Source: Gammaproteobacteria bacterium (lineage in GTDB: Bacteria > Pseudomonadota > Gammaproteobacteria > JAGOUN01). From it: DNA of 64,000 bases. The stretch lies in contig JBKAGM010000001.1 in NCBI GenBank assembly GCA_046290385.1, positions 1,026 to 65,025 on the forward strand. The letters run 5' to 3'. Positions within the stretch are counted from its first letter, which is position 1; the number at the start of each line of letters is the position of its first letter. The position numbers and the translations under genes were made by a program. Shown here piece by piece: positions 1 to 64,000 of the stretch. The notes under the pieces were generated by a model, which did not search any database, was not told the DNA's origin, and was given only the letters and a program-made list of their open reading frames with translations.

Positions 1-24
1 ATTACTTAAGGAAGGAGAAATCGC

Positions 25-462
25 ATGACTCAAACTACCGATGCATTAAAAAAGTTATTGGCAAATACTTATTGTTTAACTATTAAAACACAAAATTATC
101 ATTGGAATATCGAAGGCACTGATTTTTTCCAACTTCATGAAGCTTTCGAAAATCAGTATACAGAGCTTTCAGGGTCTATTGATGAAATTGCAGAACGTGT
201 GCGTGCTTTGGGTGAAAAGGCTCCTGGGAGTTTTTCAGAGTTTGATAAATTAAAAACTTTGGAAGAAGCTCGTGCAAATATTTCTGGTAAAGCAATGGTA
301 GAAGATTTATTGAAGAGTCATGAAGCGCTTTCGTCAGAGCTCCGTCAGGGGATGGAAATTGCTGGGAATGCAAAAGATGATGTAACAACAGGTTTGATGT
401 CAGATCGGTTGTATTTTCATGAAAAAACAGTATGGATGCTAAAAAGCTTTTTAGCGAAGTAG
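25..462 (+). CDS. dps: Dps family ferritin-like DNA-protection protein
   Basis: 145 aa; the N-terminus with the HW..EG.F..LHE..E motif is typical of Dps/DNA starvation protein; complete ORF with a nearby RBS. Confidence 0.8.
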   Translation: MTQTTDALKKLLANTYCLTIKTQNYHWNIEGTDFFQLHEAFENQYTELSGSIDEIAERVRALGEKAPGSFSEFDKLKTLEEARANISGKAMVEDLLKSHEALSSELRQGMEIAGNAKDDVTTGLMSDRLYFHEKTVWMLKSFLAK

Positions 463-685
463 TATAAGTAGTGGTTACCAGACAGTAACCGATTTCCAGG
501 TTTAGCCAAGATTTTACCCGACGCTGATAGTTGCTATAGTGTGATTTATTGTCTGTACAAAAAGCCTCAAAACCGTTATAATTTTAACGTTTTAGTCAAT
601 TGCTATCCGGACTTACCTTTTGGTTATTGCTCCAGGTCTCATTGATATTAACATTTGTTTAACAATTAACCAATAGGAAGTCATT

Positions 686-1021
686 ATGACACAACAATCA
701 AAAATCTATGTAGGGAATCTCCCTTATGAAATTAATGAAGATGGCTTGAGAGACATGTTCGTTAAATATGGTGATATTGCCGAAGTGAAGTTGATCAAAG
801 ATCAAGCAACAGGCCGTTCAAAAGGTTTTGCTTTTATTACCTTTGACCAAGACAGTGCTGCAAAATCAGCCCTAGAGTCAGATGGTACAGAAATACAAAG
901 CCGTCGTATCAAAGTTAGCGCAGCTAGAGAAGATCGTGCTGGTGGCGGTGGTCGTCGCGGTGGCGGCGGTGGCGGCTTTAGAGGCGGCAATGGTGGTGGT
1001 AATTCACGCCAACGCTGGTAA
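686..1021 (+). CDS. RRM-domain RNA-binding protein with a Gly/Arg-rich C-terminal tail
   Basis: RNP-2-like IYVGNL and RNP-1-like KGFAFITF motifs; the tail GGGGRRGGGGGGFRGGNGGG is encoded by GGT/GGC repeats at ~930-1005. Confidence 0.8.
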   Translation: MTQQSKIYVGNLPYEINEDGLRDMFVKYGDIAEVKLIKDQATGRSKGFAFITFDQDSAAKSALESDGTEIQSRRIKVSAAREDRAGGGGRRGGGGGGFRGGNGGGNSRQRW

Positions 1022-1030
1022 GTAGTTACA

Positions 1031-1068
1031 AGGATCAGGCGCTCTGCCTGATCCTTTCTCCTTTCTCC
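1031..1068 (+). terminator. Rho-independent terminator after the RRM gene
   Basis: 10-bp perfect stem aggatcaggc/gcctgatcct with a 5-nt loop, followed by the T/C-rich tract tttctcctttctcc. Confidence 0.5.
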
Positions 1069-1108
1069 CTTGCTACAAGATAAATCTTTAGACTCACTGA
1101 GGTGAACC

Positions 1109-1876
1109 TTGCAGGCATTAAACAAGAAAATCATTCTTATTACTGGAGCATCGAGCGGCATAGGAGAAGCCTGTGCAAAGCAGTGTGCCTTCCAGGGCGC
1201 TAATCTTATTATCACAGCAAGACGATTAGACAAGTTAGAAAAACTAGCCAATGAACTAAAAACACAATATCAGATTTCTGCATTGCCATTACAGTTAGAT
1301 GTTAGAGATAAAGAAGCCGTCAAATCAATGATTCATCAATTACCATCGGATTGGCAAGCCATAGATATTTTAATTAATAATGCTGGGCTTGCTTTAGGGA
1401 ATGATACTGTCGAGCAGGGAAAGCTTAACGATTGGGATACGATGATTGATACGAATATAAAAGGGTTAATGTATGTAACTCGCTATGTACTAAATGGGAT
1501 GATAGAGCGACATCAAGGCCATATTGTTAATATCAGCTCTGTTGCCGGTTCGCAAGTTTATCCAGGCGGCAACATTTATTGTGCAACGAAACATGCTGTA
1601 AAGGCATTCAGTGAAGCGCTAAGACTAGATTTACTAGGAAAACCAATACGTGTCACGGATATTGCACCAGGTGCGGTGGAAACAGAATTTAGTCGGGTCA
1701 GGTGGAATAATCAAAAAAAATCGGATGAATTTTACAAAGATTTTACCTCGTTAATCGCCGATGATATAGCAGACACCGTTGTGTATTGCATCACCCGTCC
1801 AAAACATGTCAATATATCAGAGATGCTTGTGATGCCGACAGACCAAGCTTCAGTGAATTTTATACATAGACAATAA
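1109..1876 (+). CDS. short-chain dehydrogenase/reductase (YdfG-like NADP-dependent oxidoreductase)
   Basis: TGASSGIG Rossmann motif; S..Y...K catalytic spacing; TTG start preceded by a gaggtga RBS. Confidence 0.8.
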   Translation: MQALNKKIILITGASSGIGEACAKQCAFQGANLIITARRLDKLEKLANELKTQYQISALPLQLDVRDKEAVKSMIHQLPSDWQAIDILINNAGLALGNDTVEQGKLNDWDTMIDTNIKGLMYVTRYVLNGMIERHQGHIVNISSVAGSQVYPGGNIYCATKHAVKAFSEALRLDLLGKPIRVTDIAPGAVETEFSRVRWNNQKKSDEFYKDFTSLIADDIADTVVYCITRPKHVNISEMLVMPTDQASVNFIHRQ

Positions 1877-1904
1877 ATGATGGTTTAATTCAGGGAGAAT
1901 AACC

Positions 1905-2396
1905 ATGAAAAATGACATGGATATTGTATTTCGTCCAGCTGTCGAAGATGATTTTGAAATACTCAATAACCTCGTTCGAGCTTCTAAAGGCCATTGGGGA
2001 TATTCGAAAAAGTTCATGGACGGCTTCATGGAATATTTTCATCTCACACCACAACATTTAATAAATTCAACTTTGCATGTCATGCTAACTGAAAATGAAA
2101 TCGTAGGCGTGACGGGATTTAAAAAAAACAGCCAAGATTTATTGGAATTGGAATATTTTTTTATACATTCTTCCCAGCTTGGTAAGGGCTATGGAAGAGC
2201 TTTATGGAAGTATACCTGCCAGCTAGCAGAGAAATTTACAGAAAGCGAATTTATTTTATGGAGTGATCCACACGCTGAAGTCTTTTATCATAAAATGGGG
2301 TGTGAGAAAATTGGGGAAAGAGAATCACCTCTACTTCCAAATCGTAACCCCCCAATTCTGCGTTATGAATTAAGCTTATCAAAGACAGAGAAATAA
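1905..2396 (+). CDS. GNAT family N-acetyltransferase
   Basis: 163 aa; GNAT-like acetyl-CoA binding region (SQLGKGYGRALW). Confidence 0.6.
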   Translation: MKNDMDIVFRPAVEDDFEILNNLVRASKGHWGYSKKFMDGFMEYFHLTPQHLINSTLHVMLTENEIVGVTGFKKNSQDLLELEYFFIHSSQLGKGYGRALWKYTCQLAEKFTESEFILWSDPHAEVFYHKMGCEKIGERESPLLPNRNPPILRYELSLSKTEK

Positions 2397-2397
2397 C

Positions 2398-3696
2398 ATG
2401 GTTGTTTTTAAGAAAAATCATTTTAGATGGATGATTGTAGGGTTGCTTTTTTTTATCACGATTACTAACTATATTGATCGTGCCTCTATTTCTTACGCTA
2501 TAGATGAAATGATCACATTATTTCATTTAAGCGATACACAAGCAGGGTTGATTTTAGGAGCATTTGGTATTGGTTATGCAGTTACTACTTTTTTAGGTGG
2601 GATTGCAGTTGATCGTTATGGATCACGTATAACTTTATTTATCGCGGTCCTTTTATGGTCCTTAGCGATAATGCTAACAGGGCTTGCGACGGGTTTTTTA
2701 TTTGTGCTGATAACGCGCGCTTTATTAGGTTTATCGGAAGGTCCTAATTTTCCAGGAATGACACGGGCAATTGGAGATTGGTTGCCTAAAAAAGAACGCG
2801 CTTCTGCATTGTCATATGCTTTAATTGCTGTCCCAATAGCGCTGGCTATTGGTGGGCCTATTGTTTCAGAATTAATTATTTATGTTTCCTGGCGTGGTAT
2901 GTTTATCGTGTTGGGGATTATCAGTCTAATTTGGCTGCCATTTTGGTGGTTCTTGTTCCATAATTTTCCTGAACAATCCAAAAAAGTTAGTGAAAATGAA
3001 TTACAGATTATTCGTGAAGGAAAAAATGTAAATTTGCTCGATGAAGACACTGTATTTCAAGAGCGAAAGGCAGTGAAAAATCTATGGCCCTATTTGTTTT
3101 CAAATCCCACGTTGATTTCAAACTATTGGGCGTTTTTTGTATTTGGATATTATTTGTTTTTCTTTATGACATGGTTGCCAAATTATTTATTAGAACATTA
3201 TCATCTACATTTAGCAGAAATTGGACTATTTACTGTTTTGCCTTGGACATTAGCCGCTATTATGATGTGGATCGTTGGGCGATTGTCTGATTATATTTTT
3301 CATAAAACAGAGAGTCATCGCTGGTCTCGCTCATTTCCTATTTGGATATCACAGCTAATAGCAGCAGTTTGTATCATCCCAATCATTTTTACAAATGATG
3401 CCTATATAGCTATTTTATTTATTTCATTAGCTGTAGGTTTTAGCATGAGTGCCAATGGAACGTTTTATGCAGTAAATATCGATGTTGCAAAAAAACGTGC
3501 GGGGACAGCCCTAGGGATTATGGATACGGCTTTTGCATTATCTGGATTTTTAGCGCCAGCGATTACTGGTTGGAGTGTGACAGTAACGGGAAATTTTAAA
3601 ACGGCATTTGTGTTACTAGCTATTTTAGGAGTTTCTTCAGTGATTGTTGTATTGTTATTTCATCAACCAGATACATCAAAAAAACTTGAATCATAA
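2398..3696 (+). CDS. MFS transporter
   Basis: 432 aa; 12 predicted hydrophobic helices; the D-R-x-G-R-like motif DRYGSR lies between TM2 and TM3. Confidence 0.75.
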   Translation: MVVFKKNHFRWMIVGLLFFITITNYIDRASISYAIDEMITLFHLSDTQAGLILGAFGIGYAVTTFLGGIAVDRYGSRITLFIAVLLWSLAIMLTGLATGFLFVLITRALLGLSEGPNFPGMTRAIGDWLPKKERASALSYALIAVPIALAIGGPIVSELIIYVSWRGMFIVLGIISLIWLPFWWFLFHNFPEQSKKVSENELQIIREGKNVNLLDEDTVFQERKAVKNLWPYLFSNPTLISNYWAFFVFGYYLFFFMTWLPNYLLEHYHLHLAEIGLFTVLPWTLAAIMMWIVGRLSDYIFHKTESHRWSRSFPIWISQLIAAVCIIPIIFTNDAYIAILFISLAVGFSMSANGTFYAVNIDVAKKRAGTALGIMDTAFALSGFLAPAITGWSVTVTGNFKTAFVLLAILGVSSVIVVLLFHQPDTSKKLES

Positions 3697-3732
3697 GCAG
3701 GTAAATAATTTATTCTCCGTCGATTATTAAGT

Positions 3733-4659
3733 TTAAGCAACCATCTTCGCATGTTTTTGTATTTTATGCACAGCGCCAAATAATATTGTGATGCTAATTA
3801 ATAGGCTGATGGTGAAAACAAAGCTTGAAAATTTAATTCTTGGATCTAATAATTCCATGAAAAACGTCATTGCGGGAAGTATTGGAGTAACAAGCGCGAC
3901 AGCGATGGCATTCGTTAATGTAATCCCTTTTTGTGCAAAATACATGGGAATGATAGTCGAAGTAAAGGATAATAAGACGATAGGCCATGCTTCATGTGCA
4001 TTTGGAATCATGCGTTGATGCATCGTATATAAAATAATAAAAGCAATAAAAAGCGTTAGATAAAAACGTATTGCTAAAATTTGTATGGAAGTAAAGTCAC
4101 GACGACTTAAGCATTCCGCATGTATAGTATTAAAAGCGCTTGAAATGCCTGATATAAGACAAAAACTAATACCAAGTAGTAATTTTTTTGAAGTTAAGGC
4201 ATGTGATGTCTCATTTTTATGGATAAGGTGAACGCAGAGTATAGTAATCAAAGTAAAAAGCATCATAGATAAGAGAAAATCAATAGCAGTTGGTTTAGTG
4301 GTTTCTTTGTGAAAGTGAGAAATAAGCATCGTCGAAATGGTTAATGCTGCAAAACCAATAGATAAAGCAATGGCGGGCTCAATGTATTTCAAAGCATAAA
4401 TTAGGGCTAGCCATGCAACCGCAGTACTAAAGTTAATTTTAGTGACAAGAAAAATATCTTTTTTAAACTTTTGAAAGGTTTCTTTGCGTTGTTTGCAAAT
4501 AGCAACAGAGTAAAATAGAACGGTGATCACAAAAACATATGAGGCTAAAAGGTATTGGCTAATAGAAAGTTCGTAGTGCCCCATAGCAACCTGTGCAAAG
4601 CAGGAAAAGAGGCAATATATAAATAGGAAAAATATTCCTGAGTTATATGTGTTTTTCAT
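3733..4659 (-). CDS. DMT/EamA-like polytopic membrane transporter
   Basis: 308 aa; ~10 hydrophobic segments in two halves. Confidence 0.5.
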   Translation of the reverse strand: MKNTYNSGIFFLFIYCLFSCFAQVAMGHYELSISQYLLASYVFVITVLFYSVAICKQRKETFQKFKKDIFLVTKINFSTAVAWLALIYALKYIEPAIALSIGFAALTISTMLISHFHKETTKPTAIDFLLSMMLFTLITILCVHLIHKNETSHALTSKKLLLGISFCLISGISSAFNTIHAECLSRRDFTSIQILAIRFYLTLFIAFIILYTMHQRMIPNAHEAWPIVLLSFTSTIIPMYFAQKGITLTNAIAVALVTPILPAMTFFMELLDPRIKFSSFVFTISLLISITILFGAVHKIQKHAKMVA

Positions 4660-4733
4660 CTCGGAATTCTCGCTGCTCTAGCGAACTTCCATTTTCGTTT
4701 AGCTCAGATTAAATCCTTGAGAGCTGCTGTTTT

Positions 4734-5228
4734 CTATTCTGGCACCACAGACGAATGGTGCTCGATAATCTTCCAATCACCATTTTTATCTTTCAAATAT
4801 ACAAAACTAAAGCGCGCAGGAAGTTTTATCGTCTTGCCATTTTTAGTATAAGAAAAGGTATAAAATCCGACGTTAGTTCCTACATTGTCTCCGTAGGTTC
4901 TTGAAATCAACTCTTTGGTAGACACAGAAAGATCTGGTAACGAGGTGAATTTGATAAAATAATCACCAATATCTTTTTCGCCGATTTCAACGTTTTTGAA
5001 TAATAAATCGTTAGATAATGTAGGTAACAAAACGGCATCTTTCGAATAGAGTAATTTCACGCTAATCGGATTGCCTTTTGCTGTTGTGACGGCTGTTGTC
5101 CATTGCTTATAGGCTGCTTTAAGACCGGATTTATCTGAATTCATGTTTTTTGGAACGAATAAATAACCTAAGAAAATAATAACAACAATAATTAAAATCG
5201 CAACAATAAGTTTGATTTTGTTTTGCAC
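4734..5228 (-). CDS. membrane-anchored NTF2-like (SnoaL/DUF4440-type) protein
   Basis: N-terminal TM anchor, then a ~130-aa domain ending in the GDWKIIEHHSS motif typical of NTF2-like folds. Confidence 0.45.
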   Translation of the reverse strand: MQNKIKLIVAILIIVVIIFLGYLFVPKNMNSDKSGLKAAYKQWTTAVTTAKGNPISVKLLYSKDAVLLPTLSNDLLFKNVEIGEKDIGDYFIKFTSLPDLSVSTKELISRTYGDNVGTNVGFYTFSYTKNGKTIKLPARFSFVYLKDKNGDWKIIEHHSSVVPE

Positions 5229-5367
5229 AGATTTTCCTTAATAATATTGGGAGAAAGTAACTACATGATAAGTCAAAGTGACGCATATGCCAAGCCATTT
5301 TTAATAGCCCAACATTGCTCTTTTGTGTAGAATAGCGATCTAAACAAACATCCAGAGAGAATCAAAT

Positions 5368-6306
5368 ATGTGGCCAAAACAACTTCAAATTTTTCAATTA
5401 TCACGATCAACCTCTATCACATTAGATAGCTTAACCGAACAACTAGGATCGTTAGCATTTCATCCATGTTTACCTTCCATGCCATTGAGCGTGGGTTGGG
5501 CGCCAGTATTAGATGAAGAGGGAGCGCCATTAGTAAGAGCGATGAATCACTATTTATTATTTTCCATGCAAATTGAAGAGAAAATTTTGCCAGCAACTGT
5601 GGTCCGTCAAGCAGTTAATGAAAAAATTAAAGAGATTGAAACAATAGAAAATCGGAAAGTGCGTGGGAAAGAAAAATATTCTCTTAAAGAAGAAACAACT
5701 ATTACGTTATTACCTCAAGCATTTAGTCGATTTTCTCGGGTATATGCGTATATTGATCTAAAAGAGCGACTTTTAATGCTTGGTACCACAAATGCGGCGA
5801 AGACAGAACAGTTTATGAATATTTTTAAAAAAGCAGTTGGTATAGAAGTAACTTCTTTAAATTTAAAAAAATGCGCAACTATTATGACACATTGGTTGAA
5901 AGAAAAAGATTACCCTTCGTCTTTTTCTATTGAAAAAGCATGTGTATTGCAAGATCCTGATCAACAGAATCGTGTGATTCGTTGCCAACAACAAGATTTA
6001 TTTTCTCGATCGATACAGCCGCTGATTAAAGAGGGTTTTGAAGTAAAGCAAATAGCAATGAATTGGTATGATAAAGTTAATTTAGTATTAGTAGATGATT
6101 TTACATTGCGTAGTATTCAGTTCTCTGACGAAGTAAAAGATCAAACAGATGAGTTAGAACCTGAATCAAAATTACAACAGCTTGACGCGGATTTTCTTAT
6201 TTTTTCTGCAACTTTGTCAGAAGTATTGCGAGAATTAATGGCGGTTTTCTTGAAGCAGGAAGCAACGCATTCAAAAGAACAGGAAATGGCGACAGTAGAT
6301 GTCTGA
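5368..6306 (+). CDS. rdgC: recombination-associated protein RdgC
   Basis: 312 aa; the N-terminus MWPKQLQIFQL resembles RdgC MLWFKNL; length and composition fit. Confidence 0.7.
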   Translation: MWPKQLQIFQLSRSTSITLDSLTEQLGSLAFHPCLPSMPLSVGWAPVLDEEGAPLVRAMNHYLLFSMQIEEKILPATVVRQAVNEKIKEIETIENRKVRGKEKYSLKEETTITLLPQAFSRFSRVYAYIDLKERLLMLGTTNAAKTEQFMNIFKKAVGIEVTSLNLKKCATIMTHWLKEKDYPSSFSIEKACVLQDPDQQNRVIRCQQQDLFSRSIQPLIKEGFEVKQIAMNWYDKVNLVLVDDFTLRSIQFSDEVKDQTDELEPESKLQQLDADFLIFSATLSEVLRELMAVFLKQEATHSKEQEMATVDV

Positions 6307-6568
6307 ACGCTTTAGATTGGAAGTCTACATCCAACCTGGATCCAAAAAATCAGAAATTGCTGGCAAACATGATGGCCGATTAAAAATTAGAATAAAATCA
6401 CCTCCCGAAGATGGTCGAGCGAACAAAGAAATCATCACTTTTGTTTCCAAATGGCTGGGTATAAAAAAACAGGATGTCAGCATTATTGCTGGCGAGAAGA
6501 GTCGATTTAAGACACTTGCTGTTACGGGCTCTGTAGAACTGCCGTTAAAAAAATTAGCTTGTAAATGA
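6299..6568 (+). CDS. yggU: DUF167/YggU family protein
   Basis: 89 aa; V.PG.K...I......L.I.....P.DG.AN motif; 8-nt overlap with rdgC. Confidence 0.7.
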   Translation: MSERFRLEVYIQPGSKKSEIAGKHDGRLKIRIKSPPEDGRANKEIITFVSKWLGIKKQDVSIIAGEKSRFKTLAVTGSVELPLKKLACK

Positions 6569-6758
6569 TAAAAAACCACTAGAATATTCTTCCTGATTTA
6601 ACTTGCAAATTTAAGGGGAAAAATTAGGCGCGTTTCTTTGGTCTACACAATCCTAGAAAGTCTCATTATAATCAAAACACTTCACCTCAGTGGATTTGGC
6701 TCAACAAATCATTATTTTAGTTTTTAATAAAAATCGATACTAGTTAAGGAAAAATCTT

Positions 6759-7055
6759 ATGACACGAACAATTAAATGCTTAATGCTATTAACACTTTTA
6801 AACCCTATTATGGCACATGCAGCTTCGGGATATAGTAGCAGCGGATTTATTCTCATCGATGTTTTACAAGATCTAATTGATTTGATCACAACACAAATTG
6901 GAGGGCTCGTTTTTGTGTTAGCCATGTCAGGTGTGGGATATTTTTGGTTAAAACAAGGACGAATTGAAAAGTCTACAGCAGTCACATCATTGGTTGCAAT
7001 GTCCATGATATATGGGAGCAGTTGGTTGGCACAGTATTTTGGATTTTCATCATGA
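6759..7055 (+). CDS. virB2: VirB2-like T4SS pilin
   Basis: 98 aa; signal peptide plus two hydrophobic segments; first gene of the virB operon. Confidence 0.6.
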   Translation: MTRTIKCLMLLTLLNPIMAHAASGYSSSGFILIDVLQDLIDLITTQIGGLVFVLAMSGVGYFWLKQGRIEKSTAVTSLVAMSMIYGSSWLAQYFGFSS

Positions 7056-7345
7056 GTCAAGAAAATGATTTAAAAATTAGCCCTTTATTTTACGGTTTAA
7101 CTAGACCACCAATGTTGCTGGGGATAACAGTCGATTATTTGTTTGTCTGCTTTTTATTATCTTATGGGTTATTTATGTTAACAGCTAATCCGATTTATTT
7201 AGTGTCATATATCCCACTACATATCTTTGGATGGATCGCATGCAAAATAGACCCTAATATTTTTCGAGTCATTATGAAAAGAATCTCATGCGGAACAGTA
7301 CGAAACAAAATGATTTGGGGATGTCAAAGTTATGAGCCATTCTAA
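7052..7345 (+). CDS. virB3: VirB3-like T4SS inner-membrane protein
   Basis: ~97 aa; conserved GLTRP motif; ATGA overlap with virB2, and virB3 overlaps the virB4 start. Confidence 0.65.
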   Translation: MSQENDLKISPLFYGLTRPPMLLGITVDYLFVCFLLSYGLFMLTANPIYLVSYIPLHIFGWIACKIDPNIFRVIMKRISCGTVRNKMIWGCQSYEPF

Positions 7346-9839
7346 TCGTATAAATGCTGTTCGAAGTGAAACGGGGGTTTCTAACCATTTTCCTGTAACA
7401 CATCTTAACGATCCTACGATATTTGAAACAGAAAATGGCATGGTTGCTATGGTGTTACGTTTTGACGGGATTGTATCAGATGCAAAACGTAATGAAGTCT
7501 TAAATCAACAAAAATTCATCCTACACCGCGCTATTACATTATTAGATGACAGATTTTCGGTGATGGTGAATATACATCGTCATCGCAAGAGTACTGTTCT
7601 TAAAGGAAAATTTGAAAATACTTTCTCGAGAATTTTAAATCAACAATATCATTCTCAGTTTATAAAAAAATCCATGTATGTAAATGACATATATATGGTA
7701 GTGATGTACAAAGGTTTAAGTTCTGGAAAAATGGGGAAAGGGTTGCGCGTGTTTCAAAAGATGAAACACAAGGCAGTTAAAACATCCAGAGAAGTAACAC
7801 GCCAATCACAGATTAAATCTTTAAAAGAACGAGTTGAGCAGATTAGAACACTGCTGTCTTCATTCAAGCCAATTCTGCTCGGCGAACATGATCAGAAGCT
7901 TGGTTACAGTGAAATACTACACTATTTGAGTTTGCCGGTTAATGGTGGAGAGCCATTAAGAATGCCATATGCTTCTTACACTATGCCAATTGGTCGGACA
8001 CTTCAATCAGCTAAAAAATCTATACAGTTATATCCACATGGTAAAATCTCTCAATTTTTGACAAATAAACAGATTTTCTTTGGTGAATATATTCAATTTC
8101 AAGGGCCAACTAAAAAAGATGTGACGTTCGGCGCCATGTTAAGCATTAAACAATATGGTACTGAAAGTGCAAATGTAATGTTTGATAAATTATTACATTG
8201 CAATTGTGAGTTTATCGCGACACATACTTTTTCTGTAGAAGCTAAAGATGTCGCGCTTGGTTTTATGAGCAAGCATATTCGTCGCATGCAAAATGTTAAT
8301 GATCCTGCTGCTTCACAAATTGAGTCATTGCACGAAGCTCGGGATTTATTAGGTGGAGACCGTTTGAGTATGGGATATCATCATCATACCGTTATGTTGT
8401 TAGAAAAATCCGTAGCAGCACTTGAATCAGCGATCAGTGAATGTGTAAAAGTTTATGCAGATGTGGGTTTTGTCGCTGTTAGGGAAACACTAGGACAAGA
8501 GCCAGCATTTTGGGCGCAAATCCCTGGTAATTTTAAGCATATTGCTCGTGCCAGTTTGATTACGTCAGAAAATTTTGTTGATTTTTCACCATTACATAAT
8601 TATCCGATCGGATTTTATGATGCTAACCATTTGGGCAGTGCAGTGACACTGTTAGAAACGCCCTCAAAAACACCTTATTATTTTAATTTTCATGTGAGAG
8701 GAAGTCGTGAAAATCCTTCGAAAGGACATGCAATATTAATTGGAGGGAATGGTTCGGGTAAAACAGCTATGATGACATTCATGGACGCACAATTAGGGCG
8801 ATATGGTGGAAATACTTTTTATTTTGATCGCGATAGAGGTGCTGAAATATATATTCGAGCTTCGTCTGGAATATACGCTATTTTATCACCTAACTTTCCA
8901 GAAGACACTCAGTTTTCCCCATTACAGTTACCTGATACGCCAGCAAATCGTCAATTTAATCGTGATCTCTTAGTGCAATTTTGTAAAGAGAGCGAAAGTG
9001 AAGAGTTGAATGCAGAAATCATAAATCAGTTAACAGAATGCATCCATTATGCTTATGATCACTTAGCTAGCGAGCATCGTACGTTTTCTCATGCAACACG
9101 AATACTGCCAATGAATTTCTCCAAATGGCCAAACCTACGACGATGGCTCAAAGGTGATGAAAAACATCATGACGGTGAATATGCCTACATTTTCGATAAT
9201 TCAGAGGATCATTTGGCATTACATAGCAAGATGGGTTTTGATATGACTCACTTTCTCGATCATGAGCCTGCACATGTTCGAACAGCGGTCATGATGTATC
9301 TTTTTCATCGTATTGATCTGGCGATAGAAGGTAAGGCTAATAATGCTTCTGGCAGGCTTACGACCGTTATGTTAGATGAAGGTTGGCAATACTTTATAGA
9401 TGCCTATTGGAAGGAGAAACTCAAGCGTGTTTTGCCGACATGGCGTAAACGTAACGCACATTTGGTCATGGGTACACAGTCTCCAAGCAGTGTCGTTCAA
9501 TCACCACTTCGATCCATCATAATGGACAATGTCGCGACACAAATCTACTTTACAAATCCTCAAGCAACACGAGAAGACTATATTAATGGATTAAGATTGA
9601 GTGATTCTGAATATGACATTATTCAAAAAAATTCACCAGAATCACGAGTATTTTTACTCAAACAAGAGCATGACTCGGTGGTGTGTCGACTGAATTTAGG
9701 ACACTTATCTGATCTATTGGCTGTGCTTTCTGGGAATACAGCATCGGTACAATTGCTTGATCGAATAAGAAAAGAGTTTGGTGATAACCCAGAAGAGTGG
9801 CTTCCTATCTTTCATCAGCGCCGAAAGGAATTGATATAA
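7332..9839 (+). CDS. virB4: VirB4 T4SS ATPase
   Basis: 835 aa; Walker A GGNGSGKT; Walker B MLDEGW; VirB4/CagE architecture. Confidence 0.9.
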   Translation: MSHSNRINAVRSETGVSNHFPVTHLNDPTIFETENGMVAMVLRFDGIVSDAKRNEVLNQQKFILHRAITLLDDRFSVMVNIHRHRKSTVLKGKFENTFSRILNQQYHSQFIKKSMYVNDIYMVVMYKGLSSGKMGKGLRVFQKMKHKAVKTSREVTRQSQIKSLKERVEQIRTLLSSFKPILLGEHDQKLGYSEILHYLSLPVNGGEPLRMPYASYTMPIGRTLQSAKKSIQLYPHGKISQFLTNKQIFFGEYIQFQGPTKKDVTFGAMLSIKQYGTESANVMFDKLLHCNCEFIATHTFSVEAKDVALGFMSKHIRRMQNVNDPAASQIESLHEARDLLGGDRLSMGYHHHTVMLLEKSVAALESAISECVKVYADVGFVAVRETLGQEPAFWAQIPGNFKHIARASLITSENFVDFSPLHNYPIGFYDANHLGSAVTLLETPSKTPYYFNFHVRGSRENPSKGHAILIGGNGSGKTAMMTFMDAQLGRYGGNTFYFDRDRGAEIYIRASSGIYAILSPNFPEDTQFSPLQLPDTPANRQFNRDLLVQFCKESESEELNAEIINQLTECIHYAYDHLASEHRTFSHATRILPMNFSKWPNLRRWLKGDEKHHDGEYAYIFDNSEDHLALHSKMGFDMTHFLDHEPAHVRTAVMMYLFHRIDLAIEGKANNASGRLTTVMLDEGWQYFIDAYWKEKLKRVLPTWRKRNAHLVMGTQSPSSVVQSPLRSIIMDNVATQIYFTNPQATREDYINGLRLSDSEYDIIQKNSPESRVFLLKQEHDSVVCRLNLGHLSDLLAVLSGNTASVQLLDRIRKEFGDNPEEWLPIFHQRRKELI

Positions 9840-10558
9840 TGAAGTATTCAGAAAAAGTAAAAAAATGGATATTTTTAATAGGTCTCATTCCACTATCATG
9901 TTATGCAGTAATGCCAGTCATTGACCCAAATGCAATAGAACAATTGATAAAAGAGTACAGGCAGTTAAAAAATCAATATGATTTGTTGAAAGATACATAC
10001 AATAATCAACTTGCCCAGCTTCAACAGGGTAAACAAATGGTTCAGGATGCTGAAGGGCACTACGGCTATGGAGGACTGATTAATAGCGATAGTAATTTGA
10101 AATCGCGCGAATGGTCTCCAGACAATTGGCAAGATGCATTAAAAGGTTTATCAGGAGGTAATCCTGAGCGATATCAGGAGTTAGCACTACAATATCAGAA
10201 AGCACATCCAACAATGGCATTAGATGAGTTCAAGAAAGGTTCCAGCGATGAAAATGCTGATTTGTATCAAAAAAAGTCGCAGGCAACACAAGCAGCTACA
10301 GTCAATGCAACCTACGCTTTTAATGATATTAAACAACATTTAGAAAATATTCATAAAATATCAGAAAAAATCGATACGGCTGAAAATACAAAGGCAGCCG
10401 TTGACTTGAATACACGCATGCAAACAGAAATGGCTTATGTACAAGTCCAGATGCTCAAGCAAGTTGCTATTCTTAATGAACAAATGGCAGAGCGGAGTCA
10501 AGAAGAGCTTTCTGCTGATAAACAAGCGGCAGAATTTAATCGTTTACCGGATGAATAG
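9839..10558 (+). CDS. virB5: VirB5-like minor pilus subunit
   Basis: ~239 aa from MKYSEK; signal peptide; coiled-coil-rich secreted protein in the VirB5 position; its start overlaps the virB4 stop. Confidence 0.5.
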   Translation: MKYSEKVKKWIFLIGLIPLSCYAVMPVIDPNAIEQLIKEYRQLKNQYDLLKDTYNNQLAQLQQGKQMVQDAEGHYGYGGLINSDSNLKSREWSPDNWQDALKGLSGGNPERYQELALQYQKAHPTMALDEFKKGSSDENADLYQKKSQATQAATVNATYAFNDIKQHLENIHKISEKIDTAENTKAAVDLNTRMQTEMAYVQVQMLKQVAILNEQMAERSQEELSADKQAAEFNRLPDE

Positions 10559-10581
10559 TTTTAAATATACGAGGGAAATAG

Positions 10582-19820: not shown

Positions 19821-20855
19821 TTAGGACTGAATACTTGCTCTGTATTTTTCTGCGTCCCAATTGATGAGCGCATTCATTTCATCTTCAGTTAAATATCGGA
19901 TTTTCTCATGACCGTGCAGCTTGGATAAGAGCATCGCCTGGCACCACAACATTTCTTCAAGAGATTGTGAGGCTTGCTGATTTAATACAACACCTTTCTG
20001 CTCGATCACCACATAATCAGGAGGTTTATTATATATTTTTGTGTAACCATCAACAACCTGAGAAAACGATTCGCCTTTTTTCACCACGCAAGGAAACTTG
20101 CCAAGAAAGACGACATGATCGGGATACACTGCCCCTTTTTGAATGAATTTAAAGCAGGTTGGATCTGTTGCCAGCTGATGGATGATAGAATGATTTGGCA
20201 TTTTTCTTTCAAATTGCTCAGTTTTAGGTAGATTCGTCAATTGAGTGGTATCTGATAGGGCACGTGAGGGTTGCTCGAGTAATGTTTCGAGTTGATTTAA
20301 TTTTTCCCAAGCCTGCTGGATGCTGCCTGCTCCTATCACAACACCATGATTGGCTAAAAATAAAATATCTGCATCACATTCGTCTAAAGTGGCTTTGATT
20401 GACTTTGTCAAAGGTAAGCCTGGTTTGACGTAGGGAATCCAGCGCCATTTTTCAGAGAGGCTTTCAAGGCGTTTATTGAGCAATTCCTCACCATTCTCTT
20501 GTACTAGCCAAAAGAGTGCATTGACTGAATGTACATGCGCCACACAGGTATGTGGCATTAATAGGTGCATTGCCGTTTCTATGGATGGGGGCATATTACT
20601 TTCACATAACAGATATTGCTTAATATCTGGAACAGAGTCTGTCGCATCTGATTGGTATGCTGAAATAGATACGGGAAGAAAAATCGGTTTTTCTAGGGCG
20701 TGGGCTAGCCATTGCCCCGAGGCCTTTACCCAGCAAATATCACCTTGTTTAATAGATATATTTCCACCGGCGCCTTGCACTAGGGAACGCGTTTGTCCAA
20801 TCTTAGCCGATAGTGTATTAAGTTCATTTGGGATAGTCAGTGCTTCGGTATTCAT
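19821..20855 (-). CDS. class II aldolase/adducin-family protein with an extra C-terminal domain
   Basis: GAGGNIS, the HxH pair (HVHS) and LANHG motifs typical of the FucA/AraD fold. Confidence 0.5.
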   Translation of the reverse strand: MNTEALTIPNELNTLSAKIGQTRSLVQGAGGNISIKQGDICWVKASGQWLAHALEKPIFLPVSISAYQSDATDSVPDIKQYLLCESNMPPSIETAMHLLMPHTCVAHVHSVNALFWLVQENGEELLNKRLESLSEKWRWIPYVKPGLPLTKSIKATLDECDADILFLANHGVVIGAGSIQQAWEKLNQLETLLEQPSRALSDTTQLTNLPKTEQFERKMPNHSIIHQLATDPTCFKFIQKGAVYPDHVVFLGKFPCVVKKGESFSQVVDGYTKIYNKPPDYVVIEQKGVVLNQQASQSLEEMLWCQAMLLSKLHGHEKIRYLTEDEMNALINWDAEKYRASIQS

Positions 20856-20931
20856 GTATGAAAGTTTATCATCAAACTCGCGGTTGTACCAAGTCTAGGT
20901 TTTCACTTAGAATGGACATTCTGTTACAGGC

Positions 20932-21351
20932 ATGGTCATTATGGCAATACAAAAAGCGGTTAAAATAAAAACGCAGGGTAGAGGAATTTACGACATTACT
21001 GATCAAGTAGCGCAATGTGTTTCTCAATCAGTGAATGCCGGTTTGTGTCACGTATTTTGTCAACATACCTCTGCGTCATTAATTTTATGTGAGAATTACG
21101 ATGGTGACGTTAAAATAGATATTGAAACGTTTTTTTTAAACTTAGTAAAAGATGGCGACCCACGTTTTAAACATACCATAGAAGGTCCTGATGATATGGC
21201 CGCCCATATTCGCACTTTACTTACACAGAGCAGTTTGACAATTCCTATCGTTGACGCCCAACTAGGTTTGGGTACATGGCAAGGTGTATGTCTTTATGAA
21301 CACCGGTTACATTCACATGATCGACAGATCGTGATCACAATAACAGAATGA
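20932..21351 (+). CDS. YjbQ/UPF0047 family protein
   Basis: 139 aa; conserved C.H...SL motif (CQHTSASL). Confidence 0.65.
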   Translation: MVIMAIQKAVKIKTQGRGIYDITDQVAQCVSQSVNAGLCHVFCQHTSASLILCENYDGDVKIDIETFFLNLVKDGDPRFKHTIEGPDDMAAHIRTLLTQSSLTIPIVDAQLGLGTWQGVCLYEHRLHSHDRQIVITITE

Positions 21352-21361
21352 GCGAATAGAT

Positions 21362-21880
21362 ATGAGTAAAAAATTGTTGATAGCAAAGATAACCACACCG
21401 CTTGGTCCTATGGCTGCTATTGTTGATGATGACTATCTTTACTTGCTCGAATTTGAAGATTGTAAAGGTCTGGAGAAAGAGGTTGATCGTCTGAAAAAAA
21501 GCATGAGAGCTGAGATAGTTTCAGGAAGAACGAGGATTACGGATCAGATAGAGCGAGAGCTGGAAGGCTATTTTAAAGGACAATCTTTTGTGTTTAGCAC
21601 GCCTTGTTTTTTACTAGGCTCTGATTTTCAAAAAGCAGTTTGGAAAGAATTACGAAAAATTCCTGCGGGAAAAACGCGTTCATATGTTGATATTGCCAAT
21701 AGTATAGGTAAGCTAAAAGCTTATCGTGCTGTGGCAAATGCAAATGGCGCCAATCAATTGGCATTGATTGTTCCTTGCCATCGTGTGATTAATAAAAATG
21801 GTCAACTAGGTGGTTATGCCGGTGGTGTAGATAAAAAAACTTGGTTGTTGGCGCATGAAAAAGGAGGTGGTTATGTCTAA
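21362..21880 (+). CDS. ogt: methylated-DNA--protein-cysteine methyltransferase
   Basis: active-site PCHRV motif; HTH-like DNA-binding region upstream of it. Confidence 0.85.
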   Translation: MSKKLLIAKITTPLGPMAAIVDDDYLYLLEFEDCKGLEKEVDRLKKSMRAEIVSGRTRITDQIERELEGYFKGQSFVFSTPCFLLGSDFQKAVWKELRKIPAGKTRSYVDIANSIGKLKAYRAVANANGANQLALIVPCHRVINKNGQLGGYAGGVDKKTWLLAHEKGGGYV

Positions 21881-22166
21881 ACAACATACTGTTATTGCAG
21901 TGCTAGAAGCAAATCCAGGAAAAGAATTTGAATTAGAATCAGCTTTACAGGTTGTTGCTGAATATAGTCGTGCGGAAAGTGCAAATATAGAGTATCGATT
22001 GCATAAAAGCACAGATAATCCACGGCAGTTCATTTTATATGAAAATTGGGCTAGTAAAGAAAAACATCAAGAGCAGTTTGATAAACCTTATATCAAAGAG
22101 TTGGCAGAAAAGCTTGGTTCTATGTTAGCTAAACCGTATGAGGCTTATATCTCAGAGGAAATCTAA
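21873..22166 (+). CDS. antibiotic-biosynthesis-monooxygenase (ABM) domain protein
   Basis: ~97 aa ferredoxin-like ABM fold; aggagg RBS; 8-nt overlap with ogt. Confidence 0.55.
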   Translation: MSKQHTVIAVLEANPGKEFELESALQVVAEYSRAESANIEYRLHKSTDNPRQFILYENWASKEKHQEQFDKPYIKELAEKLGSMLAKPYEAYISEEI

Positions 22167-22205
22167 AGTTGAAAAATATGATTTTATTAATAAAGGAGAA
22201 GAGTT

Positions 22206-22550
22206 GTGACTGATCATTATAAGGCTATTACTAAAGATATTTCGCACCACATAGGAAAGCTGCGTCAAGCGATCCCAGATGTGATGTCAGGTTTCAGTGC
22301 AATGGCGCAAGGGGCAACAAAAGATGGCGCGTTAGATAAAAAAACGAAGGAGCTCATCGCTTTGGCACTAGGTGTTGCCGCACGTTGCGATGGCTGTATT
22401 GGTTTTCATACACAGGCGTTAGCTAAATTAGGCGCAACAGAAGAGGAAGTTACTGAAACTCTTGGCATGGCTATTTATATGGGCGGCGGGCCATCGTTGA
22501 TGTACGCGGCACAGGCAATTAAAGCTTTTACAGAAGCGATGTCTGAGTAG
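22206..22550 (+). CDS. carboxymuconolactone decarboxylase/AhpD-like family protein
   Basis: CxxC-H motif CDGCIGFH, typical of AhpD-like proteins. Confidence 0.7.
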   Translation: MTDHYKAITKDISHHIGKLRQAIPDVMSGFSAMAQGATKDGALDKKTKELIALALGVAARCDGCIGFHTQALAKLGATEEEVTETLGMAIYMGGGPSLMYAAQAIKAFTEAMSE

Positions 22551-22560
22551 TCGTTGATAC

Positions 22561-23679
22561 TCAGCTTCTTTTGATAAGCGTGCGTATTGCTGGGTCTAGC
22601 AATCTGGTGATTCCCAGATCGTCTACATATACGAAGTCTTTTCGCATAAGTTTGTTAATGGCTTCTTTCTGACTGGCTAGCGTTAATTTTGTTCGCATTA
22701 AACATTTATGTGCGTATGGTTGGTTGGTTGGATTTTTAGCAAATTCATTCAATACAATCTTTTGATTATTGCTGAGAAGGGCAATGTCATAGGCAATAAC
22801 AGCCTGCTGCGTATCAATATAGTGTTTCCAAAACTCTTGAATCTTAGTAGGTGTTGGGATTTGATTTTTATCCCAAAAATATTTGCAAATCAAACTGACA
22901 TAATAATCGTGACAATCAGACGTCTTCATGATTTCATTTATGGCATCATCTGTTAGTCGTTTTTTCCATTTCTTGGTAGCTTTGTCCTGAATAAAATGAA
23001 TATGATCTTCTTCCTTAATGCGTTTGATAGTTATGGTTGTACATAGCCGATAGAATGGCCTGCTTTTGGAGCTAAACATTTGTAGTAGCATGTGTCTGTT
23101 GCTGCCAGAAAATATATAACTGACGTTTTGGCTTCTTTCAACAGCATGTCTGATGCTGGCCTCAACAACATGCTGATCTTTGAGATCACCTATTTGTTGA
23201 AATTCATCCATAAAAACAACTACTCGCTTTTTTGCGAGCTGGGCTGCTTTATCAAGATTGACTAGAGTATCGCAAATTGTTGTTTCAAACATATGCTCGC
23301 TTGGTGGTGCATGAAAGATGATTTTTTGTCCTATGCCAGATAAGACAAGATCAGGCCGCAGTGACTTAAAAAGATGTAATATCTTTTCTTTTGCCTTTTT
23401 AGTTTTTGGAAGGAGTTCTAATAATAGTTTGCCAACTTTTTCAAGAATTCGTTGCTGTACCGCCTCGGGTGTTGCTGTCAACAAAAAGTCGATTTCGCAA
23501 TAGAGCAAATTTGCCTCATTCAAAGTTTGAGTGATCAGGCTTGTTTTATCATATCCCCTTGGCGCTAATACAACACTATGTTTGCCAGTGATGATATTTG
23601 TTTTGAGGATTTTTCTCTCGCTTACCCTATTACAGAATGTCGCACCGGTAGCGATTCCAATCGGAAATATATTGACCAT
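22561..23679 (-). CDS. AAA/Arch-type ATPase (DUF234-like), stand-alone
   Basis: N-terminal P-loop-like PRGYDKTSL; Walker B-like VVFMDEFQ. Confidence 0.45.
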   Translation of the reverse strand: MVNIFPIGIATGATFCNRVSERKILKTNIITGKHSVVLAPRGYDKTSLITQTLNEANLLYCEIDFLLTATPEAVQQRILEKVGKLLLELLPKTKKAKEKILHLFKSLRPDLVLSGIGQKIIFHAPPSEHMFETTICDTLVNLDKAAQLAKKRVVVFMDEFQQIGDLKDQHVVEASIRHAVERSQNVSYIFSGSNRHMLLQMFSSKSRPFYRLCTTITIKRIKEEDHIHFIQDKATKKWKKRLTDDAINEIMKTSDCHDYYVSLICKYFWDKNQIPTPTKIQEFWKHYIDTQQAVIAYDIALLSNNQKIVLNEFAKNPTNQPYAHKCLMRTKLTLASQKEAINKLMRKDFVYVDDLGITRLLDPAIRTLIKRS

Positions 23680-23894
23680 ATCAAATCCTGTGTAAAGTTA
23701 CATATCGTTATTATATAAAGTATACTTTGCAAGTGTGTAATTTTCAACAATAGTATCATACATAATATTATGCTATTTGTTTTTTGTTCATTGTAGAGTT
23801 AGATTTAAGAAAGAAAAATTTAGTAATAATATGTGGGATTTGATTCTTATTCTGGTTGACAAAACAGAATGAGAGCCTTAGATCGGTTTTTTAA

Positions 23895-24677
23895 TCATTC
23901 TTTTAATTTTTCTTGTAAGTTAATTAATACACGATCAAACGAGTTTACCCGAATAAAGCCTATACGTGGATACTCCATGTCGATAATAGAAAAAATGACT
24001 ACTGTTATTACAAGTGAAAAAATTATGATATGCAGAGGACTGACTTTTCTTTTTTCAAAAATAGTAGAACCGACTAAAAAGGCTGATATCAAAGCAATAA
24101 ACACTAACAAAAAGAAAAGATAATATGGCGGATGCATTTTGACTAAATTGATCCTTGTGTTAGCTATATCAAAAACTTCATTTACCGTCGGTAAAATTAA
24201 CAGATAATCGTAAGGTGATTTAGATTGAGAAATATTTGTAATAATATCTTTCCATAATTTATCTTGAGCAGCTAATGATTTTAAGTAATAAGATCGTGCA
24301 GCATTTATATCAGGTAATGCGCTATAAATTTTGAGGCGTAAATCTAAATAACTTCTGAGATCTTGATTTAGCACATTTTGAGCATTGGGATGTAGTAAAC
24401 TGAATCTTAAATGTAACGTACTAATGGCATTAGCTTCATTAATCATTAAAGTACGACGTTGATCGAATTTAGTTAAAGCGCCAGAAAATGTAAATGCCAA
24501 TAGTAAGCCAAGTAAAGCAAAAATCGCGCTTTGCGTGACTTGAATACCCTCGTTTTTTCGACTGACTGATCGTGATTCTAGCCATAAGGCATACTTACGC
24601 CCAAAGTATATAAATGACAATATGAGTAAAAAAAGACAAATTAGAAACAATATGCCAAAAATCGTAAAAATGTCCAT
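23895..24677 (-). CDS. hypothetical membrane protein
   Basis: 260 aa; N-terminal and central TM segments; no recognisable motif. Confidence 0.35.
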   Translation of the reverse strand: MDIFTIFGILFLICLFLLILSFIYFGRKYALWLESRSVSRKNEGIQVTQSAIFALLGLLLAFTFSGALTKFDQRRTLMINEANAISTLHLRFSLLHPNAQNVLNQDLRSYLDLRLKIYSALPDINAARSYYLKSLAAQDKLWKDIITNISQSKSPYDYLLILPTVNEVFDIANTRINLVKMHPPYYLFFLLVFIALISAFLVGSTIFEKRKVSPLHIIIFSLVITVVIFSIIDMEYPRIGFIRVNSFDRVLINLQEKLKE

Positions 24678-24965
24678 TTTATACTCTCTATTAATTTATA
24701 CCCTCTAGTCTAACTATTTTTTTAACGACTATTCACGAGGCTTCTTTTCATTATACTTTCGAATACTAATGCTATCAATAAATGGAAAACTGCTCGATTA
24801 AGTAAAGTAGGTACTTCTGACAAGCCGCTGATATCAAAGGATGCGACAATTTTTGTCATTTTTAATGAAAAATTCCTAAAAACCCTAAAATTTAGTGTAA
24901 TACCATGATTTATACAAGCTTTTGATGTATTATACTCGACCTTAAAATAATAACTAAGAGCCGCC

Positions 24966-26516
24966 ATGTTACAAAGAATTAGCCATTTTTTATTACCTGC
25001 CAACGGAAGATGGCATATTGATTTTTTCTCAGGGCTGACGGTTGCCCTAGCCTTGATTCCAGAAGCTATTGCTTTTGCGTTAGTAGCGCATGTTAACCCC
25101 TTAGTTGGACTGTATTCTGCTTTCTTCATGTGTTTGATAACCGCATTGATAGGGGGTAGGCCAGGCATGATATCTGGAGCCACGGGTTCAATGGCTGTGG
25201 TCATTGTTTCGTTGGTCAGCCAACATGGAATCGATTACTTGTTTGCTACGATTGTATTAACCGGTATTTTGCAAATAGTAATAGGTCTGTTGCGCTTAGG
25301 TAAACTTATTCGTATTCTGCCTAAACCAGTGATGGTTGGATTTGTGAATGGTTTGGCTATTGTTATTTTTTTAGCTCAGCTAGAGCAATTTAAAGTGCAT
25401 AGCGCTTCAGGCGCTTCTCAATGGCTTAGTGGAGATAGTTTATATTGGATGATTGGTTTGGTAGTTTTAGCTATGATAGTGACACATTACCTGCCACGAT
25501 TCACCAAAAAACTGCCGGCAGCTCTTCTGGCTATTCTCACGGTGACTGCTGTTGTGCATATCTTTCATTTAAATGTTCGTGTAGTGGATGATATGATGAT
25601 TGGCCATCAAATTTCAGCAGGATTACCCGTTGTTGCTTGGTTACATATTCCTTTTAATGTCACAACATTCAAAATAATTGTTCCTTATGCTGTGATCCTA
25701 TCTATTATTGGTTTATCTGAATCCTTAATGACACTTTCATTAATCGATGAAATAACTCAAACTCGAGGCCGTGCAAATAAAGAATGTATTGCTCAAGGCA
25801 TTGCAAATGTTGTTTGTGGTTTTTTTAAAGGTATGGGTGGCTGTGTCATGCTGGGTCAAAGTATGATTAATATAAATTCTGGAGGTCGTGGCAGGCTTTC
25901 TGGAATTGTGGCAGGTCTCGCTTTGATCTCTTTTGTTCTCGTGTTTTGGTCGGCTATTAAATTGATCCCATTAGCCGCATTAGTTGGTGTCATGTTCATG
26001 GTTGTCATTGAAACATTTGAATGGGCCACCTTCAAATTTATTCGTAAAATTCCAAGACATGATGCATTCGTTATTGTTGTCGTAACAGCCGTTACTGTGA
26101 TGACTAATCTAGCGATTGCTGTAGTCATAGGGGTTATTATTGCTGCATTAGTATTTGCTTGGCAAACAGCTAAAAATATTTATGCGGACAAAAAAATCAA
26201 TGAAACCGGAGCCAAAGAATATCAGTTGTTTGGTCCATTATTTTTTGGGTCAGTATCAAAATTTAAGTTATTATTTGATATTGAGCATGATCCAAAAGAG
26301 GTAATTATCGACTTTGCTCATTCACGGGTAGCTGACCATTCTGCCATTGATGCGATACAGTCGATTACTGAACGGTACCTTGAGTTGGGCAAAAATCTGC
26401 ATTTGCGCCATTTAAGTCCCGAATGCAAATTACTCTTAGGAAAGGCTGGGAATATGGTAGAAGCGAATGTATTGGAAGATCCAGATTATCACGTTGCAAC
26501 GGATCAATTAGCATAG
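24966..26516 (+). CDS. SulP-family anion permease with a C-terminal STAS domain
   Basis: 516 aa; polytopic; C-terminal STAS-like domain. Confidence 0.8.
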
Positions 26517-26621
26517 CCAATCTACAGGCTAAAATTTTCTATCATTTTACTGATTGTTAGCTAATTAATGCTTAGTTTATTTAATCTTTTTTAACCAAAA
26601 TTCTGTCCTAATGTCTATCTG

Positions 26622-27095
26622 GATCTGTCAAAATTGAGCGCGTTCGACATAATCTTTAACTGCTTGAATTTGATTTAGTTTTCAGTGGTAAATAATTCGT
26701 TGAAATTTTGAATTTTAGACGTGAGTATTTTGCGACGTTTAGCGCGAGTTTTATTTTTCATGTGCTTGCTATCACGATGCTTCGTTCTGCTACCAAAAAA
26801 ATTTTTGATTGCGGGAATGAGCGCAGGTTCTTTATCTGTGGTAATTTGAGCTCGAATAATCTCTGTTGTCTCATCGCTTGCTTAAAAAATACTTCTGCTG
26901 ATTTTTTCGCTAACAACATTTAAGTATAAATCTATTAATAGCCTAACCCTGCTTTGCGAGTAATTCCAGACGTCTTTTTTGAGTGGCAATGAGGACAGTT
27001 CATAATATTTTTCTTCAACAACATCATTTGTAATTATATTCCTATCAGCAACATGCTACAAATTAAAATATTGAGATGAGTTTTGACAAAACCAT
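26622..27095 (-). mobile_element. IS6-family insertion sequence remnant (copy A, internally deleted)
   Basis: Terminal IRs ctgtcaaaattgagcg (26624-26639) and gagttttgacaaaacc (27078-27093). The transposase start region is the reverse complement of 28756-28823. 26760-26940 matches the transposase 3' part and 26655-26760 matches the IS 3' non-coding end; both are also seen at 42925-43035. Confidence 0.6.
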
Positions 27096-27280
27096 AAAAT
27101 TACTCTTGTTAATGTTTGGAAAATTTTAGAGAATATTTTCCGGTTTTTCTTAAAGTAAGGTGTTTTAATGTTTTTAAAAACTAAAAAGTTAGTTGTGACA
27201 CGATTTTTAAATACAATTGTTTTAATTTTTACTGTCAGATAAAAAATATATCTATTGAAATTAATTTTTAATATTTTGAG

Positions 27281-27345
27281 AAATCGAGAGCAACTAAATA
27301 TAAATTTAAATATTTCTTAAATTTATATTTAGTTGCTCTCGATTT
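27281..27345. terminator. perfect 29-bp-stem hairpin, probably a bidirectional intrinsic terminator
   Basis: aaatcgagagcaactaaatataaatttaa / ttaaatttatatttagttgctctcgattt with a 7-nt loop, flanked by T-runs on both strands. Confidence 0.55.
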
Positions 27346-27676
27346 GTATTTTTTATAGAACTAACCGTATAATTTCAATTATATGAATAACTTCAAAAAT
27401 TATATTGAGTTAGGAGGTTTGGATTCTTTTGGTGTTTCTGAGTTTTTATGGAAATTTTCTCCTGTTTTATGCCCAAAAAATCCGGCAGCAAACCCTATGC
27501 TAAAATCTTTTACTGCCTGATGTACTTCTGGCTTAGAAGAATAGTTCTTTACTGATTTAAAAAATAATGTGAAACATTGTCTAAACATGTGGTATCCTCC
27601 TATTTGTTGTGGACAACAGATATATTTTTATATAAATTACATAAAAAAGAATGGGTAAAACTACGTAGGTAAAACT

Positions 27677-28480
27677 ATGATTATTCCTTTGCGATTACTT
27701 AATTTAGAAAAACATTCATTTATTACATCATCTGAACAAATTCGTAAAATTGCAAACCCTTTGATAATTTTAGGTATACGTCATTTTGCCTATCAGAGGA
27801 AACACAAGGATGGATCTGTTGAGCTGCTTGGAACACATCCTGACTTTACAAAAAAATTTATTGAAAATAAATTATATCGACATACGTTTTGTGGTGAAAT
27901 CGAAAATTATTCTAATTGCTATGCATTTTGGGAAGATATAGATTGTAAGGAGATAATTCAGCTTGCTAAAGAAAGTTCAAATTTAACAAACGGTATCGTT
28001 GCTACAAAACCTTCTAAGAATTATTGTGACTTTTATTACTTTGCATCCTCTCCTTCTGACTCACTTACTAAAACATTTTATATTAATAATATTGAGTTGT
28101 TGGAAAAATTTATACTATATTTTAATGAGGTTGCTAAACCAATACTTAGGGTTAGCAAAAGGCAAAGAATTTTATACCCTAACTCTAATGACTTGACATT
28201 ACTCGCCTCTAAAAACGTGTTAAATATTAATGAAAAAAGTTATAGTGTAGATAAAACCTTAGATGATTTTTATTATTTAGATTTAATGCATCTCACCAAA
28301 AAAGAAACTAAGATTTGCAAATATATTAAAAATGGATATAGCTCAAAAGAAATTGCTCAATTTGAAAAACTATCATATAGAACTGTAGAAAAGCACATAG
28401 ATCATATAAAACAAAAATTTATGTGTGATTCAATATTAAAATTGATACACAAATTAAATATATCACCAAAAAAACTCTAA
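27677..28480 (+). CDS. LuxR-family transcriptional regulator (solo type, no receiver domain)
   Basis: C-terminal LuxR-type HTH (ETKICKYIKNGYSSKEIAQFEKLSYRTVEKHIDHIKQKF); ~200-aa N-terminal putative ligand-binding domain. Confidence 0.7.
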   Translation: MIIPLRLLNLEKHSFITSSEQIRKIANPLIILGIRHFAYQRKHKDGSVELLGTHPDFTKKFIENKLYRHTFCGEIENYSNCYAFWEDIDCKEIIQLAKESSNLTNGIVATKPSKNYCDFYYFASSPSDSLTKTFYINNIELLEKFILYFNEVAKPILRVSKRQRILYPNSNDLTLLASKNVLNINEKSYSVDKTLDDFYYLDLMHLTKKETKICKYIKNGYSSKEIAQFEKLSYRTVEKHIDHIKQKFMCDSILKLIHKLNISPKKL

Positions 28481-28664
28481 TTTTTTTCTTTAGAAAATCA
28501 TAATTCAATACTGAATTAAAAAAAACTCTGGTTTCGAGTGCTGGCCATAAATTATGTCCTTGCAAAAAATGTCCATTTATAAAGTTATGTAACTTAATTG
28601 ATCGATTCAGAATTGTATCAAAATATTTATAAATATTAAGATATCTTTAAAATATTTCTTCTAG

Positions 28665-29610
28665 GGGTTTTTTCAAAACTCAGCCCAACATTTTAATTTG
28701 TAGCGTGTTTCTGATAAGAATATAATTACAAATGATGTTGTTGAAGAAAAATATTATGAACTGTCCTCATTGCCACTCAAAAAAGACGTCTGGAATTACT
28801 CGCAAAACAGGGTTAGGCTATTTGCAATATCGTTGTTCAGACTGCGGTAGGCAGTTTAATGAACGTAGCGGCACCCCACTGAATTTTATAGAGCATCCTA
28901 CCGAAGTGGTCATGATTGCCATTCATTACTATTATCGCTTTAAAGTTAGCCTGGATGATGTGGTGGAGCTCATGATGATGCGTGGATTTCATATGAGTCA
29001 TCAAATGGTTCATAACTGGACCAAACGTTTGGTGTTGACTTAGGGTTAAAATGTCATACAAAACGTAAAAGATTTTCTGGGAACAAGTGGCATGTTGATG
29101 CAACGTATTTACGTATTGAAGGTCGTTAGTGCTATTTCTACAGAGCGATAGATAAAGCAGGTTATTTAGTGGATGTCTACTTAAGTGATGTGCGTGATCA
29201 AAAATCAGCAGGAGCCTTTTTTAAACAAGCGATAGAAACAACAAGGATTATTCCAGTTCAAGTTACGACAAATAAAGGGCTTGTGCTTACTCTCGCAATT
29301 AAGAGTGTTTTTGGTCGTAAACGTAGCATCATGATAGTAAGCATATGAACAACTCTTGAGTAGCCCTATCGTGCTATTTAGTCACGCTATAAAGTTACAA
29401 AATTATTCAAAAACATTTTCAATGCCTTAATATTTTATAAGGCTATTGAAGAAGCATGCCGATTATTTCGCATGAAAATAAAACACCCACCACAAGCCCT
29501 AGAATACTCATGTAAAAATTTAAAATTTCAAAAAACACATTACCAAAGAAAACTAAACCAAGTTCAAGTGCTTAAATATTGCTCCGAAGGTGCAGAGTTT
29601 TTACAGAACC
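28665..29610 (+). mobile_element. IS6-family insertion sequence, full length (~945 bp)
   Basis: imperfect terminal IRs ggttttttcaaaactcagccc (left) and gcagagtttttacaga (right, reverse complement); internal IS6-type transposase gene. Confidence 0.7.
28732..29347 (+). pseudogene. IS6-family DDE transposase with an N-terminal zinc finger; disrupted
   Basis: WHVDATYLRI...YFYRAID...VDVYLS matches the IS26/IS6 core; a frameshift near 29040 and an in-frame TAG near 29126 break the reading frame. Confidence 0.7.
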
Positions 29611-29946
29611 TTATCGTCTAAAGATATGTTTCTTTTTCTTATTATGTAATGTGAAGAATAAATAATATTATAAGTAGGAGTCGTTACAAGTGAAATATAA
29701 AAATCAGTATTTTTTACGGTTATCTTTAAAAAATAAATAAATATAATTTGTATTACCTAAGTGAAAAACTACTTTTATAGAAATAAAAGTTTATATATGA
29801 ATTTATAATGGAGTTTGTTATGAATGTTGATTTGGCAAGAAATTTTCAAAGCTTCACTAAAACTAGAAATTTATTGAATTTCATGGGATATCCTAGTGCT
29901 GATTCCAAAGATTATAGTTTTTCTGAAGAATTTAAATCAGGGGGGC

Positions 29947-30786
29947 ACTATGGAAGCTTTCAAGTTGAATAATCTTAAACTTATTGAGGAAGCAATTAGT
30001 TTATCAAAACAATACAATATTGATATTGATCGATTTATTGAGTGTCGAGGAATCATGCGCTTACCTGATTCAGAGATTAGGGGAATGGTTGATTTATGTG
30101 CGGAATCTAAAAAAGGATTAGTAATGTCAATCGGTCCACGAGCTACAAATGATATAGGAGCTTTTTCATTTACTGAAAATGGTAAGCGTGTTGGTTATCG
30201 TAATCGAGGAATGGAAAATATTATCTATGCATTGGAAGAGGTGCAGCGCGGTATAGAACTAGGGGTTCGTGGATTTTTGTTATATGACGAAGGGTTATTG
30301 TATCTATTAAATAAAATGCGTGAGAAAGATGTACTTCCTAAAGAGATATCTTTCAAATACTCAGTGCATGCTGCCTGTAGTAATCCAATATCTGCAAGGT
30401 TACTAGAAGATAACGGAATTGATAGTATTAATTTAATGCCTGATGTTGATTTAAATATGTTATCAGCTTTTCGTAAAGCAGTGAGTGTCCCATTAGATCT
30501 ATTTTCAGATACTGCAAAAGCTGCTGGCGGGTTTATTCGAACTTATGAAGTAGCAGAAATGATACGACTTGCTTCACCGGTTTACTTAAAATGTGGTCCT
30601 GTTTCTCAGCCTCAGCAAAATCATTTGCCTTCGCCAGTGGAGTTAGAGGAAAGAGTAAAGCAAGCACGAAATGTGGTTGAGCATATTCAAAGATATTTAC
30701 CAGAAGCAAAACGTGTAAGCTCTAATGAATTTACATTAGCACTCCCAAAAACAGTTCTAGAATCCATCCAGAAAAAGGTTGCTTAA
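29947..30786 (+). CDS. hypothetical enzyme, possibly TIM-barrel-like; first gene of the cluster
   Basis: ~280 aa from MEAFKL; no confident family assignment. Confidence 0.35.
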   Translation, partial: TMEAFKLNNLKLIEEAISLSKQYNIDIDRFIECRGIMRLPDSEIRGMVDLCAESKKGLVMSIGPRATNDIGAFSFTENGKRVGYRNRGMENIIYALEEVQRGIELGVRGFLLYDEGLLYLLNKMREKDVLPKEISFKYSVHAACSNPISARLLEDNGIDSINLMPDVDLNMLSAFRKAVSVPLDLFSDTAKAAGGFIRTYEVAEMIRLASPVYLKCGPVSQPQQNHLPSPVELEERVKQARNVVEHIQRYLPEAKRVSSNEFTLALPKTVLESIQKKVA

Positions 30787-32476
30787 GGGGAAAAAGAAAA
30801 TGAAAAATTGGAAAGAATCTTGGAATGATAATTCTCGAACCTTTAAAAAGTATTGTGCTCAGCAAAAGCTTAAATTCCAAAAAGGATTGGAGTGTCCTGA
30901 GAAAGCACAGAGAGATGTATTAGATGATATTTTATCAATCACGCAGGCAAGCGAATTCGGACGAGAACATAAGCTTAAGCAAGTTAAGGATATCAAATCA
31001 TTACGTAATAATGTACCTATTCGTAGTTATGATCAATATAAGCCTTGGATTGAGCGCGAAATTTTAGCTAAAGGGGGCGTGCTCAGTACTGCCAAATTAG
31101 TGAGATGGCTAAAAACGAGTGGATCTACGGGGAGCTCTAAGAAAATCCCATATTCAATTCATTGGATGGAGAATTATCGTAGTCAAGCACTAGGAGTCTT
31201 GTGGGCAAGCTATTTGGAGGCAGCACCAGAGATATTATCTCATCCATATGCAATACTGGATACACAAACGATTCGTGAAAAAATCTCTAGTAATCTAAAT
31301 GGGTTACCATATCAAGGAATTACCAACAGAAATCCAATTTTAAGTAATCTTGATTGGATGCCTCCTTGGGCTAACGCACCGTGGATGACAGATGATGTTC
31401 CAAATGGTTATGAAAATCGAATGTATTATCGTCTAAGATATTTTCTTGGTCAAGATCTTCGTGTAATTACTGCCATTAATCCAAGCACTCTTGTAGCGAT
31501 GCATTTACATTTAAGAAAGTTTTTACCAATGCTTGTTAAAGAAGTACATAACGGCACATTTATAGGAAAAAAAATCTTTGTACCAAATTCCGAATTAGCA
31601 GAAAAAATATCTAGTTTTACAGAAAGTAGTTCGCTTACAGATATATGGCCTAACTTATCACTCATTACTTGTTGGACAACAGCATCTGCCAAATTATATA
31701 AACCACAGCTTGATTTAATATTCCCGGGAGTAAAAGTATTGCCATTTATGACATGCGGTACAGAAGGAGTAGTGACACTTCCAGCTGATTTAAAAAATCA
31801 AGTAGGAGTGTTAGCCATAACGCAAGGTTTTTATGAATTTATTCCGGCAGAAATAGATTTAGAGAGTTGTTTAGGAAAAGATTCATCTGTTAAAACGTTG
31901 TTATTCAATGAGCTTGAGTTTGGTAAGGAATATCATTTAATAATGTCACAAGCAAATGGTCTTTATCGATTAGCAGTTGGAGATGTTTATAAAGTTATAG
32001 GTTTTGTTGGAAGCGTTCCTCGTATTGAATTTGTTCGTAGACATGGAACTTATTTTTCATTTACAGGTGAAAAAATTACAGAGTCACAAATGCTTGATTC
32101 TGTAGAAAGTGCAATAATCCATTCTAGTAATAAAGTTGGTCTATTTATGTGTTTTCCTGTATGGGGTGATATACCTTATTACAGAATATTAATCGAAACA
32201 GATTCATATAATGATGTGGTGGCTTCTGTAGAAATGGCCAGATTAATTGATACTAAACTATCGGAGATTAATGAAGAATATCAAAGTAAACGTGCAAGTC
32301 ATCGACTAGGAAAGGTAGAAGTATCATTTATTAAAACTGGTGTAATCAATAACTATTTAGAAGATAAAAAGAGTGGTGCCAACGCAACACAATATAAATA
32401 TAAACCTCTCCAAACAGATTTTAATTTGTGTAGTAAGTTGCTATCTGCAAGTAACTTCCAGGAGGTTATGTTGTGA
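30779..32476 (+). CDS. GH3-family adenylate-forming acyl-acid amido synthetase
   Basis: 565 aa; adenylation motif TSGSTGSSKKIPY, analogous to the GH3/JAR1 TSGTT..K.IP motif. Confidence 0.7.
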   Translation: MLKGKKKMKNWKESWNDNSRTFKKYCAQQKLKFQKGLECPEKAQRDVLDDILSITQASEFGREHKLKQVKDIKSLRNNVPIRSYDQYKPWIEREILAKGGVLSTAKLVRWLKTSGSTGSSKKIPYSIHWMENYRSQALGVLWASYLEAAPEILSHPYAILDTQTIREKISSNLNGLPYQGITNRNPILSNLDWMPPWANAPWMTDDVPNGYENRMYYRLRYFLGQDLRVITAINPSTLVAMHLHLRKFLPMLVKEVHNGTFIGKKIFVPNSELAEKISSFTESSSLTDIWPNLSLITCWTTASAKLYKPQLDLIFPGVKVLPFMTCGTEGVVTLPADLKNQVGVLAITQGFYEFIPAEIDLESCLGKDSSVKTLLFNELEFGKEYHLIMSQANGLYRLAVGDVYKVIGFVGSVPRIEFVRRHGTYFSFTGEKITESQMLDSVESAIIHSSNKVGLFMCFPVWGDIPYYRILIETDSYNDVVASVEMARLIDTKLSEINEEYQSKRASHRLGKVEVSFIKTGVINNYLEDKKSGANATQYKYKPLQTDFNLCSKLLSASNFQEVML

Positions 32477-33378
32477 TAGAAAACAAACGAAAAAAATCGT
32501 TTAATTATTCAGTTTGCTCAATTGAATCAGACGGGGCCAAGCTAGCTTTACATAGTTGGGTGCCAGAAAAACCAAAAGCAATGGTTTATTACATACACGG
32601 TATTCAAAGCCATGCTGGTTGGTTGTTTGAAACAGGTTCTTATTTTGCAGAAAAAGGCATAGCAGTTTTTGTGGTTGATCGTCGTGGTTCTGGGAAAAGT
32701 GAAGGAATTCGTGGAGATATAGGAAACCATTTTCAATTACTCAATGACTATTTAAAAATATTAAGAATTATTCGATCATTATATATTCAATTACCACTTA
32801 CACTGATTGGGCAAAGTCTAGGAGGTTCTATTTTGTCAGCTTTATTGGCATTGCCAGATTATGATGTTGAATATAACAAAGTAGTTTTTTGTGCATCGGC
32901 ACTTGGAAAAAAGCATAATGAGGTGAGTGCAATTGATTATGCTCGAGTTATATCCGAAAGTAGCATGGATCTCATTGATATCCCTATCAAAGATGAGGAT
33001 TTCTCGGATCAAAGTAAGTATTTAGATTTCATAAGTTCTGATCCACTACTCTATCGAAAGATAACTAAAAGATCACTAGCAAGTTTGTTGTTAATGGAAA
33101 ACCTTTATCTATCGAAGCCTGGGTTACTATCAGAAAAGCAAGCTGTTTACGTTTGTCCAGAGGAAGATCCAATCGTGAATTTGGATTATTCAATTTCAGT
33201 GTTCCAGAAATTAACAAATGAGCATGGAGAAGTAAAAAGGTTTCAAACTTATAAACACTACCTTTGGTTTACTGATCAATCAATGTTAGTTCATCAGTGG
33301 ATAGTTAACTGGATTTTGTCTACTAAGAAGGAGGTGTTGCATGAAGATTTCGATATATCAAGTAGTACCGCAGCTTAG
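32473..33378 (+). CDS. alpha/beta-fold hydrolase (lysophospholipase/thioesterase-like)
   Basis: HG oxyanion motif (HGIQSHAGW); nucleophile elbow GQSLGGS. Confidence 0.7.
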   Translation: MIENKRKKSFNYSVCSIESDGAKLALHSWVPEKPKAMVYYIHGIQSHAGWLFETGSYFAEKGIAVFVVDRRGSGKSEGIRGDIGNHFQLLNDYLKILRIIRSLYIQLPLTLIGQSLGGSILSALLALPDYDVEYNKVVFCASALGKKHNEVSAIDYARVISESSMDLIDIPIKDEDFSDQSKYLDFISSDPLLYRKITKRSLASLLLMENLYLSKPGLLSEKQAVYVCPEEDPIVNLDYSISVFQKLTNEHGEVKRFQTYKHYLWFTDQSMLVHQWIVNWILSTKKEVLHEDFDISSSTAA

Positions 33379-34516
33379 TGTCGCTTTTGGGCACGCAGAA
33401 ACTGTAAGAAAGAATGCTGAAAGCATTGTCATTAGTGTTGAATATAAAGGTATAAGAGCAATTGGTGAGTGTGCGCCTAGAGAATATGTTACAGGTGAAA
33501 CACTTGACCGAGTTTTTAATACGCTCCAAATTATACCATATAAGAATATTTTAAGAAGTATAGACCAACCAACCTTGATAATGGCAATTGATGCATTTAT
33601 TAAGTGGGACTTAAATAAGCTTACATCTTCTAATAATGCAACGTGTGCACTTGAACTGTTATTTTTGGATTGGCTTGGTCAACGATTTAAAATCCCCGTG
33701 TGTGAAATACTTTACAAATTCTATTTCGGCGCTTCAAAATTAAAGGAAGATTTAGTTTTTAAGACTAGTCAGGTATTGGATTTAGCGATAGATGTGAAAT
33801 ACTTTTTAGAAAATAGAGCTCCTTTCCATACAGTTAAAATTAAAGTTGATGGAGATTTAGAAAAAAATATAGAAAGAGTTTCAAAAATCAGAAGCGCAAT
33901 TGGTAAAGATGTGCCGATTATAGTCGATGCAAATATGTCTTGGACATTATCAGAAGCAATTAGACAAATAAATTATTTAAAAAAATACGATATTTCATTT
34001 TTTGAAGAGCCATTAAAAAAAGGTGCTTTTAAAGAATACGCTATTTTAAAAAAAATAACAGAATTAAAAATATTGCTTGATGAGTCAGTTTGCTCAGCTG
34101 ATGATGCATTAGTGGCAATTCGATTAAATGCGTGTGATGCATTCAACGTTCGTATTTCTAAGTGTGGAGGTATTCGAAATGCTCTAGATATAGTCCGAAT
34201 CGCGCGTATCAATAATCTTCAATTTCAAATAGGGGCCCAAGTAGCTGAGGTTGGGCCGCTAATTGCTGCAGGTAGACATTTGCGAAGTATTGTAGATGAT
34301 GCCATAACATTTGAAGCTGGACAGCCAGAACGTTGGTTTAGAGATTATTTGGTAACCCCTATGCCCCTTGTGGATAGAAGTACAAATTTAACTGGATTCT
34401 TACTAAAACCAGGTTTGGGAGTTGAACTAACAAGGTTCATAAAAAGTTGTTCAGAAAAGATGGCATTATGGAATGATAAAAGCAAACGATTTACTGAGGA
34501 GCATAAAATAACATGA
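33341..34516 (+). CDS. enolase-superfamily enzyme, MR/MLE subgroup (dipeptide epimerase/OSBS/N-acyl amino acid racemase-like)
   Basis: KIKVDG (KxK), DANMSW, FFEEP and LLDES metal-ligand motifs in the canonical order. Confidence 0.8.
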   Translation: MKISIYQVVPQLSVAFGHAETVRKNAESIVISVEYKGIRAIGECAPREYVTGETLDRVFNTLQIIPYKNILRSIDQPTLIMAIDAFIKWDLNKLTSSNNATCALELLFLDWLGQRFKIPVCEILYKFYFGASKLKEDLVFKTSQVLDLAIDVKYFLENRAPFHTVKIKVDGDLEKNIERVSKIRSAIGKDVPIIVDANMSWTLSEAIRQINYLKKYDISFFEEPLKKGAFKEYAILKKITELKILLDESVCSADDALVAIRLNACDAFNVRISKCGGIRNALDIVRIARINNLQFQIGAQVAEVGPLIAAGRHLRSIVDDAITFEAGQPERWFRDYLVTPMPLVDRSTNLTGFLLKPGLGVELTRFIKSCSEKMALWNDKSKRFTEEHKIT

Positions 34517-36243
34517 ACCGCGTAGATAAGTATAATTCTGATTTATTAGTTGATTTATTGAAGTCTCATAAAATAGATTTTATTACGGCTAATCCAGGAT
34601 CAACGATTAGAGGATTATATGACTCTATCATCAATGATAAGAGCGATGAAAATATAGAATTAATACTCTGTTGTCATGAAGAAATTAGTGTTGCTCTTGC
34701 GCATGGATATGCAAAAATTTCTGGTAAACCGATGGTGGTTTTGTTACACGGAAATATCGGGCTTTTGCATGCAAGTATGGCAATTTTCAACGCTTGGGTA
34801 GATCGAGTGCCTATGATAATTATAAATGGTATAGGTCCTATGGCTGTTGAAAAAAGAAGACCATGGATTGATTGGATTCATACATCACAGAATCATGCTA
34901 ATGTATTACAAGGTATTGTAAAATGGCAGGATCAACCTGCTAGCTTTCCAAGTGTTGTTGAGTCTTTTAAAAGAGCATATAAGCTTACTAATATTTCACC
35001 TCAAGCACCAGTATATCTCACTATTGATGCAGCGGTTCAAGAAGAAATAACTGCTGAGTCGGATTTAAACTTGCTTCCATTGAAATTGCCCCTAAATGGT
35101 CAAGCTGATGAGCACTCATTACGGCTCTTAGCCAAAAGTTTATCTTTAGCGAGCAATCCTCTCATAATAGTAGATCATATGGGTAGAGTGCCTGAGAGTA
35201 TTAACTATCTGATTGAAATAGTCGAAGAGTTACAAATACCTGTTATAGATTGCGGAGGTCGGTATAATTTTCCAAATACACATCCACTATGCTTAACAGG
35301 TATGCCGTCAGAATTCTATCAAGAAATAGATTTTGTTTTAGCAATTGACGTTGCAGATCTGTCAGCAGCGTTACAAAAATTTTCCAAAGATATTGAAATT
35401 TATCGAATAGACCTTAATGATTCATTGGTTAGCAGTTGGGTAGCAGATTATTGTGAAAATATTGATGTTAAATGTCATATAAATTCTGACAGTAGCGTTA
35501 CACTTCCGGTTTTGCTTGATTACTGTAGACAAATCATTCCCAAAATTAATTTATCAAGTTTGCAAAATCGAGGCGATGTTTGGAGACAGAGACATTATGA
35601 TTTACGTGAACAATGGATTCAAAAATCAAAACAATTGTCGCGTGGTAAGCGACTTTCAGTTTTGTCTGTTTTTGATAAGTTTTGGAATGTAATTCGATTT
35701 GAAGATTGGGTAGTAGTCAATGATGCTAGCATTCCTATGGGTAAGCAGTTAAGGAAAATATGGAAATTTGAGCATGATGGTTGCACTATTGGAAATAGCG
35801 GGGGTTGTGGATTGGGATATGGTATAGGTGCCTCCATTGGAGCAGCTTTAGCTTTAAAAAACACGGGAAAAATTGCCATTGGTTTTCAAGGTGATGGAGA
35901 TTTTTTGTTTACACCTAGTGCATTATGGACAGCCGCGCATTACAAAGTATCACTTCTTATTGTCATTATGAATAATGGCGGATATCAGAATACAGCTAAA
36001 CATGCGCATGAAGTTTCACAACAACGATCTAGATCAATGAAAAAAATTATGATTGGTAACGCTATTACAGATCCTAATGTAAATTATTTTAAACTTGCAA
36101 ATTCTTTTGGAGTTGCTGCATTACCTGCAATCGAGAAAATAGACGAAATTATTCCATCAGTACGTAAAGCCATAGATTATATTAAAGAAAATAAAAAACC
36201 ATTTTTATTAGAAATTAAGGTGGGGGATAAATATGAAAATTAA
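34513..36243 (+). CDS. thiamine-diphosphate-dependent enzyme of the ALS/PDC/Xsc family
   Basis: 576 aa; TPP motif GDGDFLF...NNGGY; three-domain length. Confidence 0.75.
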   Translation: MNRVDKYNSDLLVDLLKSHKIDFITANPGSTIRGLYDSIINDKSDENIELILCCHEEISVALAHGYAKISGKPMVVLLHGNIGLLHASMAIFNAWVDRVPMIIINGIGPMAVEKRRPWIDWIHTSQNHANVLQGIVKWQDQPASFPSVVESFKRAYKLTNISPQAPVYLTIDAAVQEEITAESDLNLLPLKLPLNGQADEHSLRLLAKSLSLASNPLIIVDHMGRVPESINYLIEIVEELQIPVIDCGGRYNFPNTHPLCLTGMPSEFYQEIDFVLAIDVADLSAALQKFSKDIEIYRIDLNDSLVSSWVADYCENIDVKCHINSDSSVTLPVLLDYCRQIIPKINLSSLQNRGDVWRQRHYDLREQWIQKSKQLSRGKRLSVLSVFDKFWNVIRFEDWVVVNDASIPMGKQLRKIWKFEHDGCTIGNSGGCGLGYGIGASIGAALALKNTGKIAIGFQGDGDFLFTPSALWTAAHYKVSLLIVIMNNGGYQNTAKHAHEVSQQRSRSMKKIMIGNAITDPNVNYFKLANSFGVAALPAIEKIDEIIPSVRKAIDYIKENKKPFLLEIKVGDKYEN

Positions 36244-36949
36244 TGTATTGCAGCATATAGGTGATAATAGTACATCTTTAGAAAAAGTTGTAGTAGTGAT
36301 CGATCAATATAGGGCTAGCTCTACTATTGTTACGGCGCTAGCTAATGGCGTTCAAAAAATAATACCATGTCTTTCGCTAGAGGAAGCGTTAGCAAAAAAA
36401 GCGCTTAGTGAATATAAAAATTTCTTAGTCTTGGGTGAGCAAAATGCTAGAAAATCAGAAAAGGCCTCACTAGGTAATTCACCTCTTCCATTCACTGTAA
36501 AAAATCACGGCATTAAAGAAATTTTAATGGCAACTACAAATGGAACAAAAGCATTGAAGCGCGCACAACATGCTCAAAAAATTATGTTGTGTAGCTTTTT
36601 AAATCTTTCCGCCATAGCAGAAAAGTTAATAAAATGTGATTCAGATTTTACAATTCTTTGTTCAGGCTCTAAAGGAAAGTTTTGTTTAGAAGATGTAATC
36701 TGCGCAAGCCTATTGATACAGCGTATTCAAAAAAAAGAAAGTTGTTTTTTTATAGATGATTTTACACGACTTGTTGCGGCATTAAATGAAGATCAGCAAT
36801 CTTTATTATGTGAAAGTAAATCATATAAGAAGTTAAAGAGTTTGGGATTTAATAGCGATTTAGACTTTTGTGATCAACAAGATTTGTATGAATCTGTACC
36901 GGTTTATTTAAAAACAGGTTTTATCAAGGAGTGTAAAAATGATAGGTAG
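36233..36949 (+). CDS. ComB-family (2-phosphosulfolactate phosphatase-like) phosphatase
   Basis: 238 aa; VVVIDQYRASSTI and LGNSP motifs match ComB-family signatures as recalled from memory. Confidence 0.5.
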   Translation: MKINVLQHIGDNSTSLEKVVVVIDQYRASSTIVTALANGVQKIIPCLSLEEALAKKALSEYKNFLVLGEQNARKSEKASLGNSPLPFTVKNHGIKEILMATTNGTKALKRAQHAQKIMLCSFLNLSAIAEKLIKCDSDFTILCSGSKGKFCLEDVICASLLIQRIQKKESCFFIDDFTRLVAALNEDQQSLLCESKSYKKLKSLGFNSDLDFCDQQDLYESVPVYLKTGFIKECKNDR

Positions 36950-38486
36950 ATTAAAAAATAAAAAACGAGAAGATGAAGTTCTGCTTTTAAGTGAAGGGCA
37001 AGGTGTAGAGGAGGATAGGGATCAGAATGATAGTAATGGAGAGTTAAGCGCCCATGGCATGTTTCTTGATTTAATTATTAATGGTTGGACTTTTAGCGCT
37101 GTTCGTATTCCTGATATGGCAGTAGAAATCATTGAGGGAGCTATTTTTTCCCGATTAGGACGAAATTATCTTGCAGCTGATGGTTTTATAGTTATAGAAC
37201 ATCGTGTATTTGCCACTACTGCATTAGGCGTTATTTTTGGTCTTGGTAATCTGCTAGATGAAGTAAAAGATGACTCTGTGCGACGTGGCCAAGTTTTTCG
37301 GCAAATATTTATTTTAGCGTTAGCTTTGAGTATCCCTGTCACCGCACTTTTAGCAATGAGCGAGCCAATTTTGATAGCACTTGGACAAAATAGAGATGTT
37401 GCTAAGATAACAGGTAATTTTTATATCGCTGCGCTAGTAAATACACCATTTTATATAGTTTTTTCTTCACTGCAACTATTATTCTTGACGTTGGGCCGTT
37501 CTGGTACTGGACTCAAGCTCAACTTTATCAACAATATTTTGAGTGTCATATTGAGCGGATTGCTTGCTCTTGGTTCAGGAAGCATTCCCCAGCTAAATGA
37601 ATGGGGAATGGGATTGGGTAGAAGTCTTTCGTCTATTATTATGGTGGGTGTAATTTCAATTGTACTCTACCGTGATAGTGTACAGCGAGAATCTCTCTTC
37701 AGCTGGACTCTTGGTGAAACTCAGTTTTTCCGCATGTTAAAACTAGGGCTGCCATATGGTGTTCAAGTTGGATCAGATTTTTTAATGCAATATGTGTTGG
37801 CGATATTGCTAGGTCGTATTGGAAAGAATGCATTAGCTGAAGCACGTGTTGCTGATATGGTCTATATGATTCCATTTGTGATGTTAGCTAGGTCGCCTCA
37901 AATCGTCGCGGCTCATGCTAGAACCGCAAAAGAAAATCAGAATCAAGGATATATAAAAAGATCAATGTTAATCAGCAGCTTAACTAATGGAGTGGCAGTG
38001 GGTATATGGATATTGATAACGAGTATTGGCGCAGATCCATTATTAAAGTATGTATTTGATTTGGATTCTCATAAAGAAAATGATTCCAAGATTATTTCTG
38101 GAGCTAAATTTTTAATGTTTATGACAGGGATTACTTTATTATCAGAGGTGGTTCGTTTTGTTTCAGGTTCTGTGCTTAGAGGGCTTGAAGACACAGTATC
38201 ACCTATGATTAATAGTATTGTTGTTCTTGATATCTTAGGGATAACCGTGCTGCTGACAGCTGCGCTGGGTTTTAATTTGGATGAAGAGGCGTTATATGGT
38301 ATTAGGGCAGCTATTATGTTTCTCGCATCTATGACGATTACAGCGTATGCAACACATATAGTAAAAGGGATACCACAGTTAAGCCAGTCAAATTATGCTA
38401 TCTGGAACGAAAATAATTTGGCTCCTTTAGTGTTAGAGAACGTAGTTGAAGATGATATAGAAGAAGGAGTTAAAAATGGTCAATAG
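36939..38486 (+). CDS. MATE-like polytopic efflux transporter
   Basis: 515 aa; ~12 TM helices in two halves; ~50-aa N-terminal cytoplasmic extension. Confidence 0.45.
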   Translation: MIGRLKNKKREDEVLLLSEGQGVEEDRDQNDSNGELSAHGMFLDLIINGWTFSAVRIPDMAVEIIEGAIFSRLGRNYLAADGFIVIEHRVFATTALGVIFGLGNLLDEVKDDSVRRGQVFRQIFILALALSIPVTALLAMSEPILIALGQNRDVAKITGNFYIAALVNTPFYIVFSSLQLLFLTLGRSGTGLKLNFINNILSVILSGLLALGSGSIPQLNEWGMGLGRSLSSIIMVGVISIVLYRDSVQRESLFSWTLGETQFFRMLKLGLPYGVQVGSDFLMQYVLAILLGRIGKNALAEARVADMVYMIPFVMLARSPQIVAAHARTAKENQNQGYIKRSMLISSLTNGVAVGIWILITSIGADPLLKYVFDLDSHKENDSKIISGAKFLMFMTGITLLSEVVRFVSGSVLRGLEDTVSPMINSIVVLDILGITVLLTAALGFNLDEEALYGIRAAIMFLASMTITAYATHIVKGIPQLSQSNYAIWNENNLAPLVLENVVEDDIEEGVKNGQ

Positions 38487-39204
38487 CTTGAAAGATAAAA
38501 AAATTGTCGTAATAGGTGGGAGTTCTGGTATTGGGTTTGAGACAGCAAAGTTATTTGCAGAATCGGGATCAAATGTTGTAATAGGTGGGCGAGATCAAGC
38601 AAAACTTAATCGTAAAAAAATAGAGCTAAGGGGAAACGTTGAAGCATTTTCAATTGATATTATGAATCTTGATTCTGTTCAGTTTTTTTTTGAGCGTGTT
38701 GGAAAATTTGATCACCTACATATTCCAGCAAGTAATATGAAGACCGGTAGTTTAAAAGATTTTGAAATTGCACTGGCAAGGCAATCTTTTGATAGTAAAT
38801 TTTGGGGTCCATATCAAGTTGCTAAAATAGCTTTGTCTTATTTATCTGACGTGGGCTCAATGACTTTTTTTTCTGGTGCGTATAGTCAGCGTCCTATTGC
38901 TTCAGGAGCTGCGATTGGATCAGCAATTAATAGTGCTATTGAAGGACTCGTTAGAGCTCTTGCGGTTGAATTGGCGCCTATTCGTGTTAATGCTATTTCA
39001 CCAGGACTTACAATGACTGAGCGATTTACTGAGAATTATTCACCAGAAGCACTAAAAGCATTAACAGAAAATTTTTCAGAGCACTTATTAATTAAGCGGC
39101 CAGCTGAATCAACAGAGGTTGCGTTAGCTGCTAAATATTTAACTGAGTGTTCTTATGTGACTGGTACAACATTATTTGTTGATGGTGGGTTGTCTTTACA
39201 TTGA
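38476..39204 (+). CDS. short-chain dehydrogenase/reductase
   Basis: IGGSSGIGFETAK Rossmann motif. Confidence 0.75.
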   Translation: MVNSLKDKKIVVIGGSSGIGFETAKLFAESGSNVVIGGRDQAKLNRKKIELRGNVEAFSIDIMNLDSVQFFFERVGKFDHLHIPASNMKTGSLKDFEIALARQSFDSKFWGPYQVAKIALSYLSDVGSMTFFSGAYSQRPIASGAAIGSAINSAIEGLVRALAVELAPIRVNAISPGLTMTERFTENYSPEALKALTENFSEHLLIKRPAESTEVALAAKYLTECSYVTGTTLFVDGGLSLH

Positions 39205-39210
39205 TGAAAA

Positions 39211-40047
39211 ATGAAGGGGAAAATTATGAAAAATAGTATAGTTATGAATGGTGGTACGCTTCAGCATTTATCTTTGATAAATGCTCTTAAGGTAACAAAG
39301 GATTCAGGTTATGATGGCTATGGTGTATGGTCAAACCAAATTTGCTCATCATTCGGCCATCATAATCAAGATGAATATTGTCAAATAATCATAGAAAGTG
39401 GGTTATCTATTCCTGAGATAATTTGGTTAAAGCCTTGGTTATATGTGAATGGTGAAGAGAAAAAGCAATCTATAAGTGATATTGAAAATCTATGCCAAGT
39501 TGCTAAGAAAATCAATGCTAGGATTATTACTGCACCAACTTATGGAGTATCGAATGATATTCAGTTAGCACAAAATAACTATAAAGATTTTTGTGATATT
39601 GCAGCCTGCTATGAATTAAAAGTTGGGTTGGAGTTTGTACCCATTTTTACTATTGATAGTTTGCTTTCAGCTTATGCATTGGTGCAAGCAGTAGATAGAA
39701 ATAATAGCGGAATCATTATTGATACTTTCCATGTTTTTAAAGGGAGCACTTCGCTAAGCGATATACAAAAAGTACCTGTTGAAAAAATGTTGTTGGTTCA
39801 TTTGTGTGATTTTAATGATGAAGATCCTTGTGGTGATATTCTATTTGAAGCTCGAAATAAGCGATTATCTCCAGGTAGAGGTGTATTTGATCTGCAGAGC
39901 TTTATTAGTGAAATGACAATACATGGTTATGAAGGATCATATTCGTTAGAAGTGTTGAATCAAAATAATCGCAATATAAATTCAGAAAGTTTTTCAATTA
40001 GTATCTTAAAGGATGCTAAAAATATTTTAGGTGTGAAAAGGAGATAG
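39211..40047 (+). CDS. xylose-isomerase-like TIM-barrel protein (sugar-phosphate isomerase/epimerase family)
   Basis: GLEF, DTFH and HLCD metal-ligand motifs. Confidence 0.65.
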   Translation: MKGKIMKNSIVMNGGTLQHLSLINALKVTKDSGYDGYGVWSNQICSSFGHHNQDEYCQIIIESGLSIPEIIWLKPWLYVNGEEKKQSISDIENLCQVAKKINARIITAPTYGVSNDIQLAQNNYKDFCDIAACYELKVGLEFVPIFTIDSLLSAYALVQAVDRNNSGIIIDTFHVFKGSTSLSDIQKVPVEKMLLVHLCDFNDEDPCGDILFEARNKRLSPGRGVFDLQSFISEMTIHGYEGSYSLEVLNQNNRNINSESFSISILKDAKNILGVKRR

Positions 40048-40051
40048 AAGC

Positions 40052-41695
40052 ATGAAAGAATTAGAGAATAAACAATTAGCTAAGCGTATTCGTGAGTCAA
40101 TTATTGAAACAGCTTCAGAAGGGGGATTTCATTTTTCTTCAAGTTTGGGTGTAGTAGAGCTCGTTATAGCTCTATACCGAGTATTTGATTTTGAGAAGAA
40201 TCAAGTTGTTTTCGATGTGGGGCATCAGCGATTTCCTTATTTAATGTTAAGAGATGGTCATTTCAATGTGCCTCACTATGAAGATTACAGCATGTTTATT
40301 TATCCTGGTTTTGCCGGGCTTTCGGCAGCATCAGCTGAAGGGCTATCAGTGAATGACCCTGAAAATAAAGTTATTGCTGTTATTGGAGACGGTTCACTGA
40401 CTTGTGGTGAAGTATTTGAATCATTAAATAACATTGGAGCTCATCAAAGTAATGTTTTGGTGGTGCTCAATGAAAATGGTCAATCGATTGTTGATAATGT
40501 TGGTGCACTTAGCGATGGAAAGTCTGTAAGGCAGTATGCGGAATCTTTAAAGTTTGAATATATAGGTACAGCGGATGGTCACAATACAGAACAGTTAGTT
40601 GAAATATTGGAAGGTCTCAAGCAAAAAAAGCATCCTGTGTTTTTGCATGTAATTACTCAAAAAGGTAAAGGTTATTTGCACTCTGAATCAAATCCAGCTT
40701 TATATCACCGTCCGACGACTTCATTTGATGTGCATACAGGTAAGATTTTGCCAAATCAAGATGTTGCAAAGGCAATGATGGGGGAATCGCTAGACATATT
40801 ACAGAAAAAAAGTTTAGCTATGTTAGAAAAAGGTGAAAGTTTATATTTAATCTCTCCTGCCTGTCCTTTATTTCCAAAAGTTGCAGAAAAATATCCTAAA
40901 AACGTTTTTGATACTGGGATCAGTGAACAGCATTGTATGACTTTTTCTACAACACTGGCAGCAAAAGGAAATAAGGTGATTTGTACAATCATAGCTCCAT
41001 TTTTATCGCGTTGTTATAGTCAAATTTTAGACCTTGCACATCAAAATGCACCATTAGTTATCTCTGTTCCTATGATGGGAGCAAATGCTCTTGGTTCAAC
41101 TCATCAAGCTGTGCATATGTTAGGCGCCCTGAGGCAAATTCCAAATTTATCAATTGTACATGCAATCAATATGAAAGAATATGAGATGTTGTTAGATGAG
41201 ATGTTGGAAGTCGGTAAGCCTGGTATTCTGTTTGTTCCTAAAGAGAATGTGCCATGTGAGGTGGTTGATAATTATGAATATGGGAAGGGGTTTATTTTAA
41301 GAGAAGGATACGCCGCAACGATATTGCCTATTGGCTCAATGTTTTCGATTGCAATTCAATTAGCAGAAAAATATGAGGGCATCGAAATTATTAACCCAAG
41401 GTACTTAAAACCATTGGATTTAGAATTGTTGTTTTCTAGTATTAAAAAAACTGGAAGGTTGTTAATTTTAGAGGATGGACTTAAAGTGGGTGGTTTAGGT
41501 GAAGAAGTAATATCGAAAATATTTGCGTCTATGCCGCATGTTCATTGCAAACATATTGGGTACACAAGCTTATTTCCTAAATATGAAGCATATGATAAAG
41601 CTATTAAAGAATATGATTTTTCATTCGTACGATGTATGAATACACTATCAGAGCTTTTGCAACTAGAAAAGCGAGGTTATCTCAAGTGTGCTTAA
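40052..41695 (+). CDS. DXS-like transketolase-family TPP enzyme
   Basis: GGFHFSSSLGVVEL...DVGHQ and IGDGSLTCGEVFESLNNIG...VLNENGQSI align closely with the 1-deoxy-D-xylulose-5-phosphate synthase signature regions. Confidence 0.8.
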   Translation: MKELENKQLAKRIRESIIETASEGGFHFSSSLGVVELVIALYRVFDFEKNQVVFDVGHQRFPYLMLRDGHFNVPHYEDYSMFIYPGFAGLSAASAEGLSVNDPENKVIAVIGDGSLTCGEVFESLNNIGAHQSNVLVVLNENGQSIVDNVGALSDGKSVRQYAESLKFEYIGTADGHNTEQLVEILEGLKQKKHPVFLHVITQKGKGYLHSESNPALYHRPTTSFDVHTGKILPNQDVAKAMMGESLDILQKKSLAMLEKGESLYLISPACPLFPKVAEKYPKNVFDTGISEQHCMTFSTTLAAKGNKVICTIIAPFLSRCYSQILDLAHQNAPLVISVPMMGANALGSTHQAVHMLGALRQIPNLSIVHAINMKEYEMLLDEMLEVGKPGILFVPKENVPCEVVDNYEYGKGFILREGYAATILPIGSMFSIAIQLAEKYEGIEIINPRYLKPLDLELLFSSIKKTGRLLILEDGLKVGGLGEEVISKIFASMPHVHCKHIGYTSLFPKYEAYDKAIKEYDFSFVRCMNTLSELLQLEKRGYLKCA

Positions 41696-41717
41696 GTTAA
41701 TATAAGGAGAAGTATAT

Positions 41718-42938
41718 ATGAAAATTAAAATAAAATTTAAAAAAACGTCAATAATGGTTTTATTATTTTTCGTTCCATTTTTGATGGGGATGGGCGTGGA
41801 TTTATATGTCCCTTCATTGCCAGCTATCGCTATATTTTATCAAACTGATCCACATTGGGTACAATTAACAATAGGTCTTTACATGTTGGGCTATGGAGTT
41901 GGGCAGCTTTTTCTTGGGGTTCTTTCAGATAGTTTAGGACGTAAGAAAATAATGTTGATGAGTGGTATTTCATATGTCATTATTAGTTATGTTGCGAGTG
42001 TTTCGCCTGAGGTTTGGTTTTTAAATCTAGCGCGATTTATTCAAGGTTTTGGTATTGCTGGATTGGGAGTTGCTGTTCGTGCTGTTGCAAGTGATTGTTT
42101 TAATGATCTAGATTTAACAAAAGCATTAACATGCTTTTCCATGAGTTGGGCTTTAGGCCCAATTATAGGACCATTTTTAGGAAGTTATTTACAACATTTC
42201 TTTGGCTGGAAGGCAAATTTTTATTTTTTCGCTATCTATGGTGCAATTATTACATTTTATATTGTGCTCTTTATACCTGAGACAATTGAAACGAGGCATC
42301 CATTACATCTTAAAATACTTTATAATAGTGCTAAGGTAATATGTAAAAATAAAACTTTTATTGCTGCATCGCTAATTGCTTCTTTAGTTTATTCAGTTTT
42401 AGTCTTATTTAATGTCGTTGGCCCATTTTTAATTCAGAAGGTGCTTCATTATACAGTTATCGACTATGGTCGTTTTGCGCTGATTCTTGGTGTTGCCTAC
42501 TTTTTGGGTAATTTTAGTAATCGGATATTGGTTAATTACTGTAGTCCTGTACGAATAGTATATATTACTCTATTGTTGAGCTTGGTTATATCTATAGCAA
42601 TGTTACTTTTAGCATTGATAGTAGGGTCTTGCATCGTTGTTGTATTGGCTCCAGTCTTCTCGATTTTTTACTTATCAGCAATGATGTTGCCTAATATGGT
42701 TTCAAAATCAGTTGGAATGTTTCCCAAGCAAGGAGGGACTGCAAATGCTATTTGTGGGACAGTCGTCGCATTAGGTGTATTTATCATGTCTAGTTTTGCC
42801 AGCAGTTTAAAAATACACTCACAAATGCCACTAGCGATTATGTATATGGTTATCCTATTTGCTTCACTGATGATATTTTCAGTGTATATCAAAAAAAATG
42901 ATTCTGTCAAAACTCAGTGCGCTCGACTCAATCTTTAA
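41718..42938 (+). CDS. MFS drug-efflux-type transporter (Bcr/CflA-like); its 3' end runs into an IS inverted repeat
   Basis: 406 aa; 12 TM; the last ~12 codons and the stop lie within the IS6 terminal repeat at 42903-42920. Confidence 0.75.
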   Translation: MKIKIKFKKTSIMVLLFFVPFLMGMGVDLYVPSLPAIAIFYQTDPHWVQLTIGLYMLGYGVGQLFLGVLSDSLGRKKIMLMSGISYVIISYVASVSPEVWFLNLARFIQGFGIAGLGVAVRAVASDCFNDLDLTKALTCFSMSWALGPIIGPFLGSYLQHFFGWKANFYFFAIYGAIITFYIVLFIPETIETRHPLHLKILYNSAKVICKNKTFIAASLIASLVYSVLVLFNVVGPFLIQKVLHYTVIDYGRFALILGVAYFLGNFSNRILVNYCSPVRIVYITLLLSLVISIAMLLLALIVGSCIVVVLAPVFSIFYLSAMMLPNMVSKSVGMFPKQGGTANAICGTVVALGVFIMSSFASSLKIHSQMPLAIMYMVILFASLMIFSVYIKKNDSVKTQCARLNL

Positions 42939-43578
42939 GTGCTTGAACTTGATTTAGTTTTTTGTGGTAAATAGTTCGTTAAAATTTTGAATTTTAGACA
43001 TGAGTCTTCTGTGACGTTTAGCGCGTGTTTTATTTTTTATTAGAAGTAATTGTCATATTCTTCGAATGTCGTACAAAATATTAATACACTAAAATCGCTC
43101 TGTAGAAATAACACCGAAGATCATCAATACGTAAATACGTTGCATCAATATGCCATTTGTTCCGAGAAAACCCTTTGCGTTTTGCGCGACATTTTAACCC
43201 TAACTCAACACCAAACGTTTGGGTCCAGTTATGGATCGTTTGATGACTCATATGAAATCGGCGCATTATTATGAGCTCTACCACATCATCCTGGCTGACT
43301 TTAAACCGATAATAGTAATGAATAGCGATCATTACCATTTCGGCAGGATGCTTGATAAAATTCAGTGGGGCGCAGCTACGTTCATTAAACTGCCTACCGC
43401 TCAGTCTGAACAACGATATTGCAATTAGCCTAACCCCGTTGAGTAATTCCAGACGTCTTTTTTGAGTTTCAATGAGCACAGTTCATAGGTTTTTTCTCCA
43501 ACATCTTTATTTGTGATTATATTCTTATAAGCAACACGCTACAAATTACAATGTTAGACTGAGTTTTGACTAAGCCAG
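42903..43578 (-). mobile_element. IS6-family insertion sequence remnant (copy B, internally deleted)
   Basis: IRs ttctgtcaaaactcagtgc (42903-42920) and gagttttgactaagcc (43561-43576). The transposase N-terminus and part of the core (43081-43479) are in one frame with no frameshift. Confidence 0.65.
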
Positions 43579-43988
43579 TAAATCTACATGTAGTAATACA
43601 TTAGCGCCTATGAAAATAATTATCATTCGTTAGTAACAAATTAAAATCATGTGAAGTTACTCACAAATAAAAAAGAACGTAAACTATTTTCAGGAAGTTA
43701 TAAGTTAATTCGTTGAACTTGACATAAGATTATTCAATTTCATACTGGTTTCCAGCAAGATTGCTTGCAATAAATAAGCATGCTTTTTTTTGATCAGAGA
43801 TGTCAGTTGATTAAACCGAGTTAACCAGCCCGATTTCTCCAAGGGGTATATACGTAGTATTTACTTATTGATGGTTTTAATGAATATCCCGTATATTTAT
43901 ATCCTAAAACTTTTTCCTTTTTTGGAAGTAGACTCAATATTAGTAAAAATTCAAATTTTTTTGAATAAAGATTTAAGGGTAAAATGCC

Positions 43989-45497
43989 ATGAAAAAATCG
44001 GATAAAAAGAAGTTTATCGCACTTGCAGAAATTGATAGTCTTCGAATGGGAATTGGTCGTGGAAAAGTATGGTATGTTCCTTCATTTCCCGATGATCCTT
44101 CGAGTGTTAGTGAATTTAGTTACGAGGATATGCAACTAAGACAAAAAGAGAGCGAATTTTATGAAAATAATAATGATGCCATTCATTTTGAAAGTGCTTA
44201 CCAAAATACAAAAAGACTATTAAAGCTGAATGATTTAAATCTCAATAATAGAGATCACGTAAGAATGCTAGAAAGTAATTTAAACTATGTGAGAGGTGGT
44301 ATTGATGAGGTTGAAGATATCGAGCATGCCTTTAAAATACTCTCTGATAGATCTGATGAACTAAAGTTACCTAAAAAACTTATTAACTCTGCTTCAGAAC
44401 TTTGGCCGACGGATACTATTTATTCAAGATTATTTTTTCTTTTTGCTGACGAAGGTTTGAGTGGATTACAAGATAAAATACAGGAGCAGGAAATTCAAGA
44501 ATGGAATGCTTTTCTAGCTAAGTTTGAGGGAAATAAGGATGCGTTAAAAAATTTACTTTTGGATAGTAACTTTTCTCCAAAGCCAGAAATGCAGGCTCTC
44601 TTGAATAGATTTCTGATCAAACAAGGTTATGCTAGTGATGCAGAATTATCAGCATTTGTTGAATCAATGTGTGGATCCATACAAGAATTTCGAGCGATTC
44701 AAAAAACCCAAGAAAAAATCATACAAAAGTGTTCCAATATAACTCAAAAACTTGAGCAAAAACACGAACATAAATTAGATGCAAACAAGAGGGCTCAAAT
44801 GTGGCAGGATGCAAGAAATATAGCTTCAAACTTACATAGTATTGGTGTCGCAACAGGTAATCGTCAATTGGCTAGGATAGGCGCAGTAGCGCAATCAGGT
44901 ATTGATGCGGCATTAATAACAAGTAAAATCACCAAGACATTATCTGGCAACAATTTAGGTCCTGCAGAGTACTTGTCAGCAGCTTCTTCAGGTATTGGTC
45001 TTGTATTGATAGGGTTGCAATTGGTAGGAATGTTTTCTGACCCTAAACCTGATCCAGCTATTGAAATGTTGAATGTGCTATTCACACAAATTCAACGAAA
45101 TCATGTTGAAGTAATGAATCGATTAAATATTTTAGAAGAAAATCAAATTCTTATTTATACAAAAATTAATAAAATACTTTTTGAAATAAAAGTAAATCAT
45201 ATAGAAATGAAAGCATATGCAAGAACAAGATTTGATCAAACAGATAATAAGTTAGATATACTTACATCTCTTGTTGATAATGGATTTAGAACATCATATT
45301 TAAATAAAATTGATGTCTTGCATGACAATATAGAAAGATATTCAGGTAAAAACACATTTTATTCCAGCCAAACAAGAGAAAGTTATTTTGATAAAAATCA
45401 TATTTTATTTAACTATCTGACTATTCCCGAGAAAGGAGCATCTAATTTAAGAAAAATAAGCTATTTAAATGGTTATACTGTCGCATCGTTATTTTAA
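43989..45497 (+). CDS. hypothetical protein, candidate secreted effector
   Basis: 502 aa; no recognisable motif; coiled-coil-like stretches and one hydrophobic segment; AT-rich codon usage. Confidence 0.4.
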   Translation: MKKSDKKKFIALAEIDSLRMGIGRGKVWYVPSFPDDPSSVSEFSYEDMQLRQKESEFYENNNDAIHFESAYQNTKRLLKLNDLNLNNRDHVRMLESNLNYVRGGIDEVEDIEHAFKILSDRSDELKLPKKLINSASELWPTDTIYSRLFFLFADEGLSGLQDKIQEQEIQEWNAFLAKFEGNKDALKNLLLDSNFSPKPEMQALLNRFLIKQGYASDAELSAFVESMCGSIQEFRAIQKTQEKIIQKCSNITQKLEQKHEHKLDANKRAQMWQDARNIASNLHSIGVATGNRQLARIGAVAQSGIDAALITSKITKTLSGNNLGPAEYLSAASSGIGLVLIGLQLVGMFSDPKPDPAIEMLNVLFTQIQRNHVEVMNRLNILEENQILIYTKINKILFEIKVNHIEMKAYARTRFDQTDNKLDILTSLVDNGFRTSYLNKIDVLHDNIERYSGKNTFYSSQTRESYFDKNHILFNYLTIPEKGASNLRKISYLNGYTVASLF

Positions 45498-45509
45498 TTT
45501 AAAAACGGA

Positions 45510-47660
45510 TTGAAGAATGTTGAATCCACTAATTTATTGAACGCTTACTTGTCATTATGTAACTATGATGAATTACTTGCTTTGCTTGGGGTCGTTGCAA
45601 GATCTTTTAACATACACTATAAAAGAGCATGCGCTTTAGAGACGGTCATGAATTTGCCGATTTGGATGAGAACAGTAGATGATCTTGAGAAGTATCGTAT
45701 AGAAGGTATATATTTTAATTATCATGATGGACATGGGAGTTCTTATAGCCGAGAGCAATTTGAGGAAACTAGAAAATATAAAAACCAGGCTATTGCACAC
45801 GTGCAATCATTGTATAATGTTAGAACGGGTATAATTGATTCACTTTTAAATGAATATTTTAGGATAATGCTTAAACTGGAGGAAGCCTGGGATTCTGTAA
45901 GTCGATATAAAAATAAACTATTCTTTAATTCTAAGAGTGTTAAAACTGAAAATACAAAACTCTTTAGTGTTCAAGGTGTTATTGCTGATATACTTAAAAA
46001 AAATAAGCTTGCTTTGGACGACGTTAAAGGTAGGATTGTCATTCTTGTGAAAAATACGGAAGTGGACCTTAATCAAGGAAGAACAAGATATAAATTTACC
46101 GAAGAAATAAAGCCTTTTTTTGCTCACTTAGTAAAGCGAGCTGAATTAAAACCTTATTTACTAACAGAAATGCTCAGTAAGGGGAGTTTAAGTTTTAAAA
46201 TAACAATACGCCCTAACTTTTATCATGCTCACCTTGGTGAGAGTTGCGCTCTTGCAGCGACGGCAAGTGTTTATGTGGACCTGGAATTTAATGGTAGAAG
46301 TATAGCGCGCTATTTCCCCGGCGTTGAAAACTTTATCAGTATAACTGACGAAGGGAACTATTTAACATGCTTGGGAGACAGAGAACTTGGGAGGGTTCAT
46401 TCCCATGATGCACCGGAAGGCTACCGTGGGGAGTTAGGGTTATATCATCGTACATGTTCTGCTGGAATGGATGACTCGAGAGGCTACCATCCAGTTAAGC
46501 AAAACGATTTGATGGTTAAACAGATCAAAAATAAAATTTTAAAGCCTAAGTGGCTTTCAAGGCGGCAGAATTATTATTTTGCAACACCGACTGATTGGAA
46601 TTTTGATCGTATGTTTGACGCTTTCATTGATTCGGAAAGACTCATCAAGGCTAATCAAAATAAATTACGCATAGGTTGTTCCCACAGTATTAATCCATTT
46701 TTTAACTTCCCTATATGTTTCGAATTATTTGATTTAAAAAAAACAAATAAAAAAATTAAAAATCGCCTCACCTCAAATTTAAATACATTACCTATTAATC
46801 TTGAAAATCATGATTATTCTAAATTACGAACTGATACTTTAGCGAAACTCAGAAGTGTCAAGCTGGATCCTGCTATGGCTTATAGATTCTTGTTTGAACG
46901 CTTTAAAAAACAAAAGCTGGAAGCTATAGGAATGTTTATTCAAAAATTAGAAGATGTAGGAGAGCTTTTTCCTTTACTTGAAAAGCTAGATACCGTTTAT
47001 TGGCTGTTGAAGCACTATATCAAGCTTTTTGGGTTAGATGATAACTTCATTGAAAAGCACCCTGAAAATTATCTTCGCATGGCATGTCTTCAATTCGATC
47101 GTGGCGCTGAAAAAACGGATCACTTATCCTGGATTAAGTGTCGAAGTGATAATCTAACTTTTTATAATAAAAAAAGATTTATAAAAAAAATGAAAGACAA
47201 AATAAAGTATTTAAAAAATTATCATTATAAGAAAAAAATTGATTTGTCGCTTGGCGACTTAGTAGATGAACAATTGAAACACGATTTAGGAAAGAAATAT
47301 AAATCTGAGGTTATAAAATTTAATGCGACTGTTAATGAGCATAAAATGACTAATAAAAATAATGAGTTTCTTAAAAGTTTGCACCGCGGTGGCTTAGCAT
47401 TAACTAGAACGGAACAACGTATCCAACTTTATATTGATAATTTAGCTACGAAGCAGCATTTATCCAATATTCATGATAATCTTCATTGTGATGGCCCTGT
47501 TGAGGAATGTTCTTCCTCGACAGGAAACTGTCTTGATGTGGATGGCAGGCCTTATTGTGCGATGTCTAATAGTGCAAGTGGATCAATGTTTAAACTTCCA
47601 AGACTTACCTTTAAATTTTATGAGGATAGCTATATTAAACTTAAAGTTTTTGGTGATTAA
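45510..47660 (+). CDS. hypothetical protein, candidate secreted effector
   Basis: 716 aa; no recognisable motif; 12 bp downstream of the previous ORF; K/N-rich. Confidence 0.4.
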   Translation: MKNVESTNLLNAYLSLCNYDELLALLGVVARSFNIHYKRACALETVMNLPIWMRTVDDLEKYRIEGIYFNYHDGHGSSYSREQFEETRKYKNQAIAHVQSLYNVRTGIIDSLLNEYFRIMLKLEEAWDSVSRYKNKLFFNSKSVKTENTKLFSVQGVIADILKKNKLALDDVKGRIVILVKNTEVDLNQGRTRYKFTEEIKPFFAHLVKRAELKPYLLTEMLSKGSLSFKITIRPNFYHAHLGESCALAATASVYVDLEFNGRSIARYFPGVENFISITDEGNYLTCLGDRELGRVHSHDAPEGYRGELGLYHRTCSAGMDDSRGYHPVKQNDLMVKQIKNKILKPKWLSRRQNYYFATPTDWNFDRMFDAFIDSERLIKANQNKLRIGCSHSINPFFNFPICFELFDLKKTNKKIKNRLTSNLNTLPINLENHDYSKLRTDTLAKLRSVKLDPAMAYRFLFERFKKQKLEAIGMFIQKLEDVGELFPLLEKLDTVYWLLKHYIKLFGLDDNFIEKHPENYLRMACLQFDRGAEKTDHLSWIKCRSDNLTFYNKKRFIKKMKDKIKYLKNYHYKKKIDLSLGDLVDEQLKHDLGKKYKSEVIKFNATVNEHKMTNKNNEFLKSLHRGGLALTRTEQRIQLYIDNLATKQHLSNIHDNLHCDGPVEECSSSTGNCLDVDGRPYCAMSNSASGSMFKLPRLTFKFYEDSYIKLKVFGD

Positions 47661-47687
47661 ACAGCGACAATTGTAAACAGACCTATC

Positions 47688-48143
47688 ATGCAATTAATAA
47701 ATCCGTTTTTACAAACAATTGATTTGACTCAATCTCTACTTCAGCAAGAAACTAAGTCATTTAGTAAAGATGAAGAAGAGTTCATTTGTGTTGTTGATAA
47801 TGGAGAAAATACCTTTGATGATATCAACCTTTGCCAAAAAAATGATGCGTCAAGCATCGCACCATTAGGTGCACTTGGAAAATCATTTGAAAGATCATTT
47901 AATCAATGGCGACTGCCTAACTATTCAGGAGATTTTAATAGTCAACTGGCTTTATTTGCTGTGATATTTCATTTATTTAAAAAAATGTATCACTCAATTT
48001 TTGGTTTTAGTGACTTTGATAATAAAGCCAAAGAAGAAGTGTACTTTTTTTCAAACTTTGGGGTGGGATTTTTTGATGTCCCAAAACAACAAAATGATCA
48101 GCAATCATTAAGCGCCAATACATTTAATTTACAAATTAAATAG
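47688..48143 (+). CDS. hypothetical protein
   Basis: 151-aa ORF directly downstream; no motif. Confidence 0.3.
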   Translation: MQLINPFLQTIDLTQSLLQQETKSFSKDEEEFICVVDNGENTFDDINLCQKNDASSIAPLGALGKSFERSFNQWRLPNYSGDFNSQLALFAVIFHLFKKMYHSIFGFSDFDNKAKEEVYFFSNFGVGFFDVPKQQNDQQSLSANTFNLQIK

Positions 48144-48224
48144 AAGAAGATTTTCTTCATTAGAGGTGATAGTTGGATTGACTCGAAAATCACTAGGGTT
48201 TTTGATTTAGGGGAAACAATATGG

Positions 48225-48509
48225 TTGTTATTGAACTCACTTATAAAAATATATTACCAGAAGTTGATGAACATGTTTAAGCACACCGTGCATTCTTACA
48301 AAAAATATTATGATGAAAATATTTTTATTACTACTGGGGCTAAAATTCTCCCTCAAGGAAGTATTATTATGGCCAATACAGATTTGAGAACAGCTAATGA
48401 AATTGTAAAGCAGGATCCATTTTACCAGAATGAAATAGAGGATTATCGATTTATAGAATTTAATGCTGATCGGTATGTTCGCGAGCTGGCAGGAAAACTT
48501 AAAAAGTAA
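48225..48509 (+). CDS. YciI-like small protein
   Basis: 94 aa; DPF...IEF pattern resembles the YciI family; weak. Confidence 0.35.
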   Translation: MLLNSLIKIYYQKLMNMFKHTVHSYKKYYDENIFITTGAKILPQGSIIMANTDLRTANEIVKQDPFYQNEIEDYRFIEFNADRYVRELAGKLKK

Positions 48510-48801
48510 AATAGTTGTTTTTATAATTCTAATTCAGCAGCAACCTTTGAGGCTGCCAGTAAGATAGCTTACTGGAAATGAGTCGGTGTACTGAAAGTAA
48601 TGAACTACAACAAAGATACACGCTGCAATTTCATATATGAATAAATTAGCGATTATGCTGTTGGTATTTCTTAAAATATATGTAAAGACAATATATAATC
48701 GGAGTCTAATAGGCAAGAAAACTAGTAAAAATTTGTGTTTTATTGAACCCAAATACCACATTATTTAATGAATGAATTAAATAATACTACAAGGAATTCT
48801 A

Positions 48802-49437
48802 ATGGAATTAAATAAATTAATCGCAATATTACAGAGCCGTTATACTGGGCTCATTATGGTCAATGCTTGGGGTGAAACAAGTCTTTTTTACAATCCATTA
48901 AATATATTAAAACGAGGCACTTACTGCATTACCTTTAAGCAGCGTGATGGCGAAAATGACGCATCATCTCAATTAGATCGAGATAGTGTTAAGTTTAGGA
49001 TGAACTTCAAATTATCGAAGTCAACATTTTTGACGCATTTCAATGAGCCATCTCTTCCTGATCGACCTGGAAAAGGGGATATAATTTCACTTAAAAGCGG
49101 TCGAAATTATGACCCTTCTGTATTAGATCAAGTGATACCCCACCCAGTGTATGCTTGGATGAGTTGGGTAAGTGTGATAAATCCTAGTAAAGAAACAATT
49201 GAAACCATTTTAGAATTAGGAATGATAGATGAAGCTTATCGTGATGCAGTTGAGAGGCATGATAAAAATAAAAGTGTTATAAAACATCGAACACAAAATA
49301 CAGCTTCTGATGAATCTGAGCATGCAAAACGTGGTTCTTTTTTTGATGATTCAATACTGCCTAGAAAACGTGCTCGCTCAAGCAGTGTTGATACGCGAAC
49401 TTTAGATGAATGTAAGCTAGATTCTTCTCCAAAATGA
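48802..49437 (+). CDS. hypothetical protein
   Basis: 211 aa; acidic and basic C-terminal tail. Confidence 0.35.
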   Translation: MELNKLIAILQSRYTGLIMVNAWGETSLFYNPLNILKRGTYCITFKQRDGENDASSQLDRDSVKFRMNFKLSKSTFLTHFNEPSLPDRPGKGDIISLKSGRNYDPSVLDQVIPHPVYAWMSWVSVINPSKETIETILELGMIDEAYRDAVERHDKNKSVIKHRTQNTASDESEHAKRGSFFDDSILPRKRARSSSVDTRTLDECKLDSSPK

Positions 49438-49804
49438 AAAAAAGTAAGTAGTGGATCATCAATCAATTCGCAATCCACCGCTCATTTACGAATTAAAGCA
49501 ACAGCAATCAAATGTGTTTGTATAATCCGTTTGGATAAGTTTTAAAGGTGGTACACTAATGAAACTAAATATACAGTTGGAATATATGCGACGCTGAAAA
49601 TATAGATGAATGTAAGGAGTGCTTAAAAAAGGACTGGAACTACAACACAGAAAGAAGCGATGGAAAGAATTATAGGATAAAAACATCAACACATTAGTTT
49701 AGGGCTTATAATTTGGGCAAGGTTTGGAGAAGGTCAATGGAAAATGCCTAACCTAATTTCCAGTAACTCCCCATACGAGAATTACAGAAATAACCTGGGA
49801 GCGT

Positions 49805-49833
49805 TGACATAATATAGCACCTGGTGCTATACT
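49805..49833 (+). promoter_or_regulatory. sigma70-type promoter with an embedded operator palindrome for the first toxin-antitoxin pair
   Basis: TTGACA (49805-49810), 17-18-nt spacer, TATACT; perfect palindrome tatagcacc-t-ggtgctata (49813-49831) between -35 and -10; ATG at 49840 lies ~7 nt after the -10 element. Confidence 0.5.
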
Positions 49834-49839
49834 CTTTGC

Positions 49840-50205
49840 ATGAGAATATTAGCCACAAAATCATTTGCTAAATGGTTGAAAAAACAAAAGGTTACAATAA
49901 CTGCCTTGCAGGAAGCAGCAAATGAGGTAGTTCATGATAAATATGATGCGGATTTGGGTGGCCATATTCTAAAAAAACGACTGGGTTTCCAAGGTAGAGG
50001 AAAACGAGGAGGGTTGAGAACAATCTTGTTTTATAAACAAAACAATAGGCTTATTTTTCTGTATGGGTTTAAGAAGAATGAAAAAGCGAATATCTCGAAT
50101 ACGGAATTGGAAGCGTTTAAGGTATTTGGAAAAATCTTAAAAAATATGACAGACAGTGAAGTTGTGACGGCAATTAAATTGAAAAATTTTGTGGAGTTAA
50201 AGTAA
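49840..50205 (+). CDS. RelE/ParE-superfamily toxin (HigB-like, toxin-first arrangement)
   Basis: 121-aa basic protein just upstream of an XRE-HTH partner with a 1-nt overlap. Confidence 0.55.
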   Translation: MRILATKSFAKWLKKQKVTITALQEAANEVVHDKYDADLGGHILKKRLGFQGRGKRGGLRTILFYKQNNRLIFLYGFKKNEKANISNTELEAFKVFGKILKNMTDSEVVTAIKLKNFVELK

Positions 50206-50510
50206 TGAGAAACACAATGAAAAATGCTATTTTAGATACTGTGAATGATCTTCATAAGCAAGGTGTTGTGGATGATTTGACCTTACGTGAAATGGAGGCA
50301 CTATGCTTACCAAAGTTAAAAGCTTATTCACCAACCGCAATCAAACGCATTCGTAGAAAGTTACGATTAAGTCAAGCAGCGCTTGCTAAATTTTTAAACA
50401 CTAGTGTGTCTACTATTCAAAAATGGGAAACAGGCGCTAAAAAACCTTCTGCCATTGCAGTAAAATTGCTGAATATAGCGGATGATAAAGGCATTGAGGG
50501 ATTAATTTAG
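50205..50510 (+). CDS. XRE-family HTH antitoxin (HigA-like)
   Basis: HTH LRLSQAALAKFLNTSVSTIQKWETG. Confidence 0.65.
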   Translation: MRNTMKNAILDTVNDLHKQGVVDDLTLREMEALCLPKLKAYSPTAIKRIRRKLRLSQAALAKFLNTSVSTIQKWETGAKKPSAIAVKLLNIADDKGIEGLI

Positions 50511-50580
50511 TTTTCATTAAATTTTCTATATTCTGCTTTGATGTTACCAGTAATTTTCCTTACTGGATGTTAGACAAACT

Positions 50581-51018
50581 TCAGACTGAGTGTACGATTC
50601 CTATATGTAGCTTTTGTCCTAATATATTTAACGCATATTCAATGCGTGGAAATTTTGAAGTATAATCAGGATCAAGTAATCGACGAACTTCTTTTTCATC
50701 ACAATTGAGCTTTTTAGCTAATGCAACGTTAGTTAACTTCTTATTTCGCATCGTAATATATAATGCCGCCTTGGCCGCTAGGGTAGCGGGCAGGGCAATT
50801 AAAACCCCACTTTTTTTCGCTTTACTTGGTTTTGGGATGGCAAGCTTCATGGCCATACGGTTTGCAACGGCTTCTTCTAGACAGTCCTGAGCTTCGTGGA
50901 TTGCTTCTTGTTTATTATTGCCTTGCGTAATCGCCTCTGGAAAATTAGGGAAGCGTACCAAATATCCGCCTTCCTTCTGCTTTGCTAACTTAATAGGATA
51001 ATCAAAATATCTGTTCAT
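50581..51018 (-). CDS. hicB: HicB-family antitoxin, orphan
   Basis: Starts at MNRYFDYPIKL...GGYLVRFPNFPEA..QG....EA (UPF0150/HicB N-domain) plus a C-terminal DNA-binding region. The longer track ORF (50581-51222) extends an upstream frame that has no HicB homology. Confidence 0.6.
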   Translation of the reverse strand: MNRYFDYPIKLAKQKEGGYLVRFPNFPEAITQGNNKQEAIHEAQDCLEEAVANRMAMKLAIPKPSKAKKSGVLIALPATLAAKAALYITMRNKKLTNVALAKKLNCDEKEVRRLLDPDYTSKFPRIEYALNILGQKLHIGIVHSV

Positions 51019-51306
51019 GCCATGTCGCCTTAACTCTTTTTTAATACCTAAAAAGATTATCGAACCATTTTGACCGAATATCAACAACGACGCTCTTTCA
51101 ATGCAAGAGGAATTTGAAAAGGAGTATACTGCATAAATAACAGAAAATATCGGATAAGCTGGACCCGTTGCTGAGCTTGGTTGGCGCCAACTCCAAAATG
51201 AGCCAAAAACCGCCATGGGCAATCCTAGCGTACTGATTTTAATTAGATAAAATTGCTATTTTTTTGTAATTATTAGATTTTTCAGCTTTAATAAATATCT
51301 TTCATG

Positions 51307-51335
51307 TTGACAAACTGTTGGTTATAAACTACAAT
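51307..51335 (+). promoter_or_regulatory. sigma70 promoter of the second toxin-antitoxin pair
   Basis: TTGACA (51307-51312), N17, TACAAT (51330-51335), 23 nt upstream of the ATG at 51359. Confidence 0.5.
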
Positions 51336-51358
51336 ATCAACTATGTAAAAGGACACTC

Positions 51359-51685
51359 ATGAAGTACTTGAGATTATATAGAACGAGAAATGGAAAAGAA
51401 CCATTTGTTGAATGGGCGAGCTCTCTGAAAGATCATGTTGCCGTAGCACAAGTAAATAATAGAGTGCGTCGTTTGACTCTCGGGCAACGTGGTGACTGTA
51501 AGCGCGTGGGTAAGGGTGTTTTCGAATTACGTATTCACTATAGCCCAGGGTATCGTGTTTATTTTGCAGAACACGGTAAAGAAATTGTCATTTTGTTACT
51601 CGGTGGCCATAAAGGTTCGCAAAAACGCGATATAAAACAAGCTGTCGATTACTGGCATGATTATAAGGAGCGATACAATGAGTAA
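51359..51685 (+). CDS. RelE/ParE-family addiction-module killer protein (HigB/Gp49-like)
   Basis: 108 aa; the pattern ...GKGVFELRIHYSPGYRVYF is typical of the killer-protein family. Confidence 0.7.
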   Translation: MKYLRLYRTRNGKEPFVEWASSLKDHVAVAQVNNRVRRLTLGQRGDCKRVGKGVFELRIHYSPGYRVYFAEHGKEIVILLLGGHKGSQKRDIKQAVDYWHDYKERYNE

Positions 51686-52007
51686 AGTCAATGTGAAAAA
51701 GAGTCGTCAAATTACAGGTGATTATGTAAGTTGGTTACATACAACACTTCAAGAAAAAGAATCCGCATGTGCGCATATTCAAGTCGCTTTGGATGCCTAC
51801 CAAAAAGATGGTAATAAAAAGGCGCTTTTATTGGCATTGAAAGATGTGGCGGAAGCCCAAGGAGGTATAGGGTGGCTTGCGAAAGAAACGCATCTTAACC
51901 GAGAACATCTTTATTACTTATTATCTGGAAAAGGGAATCCACGGCTTGATACACTCAGCCTTATTTTTAAAGCGTTTGGATTTCACTTAAATATAGCTGT
52001 TTGTTAA
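51678..52007 (+). CDS. addiction-module antidote protein (HigA-family HTH)
   Basis: 109 aa from MSKVNV; 8-nt overlap with the toxin; the C-terminal NPRLDTLSLIFKAFGF pattern is typical of the family. Confidence 0.7.
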   Translation: MSKVNVKKSRQITGDYVSWLHTTLQEKESACAHIQVALDAYQKDGNKKALLLALKDVAEAQGGIGWLAKETHLNREHLYYLLSGKGNPRLDTLSLIFKAFGFHLNIAVC

Positions 52008-52227
52008 TTTAATTTTCCAAGTATCGTTAAGAAGATTTTAGAAAGACTCACGAGCGAGGTTCGTTCAAAACAAGGCTGGGAAGACTGTAAGAAGAAAAAA
52101 CGGCTTAATGGTTTGATATCTCACAGCATATGTTTACTAAATACACCAGCCTCATCTGCAAGTGAATTTAAGATGGATAGTTAAATAACATGCCAAAAAA
52201 ATCAAAAAGGGCCTCATATAAGTACTT

Positions 52228-52318
52228 GGTTAAATCTATCGGAACCATGAAAAACGGACACGTCGCACCGTAACTCTTTGTAATAACTAATAATTTCCGT
52301 CTTGATAATTTTTACACA
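52228..52318. repeat. left terminal inverted repeat of the Tn3-family element
   Basis: reverse complement matches 58044-58134 with 2 mismatches. Confidence 0.7.
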
Positions 52319-52364
52319 CATTAATTTTTTATTCTTAAAATCAATAACTTACAAGCGCTTTATT

Positions 52365-55300
52365 TCAGCCAAAATCTACCCTTTCTCTCCAGTTCCATTG
52401 GTTAATTATTTTCTCAATCACACGGTCATTGTGTTTGCCACAGAATTGGTAGTACCCCAGTAAATTAATATGACTCCAAGCACCAGGAGAGACCTTCACT
52501 AAAAAGTCTTTTTCCGATTGACTGGTTGAGTTTTCATAAAGCGTATTCAAAATGTGGGTATTGTAATACAAAATAATTGATGAAATTAGGCGGGTACACT
52601 GGTGCCATATTTCCATCTCAATTTCACTCTTACCCCTTAATTCGCCTTTGCGTAACAAGGTAATAGCTTGATACAAACGGTTGTAAGCTTCACCTCGATT
52701 AAGCGCGATCATGATGGCACGCCTGAATTTTGGGTTGTGAATGTAATTCAATAAAAACTCTGAGCGTACAATGTGGTTGTATTGTGTGAATGCTGTTTTC
52801 ATGTCACTGCGATAATTATTTGACGATAGCTTACCTATAATAATATTTGGTAATGCATCGCCTGTGAGTAATGACACAATCATGTGTTGAATGGGATCCC
52901 ATTGCTGATAAAACCTTTCAGGCTTAATGAATTTTGAAGGTTTAACAATATAGCCATCATAATCCTTAGGTGAACCAAATCCCCAGAATATTTCATTGTG
53001 AGGTTTAGGAATGCGAGGAGCAAAAGTTAAATCCGTTAAATCGAACAAAGCAAAGTTTAGTGCGTTGCAGCCATGTTTATCTGTTGAAAGTATTGAAGGT
53101 TTGACTTCTGAGGTATTTTGATGATGTACCATTTCAAATGTAAAATTTCCTTCATATTCATTGGTGCCAATGAGTCTCCCTGAAAGTGAAAATAAATTAA
53201 GAATCTCATTGTAGGCAGAGACACCAGCACCTTGACCAAAAAATTTCTGTGACCGGCGTGATTTGACGTTTCTAAATTGACTTTCAATTTTCATACCATC
53301 CAAACTGCCGTGCATTAGGCCGTCAATGTATTGCTCCTTGGCAATAGGTAACTCAAACGCGGCATTGTTAATCATATCAATAGCCGGCAAGAGCGTTTCT
53401 GTACGGAAGTAAGCGGCTTCTGCCGTTTGCAACGCTGATTCTGGAAGATCTGACATATCGGCCATTTTCTCTTTACCTGCTCGGATAGCATTCGCTAATG
53501 CTAAGCCCATAATCAGTTCATCGTCATACTCAGTTTTTGAGTATTTAGGCAATATTGACTCAAAGGCGTGAGTAAATGGGATTTTATGGCGCACAAATTG
53601 CATCACATCGACAATGCTGCGTGGCTGAAAGTGCGAGAAAAAAGCTTTATTGGGATCAGGTAAAGATTCAACTTTTACAAGACGCCAGCTTTGATTTCCT
53701 TGAGCGTCTTTTTCAATAGTAACATCAGGGTTCTCGTCGTTTAGGATGCTATGGTTAACCACGCGGTAAAGCTCATTTAACGTGCGTTCTTTTTGCTGTA
53801 AAGTATTTCGAGGTGATTTTTTGAGCTTGTCATAACCCAATCCTTTGATCAGTTTTGATTTTTCTTTAGCCCATTTTTTATCGTTGATATAATCATCCTC
53901 GATTCGCTTATGCTTAATACTGTGTTTTAAAGTTAGCTTATTAGTGCTGACATGATGCACCATACGTTGATAAAGTAGAAACTCCAATCGATGGAAGATC
54001 AATTTATTTTGGCAAAATAGATAGGGCAGGGTATCTTTACCAACCCACGTCTCTAAAGAGCGGTGGAGTGACTGATCTAAGGTTTTTGATGAAAGTAAGG
54101 CTGTCTCGACAAAGTCTACTATTTCTTGCAGAGTCGGATTATTGGTAACGATAAAATCAATGGTCAAAAAAAGTGGGCGAATATTTAGCGCAATGGCTTC
54201 TTTGTTTAAATCAACGTACTTCCAAAATAAAATATCTTGATCAAGATCTTCATTCACCAACAATTGCGCAGCTATTATCAAGTCCTCTTCATCAACGTGT
54301 TGATACAAAATGTTTCTTGGTACGTATTTTGGATGAGGATACTCTTTAATGGCCATTAGCATATTGCTGACTTTTTGCCGTGTTTCTTTGATGAGGCTGA
54401 ATTGCTTTAACACTTGCTCCTTTGCATACGTGTTTCCATGAGTGACATAATCATTGACACGCTTTTTAAACGCATCAAGCAAATTGTCATTGAGCAACTG
54501 AAATTTAGTAAAACTGTAGCAAAGTAAATAAAGCTGTGATAATTCTGGTTTTAATTGTTTTAATCTCGGACCATTATAAAATTGCACCATGTTGGCATAA
54601 TAATGGATGGTTGCAGTGGGCAAATTAAGTCTAGGTAATACTTCAATGGCTAAAAGAAATAGGGACTTTAGTTTTTCATGCTTTTTCAGTTCATTACCAA
54701 GCTCCCTAGTGGTAAAGCTTTTCATATCTTGCTTAATGCTGATGATATGGTGTTGGTTTGATGCTTTAGCCAAAAGTGAGGAAATATTCTCTCGATCTAA
54801 GGCGCTTGAGTAACGCCTAAATAGCCGTAAAATACGTTGGTGCTCTATATTCCATTGCTCAATAACGATTGCTTGTAGTGAGCTGTAGGAGGGAATAGCA
54901 ACGCGCTGTTTTATTAGTAGGTCAAGTAATGATTTGCAAAGCTGCCGTTGTCGCGGTTTATTAGGCGCTTCTTTTCTCAATGCTAACACTATTTTTTCCA
55001 ATGCAGCACCACGACAGCGATGATAGTTGCATAGTGTTAATATCTTAGTTTTTATGCGAGAAACGGCTTTATCATTCTTCAGAAATGCCCTGGGAAAACG
55101 TTGATTTGGAAAATAACGATCCATCACATGTTGACGCTCTTGTGTTACTTCACGATAGCTAAAATTAATAAATGTTTTTTTAAGCTTGAAGAAAACTAAG
55201 CTAATCGCAAAATAGACCGCATTCTCAATTGATTGAAAACGTTTTAATTCTGCTATTTCATCCTTGTTAAATGTAAAATATTCTCTACGTTCAGCGTCAT

Positions 55301-55445
55301 TCAGAATTGGAGCAGCATAAATCTCATGATACTCAGCTGCGGACAGTAGTTTTGAATTATTCCTATACACCATTATACCTACATTTTCCCCGCCACAGTT
55401 TAGTTGGATATGCTCTATAAATCCAGTAATATTGATTACTGGCAT
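52365..55445 (-). CDS. tnpA: Tn3-family DDE transposase TnpA
   Basis: ~1026 aa from MPVINITG (Tn3 TnpA starts MPVDFLT); the C-terminus SPGAWSHINLLGYYQF is typical of Tn3 TnpA. Confidence 0.85.
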   Translation of the reverse strand: MPVINITGFIEHIQLNCGGENVGIMVYRNNSKLLSAAEYHEIYAAPILNDAERREYFTFNKDEIAELKRFQSIENAVYFAISLVFFKLKKTFINFSYREVTQERQHVMDRYFPNQRFPRAFLKNDKAVSRIKTKILTLCNYHRCRGAALEKIVLALRKEAPNKPRQRQLCKSLLDLLIKQRVAIPSYSSLQAIVIEQWNIEHQRILRLFRRYSSALDRENISSLLAKASNQHHIISIKQDMKSFTTRELGNELKKHEKLKSLFLLAIEVLPRLNLPTATIHYYANMVQFYNGPRLKQLKPELSQLYLLCYSFTKFQLLNDNLLDAFKKRVNDYVTHGNTYAKEQVLKQFSLIKETRQKVSNMLMAIKEYPHPKYVPRNILYQHVDEEDLIIAAQLLVNEDLDQDILFWKYVDLNKEAIALNIRPLFLTIDFIVTNNPTLQEIVDFVETALLSSKTLDQSLHRSLETWVGKDTLPYLFCQNKLIFHRLEFLLYQRMVHHVSTNKLTLKHSIKHKRIEDDYINDKKWAKEKSKLIKGLGYDKLKKSPRNTLQQKERTLNELYRVVNHSILNDENPDVTIEKDAQGNQSWRLVKVESLPDPNKAFFSHFQPRSIVDVMQFVRHKIPFTHAFESILPKYSKTEYDDELIMGLALANAIRAGKEKMADMSDLPESALQTAEAAYFRTETLLPAIDMINNAAFELPIAKEQYIDGLMHGSLDGMKIESQFRNVKSRRSQKFFGQGAGVSAYNEILNLFSLSGRLIGTNEYEGNFTFEMVHHQNTSEVKPSILSTDKHGCNALNFALFDLTDLTFAPRIPKPHNEIFWGFGSPKDYDGYIVKPSKFIKPERFYQQWDPIQHMIVSLLTGDALPNIIIGKLSSNNYRSDMKTAFTQYNHIVRSEFLLNYIHNPKFRRAIMIALNRGEAYNRLYQAITLLRKGELRGKSEIEMEIWHQCTRLISSIILYYNTHILNTLYENSTSQSEKDFLVKVSPGAWSHINLLGYYQFCGKHNDRVIEKIINQWNWRERVDFG

Positions 55446-55570
55446 ATCTGTGTTATCATAACAAAAACAGTGCAAGCACGCTTGCACAATTAAGGAATTT
55501 ACAAAACAAGCTATTTCGCAACCCATATGGGTTCGCACACAGTATGTTTTTATTCACAAGGTGGCTATTT

Positions 55571-56671
55571 ATGAAAGACATTAACACTCCAGACAACGAT
55601 AGTAATGAATTAACAATTGAGAATATATATTCAGCAATAGCGAAACATATTCACCAAGCTCGCACTAACGTTATCAAGGCTGTTAATGCTGAGCAGGTTC
55701 TTGCTTATTGGCATATTGGTAAAATTATTGTTACTCAAGAGCAAGCGGGTGAAAACAGGGCTCGATATGGTAAGGCTCTGCTAGAAAATCTCTCAACGCG
55801 ACTACAAAAGGATTTTGGTAAGGGGTTTGGGATAACGAATTTAAAATACATGAGGCAATTCTACCTTACCTACCAAAATAGAATTGGTCACGAGGTTCGT
55901 GACGAATTTGATATTGAAGGATTTGATGAAAATTTAAGCTGGACGCACTATAGGTTATTAATCAAAGAGTTACGGCCAGAGGTACGCCGTTTTTATGAAA
56001 TTGAAGCAAGTAAAAATGGCTGGTCTACCCCTCAGCTTGAGCGACAAATGACCTCTTTTTTATTTGAACGCCTTGCTGCTAGTAAAGATACTAAATCCAT
56101 AATGAAGCTGGCTAGCGACGGTCAGATAATTCAAAAACCTGAGGACTCTTTGAAAAACCCCTATGTGCTCGATTTTCTTGGATATAAAGAACACCACAGT
56201 TACACAGAAACAGATTTAGAATCAGCTATCATTGATCACCTGCAAGATTTTTTACTAGAGCTCGGCAGCGGATTTGCCTTCATTGCTAGACAAAAGAGAA
56301 TCACTGTTGAAGGAGAAATTTTTAAGCCTGATTTGATTTTTTATCACACTATTTTGAAGTGTTACACCATTATTGATCTAAAGACCACTCGACTCAAGCA
56401 TGAGAATGTTGGTCAAATGATGATGTATGTTAATTATTATGATAGAGAGGTAAAGCGGAAAGACGATAACCCTACTATTGGCTTACTACTATGTGCTGAG
56501 CATAATGAAACAGCTGTAAAATACACGCTACCTGAAGGCAACCAACAAATTTTCTCAAGGAAATATCAACTACATTTACCAACAATTGAAGAGCTCAAAC
56601 AAGAAGTAGAACGTGAATATAAGGAAGCTATTCAACGTTTATCCCTAAATGAAAAAGACAAACAGTCATAA
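55571..56671 (+). CDS. DUF1016 (YhcG-like) PD-(D/E)XK nuclease-family protein
   Basis: ~366 aa from MKDINTP; DUF1016-like N-terminus and a C-terminal restriction-endonuclease-like fold; frequent Tn3-family cargo. Confidence 0.55.
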   Translation: MKDINTPDNDSNELTIENIYSAIAKHIHQARTNVIKAVNAEQVLAYWHIGKIIVTQEQAGENRARYGKALLENLSTRLQKDFGKGFGITNLKYMRQFYLTYQNRIGHEVRDEFDIEGFDENLSWTHYRLLIKELRPEVRRFYEIEASKNGWSTPQLERQMTSFLFERLAASKDTKSIMKLASDGQIIQKPEDSLKNPYVLDFLGYKEHHSYTETDLESAIIDHLQDFLLELGSGFAFIARQKRITVEGEIFKPDLIFYHTILKCYTIIDLKTTRLKHENVGQMMMYVNYYDREVKRKDDNPTIGLLLCAEHNETAVKYTLPEGNQQIFSRKYQLHLPTIEELKQEVEREYKEAIQRLSLNEKDKQS

Positions 56672-56689
56672 TAAGGAGGATATACTGCG

Positions 56690-57988
56690 ATGAACAAGGT
56701 TATGTTCTCCCCTAAGCCCGTTTTCGATACCATGGATGAAATTATTACGCAGTATAAATCATGTCAAAACAATAACCGTCCACAAAATATTATTAAACAC
56801 TGGTTAAATCATTGCTTTACAGAAAGCACCGTTAACCCCCCCTCATATGCAGTAAGAGATTACCAATGGGCACTTACTTTTCTATATAGCTATCGAGGCA
56901 GCAAAGACACTTTTGGCGCTTATCGTCGTGAATTAGAGCGCTTTCTACAGTGGAGTTGGTTTGTTAAAAATCAACCCGTATTAAAGCATAAACGACAGAA
57001 TATAGAAGAGTTTGCTGAGTTTTGCATGGACCCACCAAGACGATGGATAGGTCTAAAAAACGTCGCGCGATTTAAAACAGTAAATGGCGAACGCAAACCC
57101 AACAAAGACTGGAAACCCTTTGTGGTACAGGTAAGTAAAAAAGCTTTTCAGCAAGGAAAAAAACCAGATAAGCAAGAATTTCAATGCTCACACACAGCAA
57201 TGAAAGTCATGTTTAACATATTAAGTAGTTTTTATAACTACCTTATGCAAGAAGAAGTCACACAAATGAATCCCGTTGCCTTAATACGCCAGAAAAGCAA
57301 ATTCATACGCAAGGAAGCACATGCGCCTGTTGTTCGTCGTTTATCAGAGACTCAGTGGCAAATGATTCTTCAGATCACAGAAGAAAAAACACAGGAAGAT
57401 AAACAGGCAGAGCGAACGTTATTTATTTTATCTTGTCTCTATAGTATGTACTTGCGTATTTCAGAACTCATAACAACAAGTCGCTGCTCACCAACCATGA
57501 ATAACTTTATCAAAGACCAAGAGGGAAATTGGTGGTTTCGTACGGTAGGCAAAGGGAATAAAGCGCGACAAATTGCCGTTAGCCCATCAATGCTAAAAGC
57601 ATTAAGACGGTATCGAACGCAATATTTAGCCTTATCTCCCTACCCTCTGCCTGATGAAAACCTTCCGTTAATAGGTTGTGCCAATAATGCTAATCGCCCA
57701 CTCACAAGCGACAGACCACTACGAAAATGTGTTCAAGCCTGTTTTGATGAAGCAGCAGACAAACTAACAAGACAAGGCGAACAACATGAAGCTGATTTAT
57801 TACGCTCTGCGACAGTCCATTGGTTAAGGCACACTGGTATTTCAGAAGATGTTAAAATCCGTCCTAGAGAACATGTGCGTGATGACGCTGGCCACAGCTC
57901 TAGTGCAATTACAGACCGCTATATAGATATTGAGCTGCAAGAACGAGCTAAGTCTGCCAGGAAAAAAGTCATTAATAAGAATGAGTAA
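56690..57988 (+). CDS. tyrosine site-specific recombinase (TnpI/TnpS-like resolvase candidate)
   Basis: C-terminal catalytic R...HxxRH...Y pattern (HWLRHTG ... HSSSAITDRY). Confidence 0.75.
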   Translation: MNKVMFSPKPVFDTMDEIITQYKSCQNNNRPQNIIKHWLNHCFTESTVNPPSYAVRDYQWALTFLYSYRGSKDTFGAYRRELERFLQWSWFVKNQPVLKHKRQNIEEFAEFCMDPPRRWIGLKNVARFKTVNGERKPNKDWKPFVVQVSKKAFQQGKKPDKQEFQCSHTAMKVMFNILSSFYNYLMQEEVTQMNPVALIRQKSKFIRKEAHAPVVRRLSETQWQMILQITEEKTQEDKQAERTLFILSCLYSMYLRISELITTSRCSPTMNNFIKDQEGNWWFRTVGKGNKARQIAVSPSMLKALRRYRTQYLALSPYPLPDENLPLIGCANNANRPLTSDRPLRKCVQACFDEAADKLTRQGEQHEADLLRSATVHWLRHTGISEDVKIRPREHVRDDAGHSSSAITDRYIDIELQERAKSARKKVINKNE

Positions 57989-58043
57989 TTTTGGTCGCCA
58001 GGTGGATCTTGTAACCTATTGATTTTCAAAAGAAAAATCAATC

Positions 58044-58134
58044 TGTGTAAAAATTATCAGGACGGAAATTATTAGTTATTACAAAGGGTTACGGTGCGAC
58101 GTGTCCGTTTTTCATGGTTCCGATAGATTTAACC
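58044..58134. repeat. right terminal inverted repeat of the Tn3-family element
   Basis: see left IR. Confidence 0.7.
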
Positions 58135-58286
58135 TACTAGGTTTATCGCCAGGTGCATGGATTCATGTGAATCTACTTGGCTATTACCAGTTCACTGGCG
58201 AGGGATCGTACGAATACATTGAGCGTTGGATTCAGCATTGGCACTACGAGGAGCATACAGGTTTTGTTGAAAAATATAGAACGTAA
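58135..58286 (+). pseudogene. relic C-terminal fragment of a second, diverged Tn3-family tnpA
   Basis: LLGLSPGAWIHVNLLGYYQFTG resembles the C-terminus of the intact TnpA. The 5' part of the track ORF (58101-58134) is a translation of the IR. A degenerate IR-like sequence follows at ~58330-58370. Confidence 0.5.
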
Positions 58287-58388
58287 ATGCTTGTATAGCA
58301 GTGCTACTTGATTTTGCTGAAAATTCTTGCAGGACGATAATTTATTAAAAATCAGTCAGTTAAAAGCGTCTATGTAATATTTTTATTA

Positions 58389-58718
58389 TTAATGTTTGGG
58401 ATCCCTAAACAGTGTCATCATGAGACGGTTATACTGCATCCAAAAATTTTTCGGTTTTTTAGGTTCGGTGATATAAATCTGCCATGGAATGGCTTTCATT
58501 CCAGTTTTTTGAATAGCTTGAATGAGTTGAGATTCGTTTAGCTGTTTACTATTCTCTTCAATGGTCAACTTACCATTGAGCAAATCAAACCCTAATTGAT
58601 TATCGTCTGAGATATACTTTTCTAGCACGTGCTTTATAATGGCTATTTCTTCAGCACAATCCATTCCAACAATTTTAAATTCAAATCGCTTTTTGTCATC
58701 CATGGTTTTAATCTTCAA
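58389..58718 (-). CDS. hypothetical small protein downstream of czcA
   Basis: 109 aa; no motif; 4-nt overlap with the upstream ORF. Confidence 0.3.
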   Translation of the reverse strand: MKIKTMDDKKRFEFKIVGMDCAEEIAIIKHVLEKYISDDNQLGFDLLNGKLTIEENSKQLNESQLIQAIQKTGMKAIPWQIYITEPKKPKNFWMQYNRLMMTLFRDPKH

Positions 58719-59095
58719 TAATGTTTTTCAGAGCGTTTATGACACACCAAATTAATGGTGGTTTGATGCGCGCGTGCCGTTCCATGACAGCGGACCGATT
58801 TTTGGCTACCTTTAATCGAAATAACATCAACGACGAGACGTTTACCATAGCGGTTTTCTAATGAAAAAGATTGATGATCATCCGTTGTCACGGTGAGCTT
58901 GCTAACAGGATTACCATGGGCATACAGCTGAAGAATGAGAGTCGCTTTTTTCAGATTAGGACCTTCCACAGTTGAAGCTTTTTTATCATATTGCACCATA
59001 TACTTTTGCGTCACTGTGGCGGCACCAGCAATATTAGAACTGCATAGTGTTAACAGTGATATGAATAAAGTTAAAAACCATTTACAGTTGCGCAT
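58715..59095 (-). CDS. hypothetical exported protein downstream of czcA
   Basis: 126 aa; signal peptide ending AGAA; begins 3 nt after the czcA stop. Confidence 0.35.
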   Translation of the reverse strand: MRNCKWFLTLFISLLTLCSSNIAGAATVTQKYMVQYDKKASTVEGPNLKKATLILQLYAHGNPVSKLTVTTDDHQSFSLENRYGKRLVVDVISIKGSQKSVRCHGTARAHQTTINLVCHKRSEKHY

Positions 59096-59097
59096 AA

Positions 59098-62000
59098 TTA
59101 GTCTCCCAAAGAAGCTGTCGTTTCCTCTTCTTGTGGTTTCTTCGTAAAAAACAACCGATATAACACCGGTAAAACAAACAGTGTTAATGGCGTTGAAGAA
59201 AATAATCCCCCCACAACAACAGTCGCTAATGGGCGCTGAATTTCAGCGCCAACACCTCTTGCCAAAAGCATAGGGATCAAACCAAGCGCTGCAATAATTG
59301 CAGTTAATAAGACGGGTCGTAATCGAGACAGTGCGCCTTGATAAACCGCTTGATAACCTTCCATGCCCTCTTTTGCATTTCGATTAATCGCATTAACAAG
59401 CACAACACCGTTTAACACGGCAATTCCGAATAAGGCGATAAAACCAATGGAGCCTGGCACGGATAAATATTGCCCCGAAATAAACAATCCAATAATGCCA
59501 CCAATCAATGCCAACGGTACATTCACCATAATCAATAATGCTTTACTGACCGATTGAAAGGCAAAATACAACAGTAAAAATATCAGTGCTAACGATAAGG
59601 GAACTACGATCATTAATCGCGCTTGTGCACGCTCTTGGTTTTTAAATTGCCCACCATACGTCACTGTGTAGCCTGGTGGCAATTTAACTTTCGTCTGAAG
59701 TTGTTGTTTGATATCACTTACCACACTGCCCATATCACGTCCTTCAACATTCGCTTGGATCACAACACGTCGTTGCACATCATCACGACGAATTTGTGGC
59801 GGACCTGATTCTATTTCTACATTCGCCACATTGCTTAATTTCACCCAAGAACCGTTCGCCGATTGCAACATCAAATTGCCTATGGCTTCTGCCGTACTTC
59901 GATATTTTTTAGCGAGTCTCACATAAATATCATAACGCTCATTACCATTAATGACCTGCCCTGCTGTTTGACCACCAATTTCATTCGACACCAAAGACAT
60001 CACTTGACCGACAGAAATACCATAGCGCATTAATGCTTCTCGGTTCGGCTTAATGACTAGTTGAGGCTCGCCTGTGATCTGTTCCATTGCCACATCTTTA
60101 GTACCTTTCACTTGTTTGACAATCGCCTCAATCGCTTTGCCTTTTTCTGCCAATACTTTTAGATTGGGACCAAACAATTTAATGGCCAATTGTGCTTTAA
60201 CGCCAGATAATAATTCATCAACACGCGTAGCAATCGGTTGTGAAAAAGAAAATAGAAGTCCTGGAAACACATTCATCTTCTTTTCCATTAAATTTTCAAG
60301 TTGTGTTCGCGTGCGTGCGGATGTCCACTCTGAAATCGATTTTAATCCAATATATAACTCAACATTGGAAACAGGTTCGGGATCACCACCTAATTCTGGG
60401 CGTCCAACGCGACTTGAAACATAAGTAACCTCTGGAAAGGTCATTAAACGTTTCTCAAGGTTATTCGCTACTTTAAGAGCCGTTGTTAAATTAACAGAGG
60501 GAGCTAAAGTAACACGAATATTCAATGTGCCTTCTTCAAGCTGCGGCACAAACTCTGTTCCTAAAAATGGGACTAAACCTAAGGAAATAATAAATAGAAC
60601 AAGTGCGCTGGCAATCACTGTTTTTGGTTTAGCCAAAGCTTTGGCTAAAATTTTACGATAACTTTTATCAATAGGACGAAACACAAAGCTGCCTTTATGT
60701 TTTAATCCACGGCGAAAAAAGTAAGTCGCTAATGCCGGAATAACTATCAGGGCAACCAATAATGATGCGATCATGGCAAAGACAATACTTTGTGCCATAG
60801 GGTGAAATAGTTTTCCTTCTACACCCTGCAGACTAAAAATAGGCGCGAAAACCACAATAATAATTAACACCGCAAAAAATACCGGGCGCGCGATTTCACG
60901 TGCCGCTTCTTGAATGCGAAGCGCAATGCCATGGTGATTAGCCGTACTGTGGTGTGGATCACTCGATTCTAAGGCATGTGTTTTAGGATCGTGATTGGGA
61001 TCCGGCTGACTTAAGTGTTTAAAAATATTTTCCATCATCACAACGGAACCATCCACAATCATACCGATGGCTATTGCTAACCCACCTAATGACATCAGGT
61101 TGGCTGATATCCCCCACTGTGCCATCACCATTAAAGCAATGGCGATTGAAATAGGCACTGAAATTAAAACTAATAATGTGGCTCGAATGTTCAACAGAAA
61201 TAGAAATAAAACAATTAAAATGAGTATAAACGCTTCTATTAATGCTTTTACAACGGTGTGTACCGCTTTATTCACCAAGTCGGCCTGATCATAAACAGGT
61301 TTTATCTTTACACCGTCCGGCAATGCTTGCTGTATCCCCGGCAAGCGCTCTTTAATGCCGTCAATGGTCGCTTTAGTATTAGCACCCATGCGTTTTAGTA
61401 CGATCCCCGTGACAACTTCACCCAAATCGTCTGGCTGACCTTGATTGTTGCGCATCATCATACTGACAGCACCTTGGCGGATCTCTGGCGCAAACGCGAC
61501 GTTTGCCACATCTTTAACCCGCACCACCGTGCCATGTTCTTCTTTGACTGGAATATTGGCAATTTCACGCAGTCCTTTATTACCACTTTGCAACCAACCC
61601 TCACCACGGATCACGAGTTGCTCATCACCGCGATCGAGATACCAACCGCCTGAGTTACGATTATTATTCTCAATCGCATGGACAACGTTTTCAGCAGTGA
61701 TTTTGTAACTCAATAACTTTTGTGGGTTCATCTGTACTTGGTATTGTTTAACTTTACCGCCAAACGATAACACGTCGGTCACACCACCGACCGGTAAGAG
61801 TTGCAATTTAACCAACCAATCATTGAGACTACGCAGTTTCATTGCGTCGTATTGTGCTGGCTTATCTGTCGTCAAAATATATTGAAAAACTTGCCCAAGC
61901 CCTGATGTATTGGGACCAATTTCGGGTGTGCCAACCCCATCAGGAATTTCTTCCTTGGCTTTTTGTAATTGTTGGAATACTTGCTCACGTGCAAAATAAA

Positions 62001-62307
62001 TATTGGTCCCTTCTTTAAAAACAACGGTTACCACTGACAAACCCGTTTTAGAAATGGATCGCACTTCTTCGACATCTGGCAATGAATACATCACAGCTTC
62101 AATGGGAAATGTAATGAGCTGCTCAACTTCCTTGGAAGCAAGTCCAGGCGCTTCCGTATTGACTTGCACTTGGACATTAGTAACGTCGGGGAATGCATCT
62201 AAATTTAACTTAGGTAATATCAACCAAGCACCAACGGCTAACGCCAACAGCGCTAGCACAACCAGCAACCGGTTTTTAACAGAAATATCAATCAAGCCAT
62301 TTAACAT
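59098..62307 (-). CDS. czcA: HME-family RND efflux pump inner-membrane subunit (CzcA/CusA/HelA-like)
   Basis: 1069 aa; 12-TM RND architecture; N-terminus MLNGLIDISVKNR...; His-rich insertion PDPNHDPKTHALESSDPHHSTANHHG. Confidence 0.9.
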   Translation of the reverse strand: MLNGLIDISVKNRLLVVLALLALAVGAWLILPKLNLDAFPDVTNVQVQVNTEAPGLASKEVEQLITFPIEAVMYSLPDVEEVRSISKTGLSVVTVVFKEGTNIYFAREQVFQQLQKAKEEIPDGVGTPEIGPNTSGLGQVFQYILTTDKPAQYDAMKLRSLNDWLVKLQLLPVGGVTDVLSFGGKVKQYQVQMNPQKLLSYKITAENVVHAIENNNRNSGGWYLDRGDEQLVIRGEGWLQSGNKGLREIANIPVKEEHGTVVRVKDVANVAFAPEIRQGAVSMMMRNNQGQPDDLGEVVTGIVLKRMGANTKATIDGIKERLPGIQQALPDGVKIKPVYDQADLVNKAVHTVVKALIEAFILILIVLFLFLLNIRATLLVLISVPISIAIALMVMAQWGISANLMSLGGLAIAIGMIVDGSVVMMENIFKHLSQPDPNHDPKTHALESSDPHHSTANHHGIALRIQEAAREIARPVFFAVLIIIVVFAPIFSLQGVEGKLFHPMAQSIVFAMIASLLVALIVIPALATYFFRRGLKHKGSFVFRPIDKSYRKILAKALAKPKTVIASALVLFIISLGLVPFLGTEFVPQLEEGTLNIRVTLAPSVNLTTALKVANNLEKRLMTFPEVTYVSSRVGRPELGGDPEPVSNVELYIGLKSISEWTSARTRTQLENLMEKKMNVFPGLLFSFSQPIATRVDELLSGVKAQLAIKLFGPNLKVLAEKGKAIEAIVKQVKGTKDVAMEQITGEPQLVIKPNREALMRYGISVGQVMSLVSNEIGGQTAGQVINGNERYDIYVRLAKKYRSTAEAIGNLMLQSANGSWVKLSNVANVEIESGPPQIRRDDVQRRVVIQANVEGRDMGSVVSDIKQQLQTKVKLPPGYTVTYGGQFKNQERAQARLMIVVPLSLALIFLLLYFAFQSVSKALLIMVNVPLALIGGIIGLFISGQYLSVPGSIGFIALFGIAVLNGVVLVNAINRNAKEGMEGYQAVYQGALSRLRPVLLTAIIAALGLIPMLLARGVGAEIQRPLATVVVGGLFSSTPLTLFVLPVLYRLFFTKKPQEEETTASLGD

Positions 62308-62325
62308 GTATCTTTCCCTTGCATA

Positions 62326-63483
62326 TTAATGGTTATGCGTACTAAACCCACCTTTGAGTGATTCAGAATGCACAAAGAAGGCACCTTTCGTCACAATACG
62401 AACACCGGGTTTGAGTCCTTTAATAACCCGCCACGGACCTATTTTTTTTGTGACTTGAACTTCTTGCGCCTGAAAATGATTCGGTTTTACTTCAATATAT
62501 ATAGCCTGATCCCCATCAGGTGTACGCATCAATGTGGTTTGGTGAACCGCTAACACCGGTTGGGTTTCGCCAGTTTGAATAAGGCAAGTAACAAATTCAC
62601 CCGGATGCAATTGATCTTTAGGGTTCGGTACATTTAATCGTACAACACGTGTTCTGGTGGTCTCATCAAGCTTATGATGAACCTGTAACACCTCAGCAGC
62701 TAATTCATGATGGGCAGTTTGAACAATAGCTTTTGCACCTTTTTCAATTTTTGCCGATTCACCATTTGATAATTTAGCATCGACCCAAAGACTTGTTTCA
62801 TCCACGATTTTATAAAGCGTATTACCCGGCTCAATCATCTGACCTTTTGTAAAATCTGCCGAAAAAATAGTCCCGCCACGTCGTGCTAATAATGTAAATT
62901 CTCCATTGGCTTTAGTGGGATCATCCGATTTAAGAAAGACTTCGATTTGTTGGCGTGTCATGCCATAAGCAAGCAACTTTGAATACGCTTGTTGATATGC
63001 AATTTCCGCTGTTTGATAACGTTTTGCGGATACCGCTTGCTTACCAAGCTGCTTAACTCGCAGCCATTCTTTTTGTGCAAGCAGGAGTTCTGCTTGTGCT
63101 TTAGCCATATCAACACTGGACAAACGTACTAGAGGCTGGCCTTGTTTAACATGGTCACCAATTTTAACTAAGCGCTGTATGACTTGAGCCTGAATTCGTG
63201 GCGTAACAATCGCCGTTAAATCTTTATTCGGAATGGCTTCACCCGGGGCACTGATATAAATAGGTAATGATTTGGCTTTCAAAATTTCTGTTTTAATTCC
63301 GGCGGCTTGCTGTCCTTCGGGACTAATTTCAATTAACCCTTCTTCTCCATGCTTATCTTTTTGTTGATTGGCAATGGTGGTTGGTGTTTTATTAGCAGAG
63401 TGCCCGTGCTCATCACCTGCATAAGCTGTCTGAATTGAAATGAGCAGTACACTCATTAATAAAAACCACCCATATTTCTTCAT
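62326..63483 (-). CDS. czcB: RND membrane-fusion (periplasmic adaptor) protein CzcB/HelB-like
   Basis: 385 aa; signal peptide; His-rich N-terminus (GDEHGHSANKT); MFP-family lipoyl and beta-barrel domains. Confidence 0.8.
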   Translation of the reverse strand: MKKYGWFLLMSVLLISIQTAYAGDEHGHSANKTPTTIANQQKDKHGEEGLIEISPEGQQAAGIKTEILKAKSLPIYISAPGEAIPNKDLTAIVTPRIQAQVIQRLVKIGDHVKQGQPLVRLSSVDMAKAQAELLLAQKEWLRVKQLGKQAVSAKRYQTAEIAYQQAYSKLLAYGMTRQQIEVFLKSDDPTKANGEFTLLARRGGTIFSADFTKGQMIEPGNTLYKIVDETSLWVDAKLSNGESAKIEKGAKAIVQTAHHELAAEVLQVHHKLDETTRTRVVRLNVPNPKDQLHPGEFVTCLIQTGETQPVLAVHQTTLMRTPDGDQAIYIEVKPNHFQAQEVQVTKKIGPWRVIKGLKPGVRIVTKGAFFVHSESLKGGFSTHNH

Positions 63484-63503
63484 GCGTTATCTCTCCATTT
63501 TCA

Positions 63504-64000
63504 TTAGGTCTTTGCAAGCCATGTATTCAGTTGGCCAGAGGCTTCCATCACTGAACACCACATTTGCCAAGCCTTACCATTTAATTCTTGGCCTGCAATT
63601 TGGCTATCAATGCGCTGCTTCAATTGCACTAAGTAATCTGTGGTACTCAGCTCACCAGCAGACCACAACCGATTCAATAGCTCAATACCTCCATCCAAAC
63701 TATGCTTAGAGGCGTGTTGCCAGCGATTCATGGCTACATATAAGATCCGATATCGTGATAAATCGCCTTGAAGTGCTGCTTTCACTTGTCGATACACATT
63801 CATCCGCATTTGCTCAACAGCAATCGCTTGATGATTGGCCGCGCGCACTTGATCTTGGAAATTATTGCGTATGAATAATGGAATACTTATGCTACCACCT
63901 ACCAGAGGCTCTTTATCTTCAGTCCCGCCACGTAGGCTAATGGTGGGATCAGGCTTTGCTTCGGTTCGTGCGACCCGAACGCTGGCTTGCGCGGTAGCAA
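63504..64000 (-). CDS. czcC: outer-membrane factor CzcC/HelC-like, partial (N-terminus lies beyond the window edge)
   Basis: the C-terminal part of a TolC-family OMF reads leftwards from the window end. Confidence 0.55.
   Translation of the reverse strand, partial: ATAQASVRVARTEAKPDPTISLRGGTEDKEPLVGGSISIPLFIRNNFQDQVRAANHQAIAVEQMRMNVYRQVKAALQGDLSRYRILYVAMNRWQHASKHSLDGGIELLNRLWSAGELSTTDYLVQLKQRIDSQIAGQELNGKAWQMWCSVMEASGQLNTWLAKT

Follow-up and report, generated by a model that had tools for sequence, protein, structure and literature searches.

A fossil, pseudo-compound-transposon-like arrangement of three IS6/IS26-family relics around a LuxR regulator and a biosynthetic cluster

Introduction

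IS6-family insertion sequences move only via cointegrates, after which direct IS repeats flank the incoming DNA (PMC7986276; PMC6807381). The closest described structures are the IS26/IS1216-type pseudo-compound transposons and translocatable units, for example Tn4352 and Tn7086, the latter with flanking IS1216E (PMC7986276, PMC6807381, PMC13055272). Family members have terminal inverted repeats (TIRs) that start with GG and carry TGT and CAAA motifs, and IS6-family MITEs of 227 and 336 bp have also been mentioned (PMC7986276).

Here we analyze a 64-kb stretch of gammaproteobacterial DNA (the window) in which two IS6/IS26-family copies, A and B, enclose a LuxR/GerE regulator and an 11-gene cluster, a passenger of 15.8 kb. 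A third copy, F, is inverted relative to A and B and sits between the regulator and the operon. The structure is a fossil, immobile, pseudo-compound-transposon-like arrangement.

Three decayed copies of an IS6/IS26-family lineage

Repeat finding, three-way alignment and a TIR scan identified exactly three IS6/IS26-family elements in the window (Table 1), confirming the three related elements of an earlier sequence-only reading, with ends moved by 1–3 bp. The scan returned six sites matching GGTTCTGTCAAAACTCAG with at most three mismatches (0.08 expected by chance), two per copy, and no such site in the window outside A, F and B. The GG start and the TGT and CAAA motifs are present overall, with GA for GG in the IRR of copy B and AGT for TGT in its IRL.

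Assignment to the IS6 family also held. The reconstructed transposase matches DDE_Tnp_IS240 (PF13610) in Pfam with an E value of 9.6e-24, the window itself holding pseudogene fragments only, and tblastn matched annotated IS6 family transposases, the best among annotated plasmid transposases at only 44%. Intact relatives, mostly 938–954 bp long, encode a 268-aa transposase, at 64–76% identity. The transposase of this lineage carries an N-terminal CxxC...CxxC zinc ribbon of ~30 aa, which accounts for its extra length over the described IS6 range. The nearest intact relatives have the E-DH---K signature, e.g. P0002 with NNRIEQDHRGIKSRYK (IEQDHRGIK); it is decayed in copy F (TLE*PYRAI*) and deleted in copies A and B. 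A search of metagenome contigs for an exact IS DNA pattern gave no match.

Table 1. Features of the locus, in window coordinates
Feature	Position	Strand	Remarks
VirB-type T4SS	7332-16043		VirB4-B11 gene set
SulP gene	24966-26516		left flank
Copy A, IS6/IS26-family relic, 473 bp	26621-27093	-	both TIRs; two internal deletions
Copy A TIRs	IRR at 26621; IRL ending 27093	-	IRR GGATCTGTCAAAATTG; IRL GGTTTTGTCAAAACTC
Copy A, IRL-proximal arm	26937-27093	-	95% to copy F 28666-28822, inverted; 89-nt perfect match
Hairpin	27281-27345		perfect 29-nt inverted repeat, then T-run; between copy A and regulator gene
LuxR/GerE-type regulator, 267 aa	27677-28480	+	27% GC; full-length homology to regulators upstream of homologous clusters
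Copy F, IS6/IS26-family pseudogene, 945 bp	28666-29610	+	full length; TIRs GGTTTTTTCAAAACTC and GGTTCTGTAAAAACTC
Cluster gene 1	29820-30786	+	best conserved cluster gene, ~64% to orthologues
Conserved core, five genes after gene 1	30779-36949	+	
GH3-family ligase	30779-32476	+	
Alpha/beta hydrolase	32473-33378	+	
Enolase-superfamily enzyme	33341-34516	+	
ThDP-dependent enzyme	34513-36243	+	
ComB-family 2-phosphosulfolactate-phosphatase-like protein	36233-36949	+	
Accessory cluster part	36939-42938	+	MATE exporter, SDR, xylose-isomerase-like TIM barrel, DXS-like transketolase, Bcr/CflA MFS exporter
Copy B, IS6/IS26-family relic, 677 bp	42900-43576	-	both TIRs, mutated; one internal deletion
Copy B TIRs		-	IRR GATTCTGTC; IRL GGCTTAGTC, conserved TGT broken
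ORFan gene	43989-45497		right flank
Tn3-family transposon	52.2-58.1 kb		

Nothing at this locus is autonomous, as had been concluded before: all three transposase genes are disrupted. Copy A retains aa 1–22, 138–198 and 242–265, so the internal deletion described for it is real, the number being two and not one. Copy F was correctly read as a full-length element with a frameshifted, stop-containing transposase (frameshift near 29022, in-frame stop at EGR*CY); its catalytic E-DH-K region is interrupted by additional stops and indels. In copy B the one internal deletion removed aa 133–222; its N-terminus-to-core junction is indeed intact, with aa 28–132 open in one frame, and its zinc ribbon contains a stop and frameshifts. 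Each TIR carries 1–3 changes, some at positions conserved elsewhere in the clade, a pattern that fits neutral decay following inactivation. The window contains no functional transposase with intact ends and no further copy, and the outer end of B has the mutated TGT. Judged by the copies in the window, the block is now immobile; excision by homologous recombination between A and B is hardly possible, since they share a single perfect stretch of 27 nt.

Identity among the copies

Pairwise identity among A, F and B is mosaic, ranging from 71 to 95% by segment. Copies A and B are 84% and 86% identical at their two shared ends, a uniform divergence (Fisher p = 0.62), and F matches A at 95% over 157 nt and at about 71–78% elsewhere. 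The three copies resemble one another more closely than they do any of the 69 metagenomic relatives compared (70–76% nucleotide identity). Judged by this divergence, they are not recent duplicates. Between F and B, pN/pS is 0.37, a value as low as which occurred in only 1.7–1.9% of ts/tv-aware neutral simulations; by this measure the F–B divergence shows partial purifying selection.

Isoforms in the ISfinder convention usually share ~95% identity. The copies mostly fall below that level, so the proposal that they are one IS element holds only loosely. The shared 3' end, taken earlier as the mark of a single IS species, is only 86% identical, and it is not simply non-coding, as it partly encodes the C-terminal 24 aa. 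The geometry of A and B as direct repeats ~17 kb apart was borne out (16.3–16.5 kb start to start).

The close match between the IRL-proximal arm of A and copy F points to gene conversion or recombination between these two copies. Their inner arms form a 157-nt inverted repeat that flanks the LuxR gene alone, with a segment of 1572 bp. It is conceivable, if improbable, that this 1.57-kb regulator segment is a RecA-dependent invertible cassette with arms kept or re-homogenized, the relics having been co-opted as a LuxR switch in what would probably be a host-associated bacterium.

The enclosed regulator and cluster

Copy A ends 583 bp upstream of the regulator, and copy B abuts the last cluster gene, the final 13 codons and stop of the MFS ORF lying within B. 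Cluster gene 1 has no Pfam family above threshold and a weak Peptidase_U32-like match; relative to its orthologues it carries a frameshift near 29945–29955.

The cluster core comprises a U32-like protein, a GH3 ligase, a hydrolase, an enolase-superfamily enzyme and a ThDP enzyme, mostly with a ComB-like phosphatase next in line. It recurs in several uncultured lineages as well as in Serratia plymuthica, Vibrio mangrovi and Streptomyces, in the last beside AfsA/TetR genes. The closest cluster homologue has 52% protein identity. In GCA_964559315.1 the homologous cluster runs from GerE regulator to MFS/SDR, the same extent as the gene set bracketed here. Outside the present genome, a full-length LuxR homologue lies upstream of the homologous cluster. 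The regulator–operon linkage is therefore ancestral and precedes the arrival of the IS, which makes copy F a probable later insertion inside the unit. No IS6 transposase was found near seven other clusters (~10 kb flank; called genes and Pfam), with tblastn at E ≤ 1e-10 covering five of the seven. No description of this GH3/enolase/ThDP cluster turned up in the literature searched, and the family is apparently uncharacterized.

Target sites, flanking DNA and assembly

The 8-bp target duplications that the sequence-only reading had looked to at the outer ends of A and B are not there. Neither is an 8-bp duplication present for any single copy or pairing of copies, including the reverse-complement signature of an inversion. 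The best 8-mer flank match (6/8) joins two A-rich flanks that would not belong to the same duplication; chance alone would give 0.22 matches of this kind in 30 comparisons. Among 26 intact relatives from metagenomes, taken as a control, flanks matching at ≥ 6/8 were seen in only 3; the missing duplications therefore carry little weight.

Beyond the block, a comparison with 5.8 billion proteins gave no homologue for the right-flank protein, and the left-flank SulP gene has no conserved neighborhood in 43 genomes. Third-position GC (GC3) is unchanged at copy B and stays low (0.21–0.29) for ~6 kb past it, so composition sets no boundary there.

The surrounding region holds much other mobile DNA, with a T4SS gene set upstream of the block and a Tn3-family transposon downstream, where a HicB-like gene also lies. 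The cluster could thus have arrived with neighboring T4SS-bearing conjugative DNA, the IS relics reflecting later rearrangements (deletions, inversions and recombination). We regard such delivery as unlikely. It would accommodate a SulP neighbor that turns up in Chlamydiae, Coxiellaceae and Legionellales in no conserved gene order, and chimeric A and F copies whose 89-nt perfect inverted match, within decayed sequence, indicates inter-copy recombination. However, the window contains no relaxase, coupling protein, integrase or attachment repeats delimiting the block, its sole recombinase belongs to the Tn3-family element, and the reverse-complement duplication expected of an inversion is absent.

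Contigs of a Logan assembly, made independently from the same run, are 100% identical to the window over 14966–26982, 27580–28702 and 30072–47944, which confirms B at both of its junctions and A and F at the left one. The retrieved Logan contigs stop within A (26982) and just within F (28702), with another break at 30072, and the junctions at 27093 and 29610 lie outside them. These breaks would suit a misjoin of segment order or orientation between repeats in a metagenome-assembled contig, but each copy has its own substitutions and deletions and is thus not one collapsed repeat; together with the junctions reproduced at 100% identity (three of the six, plus both sides of B), this makes an assembly artefact very improbable.

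A possible cointegrate origin

We tentatively propose that the bracketed block originated by IS6-type cointegration, a reading to which we give somewhat less than an even chance. The preassembled unit (LuxR regulator, biosynthetic operon and exporters), together with one IS copy, would have come in on a circular molecule or replicon segment that fused into the locus, leaving the incoming DNA between direct copies A and B. Copy F would have inserted later, inverted, between regulator and operon; deletions, frameshifts and point decay, TIRs included, would then have inactivated all three copies of this ~950-bp lineage with its short N-terminal zinc ribbon. The anatomy, family, decay and mosaic identity of the copies are established, as is the ancestral regulator–operon linkage; the cointegration event and this order are inferred, and so is a common origin of A and B, now 14–16% apart.

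The proposal is favored by the position of all three copies at or inside the cluster, each with both TIRs, by the direct orientation of A and B and their closeness to the regulator and last gene, and by the agreement of the bracketed set with the GCA_964559315.1 cluster. The copies are also mutually closest, and A–B divergence is uniform. That F is the least deleted copy, together with the F–B purifying signal, argues for its separate, later arrival. The divergence of A and B weighs against the proposal, as do the lack of target duplications around the block or any copy (a weak point, given the control), the absence of a GC3 boundary at B and of IS6 transposases from the examined DNA of the seven other clusters, and the nearby T4SS and Tn3-family transposon, either of which could have delivered the block. 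The earlier suggestion that the LuxR-plus-cluster segment was an IS-mobilized unit is partly supported: the A/B geometry stands, and acquisition as one unit is a plausible proposal.

Several of these observations would suit a cluster that became resident by another route and was then struck by three separate IS6 insertions or adjacent deletions in permissive AT-rich intergenic DNA, at the cluster borders and between regulator and operon, the shared orientation of A and B being coincidental. The copies are 5–29% divergent and mosaic, at least two arrivals are needed anyway given the partial purifying selection between F and B, and homologous clusters elsewhere do without IS6; unchanged composition at B and missing duplications point the same way. 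Yet the 64-kb window has its three copies all gathered at one 16-kb unit, and two of these lie no more than 600 bp away from the unit's natural ends, which is unlikely for unrelated insertions; A–B divergence is uniform and of a size expected from decay alone. Moreover, simple insertion in the IS6 family itself requires cointegrate formation and resolution (PMC7986276). Independent hits are rather unlikely in our assessment, though less so than conjugative delivery.

Comparison with described IS6-family structures

If cointegrate delivery is correct, the mechanism best known from the spread of resistance genes would also have brought a complete regulator-plus-biosynthesis unit to an uncultured gammaproteobacterium whose neighboring genes are common to Chlamydiae, Coxiellaceae and Legionellales. 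The cargo cluster is more interesting than its IS bracket and, with a core conserved across several lineages and no apparent characterization, merits separate attention.

The lineage shares with IS6/IS26 sensu stricto (bacterial clades I–VI, Harmer and Hall 2019) the GG/TGT/CAAA TIRs, the IS240-type DDE domain, a single transposase ORF spanning the element and, in its intact relatives, the E-DH---K signature. At about 945–954 bp and 268 aa it exceeds the 789–880 bp and 213–254 aa described for that group, and also a length range taken as wide as 700–890 bp, and stays far below the clostridial zinc-finger clades (>1200 bp, 340–450 aa; PMC7986276, PMC6807381), so that a ~950-bp zinc-ribbon lineage falls between the described IS6-family size classes.

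Like IS6-family MITEs, copies A and B have kept both ends and lost the catalytic core; unlike MITEs, they hold hundreds of decayed coding bases, have mutated TIRs and occur once each, with no amplification in the window. Copies A and F are inverted around the regulator segment as in IS26-mediated inversions, which arise by intramolecular replicative transposition in trans, but the reverse-complement 8-bp duplication is lacking and only 157 nt of the inner arms show high identity, a pattern closer to gene conversion or homologous exchange than to a fresh duplication.

As in IS26/IS1216-type units, a passenger lies between two direct IS6-family copies. There the flanking copies are ~100% identical, whereas A and B, at 84–86%, are the same IS at lineage level only. 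Both are internally deleted and without a transposase, some TIRs are mutated and an 8-bp duplication is missing; a regulator-plus-metabolite cluster takes the place of resistance genes, and an extra inverted copy lies inside. The IS arrangement adds one more example of an already known kind of structure.

IS copies and assembly support

Repeat finding between 24 and 46 kb uncovered two direct-repeat families that connect 26.6–27.1 kb with 42.9–43.6 kb, and five inverted pairs that tie 28.67–29.53 kb to both of these regions. A three-way alignment showed that the segments (copies A, F, and B; see table) are of one element type. The terminal repeat consensus, scanned with ≤ 3 mismatches tolerated, occurs exactly six times in 64 kb (0.08 expected by chance), each of the three copies having two and the rest of the window none, and no fourth IS copy was found within the window. 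A sequence-only reading had proposed three related IS copies, with A and B in direct orientation; the repeat finding, alignment, and terminal-repeat scan agree on the former, and the direct-repeat families on the latter. Of the internal deletions it described, the one in B was recovered by the alignment, which revealed two in A rather than a single one.

An independent Logan assembly, built from the same run, is 100% identical to the window over 14966–26982, 27580–28702, and 30072–47944, and thus reproduces B at both of its junctions and A and F at the left one. The retrieved Logan contigs did not span the junctions at 27093 and 29610, and we consider it highly improbable that the arrangement is a mis-join in the assembly.

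Features of the IS-bordered block and its surroundings (empty cells, not given)
Feature	Coordinates	Strand	Description
VirB set	7332–16043		Type IV secretion: VirB4, VirB5-like, VirB6, VirB8, VirB9, VirB10, VirB11
SulP	24966–26516		Left-flank gene
Copy A	26621–27093	-	473 bp; two deletions; element positions 1–157, ~505–685, and last 138 nt kept
A arm of inverted match	26953–27041		89 nt, perfect
Regulator	27677–28480		LuxR/GerE
Copy F	28666–29610	+	945 bp, full length
F arm of inverted match	28718–28806		89 nt, perfect
Cluster gene 1	29820–30786		Highly conserved; no family beyond weak Peptidase_U32 similarity
Gene 1, first frame	29841–29954		Orthologue residues 2–40; ATG at 29820, RBS-like GGAG upstream
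Gene 1, other frame	29926–30783		Orthologue residues 31–318
Gene 1, break	~29945–29955		Beside G6 run
Cluster gene 2			GH3-family ligase
Cluster gene 3			Alpha/beta hydrolase
Cluster gene 4			Enolase-superfamily enzyme; NCBI MFN3233822.1
Cluster gene 5			ThDP enzyme
Cluster gene 6			ComB-family phosphatase
Cluster gene 7			MATE exporter
Cluster gene 8			SDR
Cluster gene 9			Xylose-isomerase-like TIM barrel
Cluster gene 10			DXS-like transketolase
Cluster gene 11			Bcr/CflA MFS exporter
Copy B	42900–43576	-	677 bp; one deletion; first ~483 and last ~194 nt kept
ORF within B	43081–43479	-	132 aa, GTG start
Right neighbour	43989–45497		502 aa, ACE365_00245
AT-rich genes	43989–48143		Three consecutive genes (502, 716, and 151 aa)
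Tn3-family transposon	52216–58146		~5.9 kb; 114-nt inverted repeats, 92% identical
TnpA	52365–55538	-	Intact, 1057 aa

IS family and size class

An N-terminal zinc ribbon is present in the transposase rebuilt from F and B, which matches Pfam DDE_Tnp_IS240 (E 1e-23). On plasmids, tblastn matched annotated IS6 family transposases, and the database search suggested earlier for naming the IS yielded no name, the best of these annotated proteins being only 44% identical. Hundreds of intact relatives, mostly 264–268 aa long and 64–76% identical, are present in a large protein collection, and one, from a Coxiella MAG, carries the name IS6 family transposase. The IS6 family signature E-DH---K (Harmer and Hall, PMC6807381) is present in P0002, an intact relative used as reference. 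Intact relatives in JGI metagenome contigs are mostly 938–954 bp, with termini (GGTTCTGTCAAAACTSAG) that conform to the family's published GG, TGT, and CAAA motifs (PMC7986276). Metagenome contigs gave no match to an exact DNA pattern taken from the core of the IS. Because of the Pfam match, the annotated matches, the signature, and the length and termini of its relatives, the element is, on sequence grounds, an IS6/IS26-family IS of intermediate size class, longer than classical IS6/IS26 elements (789–880 bp) and far below the lengths of the clostridial zinc-finger IS6 clades.

Decay and divergence of the copies

The state of each copy was read by aligning P0002 to the window, together with translations. 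Copy F holds amino acids 1–90 in one frame and 90–244 in another; EGR*CY contains a stop, and the stretch spanning the third catalytic residue is broken by several stops and indels, in line with the frameshifted, stop-containing transposase reported earlier for the full-length copy. In copy B the zinc ribbon is broken by a stop and two frameshifts, and amino acids 133–222 are absent; amino acids 28–132 are open in a single frame, as expected from the intact N-terminus-to-core junction that had been described. Copy A keeps amino acids 1–22, 138–198, and 242–265. As judged from this alignment, none of the three copies is able to encode a transposase. Their termini bear one to three changes each (in B, the inner end has GA instead of GG and the outer end AGT instead of the conserved TGT). 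The called ORF within B comprises the HTH part of the transposase (amino acids 28–132) and a short tail, is devoid of zinc ribbon and catalytic domain, and is probably non-functional.

Pairwise identity is mosaic along segments. F and A are 95% identical over the first 157 nt and 71–78% over the remaining segments (Fisher p = 4e-8), and F and B 86–89% over the first ~480 nt and 71–75% at the 3' end (p = 2e-5). Identity between A and B is uniform over their two shared ends (84% and 86%; p = 0.62). The arm common to A and F includes an 89-nt perfect inverted match, which flanks the LuxR gene alone and outside which these copies are 21–29% divergent; between A and B there is just one perfect run, of 27 nt. 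The length of the 89-nt match would suffice for RecA-dependent inversion or for gene conversion, and the Logan short-read assembly breaks ~30 nt into A's half of it; we assign a low probability to inversion of the LuxR segment between the arms.

The nearest kin of each copy are the other two, the 69 metagenomic relatives reaching only 70–76% nucleotide identity. By convention, IS isoforms share ~95% identity. A, F, and B belong to one genome-resident lineage but are mostly far below that level, so the earlier claim of a single IS species stands for a common, mutually closest lineage and fails for isoform-level identity.

Across 102 shared codons, F and B show an excess of synonymous differences (pS 0.26, pN 0.10; Nei-Gojobori ratio 0.33). 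Transition-aware re-examination weakened this to a pN/pS of 0.37 (p ~0.02), and neutral simulation with the observed transition bias gave a median ratio of 0.72, with 1.7–1.9% of runs at or below the observed 0.37. Part of the F–B divergence therefore arose in functional elements, and the two copies are not products of one event. The coding sequence shared by A and B is too short for a pN/pS test; the two differ by roughly as much as the decay seen in their termini would lead one to expect, so that they may have had one origin and then decayed neutrally.

The enclosed gene cluster

The A–F interval contains a perfect 29-nt hairpin and the LuxR/GerE regulator, and the F–B interval is a single co-directional operon. 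The MFS ORF, last in the operon, extends 13 codons into B, so B sits precisely at its 3' end. Spacers adjoining the IS copies yielded no gene remnants, and in a scan for IS-derived promoters those near IS ends did not exceed shuffled expectation (25 vs 19.2 ± 4.8).

Gene 1, the most conserved of the cluster, encodes a ~300-aa protein for which neither sequence nor profile comparison gave a PDB relative and no Pfam family scored above threshold. Its assignment as ComA (phosphosulfolactate synthase) was ruled out, there being no Pfam or NCBIfam match and only the weak Peptidase_U32 similarity. The gene is frameshifted relative to its orthologues, which may be due to a sequencing error or to genuine pseudogenisation at an early stage; the break lies outside the independent assembly, whose contig begins at 30072.

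The enolase-superfamily protein comes from a MAG labelled Gammaproteobacteria bacterium (126-kb contig); identity falls to 52% with its next relative. The core gene set also occurs in a Logan contig, GCA_964559315.1, a gammaproteobacterial MAG, Serratia plymuthica, Vibrio mangrovi, and Streptomyces, where it adjoins AfsA and TetR genes. The U32-like protein, GH3 ligase, alpha/beta hydrolase, enolase-superfamily enzyme, and ThDP enzyme recur as a core, followed by the ComB-like phosphatase everywhere examined except the Streptomyces locus. No description of this GH3/enolase/ThDP cluster family was found in full-text literature searches; the Legionella 'legionellol' GH3 cluster was rejected as a match, being a different, fatty-acid type cluster.

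LuxR/GerE regulators often accompany the cluster, with seven at one homologous locus (L006). The operon of GCA_964559315.1 has a GerE regulator a short way upstream; its alignment with the window's LuxR spans 264 residues and takes in the part outside the HTH (26% identity, E 3e-25). The cluster of the gammaproteobacterial MAG has several paralogues of it. The pairing of regulator and operon thus predates the IS, and F is an insertion in a pre-existing unit. Regulator to exporter/SDR is the cluster's natural extent, and the genes between A and B cover the same span. Around the seven cluster contexts, the retrieved DNA showed no IS6 transposase among its called genes and their Pfam hits, nor did tblastn (E ≤ 1e-10) give one in five of the seven.

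Flanks, composition, and surrounding mobile DNA

SulP has homologues at 43 loci in species-representative genomes (45–83% identity), mostly in Chlamydiae, Coxiellaceae, Legionellales, and unclassified Gammaproteobacteria; at none of the 43 is another neighbour shared with the window. Its closest relatives (70–83%) are scattered among Chlamydiae, Simkaniaceae, Coxiellaceae, Legionellales, and Thiotrichales and have no common neighbourhood. This distribution suggests that SulP has been passed repeatedly by horizontal transfer among host-associated bacteria, and hints that the window's organism is itself host-associated. The right neighbour has no homologue among 5.8 billion proteins, and the three AT-rich genes right of B have no Pfam or NCBIfam match. 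Exact-protein look-ups found the window's proteins in only one sample, SRR22269038.

GC3 is 0.20–0.28 in the cluster genes, 0.21–0.29 in the four genes right of B, and 0.25–0.42 in the left flank from VirB4 to SulP (7.3–26.5 kb). Composition was rejected as a block boundary, since the low-GC3 stretch continues beyond B without a step.

The VirB set is followed on the opposite strand by a sugar-nucleotide-like operon (HAD, PRK-domain protein, nucleotidyltransferase, class II aldolase). The Tn3-family transposon carries, besides TnpA, a YhcG/DUF1016 PD-(D/E)XK nuclease and a tyrosine recombinase, and its flanking pentamers, TACTT and TACTA, agree at four of five positions.

A HicB-like gene and this transposon (at ~52.2–58.1 kb) are also among the mobile DNA around the block. 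Neighbouring conjugative DNA could have delivered the cluster, with IS-mediated reshaping later. We regard this as unlikely: the window ORFs scanned included no identified relaxase or coupling protein, and no delimiting tRNA gene, Rfam family, or attachment-like repeat marks the limits of a larger element in the window, the whole of which gave no Rfam match.

Target duplications and origin of the arrangement

The sequence-only reading had proposed looking for 8-bp target duplications at the outer ends of A and B. None was found there, nor at single copies, other pairs, or inversion-type reverse-complement pairs, in a comparison that took in all 15 flank pairs, either orientation, offsets of ±3 bp, and the inversion signature. 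The best score, 6/8, joined two A-rich flanks that are not a would-be duplication pair (0.22 expected by chance). This is a weak test: among 26 intact relatives whose ends were located as a control, three had flanks matching at ≥ 6/8, so absent duplications are normal for the lineage or for the assembled contigs that hold it, and they neither support nor refute the module model.

We tentatively favour a fossil pseudo-compound-transposon origin of the A–B block, because the geometry fits IS6-type cointegration and all three of the window's copies lie at one functional unit, two of them at its natural borders. A and B would descend from copies flanking the incoming block, F would have inserted later, inside it, and the decay of the copies would have followed. 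With only the 27-nt perfect run between A and B and no transposase, the block is fixed. Independent IS insertions at the borders of an already resident cluster, an account with which the separate histories of F and B are compatible, seem to us less likely.

Read as a fossil pseudo-compound transposon, the block resembles IS26-type units in its working geometry and its genuine IS6/IS26-family lineage, but differs in that its flanking copies are not identical and it has neither active transposase nor target duplications. Its more unusual features are the intermediate-size zinc-ribbon IS6 lineage and the cargo, a GH3/enolase/ThDP cluster family of wide but patchy distribution that has LuxR-type regulators of its own.

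Follow-up and report, generated by a model that had tools for sequence, protein, structure and literature searches.

An eleven-gene cluster of an uncultured gammaproteobacterium is, judged from its sequence, probably (at roughly 0.55) a biosynthetic operon of a conserved orphan family, for an exported metabolite in which an acid is amide-linked to an amino acid. The cluster lies in a 64,000-nt stretch of DNA (the window) and would combine a module that prepares an acid with one that couples it to an amino acid.

Overall organization of the operon

The eleven ORFs occupy 29896–42938 on the plus strand, exactly where an earlier sequence-only reading had placed eleven co-directional genes with short gaps or overlaps (Table 1). 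Neighbouring ORFs overlap by 4–38 nt at seven of the ten junctions and are separated by 4–22 nt at the remaining three; the genes form a tight, operon-like unit. Pfam and NCBIfam profile searches bear out every family that the reading had named, and the first gene (orf1) has no assignable family. None of the eleven proteins reaches an NCBIfam curated cut-off, every match scoring lower, and therefore none can be equated with a particular known enzyme; by the same measure no operon gene is a housekeeping orthologue. We found no characterised pathway with the same gene order in the published literature, in agreement with the reading's statement that the cluster matches no known pathway. Besides orf1, the other ten ORFs are full length relative to their orthologues and retain their catalytic motifs.

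Table 1 Features of the operon and its flanks, in window coordinates
Feature	Position	Strand	Basis or remark
Degenerate IS6-family copy A (partial)	26754–27093	-	Upstream of LuxR gene; repeat families D1, I4
LuxR/GerE-type transcription regulator, candidate operon regulator	27677–28480	+	Pfam GerE, E 2.3e-10
Degenerate IS6-family copy B, broken transposase frame	28666–29610	+	Directly upstream of operon
orf1 N-terminal fragment	29808–29954	+	Frame differs from main orf1; ~49 codons
orf1 main reading frame	29896–30786	+	TIM-barrel protein without assignable family, apparently distantly U32-like
GH3-family adenylating acyl-acid amido synthetase	30779–32476	+	Pfam GH3 N, M and C domains
Alpha/beta-hydrolase-fold enzyme (Hydrolase_4)	32473–33378	+	Pfam; Ser nucleophile in GQSLG
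MR/MLE enzyme (enolase superfamily, MLE subgroup)	33341–34516	+	Pfam MR_MLE_C; closest to dipeptide epimerases
ThDP-dependent enzyme, benzoylformate-decarboxylase (BFD)/acetolactate-synthase (ALS) type	34513–36243	+	Pfam TPP_enzyme_N, _C
ComB-family (2-phosphosulfolactate-phosphatase family) phosphatase	36233–36949	+	Pfam 2-ph_phosp, 211 bits
Divergent MATE-family transporter	36939–38486	+	Pfam MatE, E 8.8e-14
Atypical SDR-fold protein, PRK07041 type	38476–39204	+	Lacks catalytic Tyr and Lys
Xylose-isomerase-like TIM barrel (AP_endonuc_2), accessory	39211–40047	+	Pfam
Short DXS paralogue (547 aa), ThDP transketolase type, accessory	40052–41695	+	DXP_synthase_N, Transket_pyr, Transketolase_C
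MFS transporter	41718–42938	+	Pfam MFS_1, E 1e-39
Degenerate IS6-family copy C	42902–43569	-	Inverted relative to copy B; directly downstream of operon

The operon is located on a mobile stretch of the genome and is bracketed by degenerate, inverted IS6 copies. Copy B holds a Zn_ribbon_IS1595 fragment (28732–29043) and transposase-like pieces in several frames, and copy C a DDE_Tnp_IS240 fragment (43081–43479). Inverted repeats I1–I3 and I6 pair copy B with 43094–43576 at 86–95% identity; in blastn, copy C (inverted repeats I1–I3, I5 and I6) aligns at 87% identity across 480 nt and at 74% across 184 nt, and copies A and B within the window align at 95% across 157 nt and at 77% across 188 nt. 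The LuxR-type protein encoded upstream may regulate the operon. A GerE-family gene, 26% identical to that of the window, also stands just upstream of the orthologous cluster in a Coxiellaceae MAG (L105). No sigma-70-like site was found on the plus strand in the 200 nt preceding orf1. A SulP permease gene 3 kb upstream is the only sign of sulfonate chemistry that we found.

The GH3, hydrolase and MR/MLE module

The triad that we call module B comprises the GH3 enzyme, the alpha/beta-hydrolase-fold enzyme and the MR/MLE enzyme. The GH3 protein, whose likely start is the ATG at 30800 (558 aa), is 100% identical to P0001 (558 aa) and matches the N, M and C domains at E 5e-44, 3e-19 and 8e-12; its TSGST motif occupies residues 113–117, and it departs from none of the 75 columns that are invariant across the subfamily. 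Its closest PDB structures and only solved relatives are the plant GH3 enzymes (JAR1, GH3.5/GH3.6 and GH3.12/PBS3), which have the same three-domain architecture and nucleotide-binding motifs, but the match is only E 1e-15 to 1e-25, and the bacterial subfamily belongs to a fixed three-gene cassette. In the hydrolase family the triad positions DP and HYL are more than 90% conserved, and 8 clade-A loci have Ser as the nucleophile versus Cys in the 78 others.

The top PDB matches of the MR/MLE enzyme are 3q45, 3jva and 1jpm (E 2e-30 to 8e-23), and more than 90% of 86 homologues share K166-x-K168, D196, E222, D247 and K274. The same KxK, Asp, Glu, Asp, Lys set characterises the L-Ala-D/L-Glu (dipeptide) epimerases and N-succinylamino-acid racemases, which act on N-acylated amino acids whose carboxylate is free, the very kind of compound that GH3 enzymes produce. 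Unlike the dipeptide epimerases, however, the operon enzyme falls below every equivalog cut-off (100.7 vs 500), and the DxD by which YkfB binds the free amino terminus of the dipeptide is replaced in this family by a conserved E-x-G-Q-x-D. Epimerisation is not established, because the MLE subgroup holds cycloisomerases and dehydratases too.

orf1, the ComB-family phosphatase and the ThDP enzyme

Module A consists of orf1, the ComB-family phosphatase and the BFD/ALS-like ThDP enzyme. More than 1,200 homologues of orf1 share 50–74% identity, and profile search assigns no Pfam family to it. The AF2 model of the Serratia orthologue P0126 is a TIM barrel (pLDDT 90), structure searches return only generic TIM-barrel matches, Pfam Peptidase_U32 matches 26 of 42 family members weakly, and no similarity to ComA is detectable. 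We take orf1 to be a TIM barrel, distantly U32-like and unrelated to ComA. The ThDP enzyme has BFD as its top PDB match, a GDG...NN motif beginning at residue 460, and a score of 236.5 bits against NCBIfam PRK08327 (cut-off 456).

The orf1–ComB pair is a recurrent unit, found at 11 of 17 other orf1 loci and at all GH3-type core loci, often accompanied by the same ThDP enzyme. It occurs in three unrelated cluster types, two of which contain ATP-dependent carboxylate-amine ligases and an epimerase. At L088 it stands beside Mur ligases, one of them fused to a MurL-like epimerase as judged by Pfam domains; L099 repeats the Mur-ligase layout, but its first ligase showed Mur-ligase domains only. MurD2/MurL is a 'ligate then epimerise' system, and L088, with Mur-type ligases and a MurL-type epimerase, parallels the ligase–epimerase logic of GH3 and MR/MLE, although the ligase and epimerase families are unrelated to GH3 and MR/MLE and the Mur-type clusters lie outside the window.

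Module A also recalls the early steps of coenzyme M synthesis (ComA, ComB, ComC and ComDE), where a ComB-family phosphatase is likewise tied to a barrel enzyme and a ThDP enzyme, and where the putative logic would be the same: 2-phospho-acid to 2-hydroxy acid to 2-oxo acid to a ThDP step. The operon nevertheless has no orthologue of ComA (PF02679), ComC or ComDE, the orf1 barrel is unrelated, and its ComB-family protein scores under every NCBIfam equivalog cut-off. The sequence-only reading had set the cluster apart from the MEP, coenzyme M and phosphonate pathways. This holds for all three, but for coenzyme M only as the canonical pathway; the habitual pairing of ComB with orf1 and the ThDP enzyme resembles the ComA/ComB/ComDE logic but is not orthologous to it.

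Accessory genes and transporters

The MATE transporter (94.9 against TIGR00797, cut-off 147) has counterparts at L108 and L008. The SDR-fold protein scores 229 against NCBIfam PRK07041 (cut-off 257); in an alignment with its orthologues at L087, L108, L001 and L003, the Tyr position holds G/A/T/I/Q and the Lys position Asn. The redox tailoring once ascribed to it is thus undercut, and since it lacks these residues the window has no canonical dehydrogenase for converting a 2-hydroxy acid to a 2-oxo acid. The xylose-isomerase-like barrel, with top PDB matches Lmo2234 (2g0w) and IolI (1i60), co-occurs with the DXS-like gene at L087 and L108. The DXS paralogue (296 against TIGR00204, cut-off 466) belongs to a group of about 18 short relatives, mostly 540–580 aa; true DXS proteins are 616–651 aa long and only 30–36% identical. 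Orthologues of the MFS transporter at L087 and L108 are 49–55% identical. MFS proteins can import as well as export.

Distribution of the two modules

Parts of the operon recur in hundreds of other bacteria, and the cluster is not the one-off that the sequence-only reading had suggested: on the synteny evidence it is a mosaic that joins two widely distributed conserved modules, the triad and orf1–ComB. The GH3–hydrolase–MR/MLE order is kept at 78–80 of the 80 retained species-level loci (and, in a separate tally, at 83–85 of 85 loci), mostly in Streptomyces, plus Pseudomonas and Burkholderia. A ThDP gene follows the triad at only 32 of the 80 loci and is therefore not obligatory for module B. 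The six-gene core orf1–GH3–hydrolase–MR/MLE–ThDP–ComB is present in seven genomes, its hosts including Serratia plymuthica, Vibrio mangrovi, the Coxiellaceae MAG, MAG OFTM122, an ENA contig and a Logan contig. All 11 families are found on one other contig, the metagenomic L108 (31–62% identity), and 10 of the 11 at L087; together with the constancy of the triad order across loci, this argues that the arrangement is more than chance.

The view that GH3 ligases are rare in bacteria was overstated: this subfamily alone is present in 237 of 185,579 species genomes, and a 2025 paper counts over 7,500 bacterial GH3 homologues (PMC12493201). A VirB-type T4SS does lie about 14 kb upstream of the operon, as had been noted, but the proposed link of a host-directed product to a T4SS-bearing island is circumstantial, because the triad occurs most often in free-living Streptomyces and Pseudomonas. 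The homologous Streptomyces cassette has AfsA and TetR regulators as neighbours, as is typical of specialised metabolism. At L008 a LeuA/CD/B-like 2-oxoacid elongation set lies upstream of the triad, in keeping with a GH3 substrate that is a 2-oxo or 2-hydroxy acid. Clade-B clusters contain CHMI and PhyH genes and a conserved 285–300-aa protein whose motifs are FAH-like by eye.

Proposed pathway and alternatives

We infer a pathway, including its substrates, step order, export and regulation, whose stepwise scheme (the chemistry and the order of steps) is tentative and, taken whole, doubtful. Module A would start from a phosphorylated precursor of three-carbon type and arrive at a 2-hydroxy or 2-oxo acid, followed by extension or decarboxylation; orf1 would yield a 2-phospho-acid that ComB then dephosphorylates, after the manner of ComA and ComB in coenzyme M synthesis. 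Of the enzymes added in this lineage, the short DXS paralogue presumably performs a further two-carbon ligation and the xylose-isomerase-like barrel an isomerisation. In module B the acid would be adenylated by the GH3 enzyme and coupled to an amino acid. The resulting N-acyl amino acid, with its free alpha-carboxylate, would be the substrate of the MR/MLE enzyme, whose acid/base and metal residues are all retained and which would most likely epimerise it; the alpha/beta-fold enzyme may transfer or remove an acyl group. Export of the product would fall to the MATE and MFS transporters. The order suggested by the sequence-only reading, from C–C ligation on a phospho-sugar through phosphatase, epimerase and redox steps to amide-bond formation and export, is likewise conjectural.

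A rather unlikely alternative is an amino-lipid pathway, in which GH3 would attach a fatty or hydroxy-fatty acid to the nitrogen of an amino acid, the alpha/beta-fold protein would serve as O-acyltransferase, and a membrane or surfactant lipoamino acid would be made instead of a polar secreted metabolite. The precedent for such a bacterial pair is in the planctomycete Singulisphaera acidiphila, where the GH3-family ATP-dependent ligase OlsH makes an N-acyl amino acid and OlsI, an O-acyltransferase of the alpha/beta-hydrolase superfamily, handles the acyl group to give ornithine lipid (PMC12493201). GH3 and the alpha/beta-fold gene are neighbours in every locus here too, the clade-B Cys nucleophile would suit acyl transfer, and phospholipase and lysophospholipase models match weakly. 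But the operon GH3 is no OlsH orthologue (71.5 bits against an equivalog cut-off of 620), no gene for fatty-acid supply (ACP, KAS, acyl-CoA ligase) lies within the operon, and the pair is always followed by MR/MLE and joined here by orf1; the other partners, namely MR/MLE, the ThDP enzymes, the ComB-family phosphatase and the sugar-type barrels, act on small polar acids. The legionellol cluster of Legionella pneumophila (lpg2225–2234; PMC5640695), which makes a secondary metabolite in a Legionellales-type bacterium, also includes a GH3, a point in favour of this alternative, and an MFS pump; it is built on fatty-acid/polyketide-type enzymes (KAS III, ACP, acyl-CoA ligases) and has only the GH3 and MFS genes in common with the operon.

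It is likewise unlikely that the system is catabolic, for salvage, or for stereo-inversion. Uptake and degradation of an aromatic or dicarboxylic compound would make MR/MLE a cycloisomerase and the hydrolase a lactone hydrolase, a pairing that recalls muconate cycloisomerase with enol-lactone/dienelactone hydrolase and agrees with the clade-B Cys nucleophile and the CHMI, PhyH and FAH-like proteins of those clusters; yet the MR/MLE enzyme is closer to epimerases (E 1e-30) than to cycloisomerases (E 1e-13). The ligase–epimerase–hydrolase order would fit ATP-driven L-to-D (or D-to-L) amino acid conversion by acylation, epimerisation and deacylation, resembling the N-succinyl-amino-acid racemase route described for Geobacillus. 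Against both versions stand the MATE exporter, the specialised-metabolism setting beside AfsA in Streptomyces, and an ATP-consuming ligase, which is unusual for catabolism. Very unlikely is a Men-like pathway that yields a conjugate of an aromatic acid, with the ThDP enzyme as MenD (1,4-addition to a chorismate-derived acceptor), the hydrolase as MenH (elimination), MR/MLE as MenC (dehydration and aromatisation) and GH3 replacing MenE, so that the aryl acid passes to an amino acid instead of CoA. The four superfamilies are indeed those of MenD/H/C/E, OSBS models match MR/MLE at E 1e-23, benzoates and isochorismate are substrates of plant GH3.12/PBS3, and a shikimate-dehydrogenase gene stands at the L087 end; but MenC models reach only 83.9 (cut-off 200.65), the ThDP enzyme is BFD/PRK08327-like, isochorismate synthase is absent, and more than half of the triad loci have no ThDP gene.

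State of the operon in this genome

The first gene, orf1, is split by a frameshift at ~29946–29955. The N-terminal fragment, MEFVMNVDLARNFQSFTKTRNLLNFMGYPSADSKDYSFSEEFKSGGHYG, aligns with the start of homologous proteins before it stops, and tblastn with Serratia P0126 matches 29853–29954 and 29926–30747, whose start coordinates fall in different reading frames; the NCBI start, the ATG at 29950, gives 278 aa. Because orf1 is frameshifted, the pathway may not operate in this genome, a prospect we rate as real but below even odds. The operon would then be decaying, IS-mobilised cargo that makes nothing here, a reading we hold to be similarly possible. The frameshift fits loss of one TGGAA unit and not a homopolymer error, all three flanking IS6 copies are degenerate, and tblastn with P0126 found no second orf1 copy within the window. 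On the other side, the intact state of the remaining ten ORFs argues against decay, and the frameshift may stem from an error in assembling the MAG, the sequence being carried by one contig only. Decay of this kind would bear on activity in this genome, not on the nature of the system.

Operon layout and family assignment

The ORF map of the window places eleven ORFs on the plus strand across the operon, and their coordinates bear out the eleven co-directional genes and the boundaries that the sequence-only reading had given. Seven of the ten ORF junctions overlap by 4-38 nt, and the remaining three are gaps of 6, 4 and 22 nt, an arrangement that is that of a single predicted operon. The sole plus-strand terminator-like hairpin found in the operon by a terminator scan lies within the ThDP gene; the promoter and terminator scan was uninformative, returning fewer matches than shuffled sequence. 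Rfam and tRNA searches of the 64-kb window found none.

Profile searches with Pfam and NCBIfam agree with every family that had been named from the sequence. The first gene, orf1, encodes a TIM-barrel protein that stays unassigned, with a Peptidase_U32 (PF01136) match of 17.3 bits, below the Pfam threshold of 22.4. The GH3 protein contains three domains (PF03321, PF23571 and PF23572; 151.2, 69.5 and 46.2 bits against a gathering score of 23.6), the alpha/beta hydrolase belongs to Hydrolase_4 and the MR/MLE protein to MR_MLE_C. The ThDP enzyme has PRK08327 as its best NCBIfam model and benzoylformate decarboxylase as its best solved relative, and the ComB-family phosphatase scores 211 bits for its Pfam family. 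The operon also encodes a divergent MatE transporter, an SDR, an AP_endonuc_2 barrel, a DXS-like protein and an MFS transporter.

No operon protein reaches a curated NCBIfam cut-off. With every score below it, the ORFs did not turn out to be the housekeeping genes that would have made the cluster ordinary. Known enzymes ruled out on these cut-offs are DXS (and with it the MEP pathway), o-succinylbenzoate synthase (OSBS), OlsH, acetolactate synthase, benzoylformate decarboxylase and the equivalog-level dipeptide epimerases; the scores for the ComB equivalogs also stay below theirs. Orphan clusters are common. A full-text literature search, whose matches were mostly to "glycoside hydrolase family 3", brought up relevant work on legionellol and OlsH/OlsI alone, neither of which covers the cassette of GH3, hydrolase and MR/MLE genes. 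We conclude that the operon family is real, conserved and apparently uncharacterised.

Coordinates of the features discussed in the text
Feature	Locus	Coordinates	Strand
VirB4, VirB6, VirB8, VirB10 and VirB11 genes (7.3-16 kb)	window	7332-16043	
Three-gene PRK/uridine-kinase, NTP-transferase, aldolase unit	window	16776-20855	-
SulP/STAS gene	window	24966-26516	
Third IS6-family copy, partial	window	26754-27093	
Inverted repeat	window	27281-27345	
LuxR gene	window	27677-28480	
Upstream flanking IS6-family copy	window	28666-29610	
orf1 split	window	29808-29955	
Operon, eleven ORFs	window	29896-42938	+
Alpha/beta hydrolase gene	window	32473-33378	
SDR gene	window	38476-39204	
Downstream flanking IS6-family copy	window	42902-43569	
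Two large adjacent ORFs	window	43989-45497, 45510-47660	
Tn3-family transposase and tyrosine integrase	window	52365-55538, 56690-57988	
SDR orthologue	L087	14509-15225	
SDR orthologue	L108	15319-16041	
SDR orthologue	L001	16630-17340	
SDR orthologue	L003	20345-21058	
284-300 aa Pfam-less protein	L001	15458-16330	
284-300 aa Pfam-less protein	L003	15617-16519	
284-300 aa Pfam-less protein	L086	13792-14646	
orf1-ComB with Mur ligases	L088	9237-16573	
orf1-ComB with Mur ligases	L099	8865-17694	
Short DXS paralogue, cyclitol-type cluster	L109 (Kitasatospora)	1-14502	

GH3, hydrolase and MR/MLE genes form a fixed cassette

The GH3 protein carries the Ser/Thr-rich nucleotide-binding motif TSGST at residues 113-117 and has all 75 invariant columns of its subfamily in a 27-sequence alignment. 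It is 100% identical to a protein on a 126-kb contig of a "Gammaproteobacteria bacterium" MAG, and relatives at 40-58% identity occur in Streptomyces, Kitasatospora, Nocardiopsis, Pseudomonas, Serratia, Vibrio, Brenneria and others. When one genome per species was scanned, 237 genomes had a relative. Synteny was counted over the 80 loci kept: the alpha/beta hydrolase directly follows GH3 in every one, and MR/MLE comes next in 78, in constant order. We therefore regard GH3-hydrolase-MR/MLE as a fixed cassette. A ThDP gene follows it in 32 of the 80 loci, and in 27 an SDR is encoded no more than 10 kb away.

Neighbour-joining of 87 GH3 sequences puts the window in a clade exclusively with seven others. 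The same eight loci have Ser as the hydrolase nucleophile (GQSxGG), and 78 other loci, of the Streptomyces/Pseudomonas clade, have Cys (GHCLGG). A ninth Ser-type sequence, L007, lies on the same contig as L087, the locus of MAG OFTM122. The Ser/Cys split across the hydrolase and its 86 homologous loci thus coincides with the GH3 tree.

A six-gene core of orf1, GH3, hydrolase, MR/MLE, ThDP and ComB-family genes is present in seven of the eight Ser-type loci: the window, Serratia plymuthica, Vibrio mangrovi, an uncultured Coxiellaceae MAG (where a GerE/LuxR gene also lies upstream), MAG OFTM122, an ENA contig and a Logan contig. In the eighth, L008, we detected neither orf1 nor a ComB or ThDP gene, and ahead of its cassette are LeuA-, LeuCD- and LeuB-like genes together with a methyltransferase and an aldo-keto reductase; genes of this kind make homologated 2-oxo and 2-hydroxy acids.

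Accessory genes vary around the core. Vibrio and the ENA contig have YCII, beta-hydroxyacid dehydrogenase and MFS transporter genes, and in Serratia the first two are present and an MFS gene lies upstream. The window, OFTM122 and the Logan contig (L108) have a xylose-isomerase-like barrel, a short DXS paralogue, an MFS gene and an SDR. All eleven families occur in the Logan contig, at 31-62% identity and in slightly different order.

In Pseudomonas, Streptomyces and Nocardiopsis the cassette is trailed by a conserved protein of 284-300 aa that has no Pfam family, is 35% identical between genera and, judged by eye only, has fumarylacetoacetate-hydrolase-like motifs. A search for it in the window found it absent. 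The idea that orf1 is this protein was rejected, as BLASTP found no similarity; the protein of about 290 aa forms a conserved family of its own.

orf1 and its ComB-family partner occur in three architectures

More than 1,200 proteins are homologous to orf1 at 50-74% identity, and the family has 804 representatives at the 50% clustering level (E<=1e-3). Of 17 further orf1 loci, 11 have a ComB-family gene next to orf1; the remainder are mostly contigs ending there. The pair is found in three architectures. One is the GH3 cassette. In another, the neighbours are a ThDP enzyme of the type seen here, a cupin, an oxidoreductase and an MFS gene, as in a Rickettsiaceae MAG and the metagenomic loci L091 and L092; the Rickettsiaceae locus also lies beside VirB4 fragments and a Tn3 transposase. 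The third, seen in L088 and L099, has three Mur-ligase paralogues and a DAO oxidase. L088 also encodes MurJ, and one of its Mur ligases carries a fused MurL-type epimerase. This third layout looks like a system for building peptide stems that is unrelated to the operon studied here.

Several enzymes depart from their canonical relatives

In the MR/MLE protein we found the catalytic set of the MLE subgroup, comprising K166 and K168 (KxK), the three metal ligands D196, E222 and D247, and the second Lys K274, each more than 90% conserved among 86 homologues. Its best solved relatives are the dipeptide epimerases 3q45, 3jva and 1jpm (E 2e-30 to 8e-23), as against about 1e-13 for muconate cycloisomerases, but it scores below the Ala-Glu dipeptide-epimerase equivalogs (100.7 against a cut-off of 500; 64.1 against 343). 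The FDFD of YkfB, which we take to be the DxD amino-terminus-binding motif, aligns with FEAG in the window's protein, and the family consensus is E-x-G-Q-x-D. FEAG in place of DxD fits a predicted substrate without a free amino terminus, for example an N-acyl amino acid.

The SDR had been expected to perform redox tailoring. In the alignment, its catalytic Tyr is replaced by Gly and its Lys by Asn; across this protein and its orthologues in L087, L108, Pseudomonas and Streptomyces the Tyr position holds G, A, T, I or Q and the Lys is always Asn, whereas three unrelated ordinary SDRs in the same alignment keep YxxxK. Lacking the catalytic Tyr-x3-Lys in the window and in four orthologues, the protein is best not taken for an ordinary dehydrogenase. 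A conserved SDR-fold protein of this kind hints at non-redox chemistry and a non-canonical function.

The DXS-like protein keeps the GDG...N motif. It scores 296.1 bits for TIGR00204, below the cut-off of 465.95, is 547 aa long against roughly 620-630 aa for DXS, and is only 30-36% identical to true or named DXS proteins. The small group in which it falls numbers about 18 short relatives, most of them 540-580 aa long. In a Kitasatospora genome the short DXS paralogue lies in a cyclitol-type cluster whose genes include DHQ-synthase/ROK, inositol-phosphatase, APH-like and NTP-transferase types, and this neighbourhood is a hint that the paralogue may act on sugar phosphates.

Comparison with known systems

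It is established for plant GH3s and for OlsH (PMC12493201) that GH3 enzymes activate a carboxylic acid by adenylation and couple it to an amino acid. OlsH/OlsI, a GH3 ligase with an alpha/beta-fold acyltransferase, is the closest characterised architecture, and GH3 adjoins an alpha/beta hydrolase in all of our loci, but the partner genes differ. Orthology to OlsH itself was rejected (NF052613, 71.5 bits against a cut-off of 620); no OlsI model was among the NCBIfam matches. The Legionella legionellol cluster has only GH3 and an MFS transporter in common with the operon. The Men pathway draws on enzymes from the same four superfamilies, but the MenC (OSBS) equivalog fails at a best score of 83.9 against 200.65; the top matches of the ThDP enzyme are PRK08327, BFD and ALS, with no MenD model in the best 25 of 51 families. 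A glyoxylate carboligase (gcl-hyi-glxR) reading of the ThDP enzyme and the xylose-isomerase-like barrel was likewise rejected, the hydroxypyruvate-isomerase model scoring 17 against 353.

For the orf1-ComB half, ComA/B/C/DE is closest in logic, and the ComB family alone is shared. The ComB-family protein passes its Pfam family threshold and scores 137.6 against 175.05 for TIGR00298, with all PRK00886 models below cut-off. Among the operon proteins we found no ComA phosphosulfolactate synthase (PF02679) and no family match to ComC sulfolactate dehydrogenase or ComDE sulfopyruvate decarboxylase; the best TIGR03846 score is 23.5 against 221.5, and falls on the DXS-like protein. A role for orf1 as a ComA-like enzyme was rejected, as neither Pfam nor structure supports it. 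PEP mutase, the marker of phosphonate clusters, matched none of the eleven proteins. The earlier view that the cluster is not MEP, not coenzyme M and not phosphonate stands, given the sub-threshold DXS score and the failure to find ComA, ComC, ComDE or PEP mutase.

The operon lies between IS6-family copies near a type IV secretion system

Two degenerate IS6-family copies in inverted orientation bracket the operon, their best segments 86-95% identical. The cargo is thus flanked by two IS copies, as in an IS6-type composite transposon; the transposase frame is broken in all three IS6 copies of the region, leaving none intact. With the third, partial and degenerate copy farther upstream, the LuxR gene itself lies between two IS6 copies. 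A perfect 29-nt inverted repeat with a 7-nt spacer is situated about 330 nt upstream of that gene.

Upstream of the operon we found genes for VirB4, VirB6, VirB8, VirB10 and VirB11, which makes the proposed T4SS correct, and downstream a Tn3-family transposase, a tyrosine integrase and an RND pump. Together, the VirB genes, transposase and integrase make the region look like a mobile or integrative element. No VirB4 in the plasmid collection is more than about 34% identical to the one encoded here, which leaves the island without a close described relative there. Searching that collection with GH3 gave two distant Streptomyces matches and nothing else.

Immediately downstream of the operon are two large ORFs side by side (502 and 716 aa), neither with a Pfam match. 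The stretch between the T4SS and the operon has three co-directional genes, for a 675-aa PRK/uridine-kinase-family protein, an NTP-transferase and a class II aldolase, which may make up a small unit of sugar-nucleotide type. A SulP/STAS sulfate-permease-family gene sits 3 kb upstream of the ComB-bearing operon; beyond these SulP and ComB-family genes, we found no further link to sulfonate chemistry.

The first gene appears disrupted in this genome. All orf1 homologues start with about 45 residues ending GGHYG-IELSSMNN. In the window, the N-terminal approximately 49 codons start at ATG 29808 in another frame, which stops soon after GGHYG, and the main frame resumes at ...MEAFKLNN; the NCBI annotation comprises the 278-aa downstream part only. 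Adding one extra TGGAA to CACTATGGAAGCTTTC restores H-Y-G-M-E-A-F, so the change resembles a lost 5-nt repeat unit and not a miscalled homopolymer. The sequence is known from one contig only, and the frameshift may reflect either true inactivation by mutation or an error of assembly. In this genome the operon appears to be mobile cargo with an apparently broken first gene, which leaves its biological importance here uncertain.

Proposed pathway and significance

The operon is a mosaic of two modules, carried here as IS-flanked cargo near a T4SS and with its first gene disrupted. In the enolase superfamily, dipeptide epimerases and N-acyl-amino-acid racemases act on substrates with a free alpha-carboxylate. 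A GH3 product would have this group and be of the epimerase substrate type, so the cassette can be read as three steps: by analogy with characterised GH3 enzymes, the ligase would make an N-acyl amino acid, the alpha/beta-fold enzyme would move or trim the acyl group, and the MR/MLE enzyme would epimerise the N-acyl amino acid. By analogy with ComA/ComB, orf1 may make a 2-phospho-acid that the ComB-family enzyme dephosphorylates, and the ThDP enzyme may act on the derived 2-oxo acid. That orf1-ComB supplies the acid to be ligated is supported by the ATP-dependent amide ligases and epimerase present in two of its three architectures. The MATE and MFS genes suggest product export. Against such a stepwise scheme stand the lack of a canonical dehydrogenase in the window and the optional nature of the ThDP gene for the cassette.

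In its fullest form, our reading is that orf1 and ComB constitute a new two-enzyme route to a 2-hydroxy-acid building block, which is passed to unrelated ligases (GH3 or Mur-type) and then to an epimerase, yielding a new class of exported acyl-D-amino acids or acyl-peptides, the pathway being carried in this lineage on IS-flanked cargo beside a T4SS in host-associated bacteria. We consider this unlikely as a whole, at roughly one chance in five. The operon family is nonetheless of the biosynthetic gene cluster kind and a good lead for enzymology and natural-product work. If the proposal is true, bacterial GH3 ligases would have a second biochemical role beside ornithine-lipid synthesis, and the ComB-family partner of orf1 would offer a concrete assay for a family of about 800 representatives at the 50% identity level. 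Solving the cassette in one culturable host, such as Serratia plymuthica, Vibrio mangrovi or a Pseudomonas, would then annotate its relatives across at least 237 species genomes, mostly of Streptomyces, with some Pseudomonas, Burkholderia and Serratia.

Follow-up and report, generated by a model that had tools for sequence, protein, structure and literature searches.

ComB-family genes are widespread in bacteria without coenzyme M synthesis, and databases label all of them '2-phosphosulfolactate phosphatase'. In the coenzyme M pathway of Methanococcales, Methanobacteriales and Methanopyrales, ComB is one member of the series ComA-ComB-ComC-ComDE (PMC5695019). The window analysed here, a 64,000-nucleotide stretch of gammaproteobacterial DNA, carries a ComB-family gene (g6) in a cluster where a first-pass annotation had seen no ComA partner, which raises the question of what the encoded protein acts on and which enzyme supplies its substrate. 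The g6 ORF encodes 238 amino acids from an ATG start preceded by an AGGTGG Shine-Dalgarno sequence. A Pfam search matched it to PF04029 at 211.2 bits (E 1.5e-62; cutoff 26.4 bits), with model positions 10-223 of 226 aligned, and it also matched the solved ComB-like structures 2yyv (E 1.4e-40) and 1vr0 (E 3e-37), bearing out its first-pass description as a ComB homolog. The motifs cited there as characteristic of ComB are diagnostic. In g6, VVVIDQYRASSTI spans aa 20-32, LGNSP lies at aa 80-84 and TTNGT occupies aa 101-105; across 116 relatives, the core residues D24, R27, G81-N82-S83-P84 and T101-T102-N103-G104 show 99-100% conservation. Every one of the family motifs D-x-x-R-A, G-E, G-N-S-P, T-T-N-G and E-D is found in g6 (D24, R27, A28, G68-E69, G81-N82-S83-P84, T101-T102-N103-G104, G145, E153-D154 and D209 are all kept), and from this invariant core the protein is predicted to be a catalytically intact Mg-phosphatase. 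It scored 137.6 bits against TIGR00298, the 2-phosphosulfolactate phosphatase equivalog (EC 3.1.3.71; cutoff 175.05), and fell under the cutoff of all eight ComB NCBIfam models. By sequence, g6 is a true, if divergent, member of the ComB phosphatase family, and ComA is not its partner.

The search for ComA was negative throughout. PF02679 matched none of the proteins searched (11 from the cluster, 6 from its flanks and 28 from other ORFs of the window), and the ComA HMM run on a six-frame translation of the whole window gave a best score of 11.5 bits, as against 437.7 bits for the positive control; the absence of an evident ComA partner thus stands as first described. Likewise, a search out to 10 kb in each of 93 fetched loci (L001-L093), among them every g1-ComB locus described below, turned up no ComA. 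Pfam and NCBIfam assigned none of the cluster proteins to ComC (the Ldh_2-type sulfolactate dehydrogenase) or ComDE; the one resemblance to sulfopyruvate decarboxylase beta, in g10, was weak and of a kind general to TPP domains (E 4e-5, 23.5 bits; cutoff 221.5).

The cluster is a tightly overlapping 11-gene operon (29808-42938) with inverted IS remnants on both sides (Table 1). Neighbouring genes overlap by 4-38 nt from g1 to g8 and are separated by gaps of 4-22 nt from g8 to g11. The two arms pair through inverted repeats I1, I2, I3 and I6 with 86-95% complementarity, and the cluster appears to be a mobile, IS-bounded unit. The LuxR-family regulator shows 26% identity over its full length (E 3e-25) to a regulator equally placed upstream of a Coxiellaceae cluster (L010). 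A scan for promoters and terminators gave hits that were rarer than in shuffled sequence and was set aside as uninformative. At a distance of 3.4 kb upstream, beyond the IS-bounded unit, there is a gene for an anion permease of the SulP family. Literature searches on clustered ComB genes, on bacterial gene clusters with GH3 enzymes and on OlsH returned no description of this cluster.

Table 1. Features of the cluster and its borders (positions in the window).
Feature	Position	Strand	Supporting match or remark
LuxR-family (GerE HTH) regulator, probable cluster regulator	27677..28480	+	PF00196, E 2.3e-10
Left IS remnant, inverted-repeat arm	28666..29149	.	ORF 28732-29043 matches transposase zinc-ribbon
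g1, uncharacterised TIM-barrel protein, conserved ComB partner	29808..30786	+	frameshift split near 29946-29958
g2, GH3-family acyl-acid amido synthetase (ATP-dependent amide ligase)	30779..32476	+	PF03321, PF23571, PF23572
g3, alpha/beta-hydrolase (Hydrolase_4)	32473..33378	+	PF12146, E 3.4e-29; position conserved in type-A loci
g4, enolase-superfamily MR/MLE enzyme, dipeptide-epimerase-like	33341..34516	+	PF13378, E 3.7e-40
g5, three-domain TPP enzyme, benzoylformate-decarboxylase/ALS-like	34513..36243	+	PF02776, PF02775
g6, ComB-family phosphatase	36233..36949	+	PF04029
g7, MATE efflux transporter	36939..38486	+	PF01554; TIGR00797, 94.9 bits
g8, short-chain dehydrogenase/reductase (SDR), candidate hydroxy-acid oxidoreductase	38476..39204	+	PF13561, PF00106
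g9, xylose-isomerase-like TIM-barrel protein	39211..40047	+	PF01261, E 1e-21
g10, DXS-like/transketolase-like TPP enzyme	40052..41695	+	PF13292, PF02779, PF02780
g11, MFS transporter	41718..42938	+	PF07690, E 1e-39; 51% homolog in L012
Right IS remnant, inverted-repeat arm	43094..43576	.	ORF 43081-43479 (-), weak DDE_Tnp_IS240 match

The gene that accompanies ComB across bacteria is g1, which encodes a highly conserved TIM-barrel protein of about 300 aa. In loci sampled by their similarity to the window's g1, not at random, g1 and ComB were adjacent or in the same operon in 14 of 16 distinct bacterial g1 loci, in four architectures, and in the window the two share one overlapping operon. Type A, the GH3 type, has a six-gene core of g1, GH3 ligase, alpha/beta-hydrolase, dipeptide-epimerase-like enzyme, benzoylformate decarboxylase (BFD)-like TPP enzyme and ComB, found in identical order in Vibrio mangrovi, Serratia plymuthica, a Coxiellaceae MAG and two further loci. 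Type B reads g1-ComB-TPP-cupin-ABM-(DAO or FMN_dh)-MFS; type C, cytidylyltransferase (CTP_transf_3)-g1-ComB-GT29-like glycosyltransferase; and type D, Bac_transf-MurJ-ComB-g1-MurL/Mur ligases. The most divergent pair is that of type C, with 54% (g1) and 26% (ComB) identity to the window copies. Distance matrices of g1 and ComB were correlated (r = 0.914, Mantel p = 0.0002), a mirror-tree correlation that partly reflects shared organismal phylogeny. Together, g1 and ComB look like a portable two-gene module for making an acid building block. The first-pass annotation had compared the first cluster gene with ComA and rejected the match, correctly, since g1 has no detectable sequence or profile homology to ComA (hhalign probability 1.4%); yet the gene that it dismissed is the conserved genomic partner of ComB in all four architectures, which makes g1 the likeliest source of the ComB substrate.

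In the window, g1 is not the single ORF 29947-30786 that had been annotated, as a frameshift splits it into an N-terminal fragment (29808-29972) and a main ORF from the ATG at 29950; loss of a 5-nt ATGGA unit or an error in a run of G may lie behind it. Either the module does not work in this genome or the frameshift is an assembly error; in S. plymuthica and V. mangrovi, g1 and ComB are each intact. The g1 family has more than 1200 members at 50-74% identity, often on mobile DNA, in hosts that include culturable Serratia and Vibrio species as well as intracellular Coxiellaceae and Rickettsiaceae. Its nearest relatives are the TIM barrels of the U32 'peptidases' and CutC, with 11-16% identity in structural alignments and wholly different genomic contexts; PF01136 (Peptidase U32) scored 17.3 bits against the window's g1, under the gathering score of 22.4, and matched 46 of 50 family members weakly. 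A profile search with g1 against PDB sequences returned no matches. The g1 structure was rejected as a guide to function, its model being confident and matching only generic TIM barrels, with aldolases no closer than many others. In 69 loci of a Methanobacteriaceae type, g1 lies without a nearby ComB between PrpD-like, fumarase-like and citrate-synthase-like genes, so the need of the g1 family for a ComB phosphatase is not universal. A distant g1-like gene on an Enterobacter plasmid has a dedicated enolase, a kinase, a D-2-hydroxyacid dehydrogenase and an aminotransferase as neighbours; the dedicated enolase was rejected as a recurrent g1 neighbour because it was seen only in that distant cluster.

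Within the ComB family, a neighbour-joining tree placed ComA-linked and g1-linked ComBs in separate clades. The g1-linked proteins retain the invariant core of the family, and E86 and F78 are the only positions that separate them from the ComA-linked ones: in a small ComA-linked sample (n=11), E86 is kept in 10 proteins and F78 in all 11, as against 2 and 6 of the 14 g1-linked ComBs, and g6 carries P86 and A78 in their place. On a profile of ComA-linked ComBs, g6 scored lowest (203 bits vs 229-241). The closest sequence relatives of g6, at 37-43% identity, are unpartnered ComB-like proteins (Thermotoga 2yyv, C. acetobutylicum 1vr0, Ignavibacteria), which unlike g6 retain R70, F78, E86 and H197 (99-100%) and whose genes, in all four loci checked, had a housekeeping neighbourhood that contained no ComA and no g1. 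H197, invariant in these unpartnered proteins, is absent from both g6 and the ComA-linked ComBs; loss of H197 and R70 as a mark specific to the g1-linked proteins was rejected, because a true ComA-linked ComB (P0065) and ten more share the H197 loss. ComA-linked bacterial ComBs, such as that of a Firmicutes pair (L094), thus belong to the same family as g6 and likewise miss H197, but they have ComA as partner instead of g1 and retain F78 and E86. On the 140 sequences used, the family would accordingly fall into three context classes with residue signatures, namely ComA-linked, g1-linked and unpartnered of the H197 type. The first-pass annotation had left two alternatives, a ComB acting on a different 2-phospho acid or a donor encoded elsewhere, and the P86/A78 pair, the sub-cutoff TIGR00298 score and the low score on the ComA-linked profile make the former the better one.

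The nature of the acid is suggested by the accompanying enzymes, above all by g5. The best PDB match of g5 was benzoylformate decarboxylase (E 3e-33), with the best-aligned stretch confined to the N-terminal half (residues 14-266); the protein carries a GDG-X24-NN motif at aa 460-488, and homologs occur in all type-A and type-B loci. It had been proposed to be Xsc-like or sulfopyruvate-decarboxylase-like, but it is of the BFD/ALS type: the Xsc model reached no more than 73 bits, and its best 25 NCBIfam matches included neither a ComDE model nor one for phosphonopyruvate decarboxylase. The sulfonate branch suggested at the same time was rejected, as nothing sulfonate-specific was found, g5 being neither Xsc-like nor ComDE-like and the SulP permease gene lying outside the IS-bounded unit, whereas the conserved locus contexts agree with the proposal of an alpha-keto-acid branch signalled by an ALS-like TPP enzyme. 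In types A and B the BFD-like TPP enzyme is accompanied by an FMN_dh alpha-hydroxy-acid oxidase, a DAO, a NAD_binding_2 dehydrogenase or an SDR; no dehydrogenase was seen in the type-A loci L012 and L010. The SDR g8 is, among the fetched loci, unique to the window's cluster, its place being taken by the NAD_binding_2 dehydrogenase in other type-A loci. Types A and D both combine carboxylate-amidating ligases with an epimerase, namely GH3 and MLE in the former, Mur ligases and MurL in the latter. The nearest solved structures to g2 are plant GH3 enzymes (E 1.6e-25), and tblastn found g2 homologs of 51-55% identity in type-A loci L002, L004, L010 and L012; the nearest PDB entries to g4 are the dipeptide epimerases 3q45 and 3jva (E about 2e-30). 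Of the downstream genes, g9 has an equally placed 35% homolog in L012, and g10, which is under the DXS equivalog cutoff (296 bits vs 466), has a 46% homolog there. The oxidases or dehydrogenases with TPP enzymes, the amidating ligases with epimerases and the neighbours of the Enterobacter gene fit a downstream chemistry of a 2-hydroxy or 2-oxo acid.

We put at about one in two the probability that g6 belongs to a divergent ComB subgroup with g1 as its partner, g1 making a phospho-acid from which ComB frees a 2-hydroxy or 2-oxo acid. On this account g1 would make a phosphorylated carboxylic acid, most likely, by analogy with ComA, a PEP-derived 2-O-phospho-2-hydroxy acid, and ComB would then strip the phosphate and release the free acid. 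The released acid may be oxidised by g8, decarboxylated or used in carboligation by g5, joined to an amino acid by g2 and epimerised by g4, and the product may be exported by g7 and g11; that PEP is used, which acid is formed, that g1 precedes ComB and how the later steps are ordered are what we infer from these gene contents. The coenzyme M pathway has a homologous ComB (PF04029) and would share the logic of synthase, ComB, dehydrogenase and TPP decarboxylation. The window's cluster differs from it in lacking ComA and in that every ComB partner is non-homologous: a ComC-type (Ldh_2) dehydrogenase is lacking in g1-ComB clusters, where an SDR, NAD_binding_2, DAO or FMN_dh protein is the candidate, and the TPP enzyme is a three-domain BFD/ALS type in place of ComDE. 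The host is gammaproteobacterial, ComB has P86 and A78 at putative pocket positions, and a GH3 ligase, an epimerase, a hydrolase and exporters are added. The mandelate pathway enzymes MdlB and MdlC, an FMN-dependent 2-hydroxy-acid dehydrogenase and benzoylformate decarboxylase, resemble the pairing of FMN_dh or DAO with a BFD-like TPP enzyme in type-B clusters, but that pathway has no phosphatase or g1-type step, and the similarity of g5 to BFD is moderate.

Among the alternatives, an ulosonic-acid-type logic fares best, although we consider it unlikely. Here g1 would be an aldolase or synthase that, like KdsA and the Kdn-9-P/Neu5Ac-9-P synthases, condenses a phosphorylated aldehyde or sugar with PEP or pyruvate, and ComB in a KdsC-like role would remove the distal phosphate, leaving a 2-oxo acid to be CMP-activated, decarboxylated by the TPP enzyme or amidated. 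The type-C order of cytidylyltransferase, g1, ComB and GT29 equals the gene logic of synthase, phosphatase, CMP-activation and transfer in the KdsA-KdsC-KdsB and Kdn/sialic-acid pathways; those pathways, however, use a HAD-type phosphatase and a DAHPS/NeuB-type synthase with no homology to ComB or g1, and type C is the most divergent of the pairs. A TPP decarboxylase could use a 2-oxo acid directly, which would account for the non-universal dehydrogenase, and the methanogen g1 genes lie among enzymes of oxo- and hydroxy-dicarboxylate metabolism. Against this, characterised ComB reportedly acts on 2-phospho-2-hydroxy acids and not on distal sugar phosphates, and the g1 fold is no nearer to aldolases than to many other TIM barrels.

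Less probable again is a catabolic or salvage cluster that imports and degrades a phosphorylated or N-acylated amino-acid-like compound, ComB merely dephosphorylating the imported substrate. The alpha/beta-hydrolase, the dipeptide-epimerase-like enzyme, the decarboxylase-type TPP enzyme and the MFS transporter would suit such a role, as would regulators of the ligand-responsive kind (LuxR-type for this cluster, MmyB-like for those of Vibrio and Serratia). GH3 enzymes, however, are ATP-consuming ligases, the cluster has a MATE exporter, and types C and D pair g1-ComB with an anabolic cytidylyltransferase, a glycosyltransferase, Mur ligases and a MurJ flippase. The one characterised bacterial GH3, OlsH, is moreover biosynthetic (PMC12493201). 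That g6 is an ordinary 2-phosphosulfolactate phosphatase, with ComA elsewhere in the genome and a cluster that makes or uses a sulfonate, is highly improbable: in its favour, the window shows only 64 kb of the genome, ComB frequently lies away from ComA (within 4 kb in only 10 of 81 ComA loci), the missing H197 is shared with ComA-linked ComBs and a SulP-family permease gene is near, but this would not explain the conserved g1 linkage, and it conflicts with the lack of ComA around the 93 loci, the loss of E86 and F78, the low profile scores, the BFD/ALS character of g5 and the position of the SulP gene beyond the IS-bounded unit.

The name '2-phosphosulfolactate phosphatase' is probably wrong for the g1-linked ComB class. 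More tentatively, g1 may represent a new enzyme family, unrelated to ComA in sequence, that converts PEP to 2-phospho-3-substituted-lactates, so that g1-ComB, in most cases accompanied by an oxidase and a BFD-like decarboxylase, might be a convergent, horizontally mobile counterpart of the first four coenzyme M steps feeding at least four unrelated product classes. If true, these would be GH3-made N-acyl-D-amino-acid-like metabolites, small oxidised molecules, CMP-activated glycan units and Mur-ligase-built, lipid-carrier-linked peptides, and should g1 be a PEP-utilising synthase of a new kind, new small-molecule pathways would be defined by these clusters. Since g1 is a concrete, conserved partner family present in culturable hosts, the role of orphan ComBs becomes directly testable.

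Profile searches placed the product of g6, the sixth gene of the cluster, in the ComB (2-phosphosulfolactate phosphatase) family. The ORF begins with ATG, lies immediately 3′ of an AGGTGG ribosome-binding site and encodes 238 aa that matched PF04029 over nearly the entire model (E 1.5e-62, 211 bits against a cutoff of 26.4), and it also matched the solved ComB-like structures 2yyv (E 1e-40) and 1vr0 (E 3e-37). The two motifs on which the first-pass annotation had based a ComB-family phosphatase, VVVIDQYRASSTI (aa 20-32) and LGNSP (aa 80-84), are diagnostic, since their positions are 99-100% conserved among 116 relatives, and the family assignment therefore holds. The protein scored under the curated cutoff of all NCBIfam ComB models (137.6 bits vs 175 for the equivalog TIGR00298), and its closest relative in a search of 5.8 billion proteins is ~43% identical.

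The same annotation had noted that no phosphosulfolactate synthase (ComA) accompanies this gene. PF02679 (ComA) had no match among the 11 proteins of the cluster, 6 from its flanks and 28 further ORFs of the window, and a ComA HMM built from a 32-sequence alignment, seeded by a genuine Firmicutes ComA-ComB pair, gave a top score of 11.5 bits against the six-frame translation of the window as compared to 437.7 for the positive control. The statement is thus correct for the visible 64 kb. ComA was likewise found in none of the 93 comparison loci L001-L093. Among 81 metagenomic ComA loci (L095-L174 in our set), only 10 had a ComB-family gene within ~4 kb, and, thus, bacterial ComA and ComB are usually non-adjacent.

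The g6 gene, from a Gammaproteobacteria MAG deposited at NCBI, is part of an 11-gene operon encoded on one strand, in which neighbouring genes share 4-38 nt from g1 through g8 and lie 4-22 nt apart from g8 through g11; gene assignments were made by Pfam and NCBIfam profile matches.

Features of the cluster and its surroundings in window coordinates
Feature	Position	Strand	Assignment
Minus-strand run	16033-20855	-	HAD hydrolase, 675-aa ORF, nucleotidyltransferase (NTP_transf_3), class II aldolase/adducin-domain protein
SulP	24966-26516		SulP-family anion permease (Sulfate_transp + STAS)
IS remnant, third copy	27000-27093		partial, vs 28666-28759
Regulator	27677-28480		LuxR-type
IS remnant	28666-29149		inverted copy
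g1	29808-30786	+	none
g2	30779-32476	+	GH3 amido synthetase
g3	32473-33378	+	alpha/beta-hydrolase
g4	33341-34516	+	enolase-superfamily MR/MLE
g5	34513-36243	+	three-domain TPP enzyme
g6	36233-36949	+	ComB
g7	36939-38486	+	MATE exporter
g8	38476-39204	+	SDR
g9	39211-40047	+	xylose-isomerase-like TIM barrel
g10	40052-41695	+	DXS-like TPP enzyme
g11	41718-42938	+	MFS transporter
IS remnant	43094-43576		inverted copy
502-aa ORF	43989-45497		
716-aa ORF	45510-47660		

Inverted copies of an IS remnant (~480 nt, 86-95% complementary) flank the cluster on both sides, an arrangement resembling a composite transposon, and elsewhere in the window are a VirB-type type IV secretion system and a phage-type integrase (9797-16043 and 56690-57988). 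Because of these three features the cluster is probably mobile, and the window could derive from a plasmid or integrative conjugative element. The secretion genes comprise T4SS/VirB5-like, TrbL/VirB6, VirB8, CagX/VirB9, TrbI/VirB10 and a VirB11-type ATPase, and the third IS copy flanks the gene of the LuxR-type regulator upstream of the cluster. The SulP permease, 3.4 kb upstream, was considered as a sulfonate clue and set aside, as it lies outside the IS-bounded unit and shows no evidence of linkage. The two large ORFs directly downstream had no Pfam match at E <= 0.01 and recur on an independent Logan contig. The minus-strand run is possibly a distinct cluster for sugar phosphates or nucleotide sugars.

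A six-gene core, g1-GH3-hydrolase-MLE-TPP-ComB (type A), recurs with unchanged gene order in locus L090, in Vibrio mangrovi (L002) and Serratia plymuthica (L004), and in two MAGs, one from Coxiellaceae (L010) and one from another gammaproteobacterium (L012). The L012 cluster has g9, g10 and g11 as well. A g1 alignment run against reference genomes, and extra context look-ups, revealed three more architectures in which g1 and ComB are adjacent without the remaining core genes: g1-ComB-TPP-cupin-(EamA)-ABM-(DAO or FMN_dh)-MFS in Burkholderiales and Rickettsiaceae MAGs and one metagenome contig (type B), cytidylyltransferase-g1-ComB-GT29-like glycosyltransferase in Desulfobacteraceae (type C), and Bac_transf-MurJ-ComB-g1-MurL/Mur ligases in Myxococcota-type loci (type D). 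Overall, ComB is next to g1 or in the same operon at 14 of 16 distinct bacterial g1 loci, and the partnership is obligate-looking. The pairwise distances of the two proteins are correlated across 14 loci (r = 0.914, Mantel p = 0.0002), to which shared organismal phylogeny contributes; the correlation is consistent with co-inheritance as a pair. Between the window and the Vibrio, Serratia and Coxiellaceae loci, g1 is far better conserved (66-67% identity) than ComB (41-42%). A Tn3 transposase and VirB4 lie beside the g1-ComB cluster of a Rickettsiaceae MAG (L091), and a Mutator-family transposase beside that of L012, which fits a module spreading horizontally. We found no published description of this cluster, the g1 family or the g1-ComB link.

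The g1 family comprises >1200 proteins without a Pfam domain, the best 120 matches being 50-74% identical to the window g1. The V. mangrovi homolog was predicted with confidence by AlphaFold (pLDDT 90.6, pTM 0.89) to be a (beta/alpha)8 barrel; beyond this common fold g1 is not a ComA homolog, since BLASTP (E 0.71), hhalign (probability 1.45%) and PF02679 (1 match among 50 family members, at E 0.14) were all negative. Cys and numerous Arg, Asp, Glu and His are among its invariant residues, and from the strand positions in the model we infer that several sit where the barrel strands have their C-terminal ends, a placement that would be fitting for a metal-dependent enzyme with an anionic substrate. 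The window copy is frameshifted: the conserved N-terminus (MEFVMNV...GGHYG, 29808-29972) and the main ORF (29950-30786, ATG at 29950) are read in different frames, and their junction adjoins six consecutive G residues (29940-29945) and what may be an ATGGA tandem unit that has collapsed. Adding back this 5-nt unit restores exact register with the homologs, and the frameshift might stem from misassembly or from recent inactivation of the gene.

The g1 family extends beyond the ComB partnership. In 69 Methanobacteriaceae-type loci no ComB is found within 10 kb of the g1 homolog (~45% identical). There it belongs to a conserved block of MmgE/PrpD-like, g1, class-I fumarase-alpha-like and short citrate-synthase-like genes (L019-L089; e.g., L029 8397-12496, L067 8510-12499), an uncharacterised archaeal acid-metabolism operon. 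A more distant g1-like gene (30% identical) occurs on an Enterobacter chuandaensis plasmid (NZ_CP097174.1, 78266-90004) with a dedicated enolase, APH-type kinase, D-2-hydroxyacid dehydrogenase, aminotransferase, haem-oxygenase-like iron enzyme, M14 peptidase, MFS transporter and nucleotidyltransferase, and looks like another small-molecule pathway. Carboxylic, hydroxy or oxo acids are common to both contexts.

The closest characterised relatives of the partner enzymes are plant GH3 acyl-acid amido synthetases for g2 (E 1.6e-25), dipeptide epimerases for g4 (E 2e-30) and benzoylformate decarboxylase for g5 (E 3e-33), whose cofactor motif GDG-X24-NN is intact. The earlier suggestion that g5 is Xsc-like or sulfopyruvate-decarboxylase-like was not borne out, as Xsc scored 73 bits and ComDE and phosphonopyruvate-decarboxylase models were absent from its best 25 NCBIfam matches. 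OlsH (ornithine lipids), the only characterised bacterial GH3 (PMC12493201), matched g2 weakly (71.5 bits; cutoff 620). Across the g1-ComB loci the recurrent companions are 2-hydroxy/2-oxo-acid enzymes (FMN_dh, DAO, NAD_binding_2, SDR, BFD-like TPP enzyme) and carboxylate enzymes (GH3 and MLE epimerase in type A, cytidylyltransferase in type C, Mur ligases and MurL epimerase in type D).

By analogy with ComA, g1 would yield a phosphorylated acid, in the simplest case a PEP-derived 2-O-phospho-2-hydroxy acid, from which ComB would release the free hydroxy acid. In the window this acid would be oxidised by g8, decarboxylated or carboligated by g5 and amide-linked to an amino acid by g2, the product being epimerised by g4 and exported by g7 and g11; g9 and g10 may provide a second building block. 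We give this mechanism as a whole a probability of about one half. It would run parallel to the ComA-ComB-ComC-ComDE pathway (PMC5695019), but with partners of ComB that are non-homologous. An ulosonic-acid-type synthase and phosphatase pair, for which the type C loci are the best support, is unlikely, and a catabolic role of the cluster somewhat more so.

ComB residues were compared among 14 g1-linked ComBs, 11 ComA-linked ComBs (from the 81 metagenomic ComA loci) and 115 other close relatives. D24, R27, E69, N82-S83-P84, G104, G145 and D154 are kept in all three groups, T101 and N103 are each substituted in one g1-linked ComB and D209 in one ComA-linked ComB, and g6 is predicted to be a catalytically intact ComB-family phosphatase. 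H197 is present in 115/115 of the others, 0/11 ComA-linked and, depending on the alignment, 0-1/14 g1-linked proteins (S in the window), and its loss marks partnered ComBs generally. The H197-class proteins whose context was checked (4/4) are surrounded by housekeeping genes, and neither ComA nor g1 is present there; in two Ignavibacteria-type loci (L006, L177) the same housekeeping block holds such a gene, flanked by a GCV_T-family gene and ftsK, which suggests a conserved core-metabolism role apart from coenzyme M. R70 (Q in the window) is found in 115/115, 7/11 and 6/14 of the three groups, respectively. Loss of E86 (114/115, 10/11 and 2/14; P in the window) and F78 (115/115, 11/11 and 6/14; A in the window) appears to set g1-linked ComBs apart from true ComA-linked ones, within a small ComA-linked sample (n = 11), and would argue for a substrate other than phosphosulfolactate. 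In a distance-based NJ tree the g1-linked ComBs fall into three clades that contain no other ComBs and are not sister to ComA-linked clades, and the window protein scored 203 bits with the ComA-linked profile, 229 with the g1-linked and 241 with that of the other relatives. A canonical ComB whose ComA is encoded elsewhere is highly improbable. Together, g6 is a ComB gene from a known family, and what is new is its subgroup, its partner and the module they belong to.

Follow-up and report, generated by a model that had tools for sequence, protein, structure and literature searches.

Three Tandem Open Reading Frames Probably Represent One Gene Interrupted by In-Frame TAA Codons, with a C-Terminal Module Probably Homogenised with That of a Paralogue

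Introduction

Do three consecutive open reading frames (ORFs) in a mobile-element-rich region encode three separate proteins, or are they pieces of one gene? The question is raised by the interval 43989-48143 of the 64-kb stretch of DNA that was analysed (the window, to which all coordinates refer). A preliminary description had regarded the ORFs as tandem genes for large hypothetical proteins and as candidate T4SS effectors or, alternatively, as a novel two-component system. Its lengths of 502, 716, and 151 aa, with gaps of 12 bp (ORF1/ORF2) and 27 bp (ORF2/ORF3), agree exactly with the coordinates obtained here, the DNA is AT-rich as described (GC 29-36%), and large lineage-specific hypothetical sequences in a mobile-element-rich region are indeed present. 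The reading of these ORFs as three genes is the subject of this work.

Results

ORF structure and stop codons

The ORFs, the open segments, and the stops that delimit them were located as follows:

43989-45497 with stop (43989..45494 coding), + strand: ORF1, segment 1; 502 aa, ATG start, ACE365_00245
45495..45497, + strand: first in-frame TAA; the alignment to the paralogue runs gap-free across it (...LNGYTVASLF*FKNGLKNVEST vs ...LNGYYLAKDSNLQDGLQAINAPS)
45498..47657, + strand: segment 2, 720 open codons, contains ORF2
45510-47660, + strand: ORF2; 716 aa, TTG start; the annotated ACE365_00250 begins at ATG 45648
47658..47660, + strand: second in-frame TAA, within a 106-codon indel; also present in the Logan contig
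47688-48143 with stop (47688..48140 coding), + strand: ORF3, segment 3; 151 codons, ATG start, ACE365_00255
48141..48143, + strand: native stop TAG, directly after the residue with which the paralogue also finishes (...NLQIK)

All three ORFs share one reading frame, each junction having one TAA as its sole separator, and the open segments between the stops comprise 504, 720, and 160 codons. The same-frame pattern alone is not beyond chance, because a genuine HlyD/AcrB gene pair in the window is likewise same-frame; the case for one gene rests on colinearity with the paralogue and not on the shared frame alone. The coding signal across ORF1-ORF3 was strong and unbroken, with a codon-usage log-likelihood that stayed positive in-frame over both junctions, and tblastn against the paralogue gave no frameshift in the 4.1-kb interval (no matches in other frames). 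A Shine-Dalgarno-like TAAGG is located 10 nt 5' of the ORF1 start. No Shine-Dalgarno sequence precedes TTG 45510 or ATG 45648 (ORF2) or the start of ORF3; such sequences are present at about two thirds of the clear genes of the window.

It is hardly credible that the TAA codons stem from errors in sequencing or polishing, or that a programmed mechanism reads through them. The source MAG was built by Nanopore/Illumina hybrid assembly, which would leave room for such errors, but over 33989-47944, both TAA stops included, the sequence is reproduced without a difference by the independent Logan contig, which derives from Illumina data only, and Nanopore errors are mostly indels, of which none are present. 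TAA is not reassigned, because other genes of the window end normally with full-length Pfam matches; furthermore, TAA is not a Sec or Pyl codon, and no Rfam element was found.

The paralogue

An exhaustive phmmer search with ORF2 against 1.84e9 representative proteins returned only the query itself and P0010 (E = 3.7e-144). The latter is ACE365_02825 (MFN3234335.1), a hypothetical protein of 1,344 aa that is intact (no internal stops) and is encoded on another contig of the same MAG, which represents an uncultured marine bacterium from a Skeletonema tropicum phycosphere; placing both copies in one genome presumes correct MAG binning. No homologues outside the source MAG were found in the databases searched, and the two sequences form an orphan family with two members among ~15 billion predicted proteins.

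Both BLASTP and MAFFT gave a colinear arrangement, with ORF1 corresponding to P0010 residues 1-518 (32-35% identity), ORF2 to residues 523-1240, and the ORF3 tail to residues 1241-1344. The start codon of ORF1 pairs with P0010 residue 1, and the first and last residues of the read-through product coincide with those of P0010. In tblastn, a single HSP (43989-47540, P0010 1-1250) spans the first TAA, and the tail match lies in the same frame. Paralogue residues 523-572, with the LLxLLGVVAxSF block among them, align to the stretch 45498-45647, which both the PGAP and the Logan gene models treat as intergenic. Body identity amounts to 25-59% per 50-column block and is lowest around the first stop (24%, columns 501-550).

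Regions within the gene

Segment 1 (ORF1), mostly helical, is the N-terminal part of the ancestral gene. Four further regions were distinguished:

44841..45044, + strand: Gly-rich hydrophobic helical hairpin, residues ~285-352, strongest at 327-352 (Kyte-Doolittle, alignment)
46020..46673, + strand: best-conserved body core, 50% identity to the paralogue
47511..47828, + strand: 106-codon segment absent from the paralogue, holding the second TAA and the ORF3 ATG
47829..48140, + strand: C-terminal 104-codon module, 91% identity to paralogue residues 1241-1344

The hairpin is the body's only strongly hydrophobic segment and is kept in the paralogue (P0010 311-370). The core contains invariant His, Cys, Asp, and Glu residues (e.g., NFYxAHxGExC, LTCLGD, ELGLYHRxC) and is a candidate for a putative catalytic or binding domain; it is predicted to be beta-rich, a low-confidence model being the only source of secondary structure, and it gave no Pfam or PDB match. 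The 106-codon segment, a single copy in the window, is coding-like in the same frame and has homologous flanks (...HCDGxVEEC and L(C/W)Q..DASSIAP). The C-terminal module consists of a hydrophobic helix, LALFAVIFHLF, followed by a polar Gln/Asn/Ser-rich tail, PKQQNDQQSLSANTFNLQIK. Hairpin, Cys/His core, HCDGxVEEC motif, and C-terminal module are thus common to both copies, whereas ACE365_02825 differs in having no internal stops and in lacking the segment 47511-47828.

The C-terminal 104 codons are 91% identical, as against 25-59% in the body, and the tail DNA is almost identical to that of the paralogue where it could be checked (a local stretch only). At 47915-47944 the Logan assembly graph branches, and the only two base differences (47946 and 47954) both yield the residues of the paralogue. 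Near-identity is thus found in protein and in the checkable DNA; therefore, the last 104 codons were probably homogenised recently between both copies by gene conversion.

Database and structure searches

The absence of a recognisable enzymatic motif, noted earlier from the sequence, was borne out: Pfam, NCBIfam, and PADLOC gave no family match for ORF1-ORF3, and no domain, fold, or homologue was obtained from PHROGs, PDB sequences, plasmids, phages, GTDB genomes, JGI metagenomes, or viral contigs. Structure prediction, which had been proposed as a check, was uninformative, the AlphaFold models (pLDDT 34-38) being unusable. No N-terminal signal peptide was found in the ORFs.

Residues 213-453 of P0010, with long helices and a hydrophobic hairpin, resemble the bacterial dynamin-like protein LeoA (faint PADLOC match, E = 0.0018, 15 bits) and the stalk/paddle of mitofusins (faint match to Pfam Fzo_mitofusin, E = 0.13). 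Unlike in these proteins, Walker A and GTPase motifs are absent from both copies, and ORF1 of the window gives no such match. The scores are far below significance and typical of coiled-coil composition. Assignment to a known anti-phage defence protein was discarded: the window ORFs have no PADLOC hits, and P0010 has only LeoA at 15 bits and no GTPase motif.

Discussion

Probably one interrupted gene

The three ORFs are likely to be one gene of ~1,380-1,384 codons that was broken by in-frame TAA and is now a recent pseudogene or a split gene, its tail having undergone gene conversion. The earlier view of three tandem genes is at odds with the single frame, the single TAA separators, and a 1,344-aa paralogue that spans all three; nor does a novel two-component system fit one interrupted gene whose 1,344-aa paralogue is intact in the same MAG. 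The window copy would have become a pseudogene not long ago or, at best, would be a gene split in recent times; efficient synthesis would be limited to the first 502 residues, which comprise neither the core nor the C-terminal module. The interruption would be young, because the frame is free of frameshifts and retains its coding signal. The alignment demonstrates continuity across the first TAA only, since the second falls in an indel; that codon may have arisen by nonsense mutation or may mark the limit of an ancestral gene, and the available data fit both. Several considerations weigh against a single broken gene. Direction is unprovable from two sequences, and P0010 could be a fusion of ancestral separate genes. 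An ATG stands nine codons after the second TAA, in the indel, and ORF3 could be a true separate gene. Finally, two nonsense codons and zero frameshifts in 4.1 kb would also be expected for pieces under selection; the absence of frameshifts suggests a recent event, or fragments that are still functional.

The last point leads to functional gene fission, in which pieces re-initiated at TTG 45510 and ATG 47688 would act together as subunits, the first stop lying in a weakly conserved linker and the second in a variable segment. Start codons 12 and 27 nt after the stops, a 4.1-kb interval with intact coding signal and no frameshifts, and 24% identity at the first stop (the body minimum, suggestive of an interdomain linker) are in keeping with fission. 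It is nevertheless unlikely: neither downstream start has a Shine-Dalgarno sequence and the first of them is a TTG, a single chain is, as the intact paralogue shows, the working form of the protein, and the surroundings are full of degraded genes (IS fragments, a truncated YCII). Reversing the direction, the three-gene state could be ancestral and ACE365_02825 a derived fusion, formed when the first junction lost its stop and the second lost 318 bp in-frame. Either direction requires equally many mutations when two sequences are compared, and a deletion in P0010 is mechanistically easier than the insertion of 318 bp of unique coding-like sequence in the window copy. This history is regarded as very unlikely all the same, since the 12-nt 'spacer' and the 46 codons 5' of the first ATG align gap-free to coding sequence of the paralogue, ORF2 and ORF3 are without ribosome-binding sites, and two independent fusion events in one gene would be required.

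With one interrupted gene as the preferred reading, the annotation of ACE365_00245, _00250, and _00255 should be corrected to one interrupted gene related to ACE365_02825, not three proteins, an operon, or a multi-component system. One copy would have been caught shortly after inactivation, and its C-terminus would have evolved in concert with that of the other.

Relation to the T4SS

The position given in the preliminary description holds in so far as a degenerate IS fragment (42903-43583) lies upstream of ORF1, toxin-antitoxin pairs and a Tn3 transposase lie downstream of ORF3 (the adjoining genes being YCII-like and DUF6194), and a T4SS is encoded in the window. The ORFs do not adjoin the T4SS: the virB4-B11 operon, of the VirB/Trb type (type IVA), is ~28 kb from the ORFs, with unrelated metabolic genes between. 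No coupling protein (VirD4/TraG) or relaxase was found among the window ORFs scanned, and no Dot/Icm genes in the 64-kb window, one faint IcmG/DotF match (14 bits vs a cutoff of 200) being noise.

It is most improbable that the ORFs encode three separate tandem proteins that serve the island's T4SS as substrates, or a novel multi-component system. This reading would agree with the virB4-B11 operon in the window, with proteins that have neither signal peptides nor known domains, and with a C-terminal module that is common to the paralogue and ends in a polar tail that is rich in Gln and Ser and hydrophobic at -4 and -2. Against it, the ORFs are fragments of one gene, the T4SS is VirB-type and 28 kb off with unrelated genes between, the tail has no E-block, Arg-rich motif, BID, or XVIPCD match, and ORF1 and ORF2 would be without the C-terminal module, the usual site of T4SS signals. 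The effector idea as such is a conjecture that the data neither refute nor support. The only point that favours it is the near-identity of the 104-aa C-terminal module between otherwise very divergent copies.

The C-terminus was inspected for translocation signals, as had been proposed, with a largely negative outcome: no E-block, Arg-rich tail, BID, or XVIPCD match was found there, and a Leu stands at -4. The last 30 residues have a net charge of 0 with no Arg and no Glu, the only acidic residues being two Asp (-15 and -22). Small residues are abundant in the polar tail, positions -4 and -2 are hydrophobic, and the last six residues, FNLQIK, include Lys instead of Arg and none that is acidic. 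PDB sequence matches were only chance ones to norovirus capsids, and neither ORF3 nor P0010 had any Pfam hit at E <= 1 in the XVIPCD/BID test.

The C-terminal signal of Dot/Icm substrates combines an E-block between about -10 and -17 with small polar residues and hydrophobicity at -3/-4. Dot/Icm effectors of Legionella and Coxiella are typically large, lineage-restricted, and AT-rich, with no detectable homologues and no signal peptide; they sometimes contain hydrophobic hairpins, and they form paralogue families with frequent pseudogenisation. The tail described here is similarly rich in small polar residues and hydrophobic at -4, but differs in having no E-block and no Glu in the last 30 residues, and no Dot/Icm genes accompany it in the window. 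A substrate of the VirB/D4 (Agrobacterium) type or a Bartonella Bep was rejected, given the absence of Arg in the last 30 residues, the net charge of 0, and the absence of BID.

The X-Tfe effectors of bacteria-killing VirB/D4 T4SSs carry a C-terminal XVIPCD of ~120 aa, with conserved positions that include, in XAC2609 numbering, His315, Asp363-His-Val, Phe375-x-Val-Gln-Gly, Pro384, and Arg388, and with a Gln-rich tail of 26-42 residues whose last 6 positions include Arg and exclude acidic residues (PMC8740702). The structure of the XAC2609 XVIPCD has been reported, and X-Tfe families include stand-alone, module-only small proteins as well as truncated or inactivated copies (PMC8740702). Several features are shared: a conserved C-terminal module (~100-120 aa) on divergent proteins, a Gln-rich polar tail with no acidic residue in the last six, a VirB-type T4SS in the window, and the resemblance of ORF3 and the broken copy to module-only and truncated or inactivated X-Tfe proteins. 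In contrast to X-Tfe, neither Pfam nor the PDB sequences, among which the XAC2609 XVIPCD should be represented, yielded a sequence match, the named positions (DHV, FxVQG...P...R) are absent on inspection, no Arg occurs in the last 6 residues, 19 residues follow the FGVGFFDVP motif instead of 26-42, no adjacent immunity gene is recognisable, and the module occurs on only two proteins. Membership of the XVIPCD family was rejected on the missing motifs, the lack of a Pfam or PDB match, and the absence of a recognisable immunity gene next to the ORFs and of VirD4 among the window ORFs scanned.

Tentatively, and with low confidence, the intact family may be described as a large protein without a signal peptide, composed of a helical N-terminus, a membrane-inserting hairpin, a Cys/His beta-rich core, and the C-terminal module, which might reach a membrane after export through a one-step secretion system, the module possibly being the part recognised for export. 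The guess at export draws on the lack of an N-terminal signal peptide, the conserved hydrophobic hairpin, and the conserved polar C-terminal tail; positive homology or structure support was not obtained, all family and PDB searches being negative. By analogy with XVIPCD, one may go further, with little expectation of being right, and imagine the 104-aa module (47829-48140) as an undescribed export or translocation-recognition domain, kept near-identical by gene conversion because a single secretion-system receptor would have to accept both paralogues. In that case the family would constitute a new class of large effectors that target membranes, in a diatom-associated gammaproteobacterium not yet cultured, and ORF3 would stand alone as a module-only gene, comparable to the small Xanthomonas proteins that consist of XVIPCD only. 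If the module were a secretion signal, it would offer a handle for finding effectors in little-studied alga-associated bacteria.

Locus layout and reading frame

The preliminary description had listed three tandem hypothetical proteins, annotated as ACE365_00245, ACE365_00250, and ACE365_00255:

43989-45497, + strand, ORF1, 502 aa, ATG start
45510-47660, + strand, ORF2, 716 aa, TTG start
47688-48143, + strand, ORF3, 151 aa, ATG start

Positions, sizes, and the 12- and 27-bp gaps were reproduced by ORF calling, and the DNA at the three ORFs was measured as AT-rich (29-36% GC). The observation was real but mis-parsed: instead of three separate proteins, the ORFs are one broken gene, in a single frame and colinear with a single intact paralogue. 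The suggestion of a novel two-component system finds no support.

ORF1, ORF2, and ORF3 share one frame, with 1,384 sense codons in 43989-48143, and translation straight across (the read-through) meets no internal stop other than the TAA codons at 45495-45497 and 47658-47660. The codon-usage log-likelihood, trained on the clear genes of the window, was positive in the ORF frame and negative in the other two frames across both junctions. A shared frame by itself is no proof of one gene, because a six-frame scan revealed the same arrangement for ORF3 and a YCII-like ORF and for a HlyD-like/AcrB pair. In the latter (59098-63483, - strand), the HlyD-like membrane-fusion gene and the AcrB gene lie in the same frame with one TAA and 18 nt between them; this natural control shows that "same frame, one stop" also occurs between distinct genes.

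No Rfam element was found at the locus. A possible transcript start had been suggested in the AT-rich region upstream, where promoter-like sites were rarer than in shuffled sequence (18 versus 26.8 expected), so no start can be claimed.

Intact paralogue and extent of the family

ORF2 was searched exhaustively with phmmer against 1.84 billion cluster representatives. Two proteins were matched: ORF2 itself, annotated from ATG 45648 (670 aa), and P0010, a protein of 1,344 aa (E=3.7e-144) identified by exact look-up as MFN3234335.1 / ACE365_02825; no further relatives of the ORF2 part were present among these representatives. P0010 is a divergent intact paralogue in the same genome bin, encoded on a 54 kb contig distinct from that of the window and belonging to the same MAG as the three annotated ORFs.

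The read-through and P0010 coincide in their first residues and share the end ...NLQIK. ORF1 was aligned to P0010 residues 1-518 (32%), ORF2 including the 12-bp "spacer" to residues 523-1240 (38%), and the last 104 residues of ORF3 to residues 1241-1344 (91%). The first TAA is crossed without a gap (...LNGYTVASLF-stop-FKNGLKNVESTNLLNAYLS versus ...LNGYYLAKDSNLQDGLQAINAPSVLNDYLS in P0010). In the PGAP model ACE365_00250 (670 aa), as in the Logan gene model, ORF2 begins at ATG 45648 and 45498-45647 (150 nt) is left "intergenic", yet this stretch, with its LLxLLGVVAxSF block, aligns to P0010 coding sequence. When P0010 was compared with the locus by tblastn, one HSP (P0010 1-1250 to 43989-47540) and a tail HSP in the same frame were obtained; there was no HSP in other frames, and hence there are no frameshifts. 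The family is a lineage-restricted orphan one with two members, of which the locus is the nonsense-interrupted copy.

The stated lack of a recognisable enzymatic motif was borne out, ORF1-3 matching no Pfam, NCBIfam, PADLOC, or PHROGs model. ORF1 and ORF2 had no match among PDB sequences, and all scans of the family against these five collections gave chance-level matches only. A distribution across related genomes, envisaged as a check, did not emerge: GTDB species genomes, JGI metagenomes, and viral contigs (narrow patterns) yielded no further relative, nor did plasmids and phages (megablast/tblastn). Word-index searches with ORF3 and with an ORF1 profile returned only the queries, the former missing the 91%-identical P0010. 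The exhaustive phmmer search is the reliable one and has the ORF2 part as its scope; the N-terminal part and the tail were covered by the less sensitive word-index and pattern searches, by which P0010 was missed. By sequence comparison, the family would accordingly be called orphan firmly for the central 716 aa and provisionally for the rest. AlphaFold2 runs on two-row alignments gave a mean pLDDT of 34 for ORF2 and 38 for ORF1, too low for a meaningful fold comparison.

Three resemblances were rejected. The N-terminal 58 residues matched staphylococcal protein A (E=2e-7), with 9-12 bits per domain and independent E values of 0.5-8; the total E is inflated by tandem repeats in an engineered construct. 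The paralogues carry here a (V/I)PS(F/L)PDDPSS motif flanked by KF...EID and E..FY (43989-44165 and P0010 residues 1-59), to which the protein A three-helix domain (...IQSLKDDPSQS...) is a sub-significant match, and the resemblance was judged to be due to chance. A likeness of the helical region to the stalk of dynamin-like LeoA/mitofusin was discarded (no GTPase motif; no same match in the window copy), as was the idea, raised by a BLAST sub-match, that the N- and C-terminal helical regions are internal duplicates (hhalign probability 2%).

Nature of the interruptions

It is likely that the locus is one gene that has been interrupted and is probably a recent pseudogene. This reading and those weighed against it overlap in part, and the likelihoods assigned to them need not sum to one. 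That the stops are an artefact or are recoded deserves hardly any credence. The sample was a non-axenic laboratory culture of Skeletonema tropicum, maintained since 2013, and was sequenced with Illumina and QitanTech Nanopore, the assemblies being Illumina-polished (PMC9872673, PMC11984218). Nanopore-type indel errors were absent from the locus in the tblastn comparison with P0010, and both TAA codons are present in an Illumina-only Logan contig. Other genes of the window have normal ends and full-length Pfam matches, which indicates that TAA is not reassigned.

Since there are no frameshifts, the gene was either interrupted recently or its pieces remain in use. Continued use would suit a functional fission with the pieces made by re-initiation, which is considered unlikely. 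A Shine-Dalgarno-like TAAGG lies 10 nt 5' of ORF1, and none was found before ORF2 TTG 45510, ORF2 ATG 45648, or the ORF3 ATG, compared with about two thirds of the window's clear genes that have one.

Compared with P0010, the window copy carries an additional segment of 106 codons (47511-47828), flanked by ...HCDGxVEEC and L(C/W)Q..DASSIAP, and it is here that the second stop and the start codon of ORF3 (ATG) fall. Its sequence is coding-like in frame and occurs only once in the window. As two sequences only (the window copy and P0010) bear on its origin, the second TAA could be a nonsense mutation that struck a variable segment, or an old gene boundary lost in the P0010 lineage by a 318-bp in-frame deletion. 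A boundary of this kind would agree with P0010 being a derived fusion; at the first TAA the alignment runs on without a gap through the nominally intergenic stretch, and a derived fusion is held to be distinctly improbable.

Probable recent exchange within the C-terminal module

In blocks of 50 columns, identity between the interrupted gene and P0010 rises from 25-59% in the body to 86-100% over the last 104 columns, which correspond to the last 104 codons of the locus (47829-48140; the tail). The Illumina-only Logan assembly of the same sample (SRR22269038) breaks inside this tail. Its contig L001 is identical to window 33989-47944; L002, the next contig, begins at 47915 with a 30-nt overlap (k-1) and differs from the window by two bases only, 47946 C>A (CTG Leu to ATG Met) and 47954 A>C (TTA Leu to TTC Phe). 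Each substitution yields exactly the residue present in P0010 (NSQMAFF), and the window's own sequence follows. The break and the two paralogue-type bases indicate that the tail DNA of P0010 is locally identical to that of the window except at two non-synonymous sites. This DNA-level evidence, indirect as it is, bears the signature of gene conversion and points to recent exchange rather than old constraint. L002 itself is a small chimera (paralogue variant bases, then window sequence) caused by the near-identical repeat.

The locus reveals no new mechanism; its annotation is corrected, and a young interruption and an apparently gene-converted C-terminal module are documented in an orphan family.

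Architecture and putative effector role

Both copies lack an N-terminal signal peptide. Common to them are the N-terminal (V/I)PS(F/L)PDDPSS motif, long helices, a hydrophobic hairpin rich in Gly (window residues ~285-352), the HCDGxVEEC motif, a core predicted to be beta-rich and bearing invariant His, Cys, Asp, and Glu residues (46020-46673, 50% identity), and the C-terminal module, which comprises a hydrophobic helix and a polar tail (PKQQNDQQSLSANTFNLQIK). With low confidence, this architecture would be compatible with one-step export and insertion into a target membrane.

T4SS substrates carry their signals at the C-terminus, and the near-identical module of the otherwise divergent copies may, by tentative analogy, occupy the same place. 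Support for the effector role put forward in the preliminary description is circumstantial. In a search for C-terminal signals, Dot/Icm-type features turned up in part only: the tail has small polar residues and Leu at -4 but no E-block. Agrobacterium-type and Bep-type signals are absent from the C-terminus, and no Dot/Icm genes were found in the window. The nearest analogue is the XVIPCD found in X-Tfe effectors, a domain of about 120 aa with a Gln-rich tail that also occurs in module-only small proteins and truncated copies (PMC8740702). Membership was rejected: the module matched nothing in Pfam or among PDB sequences, it lacks the named conserved positions, the tail is shorter, and its last six residues contain no Arg.

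Neighbourhood

The ORFs had been described as lying between an IS copy and a toxin-antitoxin/Tn3 block, in an island that encodes a T4SS. The description holds in broad terms; the T4SS lies ~28 kb away:

7.3-16.0 kb, virB4-B5-B6-B8-B9-B10-B11 operon
42903-43583, degenerate IS6/IS240-like fragment upstream of ORF1

Transporters, a LuxR-type regulator, and an 11-gene biosynthetic-looking cluster lie between the T4SS and the ORFs. The window ORFs that were scanned included neither a relaxase nor a coupling protein, and VirB4 shares no more than 34% identity with any plasmid copy.

Downstream of ORF3 follow YCII-like and DUF6194 genes, three toxin-antitoxin-like pairs, and a Tn3-family element. 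The YCII-like ORF (48225-48509, TTG start) is in the frame of ORF3 with only the TAG of ORF3 between them; it is not part of the big gene, because P0010 ends at the stop of ORF3. It covers only positions 25-95 of the 95-position Pfam model and may be another truncated gene. The addiction-module-like units stand back to back (49840-52007), and the Tn3-family unit (52216-58146) has 114-nt inverted repeats at its ends (92% complementary):

49840-50510, RelE/ParE toxin and HTH antitoxin
50581-51222, - strand, HicB-like antitoxin
51359-52007, Gp49-like toxin and HI1420-type antidote
52365-55538, - strand, TnpA of the Tn3-family unit
55544-56671, YhcG/DUF1016 PDDEXK nuclease of the same unit
56690-57988, tyrosine recombinase of the same unit

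Diverged copies of the IS6/IS240-like fragment lie at 26.6-27.1 kb and 28.7-29.1 kb. The fragments (26624-27100, 28666-29149, and 42903-43583; 83-95%) bracket the eleven-gene same-strand cluster (29896-42938, + strand). Its first ORF (29896-30786) has no Pfam match. The enzymes comprise a GH3-family adenylating enzyme, an alpha/beta hydrolase, an enolase-superfamily enzyme, a TPP-dependent decarboxylase-like enzyme, a ComB-type 2-phosphosulfolactate phosphatase, an SDR, a xylose-isomerase-like TIM barrel, and a DXS-like transketolase; MatE and MFS exporters are also encoded. The cluster may encode a mobile pathway for a metabolite of sulfonated or phosphonate-like type. Within the window, AT content peaks at 27000-29000 (GC 27-29%), a stretch that contains a regulator between two inverted IS fragments (26937-27093 and 28666-28822, 95% complementary):

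27677-28480, LuxR/GerE-type regulator

Follow-up and report, generated by a model that had tools for sequence, protein, structure and literature searches.

The window, the whole 64,000-nt stretch analysed here, carries an intact Tn3-family transposon of 5.9 kb at positions 52228–58134. Judged from its sequence, this element is probably a functional replicative transposon that has its own XerL-family resolvase acting at a dif-like core, holds a swappable yhcG gene and is inserted in the tnpA end of a relative. The element would thereby link XerL, so far reported from Legionellales alone, to the resolution modules of mobile elements, and we found no published description of an XerL-type resolution module in the Tn3 family. 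The features of the element and of its right flank are as follows.

52228–52329, (+) strand: left terminal inverted repeat, next to tnpA, matching the right arm at 98 of 102 positions
52365–55373, (−) strand: tnpA, Tn3-family DDE transposase, 1002 aa (Pfam, homologue starts)
55423–55442, no strand: candidate dif-like resolution core, CCAGTAA-TATTGA-TTACTGG: two perfectly inverted 7-bp arms separated by 6 bp
55470–55487, (−) strand: palindrome GTGCAAGC-AC-GCTTGCAC, terminator-like toward tnpA, putative role (terminator scan)
55520–55533, no strand: palindrome AACCCATATGGGTT upstream of yhcG, possible operator
55571–56671, (+) strand: yhcG, DUF1016 PD-(D/E)XK nuclease family, 366 aa, leading the operon that it forms with the recombinase gene (Pfam)
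56690–57988, (+) strand: XerL-family tyrosine recombinase, 432 aa, presumed cointegrate resolvase (homology, catalytic residues)
58033–58134, (−) strand: right terminal inverted repeat, next to the recombinase gene; its tip is where homology to the sister element L062 stops
58135–58286, (+) strand: relic tnpA, last ~50 codons plus stop, same clade (tblastn, 74% identity to P0030 residues 957–1010)
58359–58405, (−) strand: terminal inverted repeat of the relic element, tip GGGATCCC at 58405 (gap-free alignment to clade repeats)

An earlier note on this DNA had assigned the element to the Tn3 family, and both the transposase and the long terminal inverted repeats bear this out. TnpA contains the Pfam domains DUF4158 and DDE_Tnp_Tn3 (E-values of 1.2e-84 and 1.2e-21), scores 493.6 bits against the NCBIfam model transpos_Tn3, slightly under the cut-off of 500, and has conserved acidic residues that are invariant across 46 sequences. 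The open reading frame continues to position 55538; all 45 clade homologues (40–56% identity) start at the methionine corresponding to 55373, so the 1026-aa protein proposed previously is corrected to 1002 aa. The extra 24 codons of the longer model would engulf the resolution core site. None of the TnpAs encoded on PLSDB plasmids exceeded 31% identity to that of the window, which by its sequence is a member of a previously unclassified TnpA clade.

The near identity of the two inverted repeats, given before as 88 of 90 positions, was recovered as 2 mismatches across the first 91 nt; the repeats are real, and the estimate of ~90 bp for their length gives way to arms of 102 nt. The window contains exactly two copies of a 34-nt segment of the repeat, against 0 expected from shuffles. 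Whether the repeats are true termini was to be judged from copies in different flanks, and such a copy exists: DNA homology to L062, which shares the tip GGTTAAATC and sits in other flanking DNA, stops at the right tip, providing independent confirmation of that terminus. The conserved TnpA-end core comprises the outer ~47 nt of the left repeat (52228–52274, GGTTAAATC...GTAAC); this repeat aligns gap-free with relatives' repeats that begin with GGG or GGGG, the common parts being GGAAnAATGAAAA, ACA and GTAAC, and has GGTT at the homologous position of the tip. With its ~47-bp core, the 102-nt repeat conforms to the ~38–48-bp repeats, typically starting with GGGG, of the Tn3 family. Unusually long terminal inverted repeats (~110 bp) are also known from the Tn3-family element IS1071/Tn1071, which, unlike the element described here, is not known to have a resolution module. 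From what is known of the family, TnpA would bind the ~47-bp cores of the long repeats and generate cointegrates.

The pairing of a divergent TnpA with a recombinase of ~430 aa recurs in about 18 elements from metagenomes, with intergenic regions of 57–216 nt, and one contig carries two copies of a relative that are 99.9% identical. The surroundings of the element include VirB4/VirB10 conjugation genes and toxin-antitoxin modules.

By sequence, the recombinase is a XerL-family protein and neither TnpI nor TnpS. Over 388 aa it shares 53% identity with XerL of L. pneumophila (Lpg1867; E-value of 3e-144), and its identity to the Coxiella plasmid XerL CBUA0010 is 54%. No substitution of R256, K288, H377, R380, H402 or Y411 occurs in the family alignment; these residues make up the catalytic R-K-H-R-H-Y set, with the tyrosine aligning with Y387 of Lpg1867, and the AlphaFold model (pLDDT of 80) matches XerD, XerH, lambda Int and Cre. 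The earlier note had favored a tyrosine over a serine recombinase as the resolvase, which agrees with these findings, and the grouping with attachment-site phage integrases that it had named as grounds for rejection was not seen. The protein is the element's likely cointegrate resolvase on this sequence evidence. XerL alone recombines short palindromic dif sites, within and between molecules and even in yeast, with no cofactor (PMC9765430), so a close homologue should need no helper for cointegrate resolution.

XerL has been described as confined to Legionellales, apparently vertically inherited and dedicated to chromosome dimer resolution (Nicholson et al. 2022, PMC9765430). The transposon-linked recombinases form a clade of their own (60/60 bootstrap) apart from the Legionellales XerL sequences, have an N-terminus that is ~25–30 aa longer, and in many cases come from assemblies labelled Alphaproteobacteria. 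We considered the window recombinase as a functional orthologue of the dimer-resolving XerL and rejected this, since it lies inside transposon repeats, near conjugation genes, and belongs to a separate, well-supported subclade; it is better regarded as a family homologue than as an orthologue in function. The two systems share 53–54% identity and the same catalytic residues, and the candidate site in the window has the general format of a dif site, perfect inverted arms on either side of a short spacer, though with shorter arms; in Coxiella and on Legionella plasmids, too, the site adjoins the gene, whereas the module in the window sits within a Tn3-family transposon on a conjugative element and not at a replication terminus. 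Transposon homologues that are 50–55% identical to XerL, many of them labelled as other proteobacterial classes, alter the picture of a Legionellales-restricted, vertically inherited protein and make the origin of the Legionella/Coxiella system testable.

The candidate core lies between the divergent tnpA and yhcG-recombinase units. The search for a res/rst site had been proposed for 55446–55570, a range that narrowly missed it because the TnpA model was over-long. The motif CYAGTAA-N6-TTACTRG was found at the same place in all sequenced clade intergenic regions (16 loci plus the window) and is present in all but one of the ~18 recombinase-bearing related transposons; its arms are conserved and its spacers vary. 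In elements without yhcG, the core is positioned ~20–22 nt upstream of the recombinase start. The 7-bp arms compare with arms of 10 bp in the Legionella plasmid relatives and 10–12 bp in the Legionella/Coxiella dif sites. This comparative evidence suggests that the XerL-family recombinase would resolve cointegrates at 55423–55442. Overlapping the core is a promoter-like −35 box, and recombinase bound there might therefore, more speculatively, also repress its own operon. The 20-bp cores of the clade may be of practical use as orthogonal recombination sites, given that XerL works unaided in yeast. Elsewhere in the intergenic region, the terminator scan returned one site (0.1 expected), and other yhcG-bearing relatives have their own lineage-specific palindrome pairs at the position of the 55520–55533 palindrome.

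Resolution of the TnpS/TnpI type, as suggested previously, does not hold. Against TnpI of Tn4430, the full-length alignment gave 24% identity (hhalign E-value of 1e-4, probability of 54%), a marginal, superfamily-level similarity. The TnpI/IRS systems of Tn4430 and Tn5401 resemble the window module in that a single tyrosine recombinase serves as the resolvase of a Tn3-family element, with an inverted-repeat core beside the gene. However, TnpI has 284 aa rather than 432, tnpI is colinear with tnpA whereas the recombinase gene here is divergent from it, and the IRS has accessory direct repeats besides its IR1-IR2 core, of which none were seen in the window; across the clade, intergenic regions go down to 57 nt. 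A TnpI identity was rejected on these points. The TnpS/TnpT/rst systems of Tn4651 and Tn5041 likewise combine a tyrosine recombinase, a second protein and palindromes between divergent genes. No similarity was detectable between the recombinase and TnpS of Tn4651 or between YhcG and TnpT, with L014, which belongs to the same TnpA clade and carries both, as the positive control, and this identity was rejected as well. In addition, TnpS (323 aa) and TnpT (332 aa, KfrA_N-like) are encoded divergently around rst, while yhcG is codirectional with and upstream of the recombinase gene and, unlike TnpT, is dispensable in most relatives. Since the clade members L013–L017 carry genuine TnpS (37% identity, E-value of 1e-56) together with TnpT, the resolution module appears to be interchangeable and not clade-defining. 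XerS/difSL and XerH/difH also link a single Xer/Cre-like recombinase to a nearby dif-like site as a module (PMC9765430), and XerH and XerD are among the best structural matches of our model (10–14% identity in structural alignments), but they are chromosomal housekeeping systems and the module described here is on a transposon. The element and its ~18 relatives point to a fourth type, with a XerL-type recombinase and a minimal loxP/dif-like core.

YhcG has the Pfam domains DUF1016_N and YhcG_C, retains the D...(D/E)xK residues and strongly matches the PADLOC defence candidate PDC-S02 (E-value of 1.5e-134), although here the gene has a fixed slot in a XerL-like recombinase operon. It was the only gene ever found between core and recombinase, in 6 transposons (the window, L062, L004, L018, L022 and L034) and 2 Legionella plasmids (L057 and L051), always on the recombinase strand and separated from the recombinase gene by 8–28 nt (18 nt in the window) or overlapping it. 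The slot holds at least four lineages with 24–33% identity between them, and alleles have been replaced in otherwise similar elements. To call DUF1016 cargo, as was done before, is too simple for a gene that recurs at one fixed position in XerL-like modules with allele swaps, while the defence role then proposed is compatible with the PDC-S02 match. By sequence, yhcG is an exchangeable cassette for a predicted nuclease, tied specifically to XerL-like modules, and its product may act either as a passenger of the defence type or in modulating recombination. The DUF1016/YhcG family is known from mobile elements and restriction-modification loci (PMC4316617, PMC9881135); an experimental defence phenotype for it is not known to us. 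The fixed, allele-swapping slot provides a concrete genetic context for studying the uncharacterised DUF1016/PDC-S02 nucleases.

Does YhcG instead form part of the resolvase? As an integral helper, comparable to TnpT, it would recognise the palindromes specific to each lineage that lie between core and yhcG, and would control selectivity, direction or timing in a two-protein resolvase. The exclusive, same-strand position, the occupation of one slot by such divergent lineages, the separate palindromes that accompany each of them and the L. fallonii version, whose gene keeps only the part for the N-terminal domain of DUF1016 and overlaps that of the recombinase, all speak for this. Nevertheless, we consider it a possible but less probable reading, because core and recombinase are kept without yhcG in 12 of the 18 elements, because XerL needs no cofactor, and because the conserved catalytic residues suggest an enzyme that cuts and not one with an architectural role. 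The replacement of alleles and the PDC-S02 match fit a defence-type passenger, one of the palindromes in the window resembles a terminator, and DUF1016 is carried by many unrelated mobile elements (PMC4316617). A different question is raised by two further perfect copies of the core arms outside the element (48556–48575 and 50547–50566), which bracket a toxin-antitoxin/DUF6194 block; the window has three exact matches in total, as against a shuffle mean of 0.76 even with one mismatch allowed. Recombinase and core might thus be mainly an integration or module-exchange system, similar to IMEX, which integrate at dif sites, or to the Acinetobacter pdif modules, with cointegrate resolution secondary. 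XerL does catalyse intermolecular integration (PMC9765430), L058 has a solitary recombinase gene accompanied by two core sites at a spacing of 3.9 kb, and units of recombinase and core without tnpA (L058 and L059) indicate that the recombinase may have other roles. Moreover, L004 and L018 are 84% identical in YhcG and 76% in the recombinase, compared with 51% in TnpA, which implies exchange of the yhcG-recombinase module between tnpA backbones. We nonetheless regard this as quite improbable as the main function: the spacers differ among the three window sites, which should not recombine together, no recombinase or tnpA remnants were found near the outside sites, and the 18 elements keep core and recombinase strictly within the terminal repeats beside tnpA, the usual place of res in the Tn3 family. 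Cointegrate resolution remains our preferred role for the module. Only tentatively would we go further, to a XerL/dif-like palindrome module that moves between chromosomes, plasmids and Tn3-family transposons in Alpha- and Gammaproteobacteria with intracellular and amoeba-associated lifestyles, with the essential dif/XerL system for chromosome dimers in Legionellales as a domesticated copy or the source, YhcG proteins as specific, rapidly exchanged partners, and the sites at 48556 and 50547 as marks of XerL-dependent exchangeable gene modules like Acinetobacter pdif.

Directly next to the right tip of the transposon lies the right end of a related element, a relic of 271 bp, which upholds the view that the transposon landed at or near the end of an older cousin. 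The 50-codon C-terminal tnpA fragment reported there is real, its best match being a clade member, whereas the degenerate repeat placed at ~58330–58370 is actually at 58359–58405 on the (−) strand. The flanks TACTT (52223–52227) and TACTA (58135–58139) do agree at 4 of 5 bases, as noted before; reading them as a 5-bp target duplication with a single mismatch is doubtful. The relic tnpA starts right at the element junction, while on the left side a stop codon is present and nothing resembling tnpA turns up over 1.2 kb, so the two flanks were probably not contiguous before insertion and TACTT/TACTA is probably not a true target duplication. The element would have inserted into the 3′ end of the older relative's tnpA, and a later rearrangement at the other end would have replaced the left flank, in that presumed order. 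Simple transposition into an already truncated relic, with a genuine duplication mutated once since, is an unlikely alternative. The chance of a four-base agreement in AT-rich DNA is low (~3% by our estimate), yet an earlier truncation precisely at the later insertion point is improbable, and a deletion or inversion next to the element through intramolecular transposition, or recombination of one copy with another, fits the exact junction and the left flank better. Perfect 5-bp target duplications do flank some relatives (L025, GAGTT; L014, ACACT; L023, ATATA). The terminal repeat of the relic, of which no second copy occurs within the window, is closest to that of L025.

The transposase logic of the element is ordinary; what is new is its resolution module, together with a recurrent, allele-swapping YhcG partner. 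A repeat search of the window revealed a single outstanding inverted pair (52216–52329 versus 58033–58146), which BLAST trims to 52228–52329 and 58033–58134 with 98/102 positions identical, and a 34-nt internal piece of this repeat occurs exactly twice in the window and never in 100 shuffles. Both arms start with GGTTAAATC, are flanked by TACTT (left) and TACTA (right), and enclose three intact genes, encoding a Tn3-type transposase (domains DUF4158 and DDE_Tnp_Tn3), a DUF1016_N/YhcG_C protein and a tyrosine recombinase. The Tn3-family anatomy described in the earlier note (repeats, three genes and a tnpA fragment outside) was accurate, with two corrections: TnpA has 1,002 aa rather than 1,026, as the methionine at 55373 is the start in all 45 full-length homologues, and the terminal repeat of the neighboring relic lies at 58359–58405, with its tip at 58405, rather than at ~58330–58370. 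The features concerned are as follows.

Features of the element core and the adjacent relic
55423–55442, candidate resolution core, CCAGTAATATTGATTACTGG, from the intergenic alignment
58135–58286, (+) strand, relic tnpA C-terminus, final ~50 residues of a second Tn3-type TnpA, 74% identity to the homologous protein P0030
58359–58405, (−) strand, relic terminal repeat, nearest to the repeat of relative L025

Comparison with more than 40 fetched loci revealed that the ends of relatives align with the window repeats across ~47–55 nt, sharing GG(G/T)..., GGAAnAATGAAAA, ACA, GTAAC and TTGAT. Since most relatives start with GGG or GGGG, the GGTT tip in the window appears to be a diverged canonical tip. 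Terminal repeats in the clade are characteristically long (70–170 nt), and three relatives display perfect 5-bp target duplications (L025, GAGTT; L014, ACACT; L023, ATATA). In the closest relative, L062, the TnpA N-terminus is 77% identical and the recombinase 74%. L062 lies in an unrelated flank and shares the GGTTAAATCTATCGGAACC tip, at which DNA homology to the window ends. The clade-wide alignment of ends, the duplications in relatives and the L062 tip together make the boundaries and family membership secure. The Tn3-family transposon is real and probably active, its functions being inferred from comparative anatomy and published XerL biochemistry. An exact copy of TnpA lies on one further contig (L001; 5,873 nt) that ends ~17 nt inside the tips; we attributed these ends to assembly collapse of the inverted repeat and set the contig aside as evidence of copy number. 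A repeat-like 35-nt stretch within yhcG (55963–55997), 71% complementary to the inner terminal repeat, showed no extension and was judged a chance match.

TnpA proteins encoded by PLSDB plasmids are at most 31% identical to that of the window; the best matches are Bacillus elements, followed by IS3000 and Tn4401 (~28%), with Tn3 at 24%, and the NCBI Tn3 model scores the protein slightly below the model's own cut-off. Searching PLSDB plasmids at the DNA level, for near-identical as well as distant matches, revealed no copy of the element, and the flank returned toxin-antitoxin fragments only. A large metagenome protein set contains ~60 TnpA clusters at 40–56% identity, with source labels of Gammaproteobacteria, Alphaproteobacteria, Pseudomonadales, Thiotrichales and Candidatus Paracaedibacter, and these proteins appear to form a coherent, previously unclassified clade. 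One 34-kb contig holds two 5.4-kb copies of a clade member in direct orientation (L009/L010, 6375–11820; 99.9% identical), each with a recombinase, TnpA and a MazE/PemK pair. The 5-bp flanks of these copies match in no pairing, and the pair may reflect misassembly or an unresolved rearrangement.

The 50-codon tnpA fragment reported directly outside the right arm is present on the (+) strand, and its similarity to tnpA begins exactly at the junction; the relic is a member of the same clade as the element, as its protein and repeat matches show. On the left flank, the same frame contains a stop codon, with no tnpA similarity within 1.2 kb. Given that the relic starts at the junction while the left flank lacks tnpA, the two flanks were probably not contiguous originally, which speaks against the proposal that TACTT and TACTA are a 5-bp duplication with one mismatch; their 4/5 match may reflect chance or an AT-rich target preference. 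In the most economical history, the element would have inserted into an older tnpA, after which the DNA at its tnpA-proximal end would have been replaced. This second step could have been recombination involving two copies, or an intramolecular transposition that caused an adjacent deletion or inversion. A nested arrangement beside another Tn3-type tnpA fragment was also found in L017 and L010. The window contains no second copy of the relic repeat, no solo repeats, and no remnants of tnpA, recombinase or yhcG elsewhere. The right repeat, when translated in the relic frame, yields a TnpA-like peptide (C.KII...YY), which was judged a chance resemblance (DNA similarity of 12 versus a shuffle maximum of 14).

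A tyrosine recombinase of 428–450 aa is encoded divergently from tnpA in 18 elements and is better conserved than TnpA (55–76% identical among elements). The earlier note suggested a TnpS/TnpI-type enzyme, but TnpS of Tn4651 (from pWW0) shows no similarity, and TnpI of Tn4430 is similar at the superfamily level only (24% identity, hhalign E-value of 1e-4). The best annotated relatives are instead encoded by virulence plasmids of Coxiella burnetii (CBUA0010, 54%) and by Legionella (50–55%). Published work identifies them as XerL, the single tyrosine recombinase responsible for chromosome dimer resolution in Legionellales, which acts at a palindromic dif site, is plasmid-encoded in Coxiella, is necessary and sufficient for recombination, including in yeast, and was confined to Legionellales in its 2022 description (PMC9765430). 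Compared with the L. pneumophila XerL sequence given in Table S3 of that study, the window recombinase is 53% identical over 388 residues (E-value of 3e-144), with the catalytic tyrosines aligned; R256, K288, H377, R380, H402 and Y411 are shared by all family members. An AlphaFold model of the recombinase (pLDDT 80) matches XerD, XerH, lambda Int and Cre and displays no arm-binding domain; Foldseek with this model returned generic Xer, Cre and lambda Int matches only, and a PDB sequence search with the recombinase and YhcG was uninformative. In a neighbor-joining tree, the transposon-linked recombinases and two lone homologues on metagenomic contigs formed one clade (60/60 bootstraps), separate from Legionella and Coxiella XerL. 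The data show that close XerL homologues are common on mobile elements outside Legionellales. A protein search with the recombinase yielded 5,726 hits, with more than 120 clusters at 58% identity or above.

Alignment of the intergenic region (tnpA–recombinase or tnpA–yhcG) from 16 loci plus the window revealed one common motif, CYAGTAA-N6-TTACTRG, consisting of 7-bp inverted arms around a variable 6-bp spacer, with a T-rich tract towards tnpA. The intergenic region is as short as 57–90 nt in elements without yhcG, and there the motif lies ~20–22 nt from the recombinase start codon. Lone recombinase genes on other contigs (L058 and L059) have the motif at equal spacing, the palindrome being kept 22 nt upstream of the start. 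These XerL-like genes are 61–73% identical to the transposon ones, and the L058 assembly is labelled Alphaproteobacteria; 7-6-7 palindromes occupy 2086–2105 and 5960–5979 in L058 and 5960–5979 in L059, and the two L058 sites, 3.9 kb apart, bracket an Ada/AlkA gene and a hypothetical gene. Legionella plasmid homologues display an analogous 10-6-10 palindrome (AGTCCAATAG-TTTATA-CTATTGGACT), and the Coxiella plasmid has GTGATTA-CTTTGA-TAATCAC upstream of the gene. Because conserved arms and free spacers beside the recombinase gene are the signature of a simple tyrosine-recombinase core, as in loxP and dif, we infer that the motif represents the res site. A promoter-like −35 box overlaps the core, one hit being no more than expected by chance. 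The XerL-type recombinase and its minimal dif-like core would constitute a new resolution module for the element; in the literature searched, no previous account of a Tn3-family element whose resolvase is XerL-like or DUF1016-linked was found.

Unexpectedly, the core arms occur twice more beyond the transposon.

Extra core-arm copies
48556–48575, CCAGTAA-GATAGC-TTACTGG, perfect arms
50547–50566, CCAGTAA-TTTTCC-TTACTGG, perfect arms

With the internal core, three exact sites fall within 7 kb, compared with a mean of 0.76 in shuffles that allowed one mismatch, and all three spacers differ. The outside copies may be fossil res sites, and no recombinase or tnpA remnants were found near them. They may also be plasmid dimer-resolution sites or boundaries of exchangeable modules; between the two lie a DUF6194 gene and a RelE/Xre toxin-antitoxin pair.

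Six of the 18 elements (the window, L062, L004, L018, L022 and L034) contain yhcG. In every case the gene separates the core from the recombinase gene, shares the strand of the latter and is closely coupled to it; no other genes were found in this slot among the loci examined. The same order without tnpA (palindrome, secondary palindromes, yhcG and xerL-like gene) occurs on two Legionella plasmids, one of which retains the DUF1016 N-terminal domain alone. These plasmids (L057, 2595–2620; L051, 5250–5285) share a dif-like palindrome with a CCAATAGTTTATACTATTGG core and also a GCTCAC...GTGAGC palindrome upstream of the operon, have no transposase there, and probably represent plasmid dimer-resolution modules. 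The alleles differ strongly: window YhcG shares ~30% identity with the L004 group, 33% with L057 and 32% with L062. L062 YhcG is 52% identical to the Legionella plasmid allele. Between the window and L062, DNA homology disappears at the core and resumes ~115 nt before the yhcG stop, a pattern of cassette replacement. Within the L004 group, YhcG (72–84%) and the recombinase co-vary but TnpA does not (L004 versus L018: 84%, 76% and 51%, respectively), so the yhcG–recombinase block is swapped between backbones, presumably at the core.

The DUF1016/YhcG family is a known hitchhiker of mobile elements, also found in restriction-modification loci (PMC4316617, PMC9881135). The possible defence or nuclease role proposed earlier for this cargo is compatible with an intact nuclease motif and a match to the PADLOC candidate defence gene PDC-S02, but its description as mere cargo fits less well with the fixed slot, and we conclude that the association with XerL-like modules is non-random. 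YhcG could be a defence-type nuclease expressed from a recombinase-controlled promoter, or it could modulate recombination; XerL autonomy and the many elements lacking yhcG argue against an essential helper.

Resolution modules are also interchangeable on the TnpA-clade backbone. Relatives L013–L017 (TnpA 53% identity, GGGG tips) include L014 (227–6907), the element with the perfect ACACT duplication and the only one of these examined in detail, in which the place of the XerL-type module is taken by a genuine TnpS/TnpT pair plus an RdgC gene. RdgC follows the recombinase in L004 and the P0079 locus. It is a recurrent passenger (L004, 4438–5334; L014, 387–1292; P0079 locus), accompanying either type of module.

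The window also contains VirB4 and VirB10 conjugation genes (type IV secretion; 7332–15043), along with a CzcA-type efflux operon and a number of toxin-antitoxin pairs. The contig probably represents a conjugative plasmid or integrative conjugative element, and this gene content places the transposon in its accessory region, in a gammaproteobacterial metagenome-assembled genome. Three toxin-antitoxin-like units lie just left of the transposon (49840–52007), all outside the terminal repeats.

Toxin-antitoxin-like units
49840–50510, RelE and HTH/MqsA-like genes
50581–51222, (−) strand, HicB-like gene
51359–52007, Gp49/HigB-like gene and HTH antidote

A short ORF at 43081–43479 weakly matches an IS240-type DDE domain and is possibly an insertion-sequence remnant. 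Right of the relic, a heavy-metal efflux cluster (58389–63483, (−) strand) encodes an HMA-domain protein, a small ORF, a CusA/CzcA RND pump and a membrane-fusion protein, with the stop of the HMA gene overlapping the tip of the relic terminal repeat.
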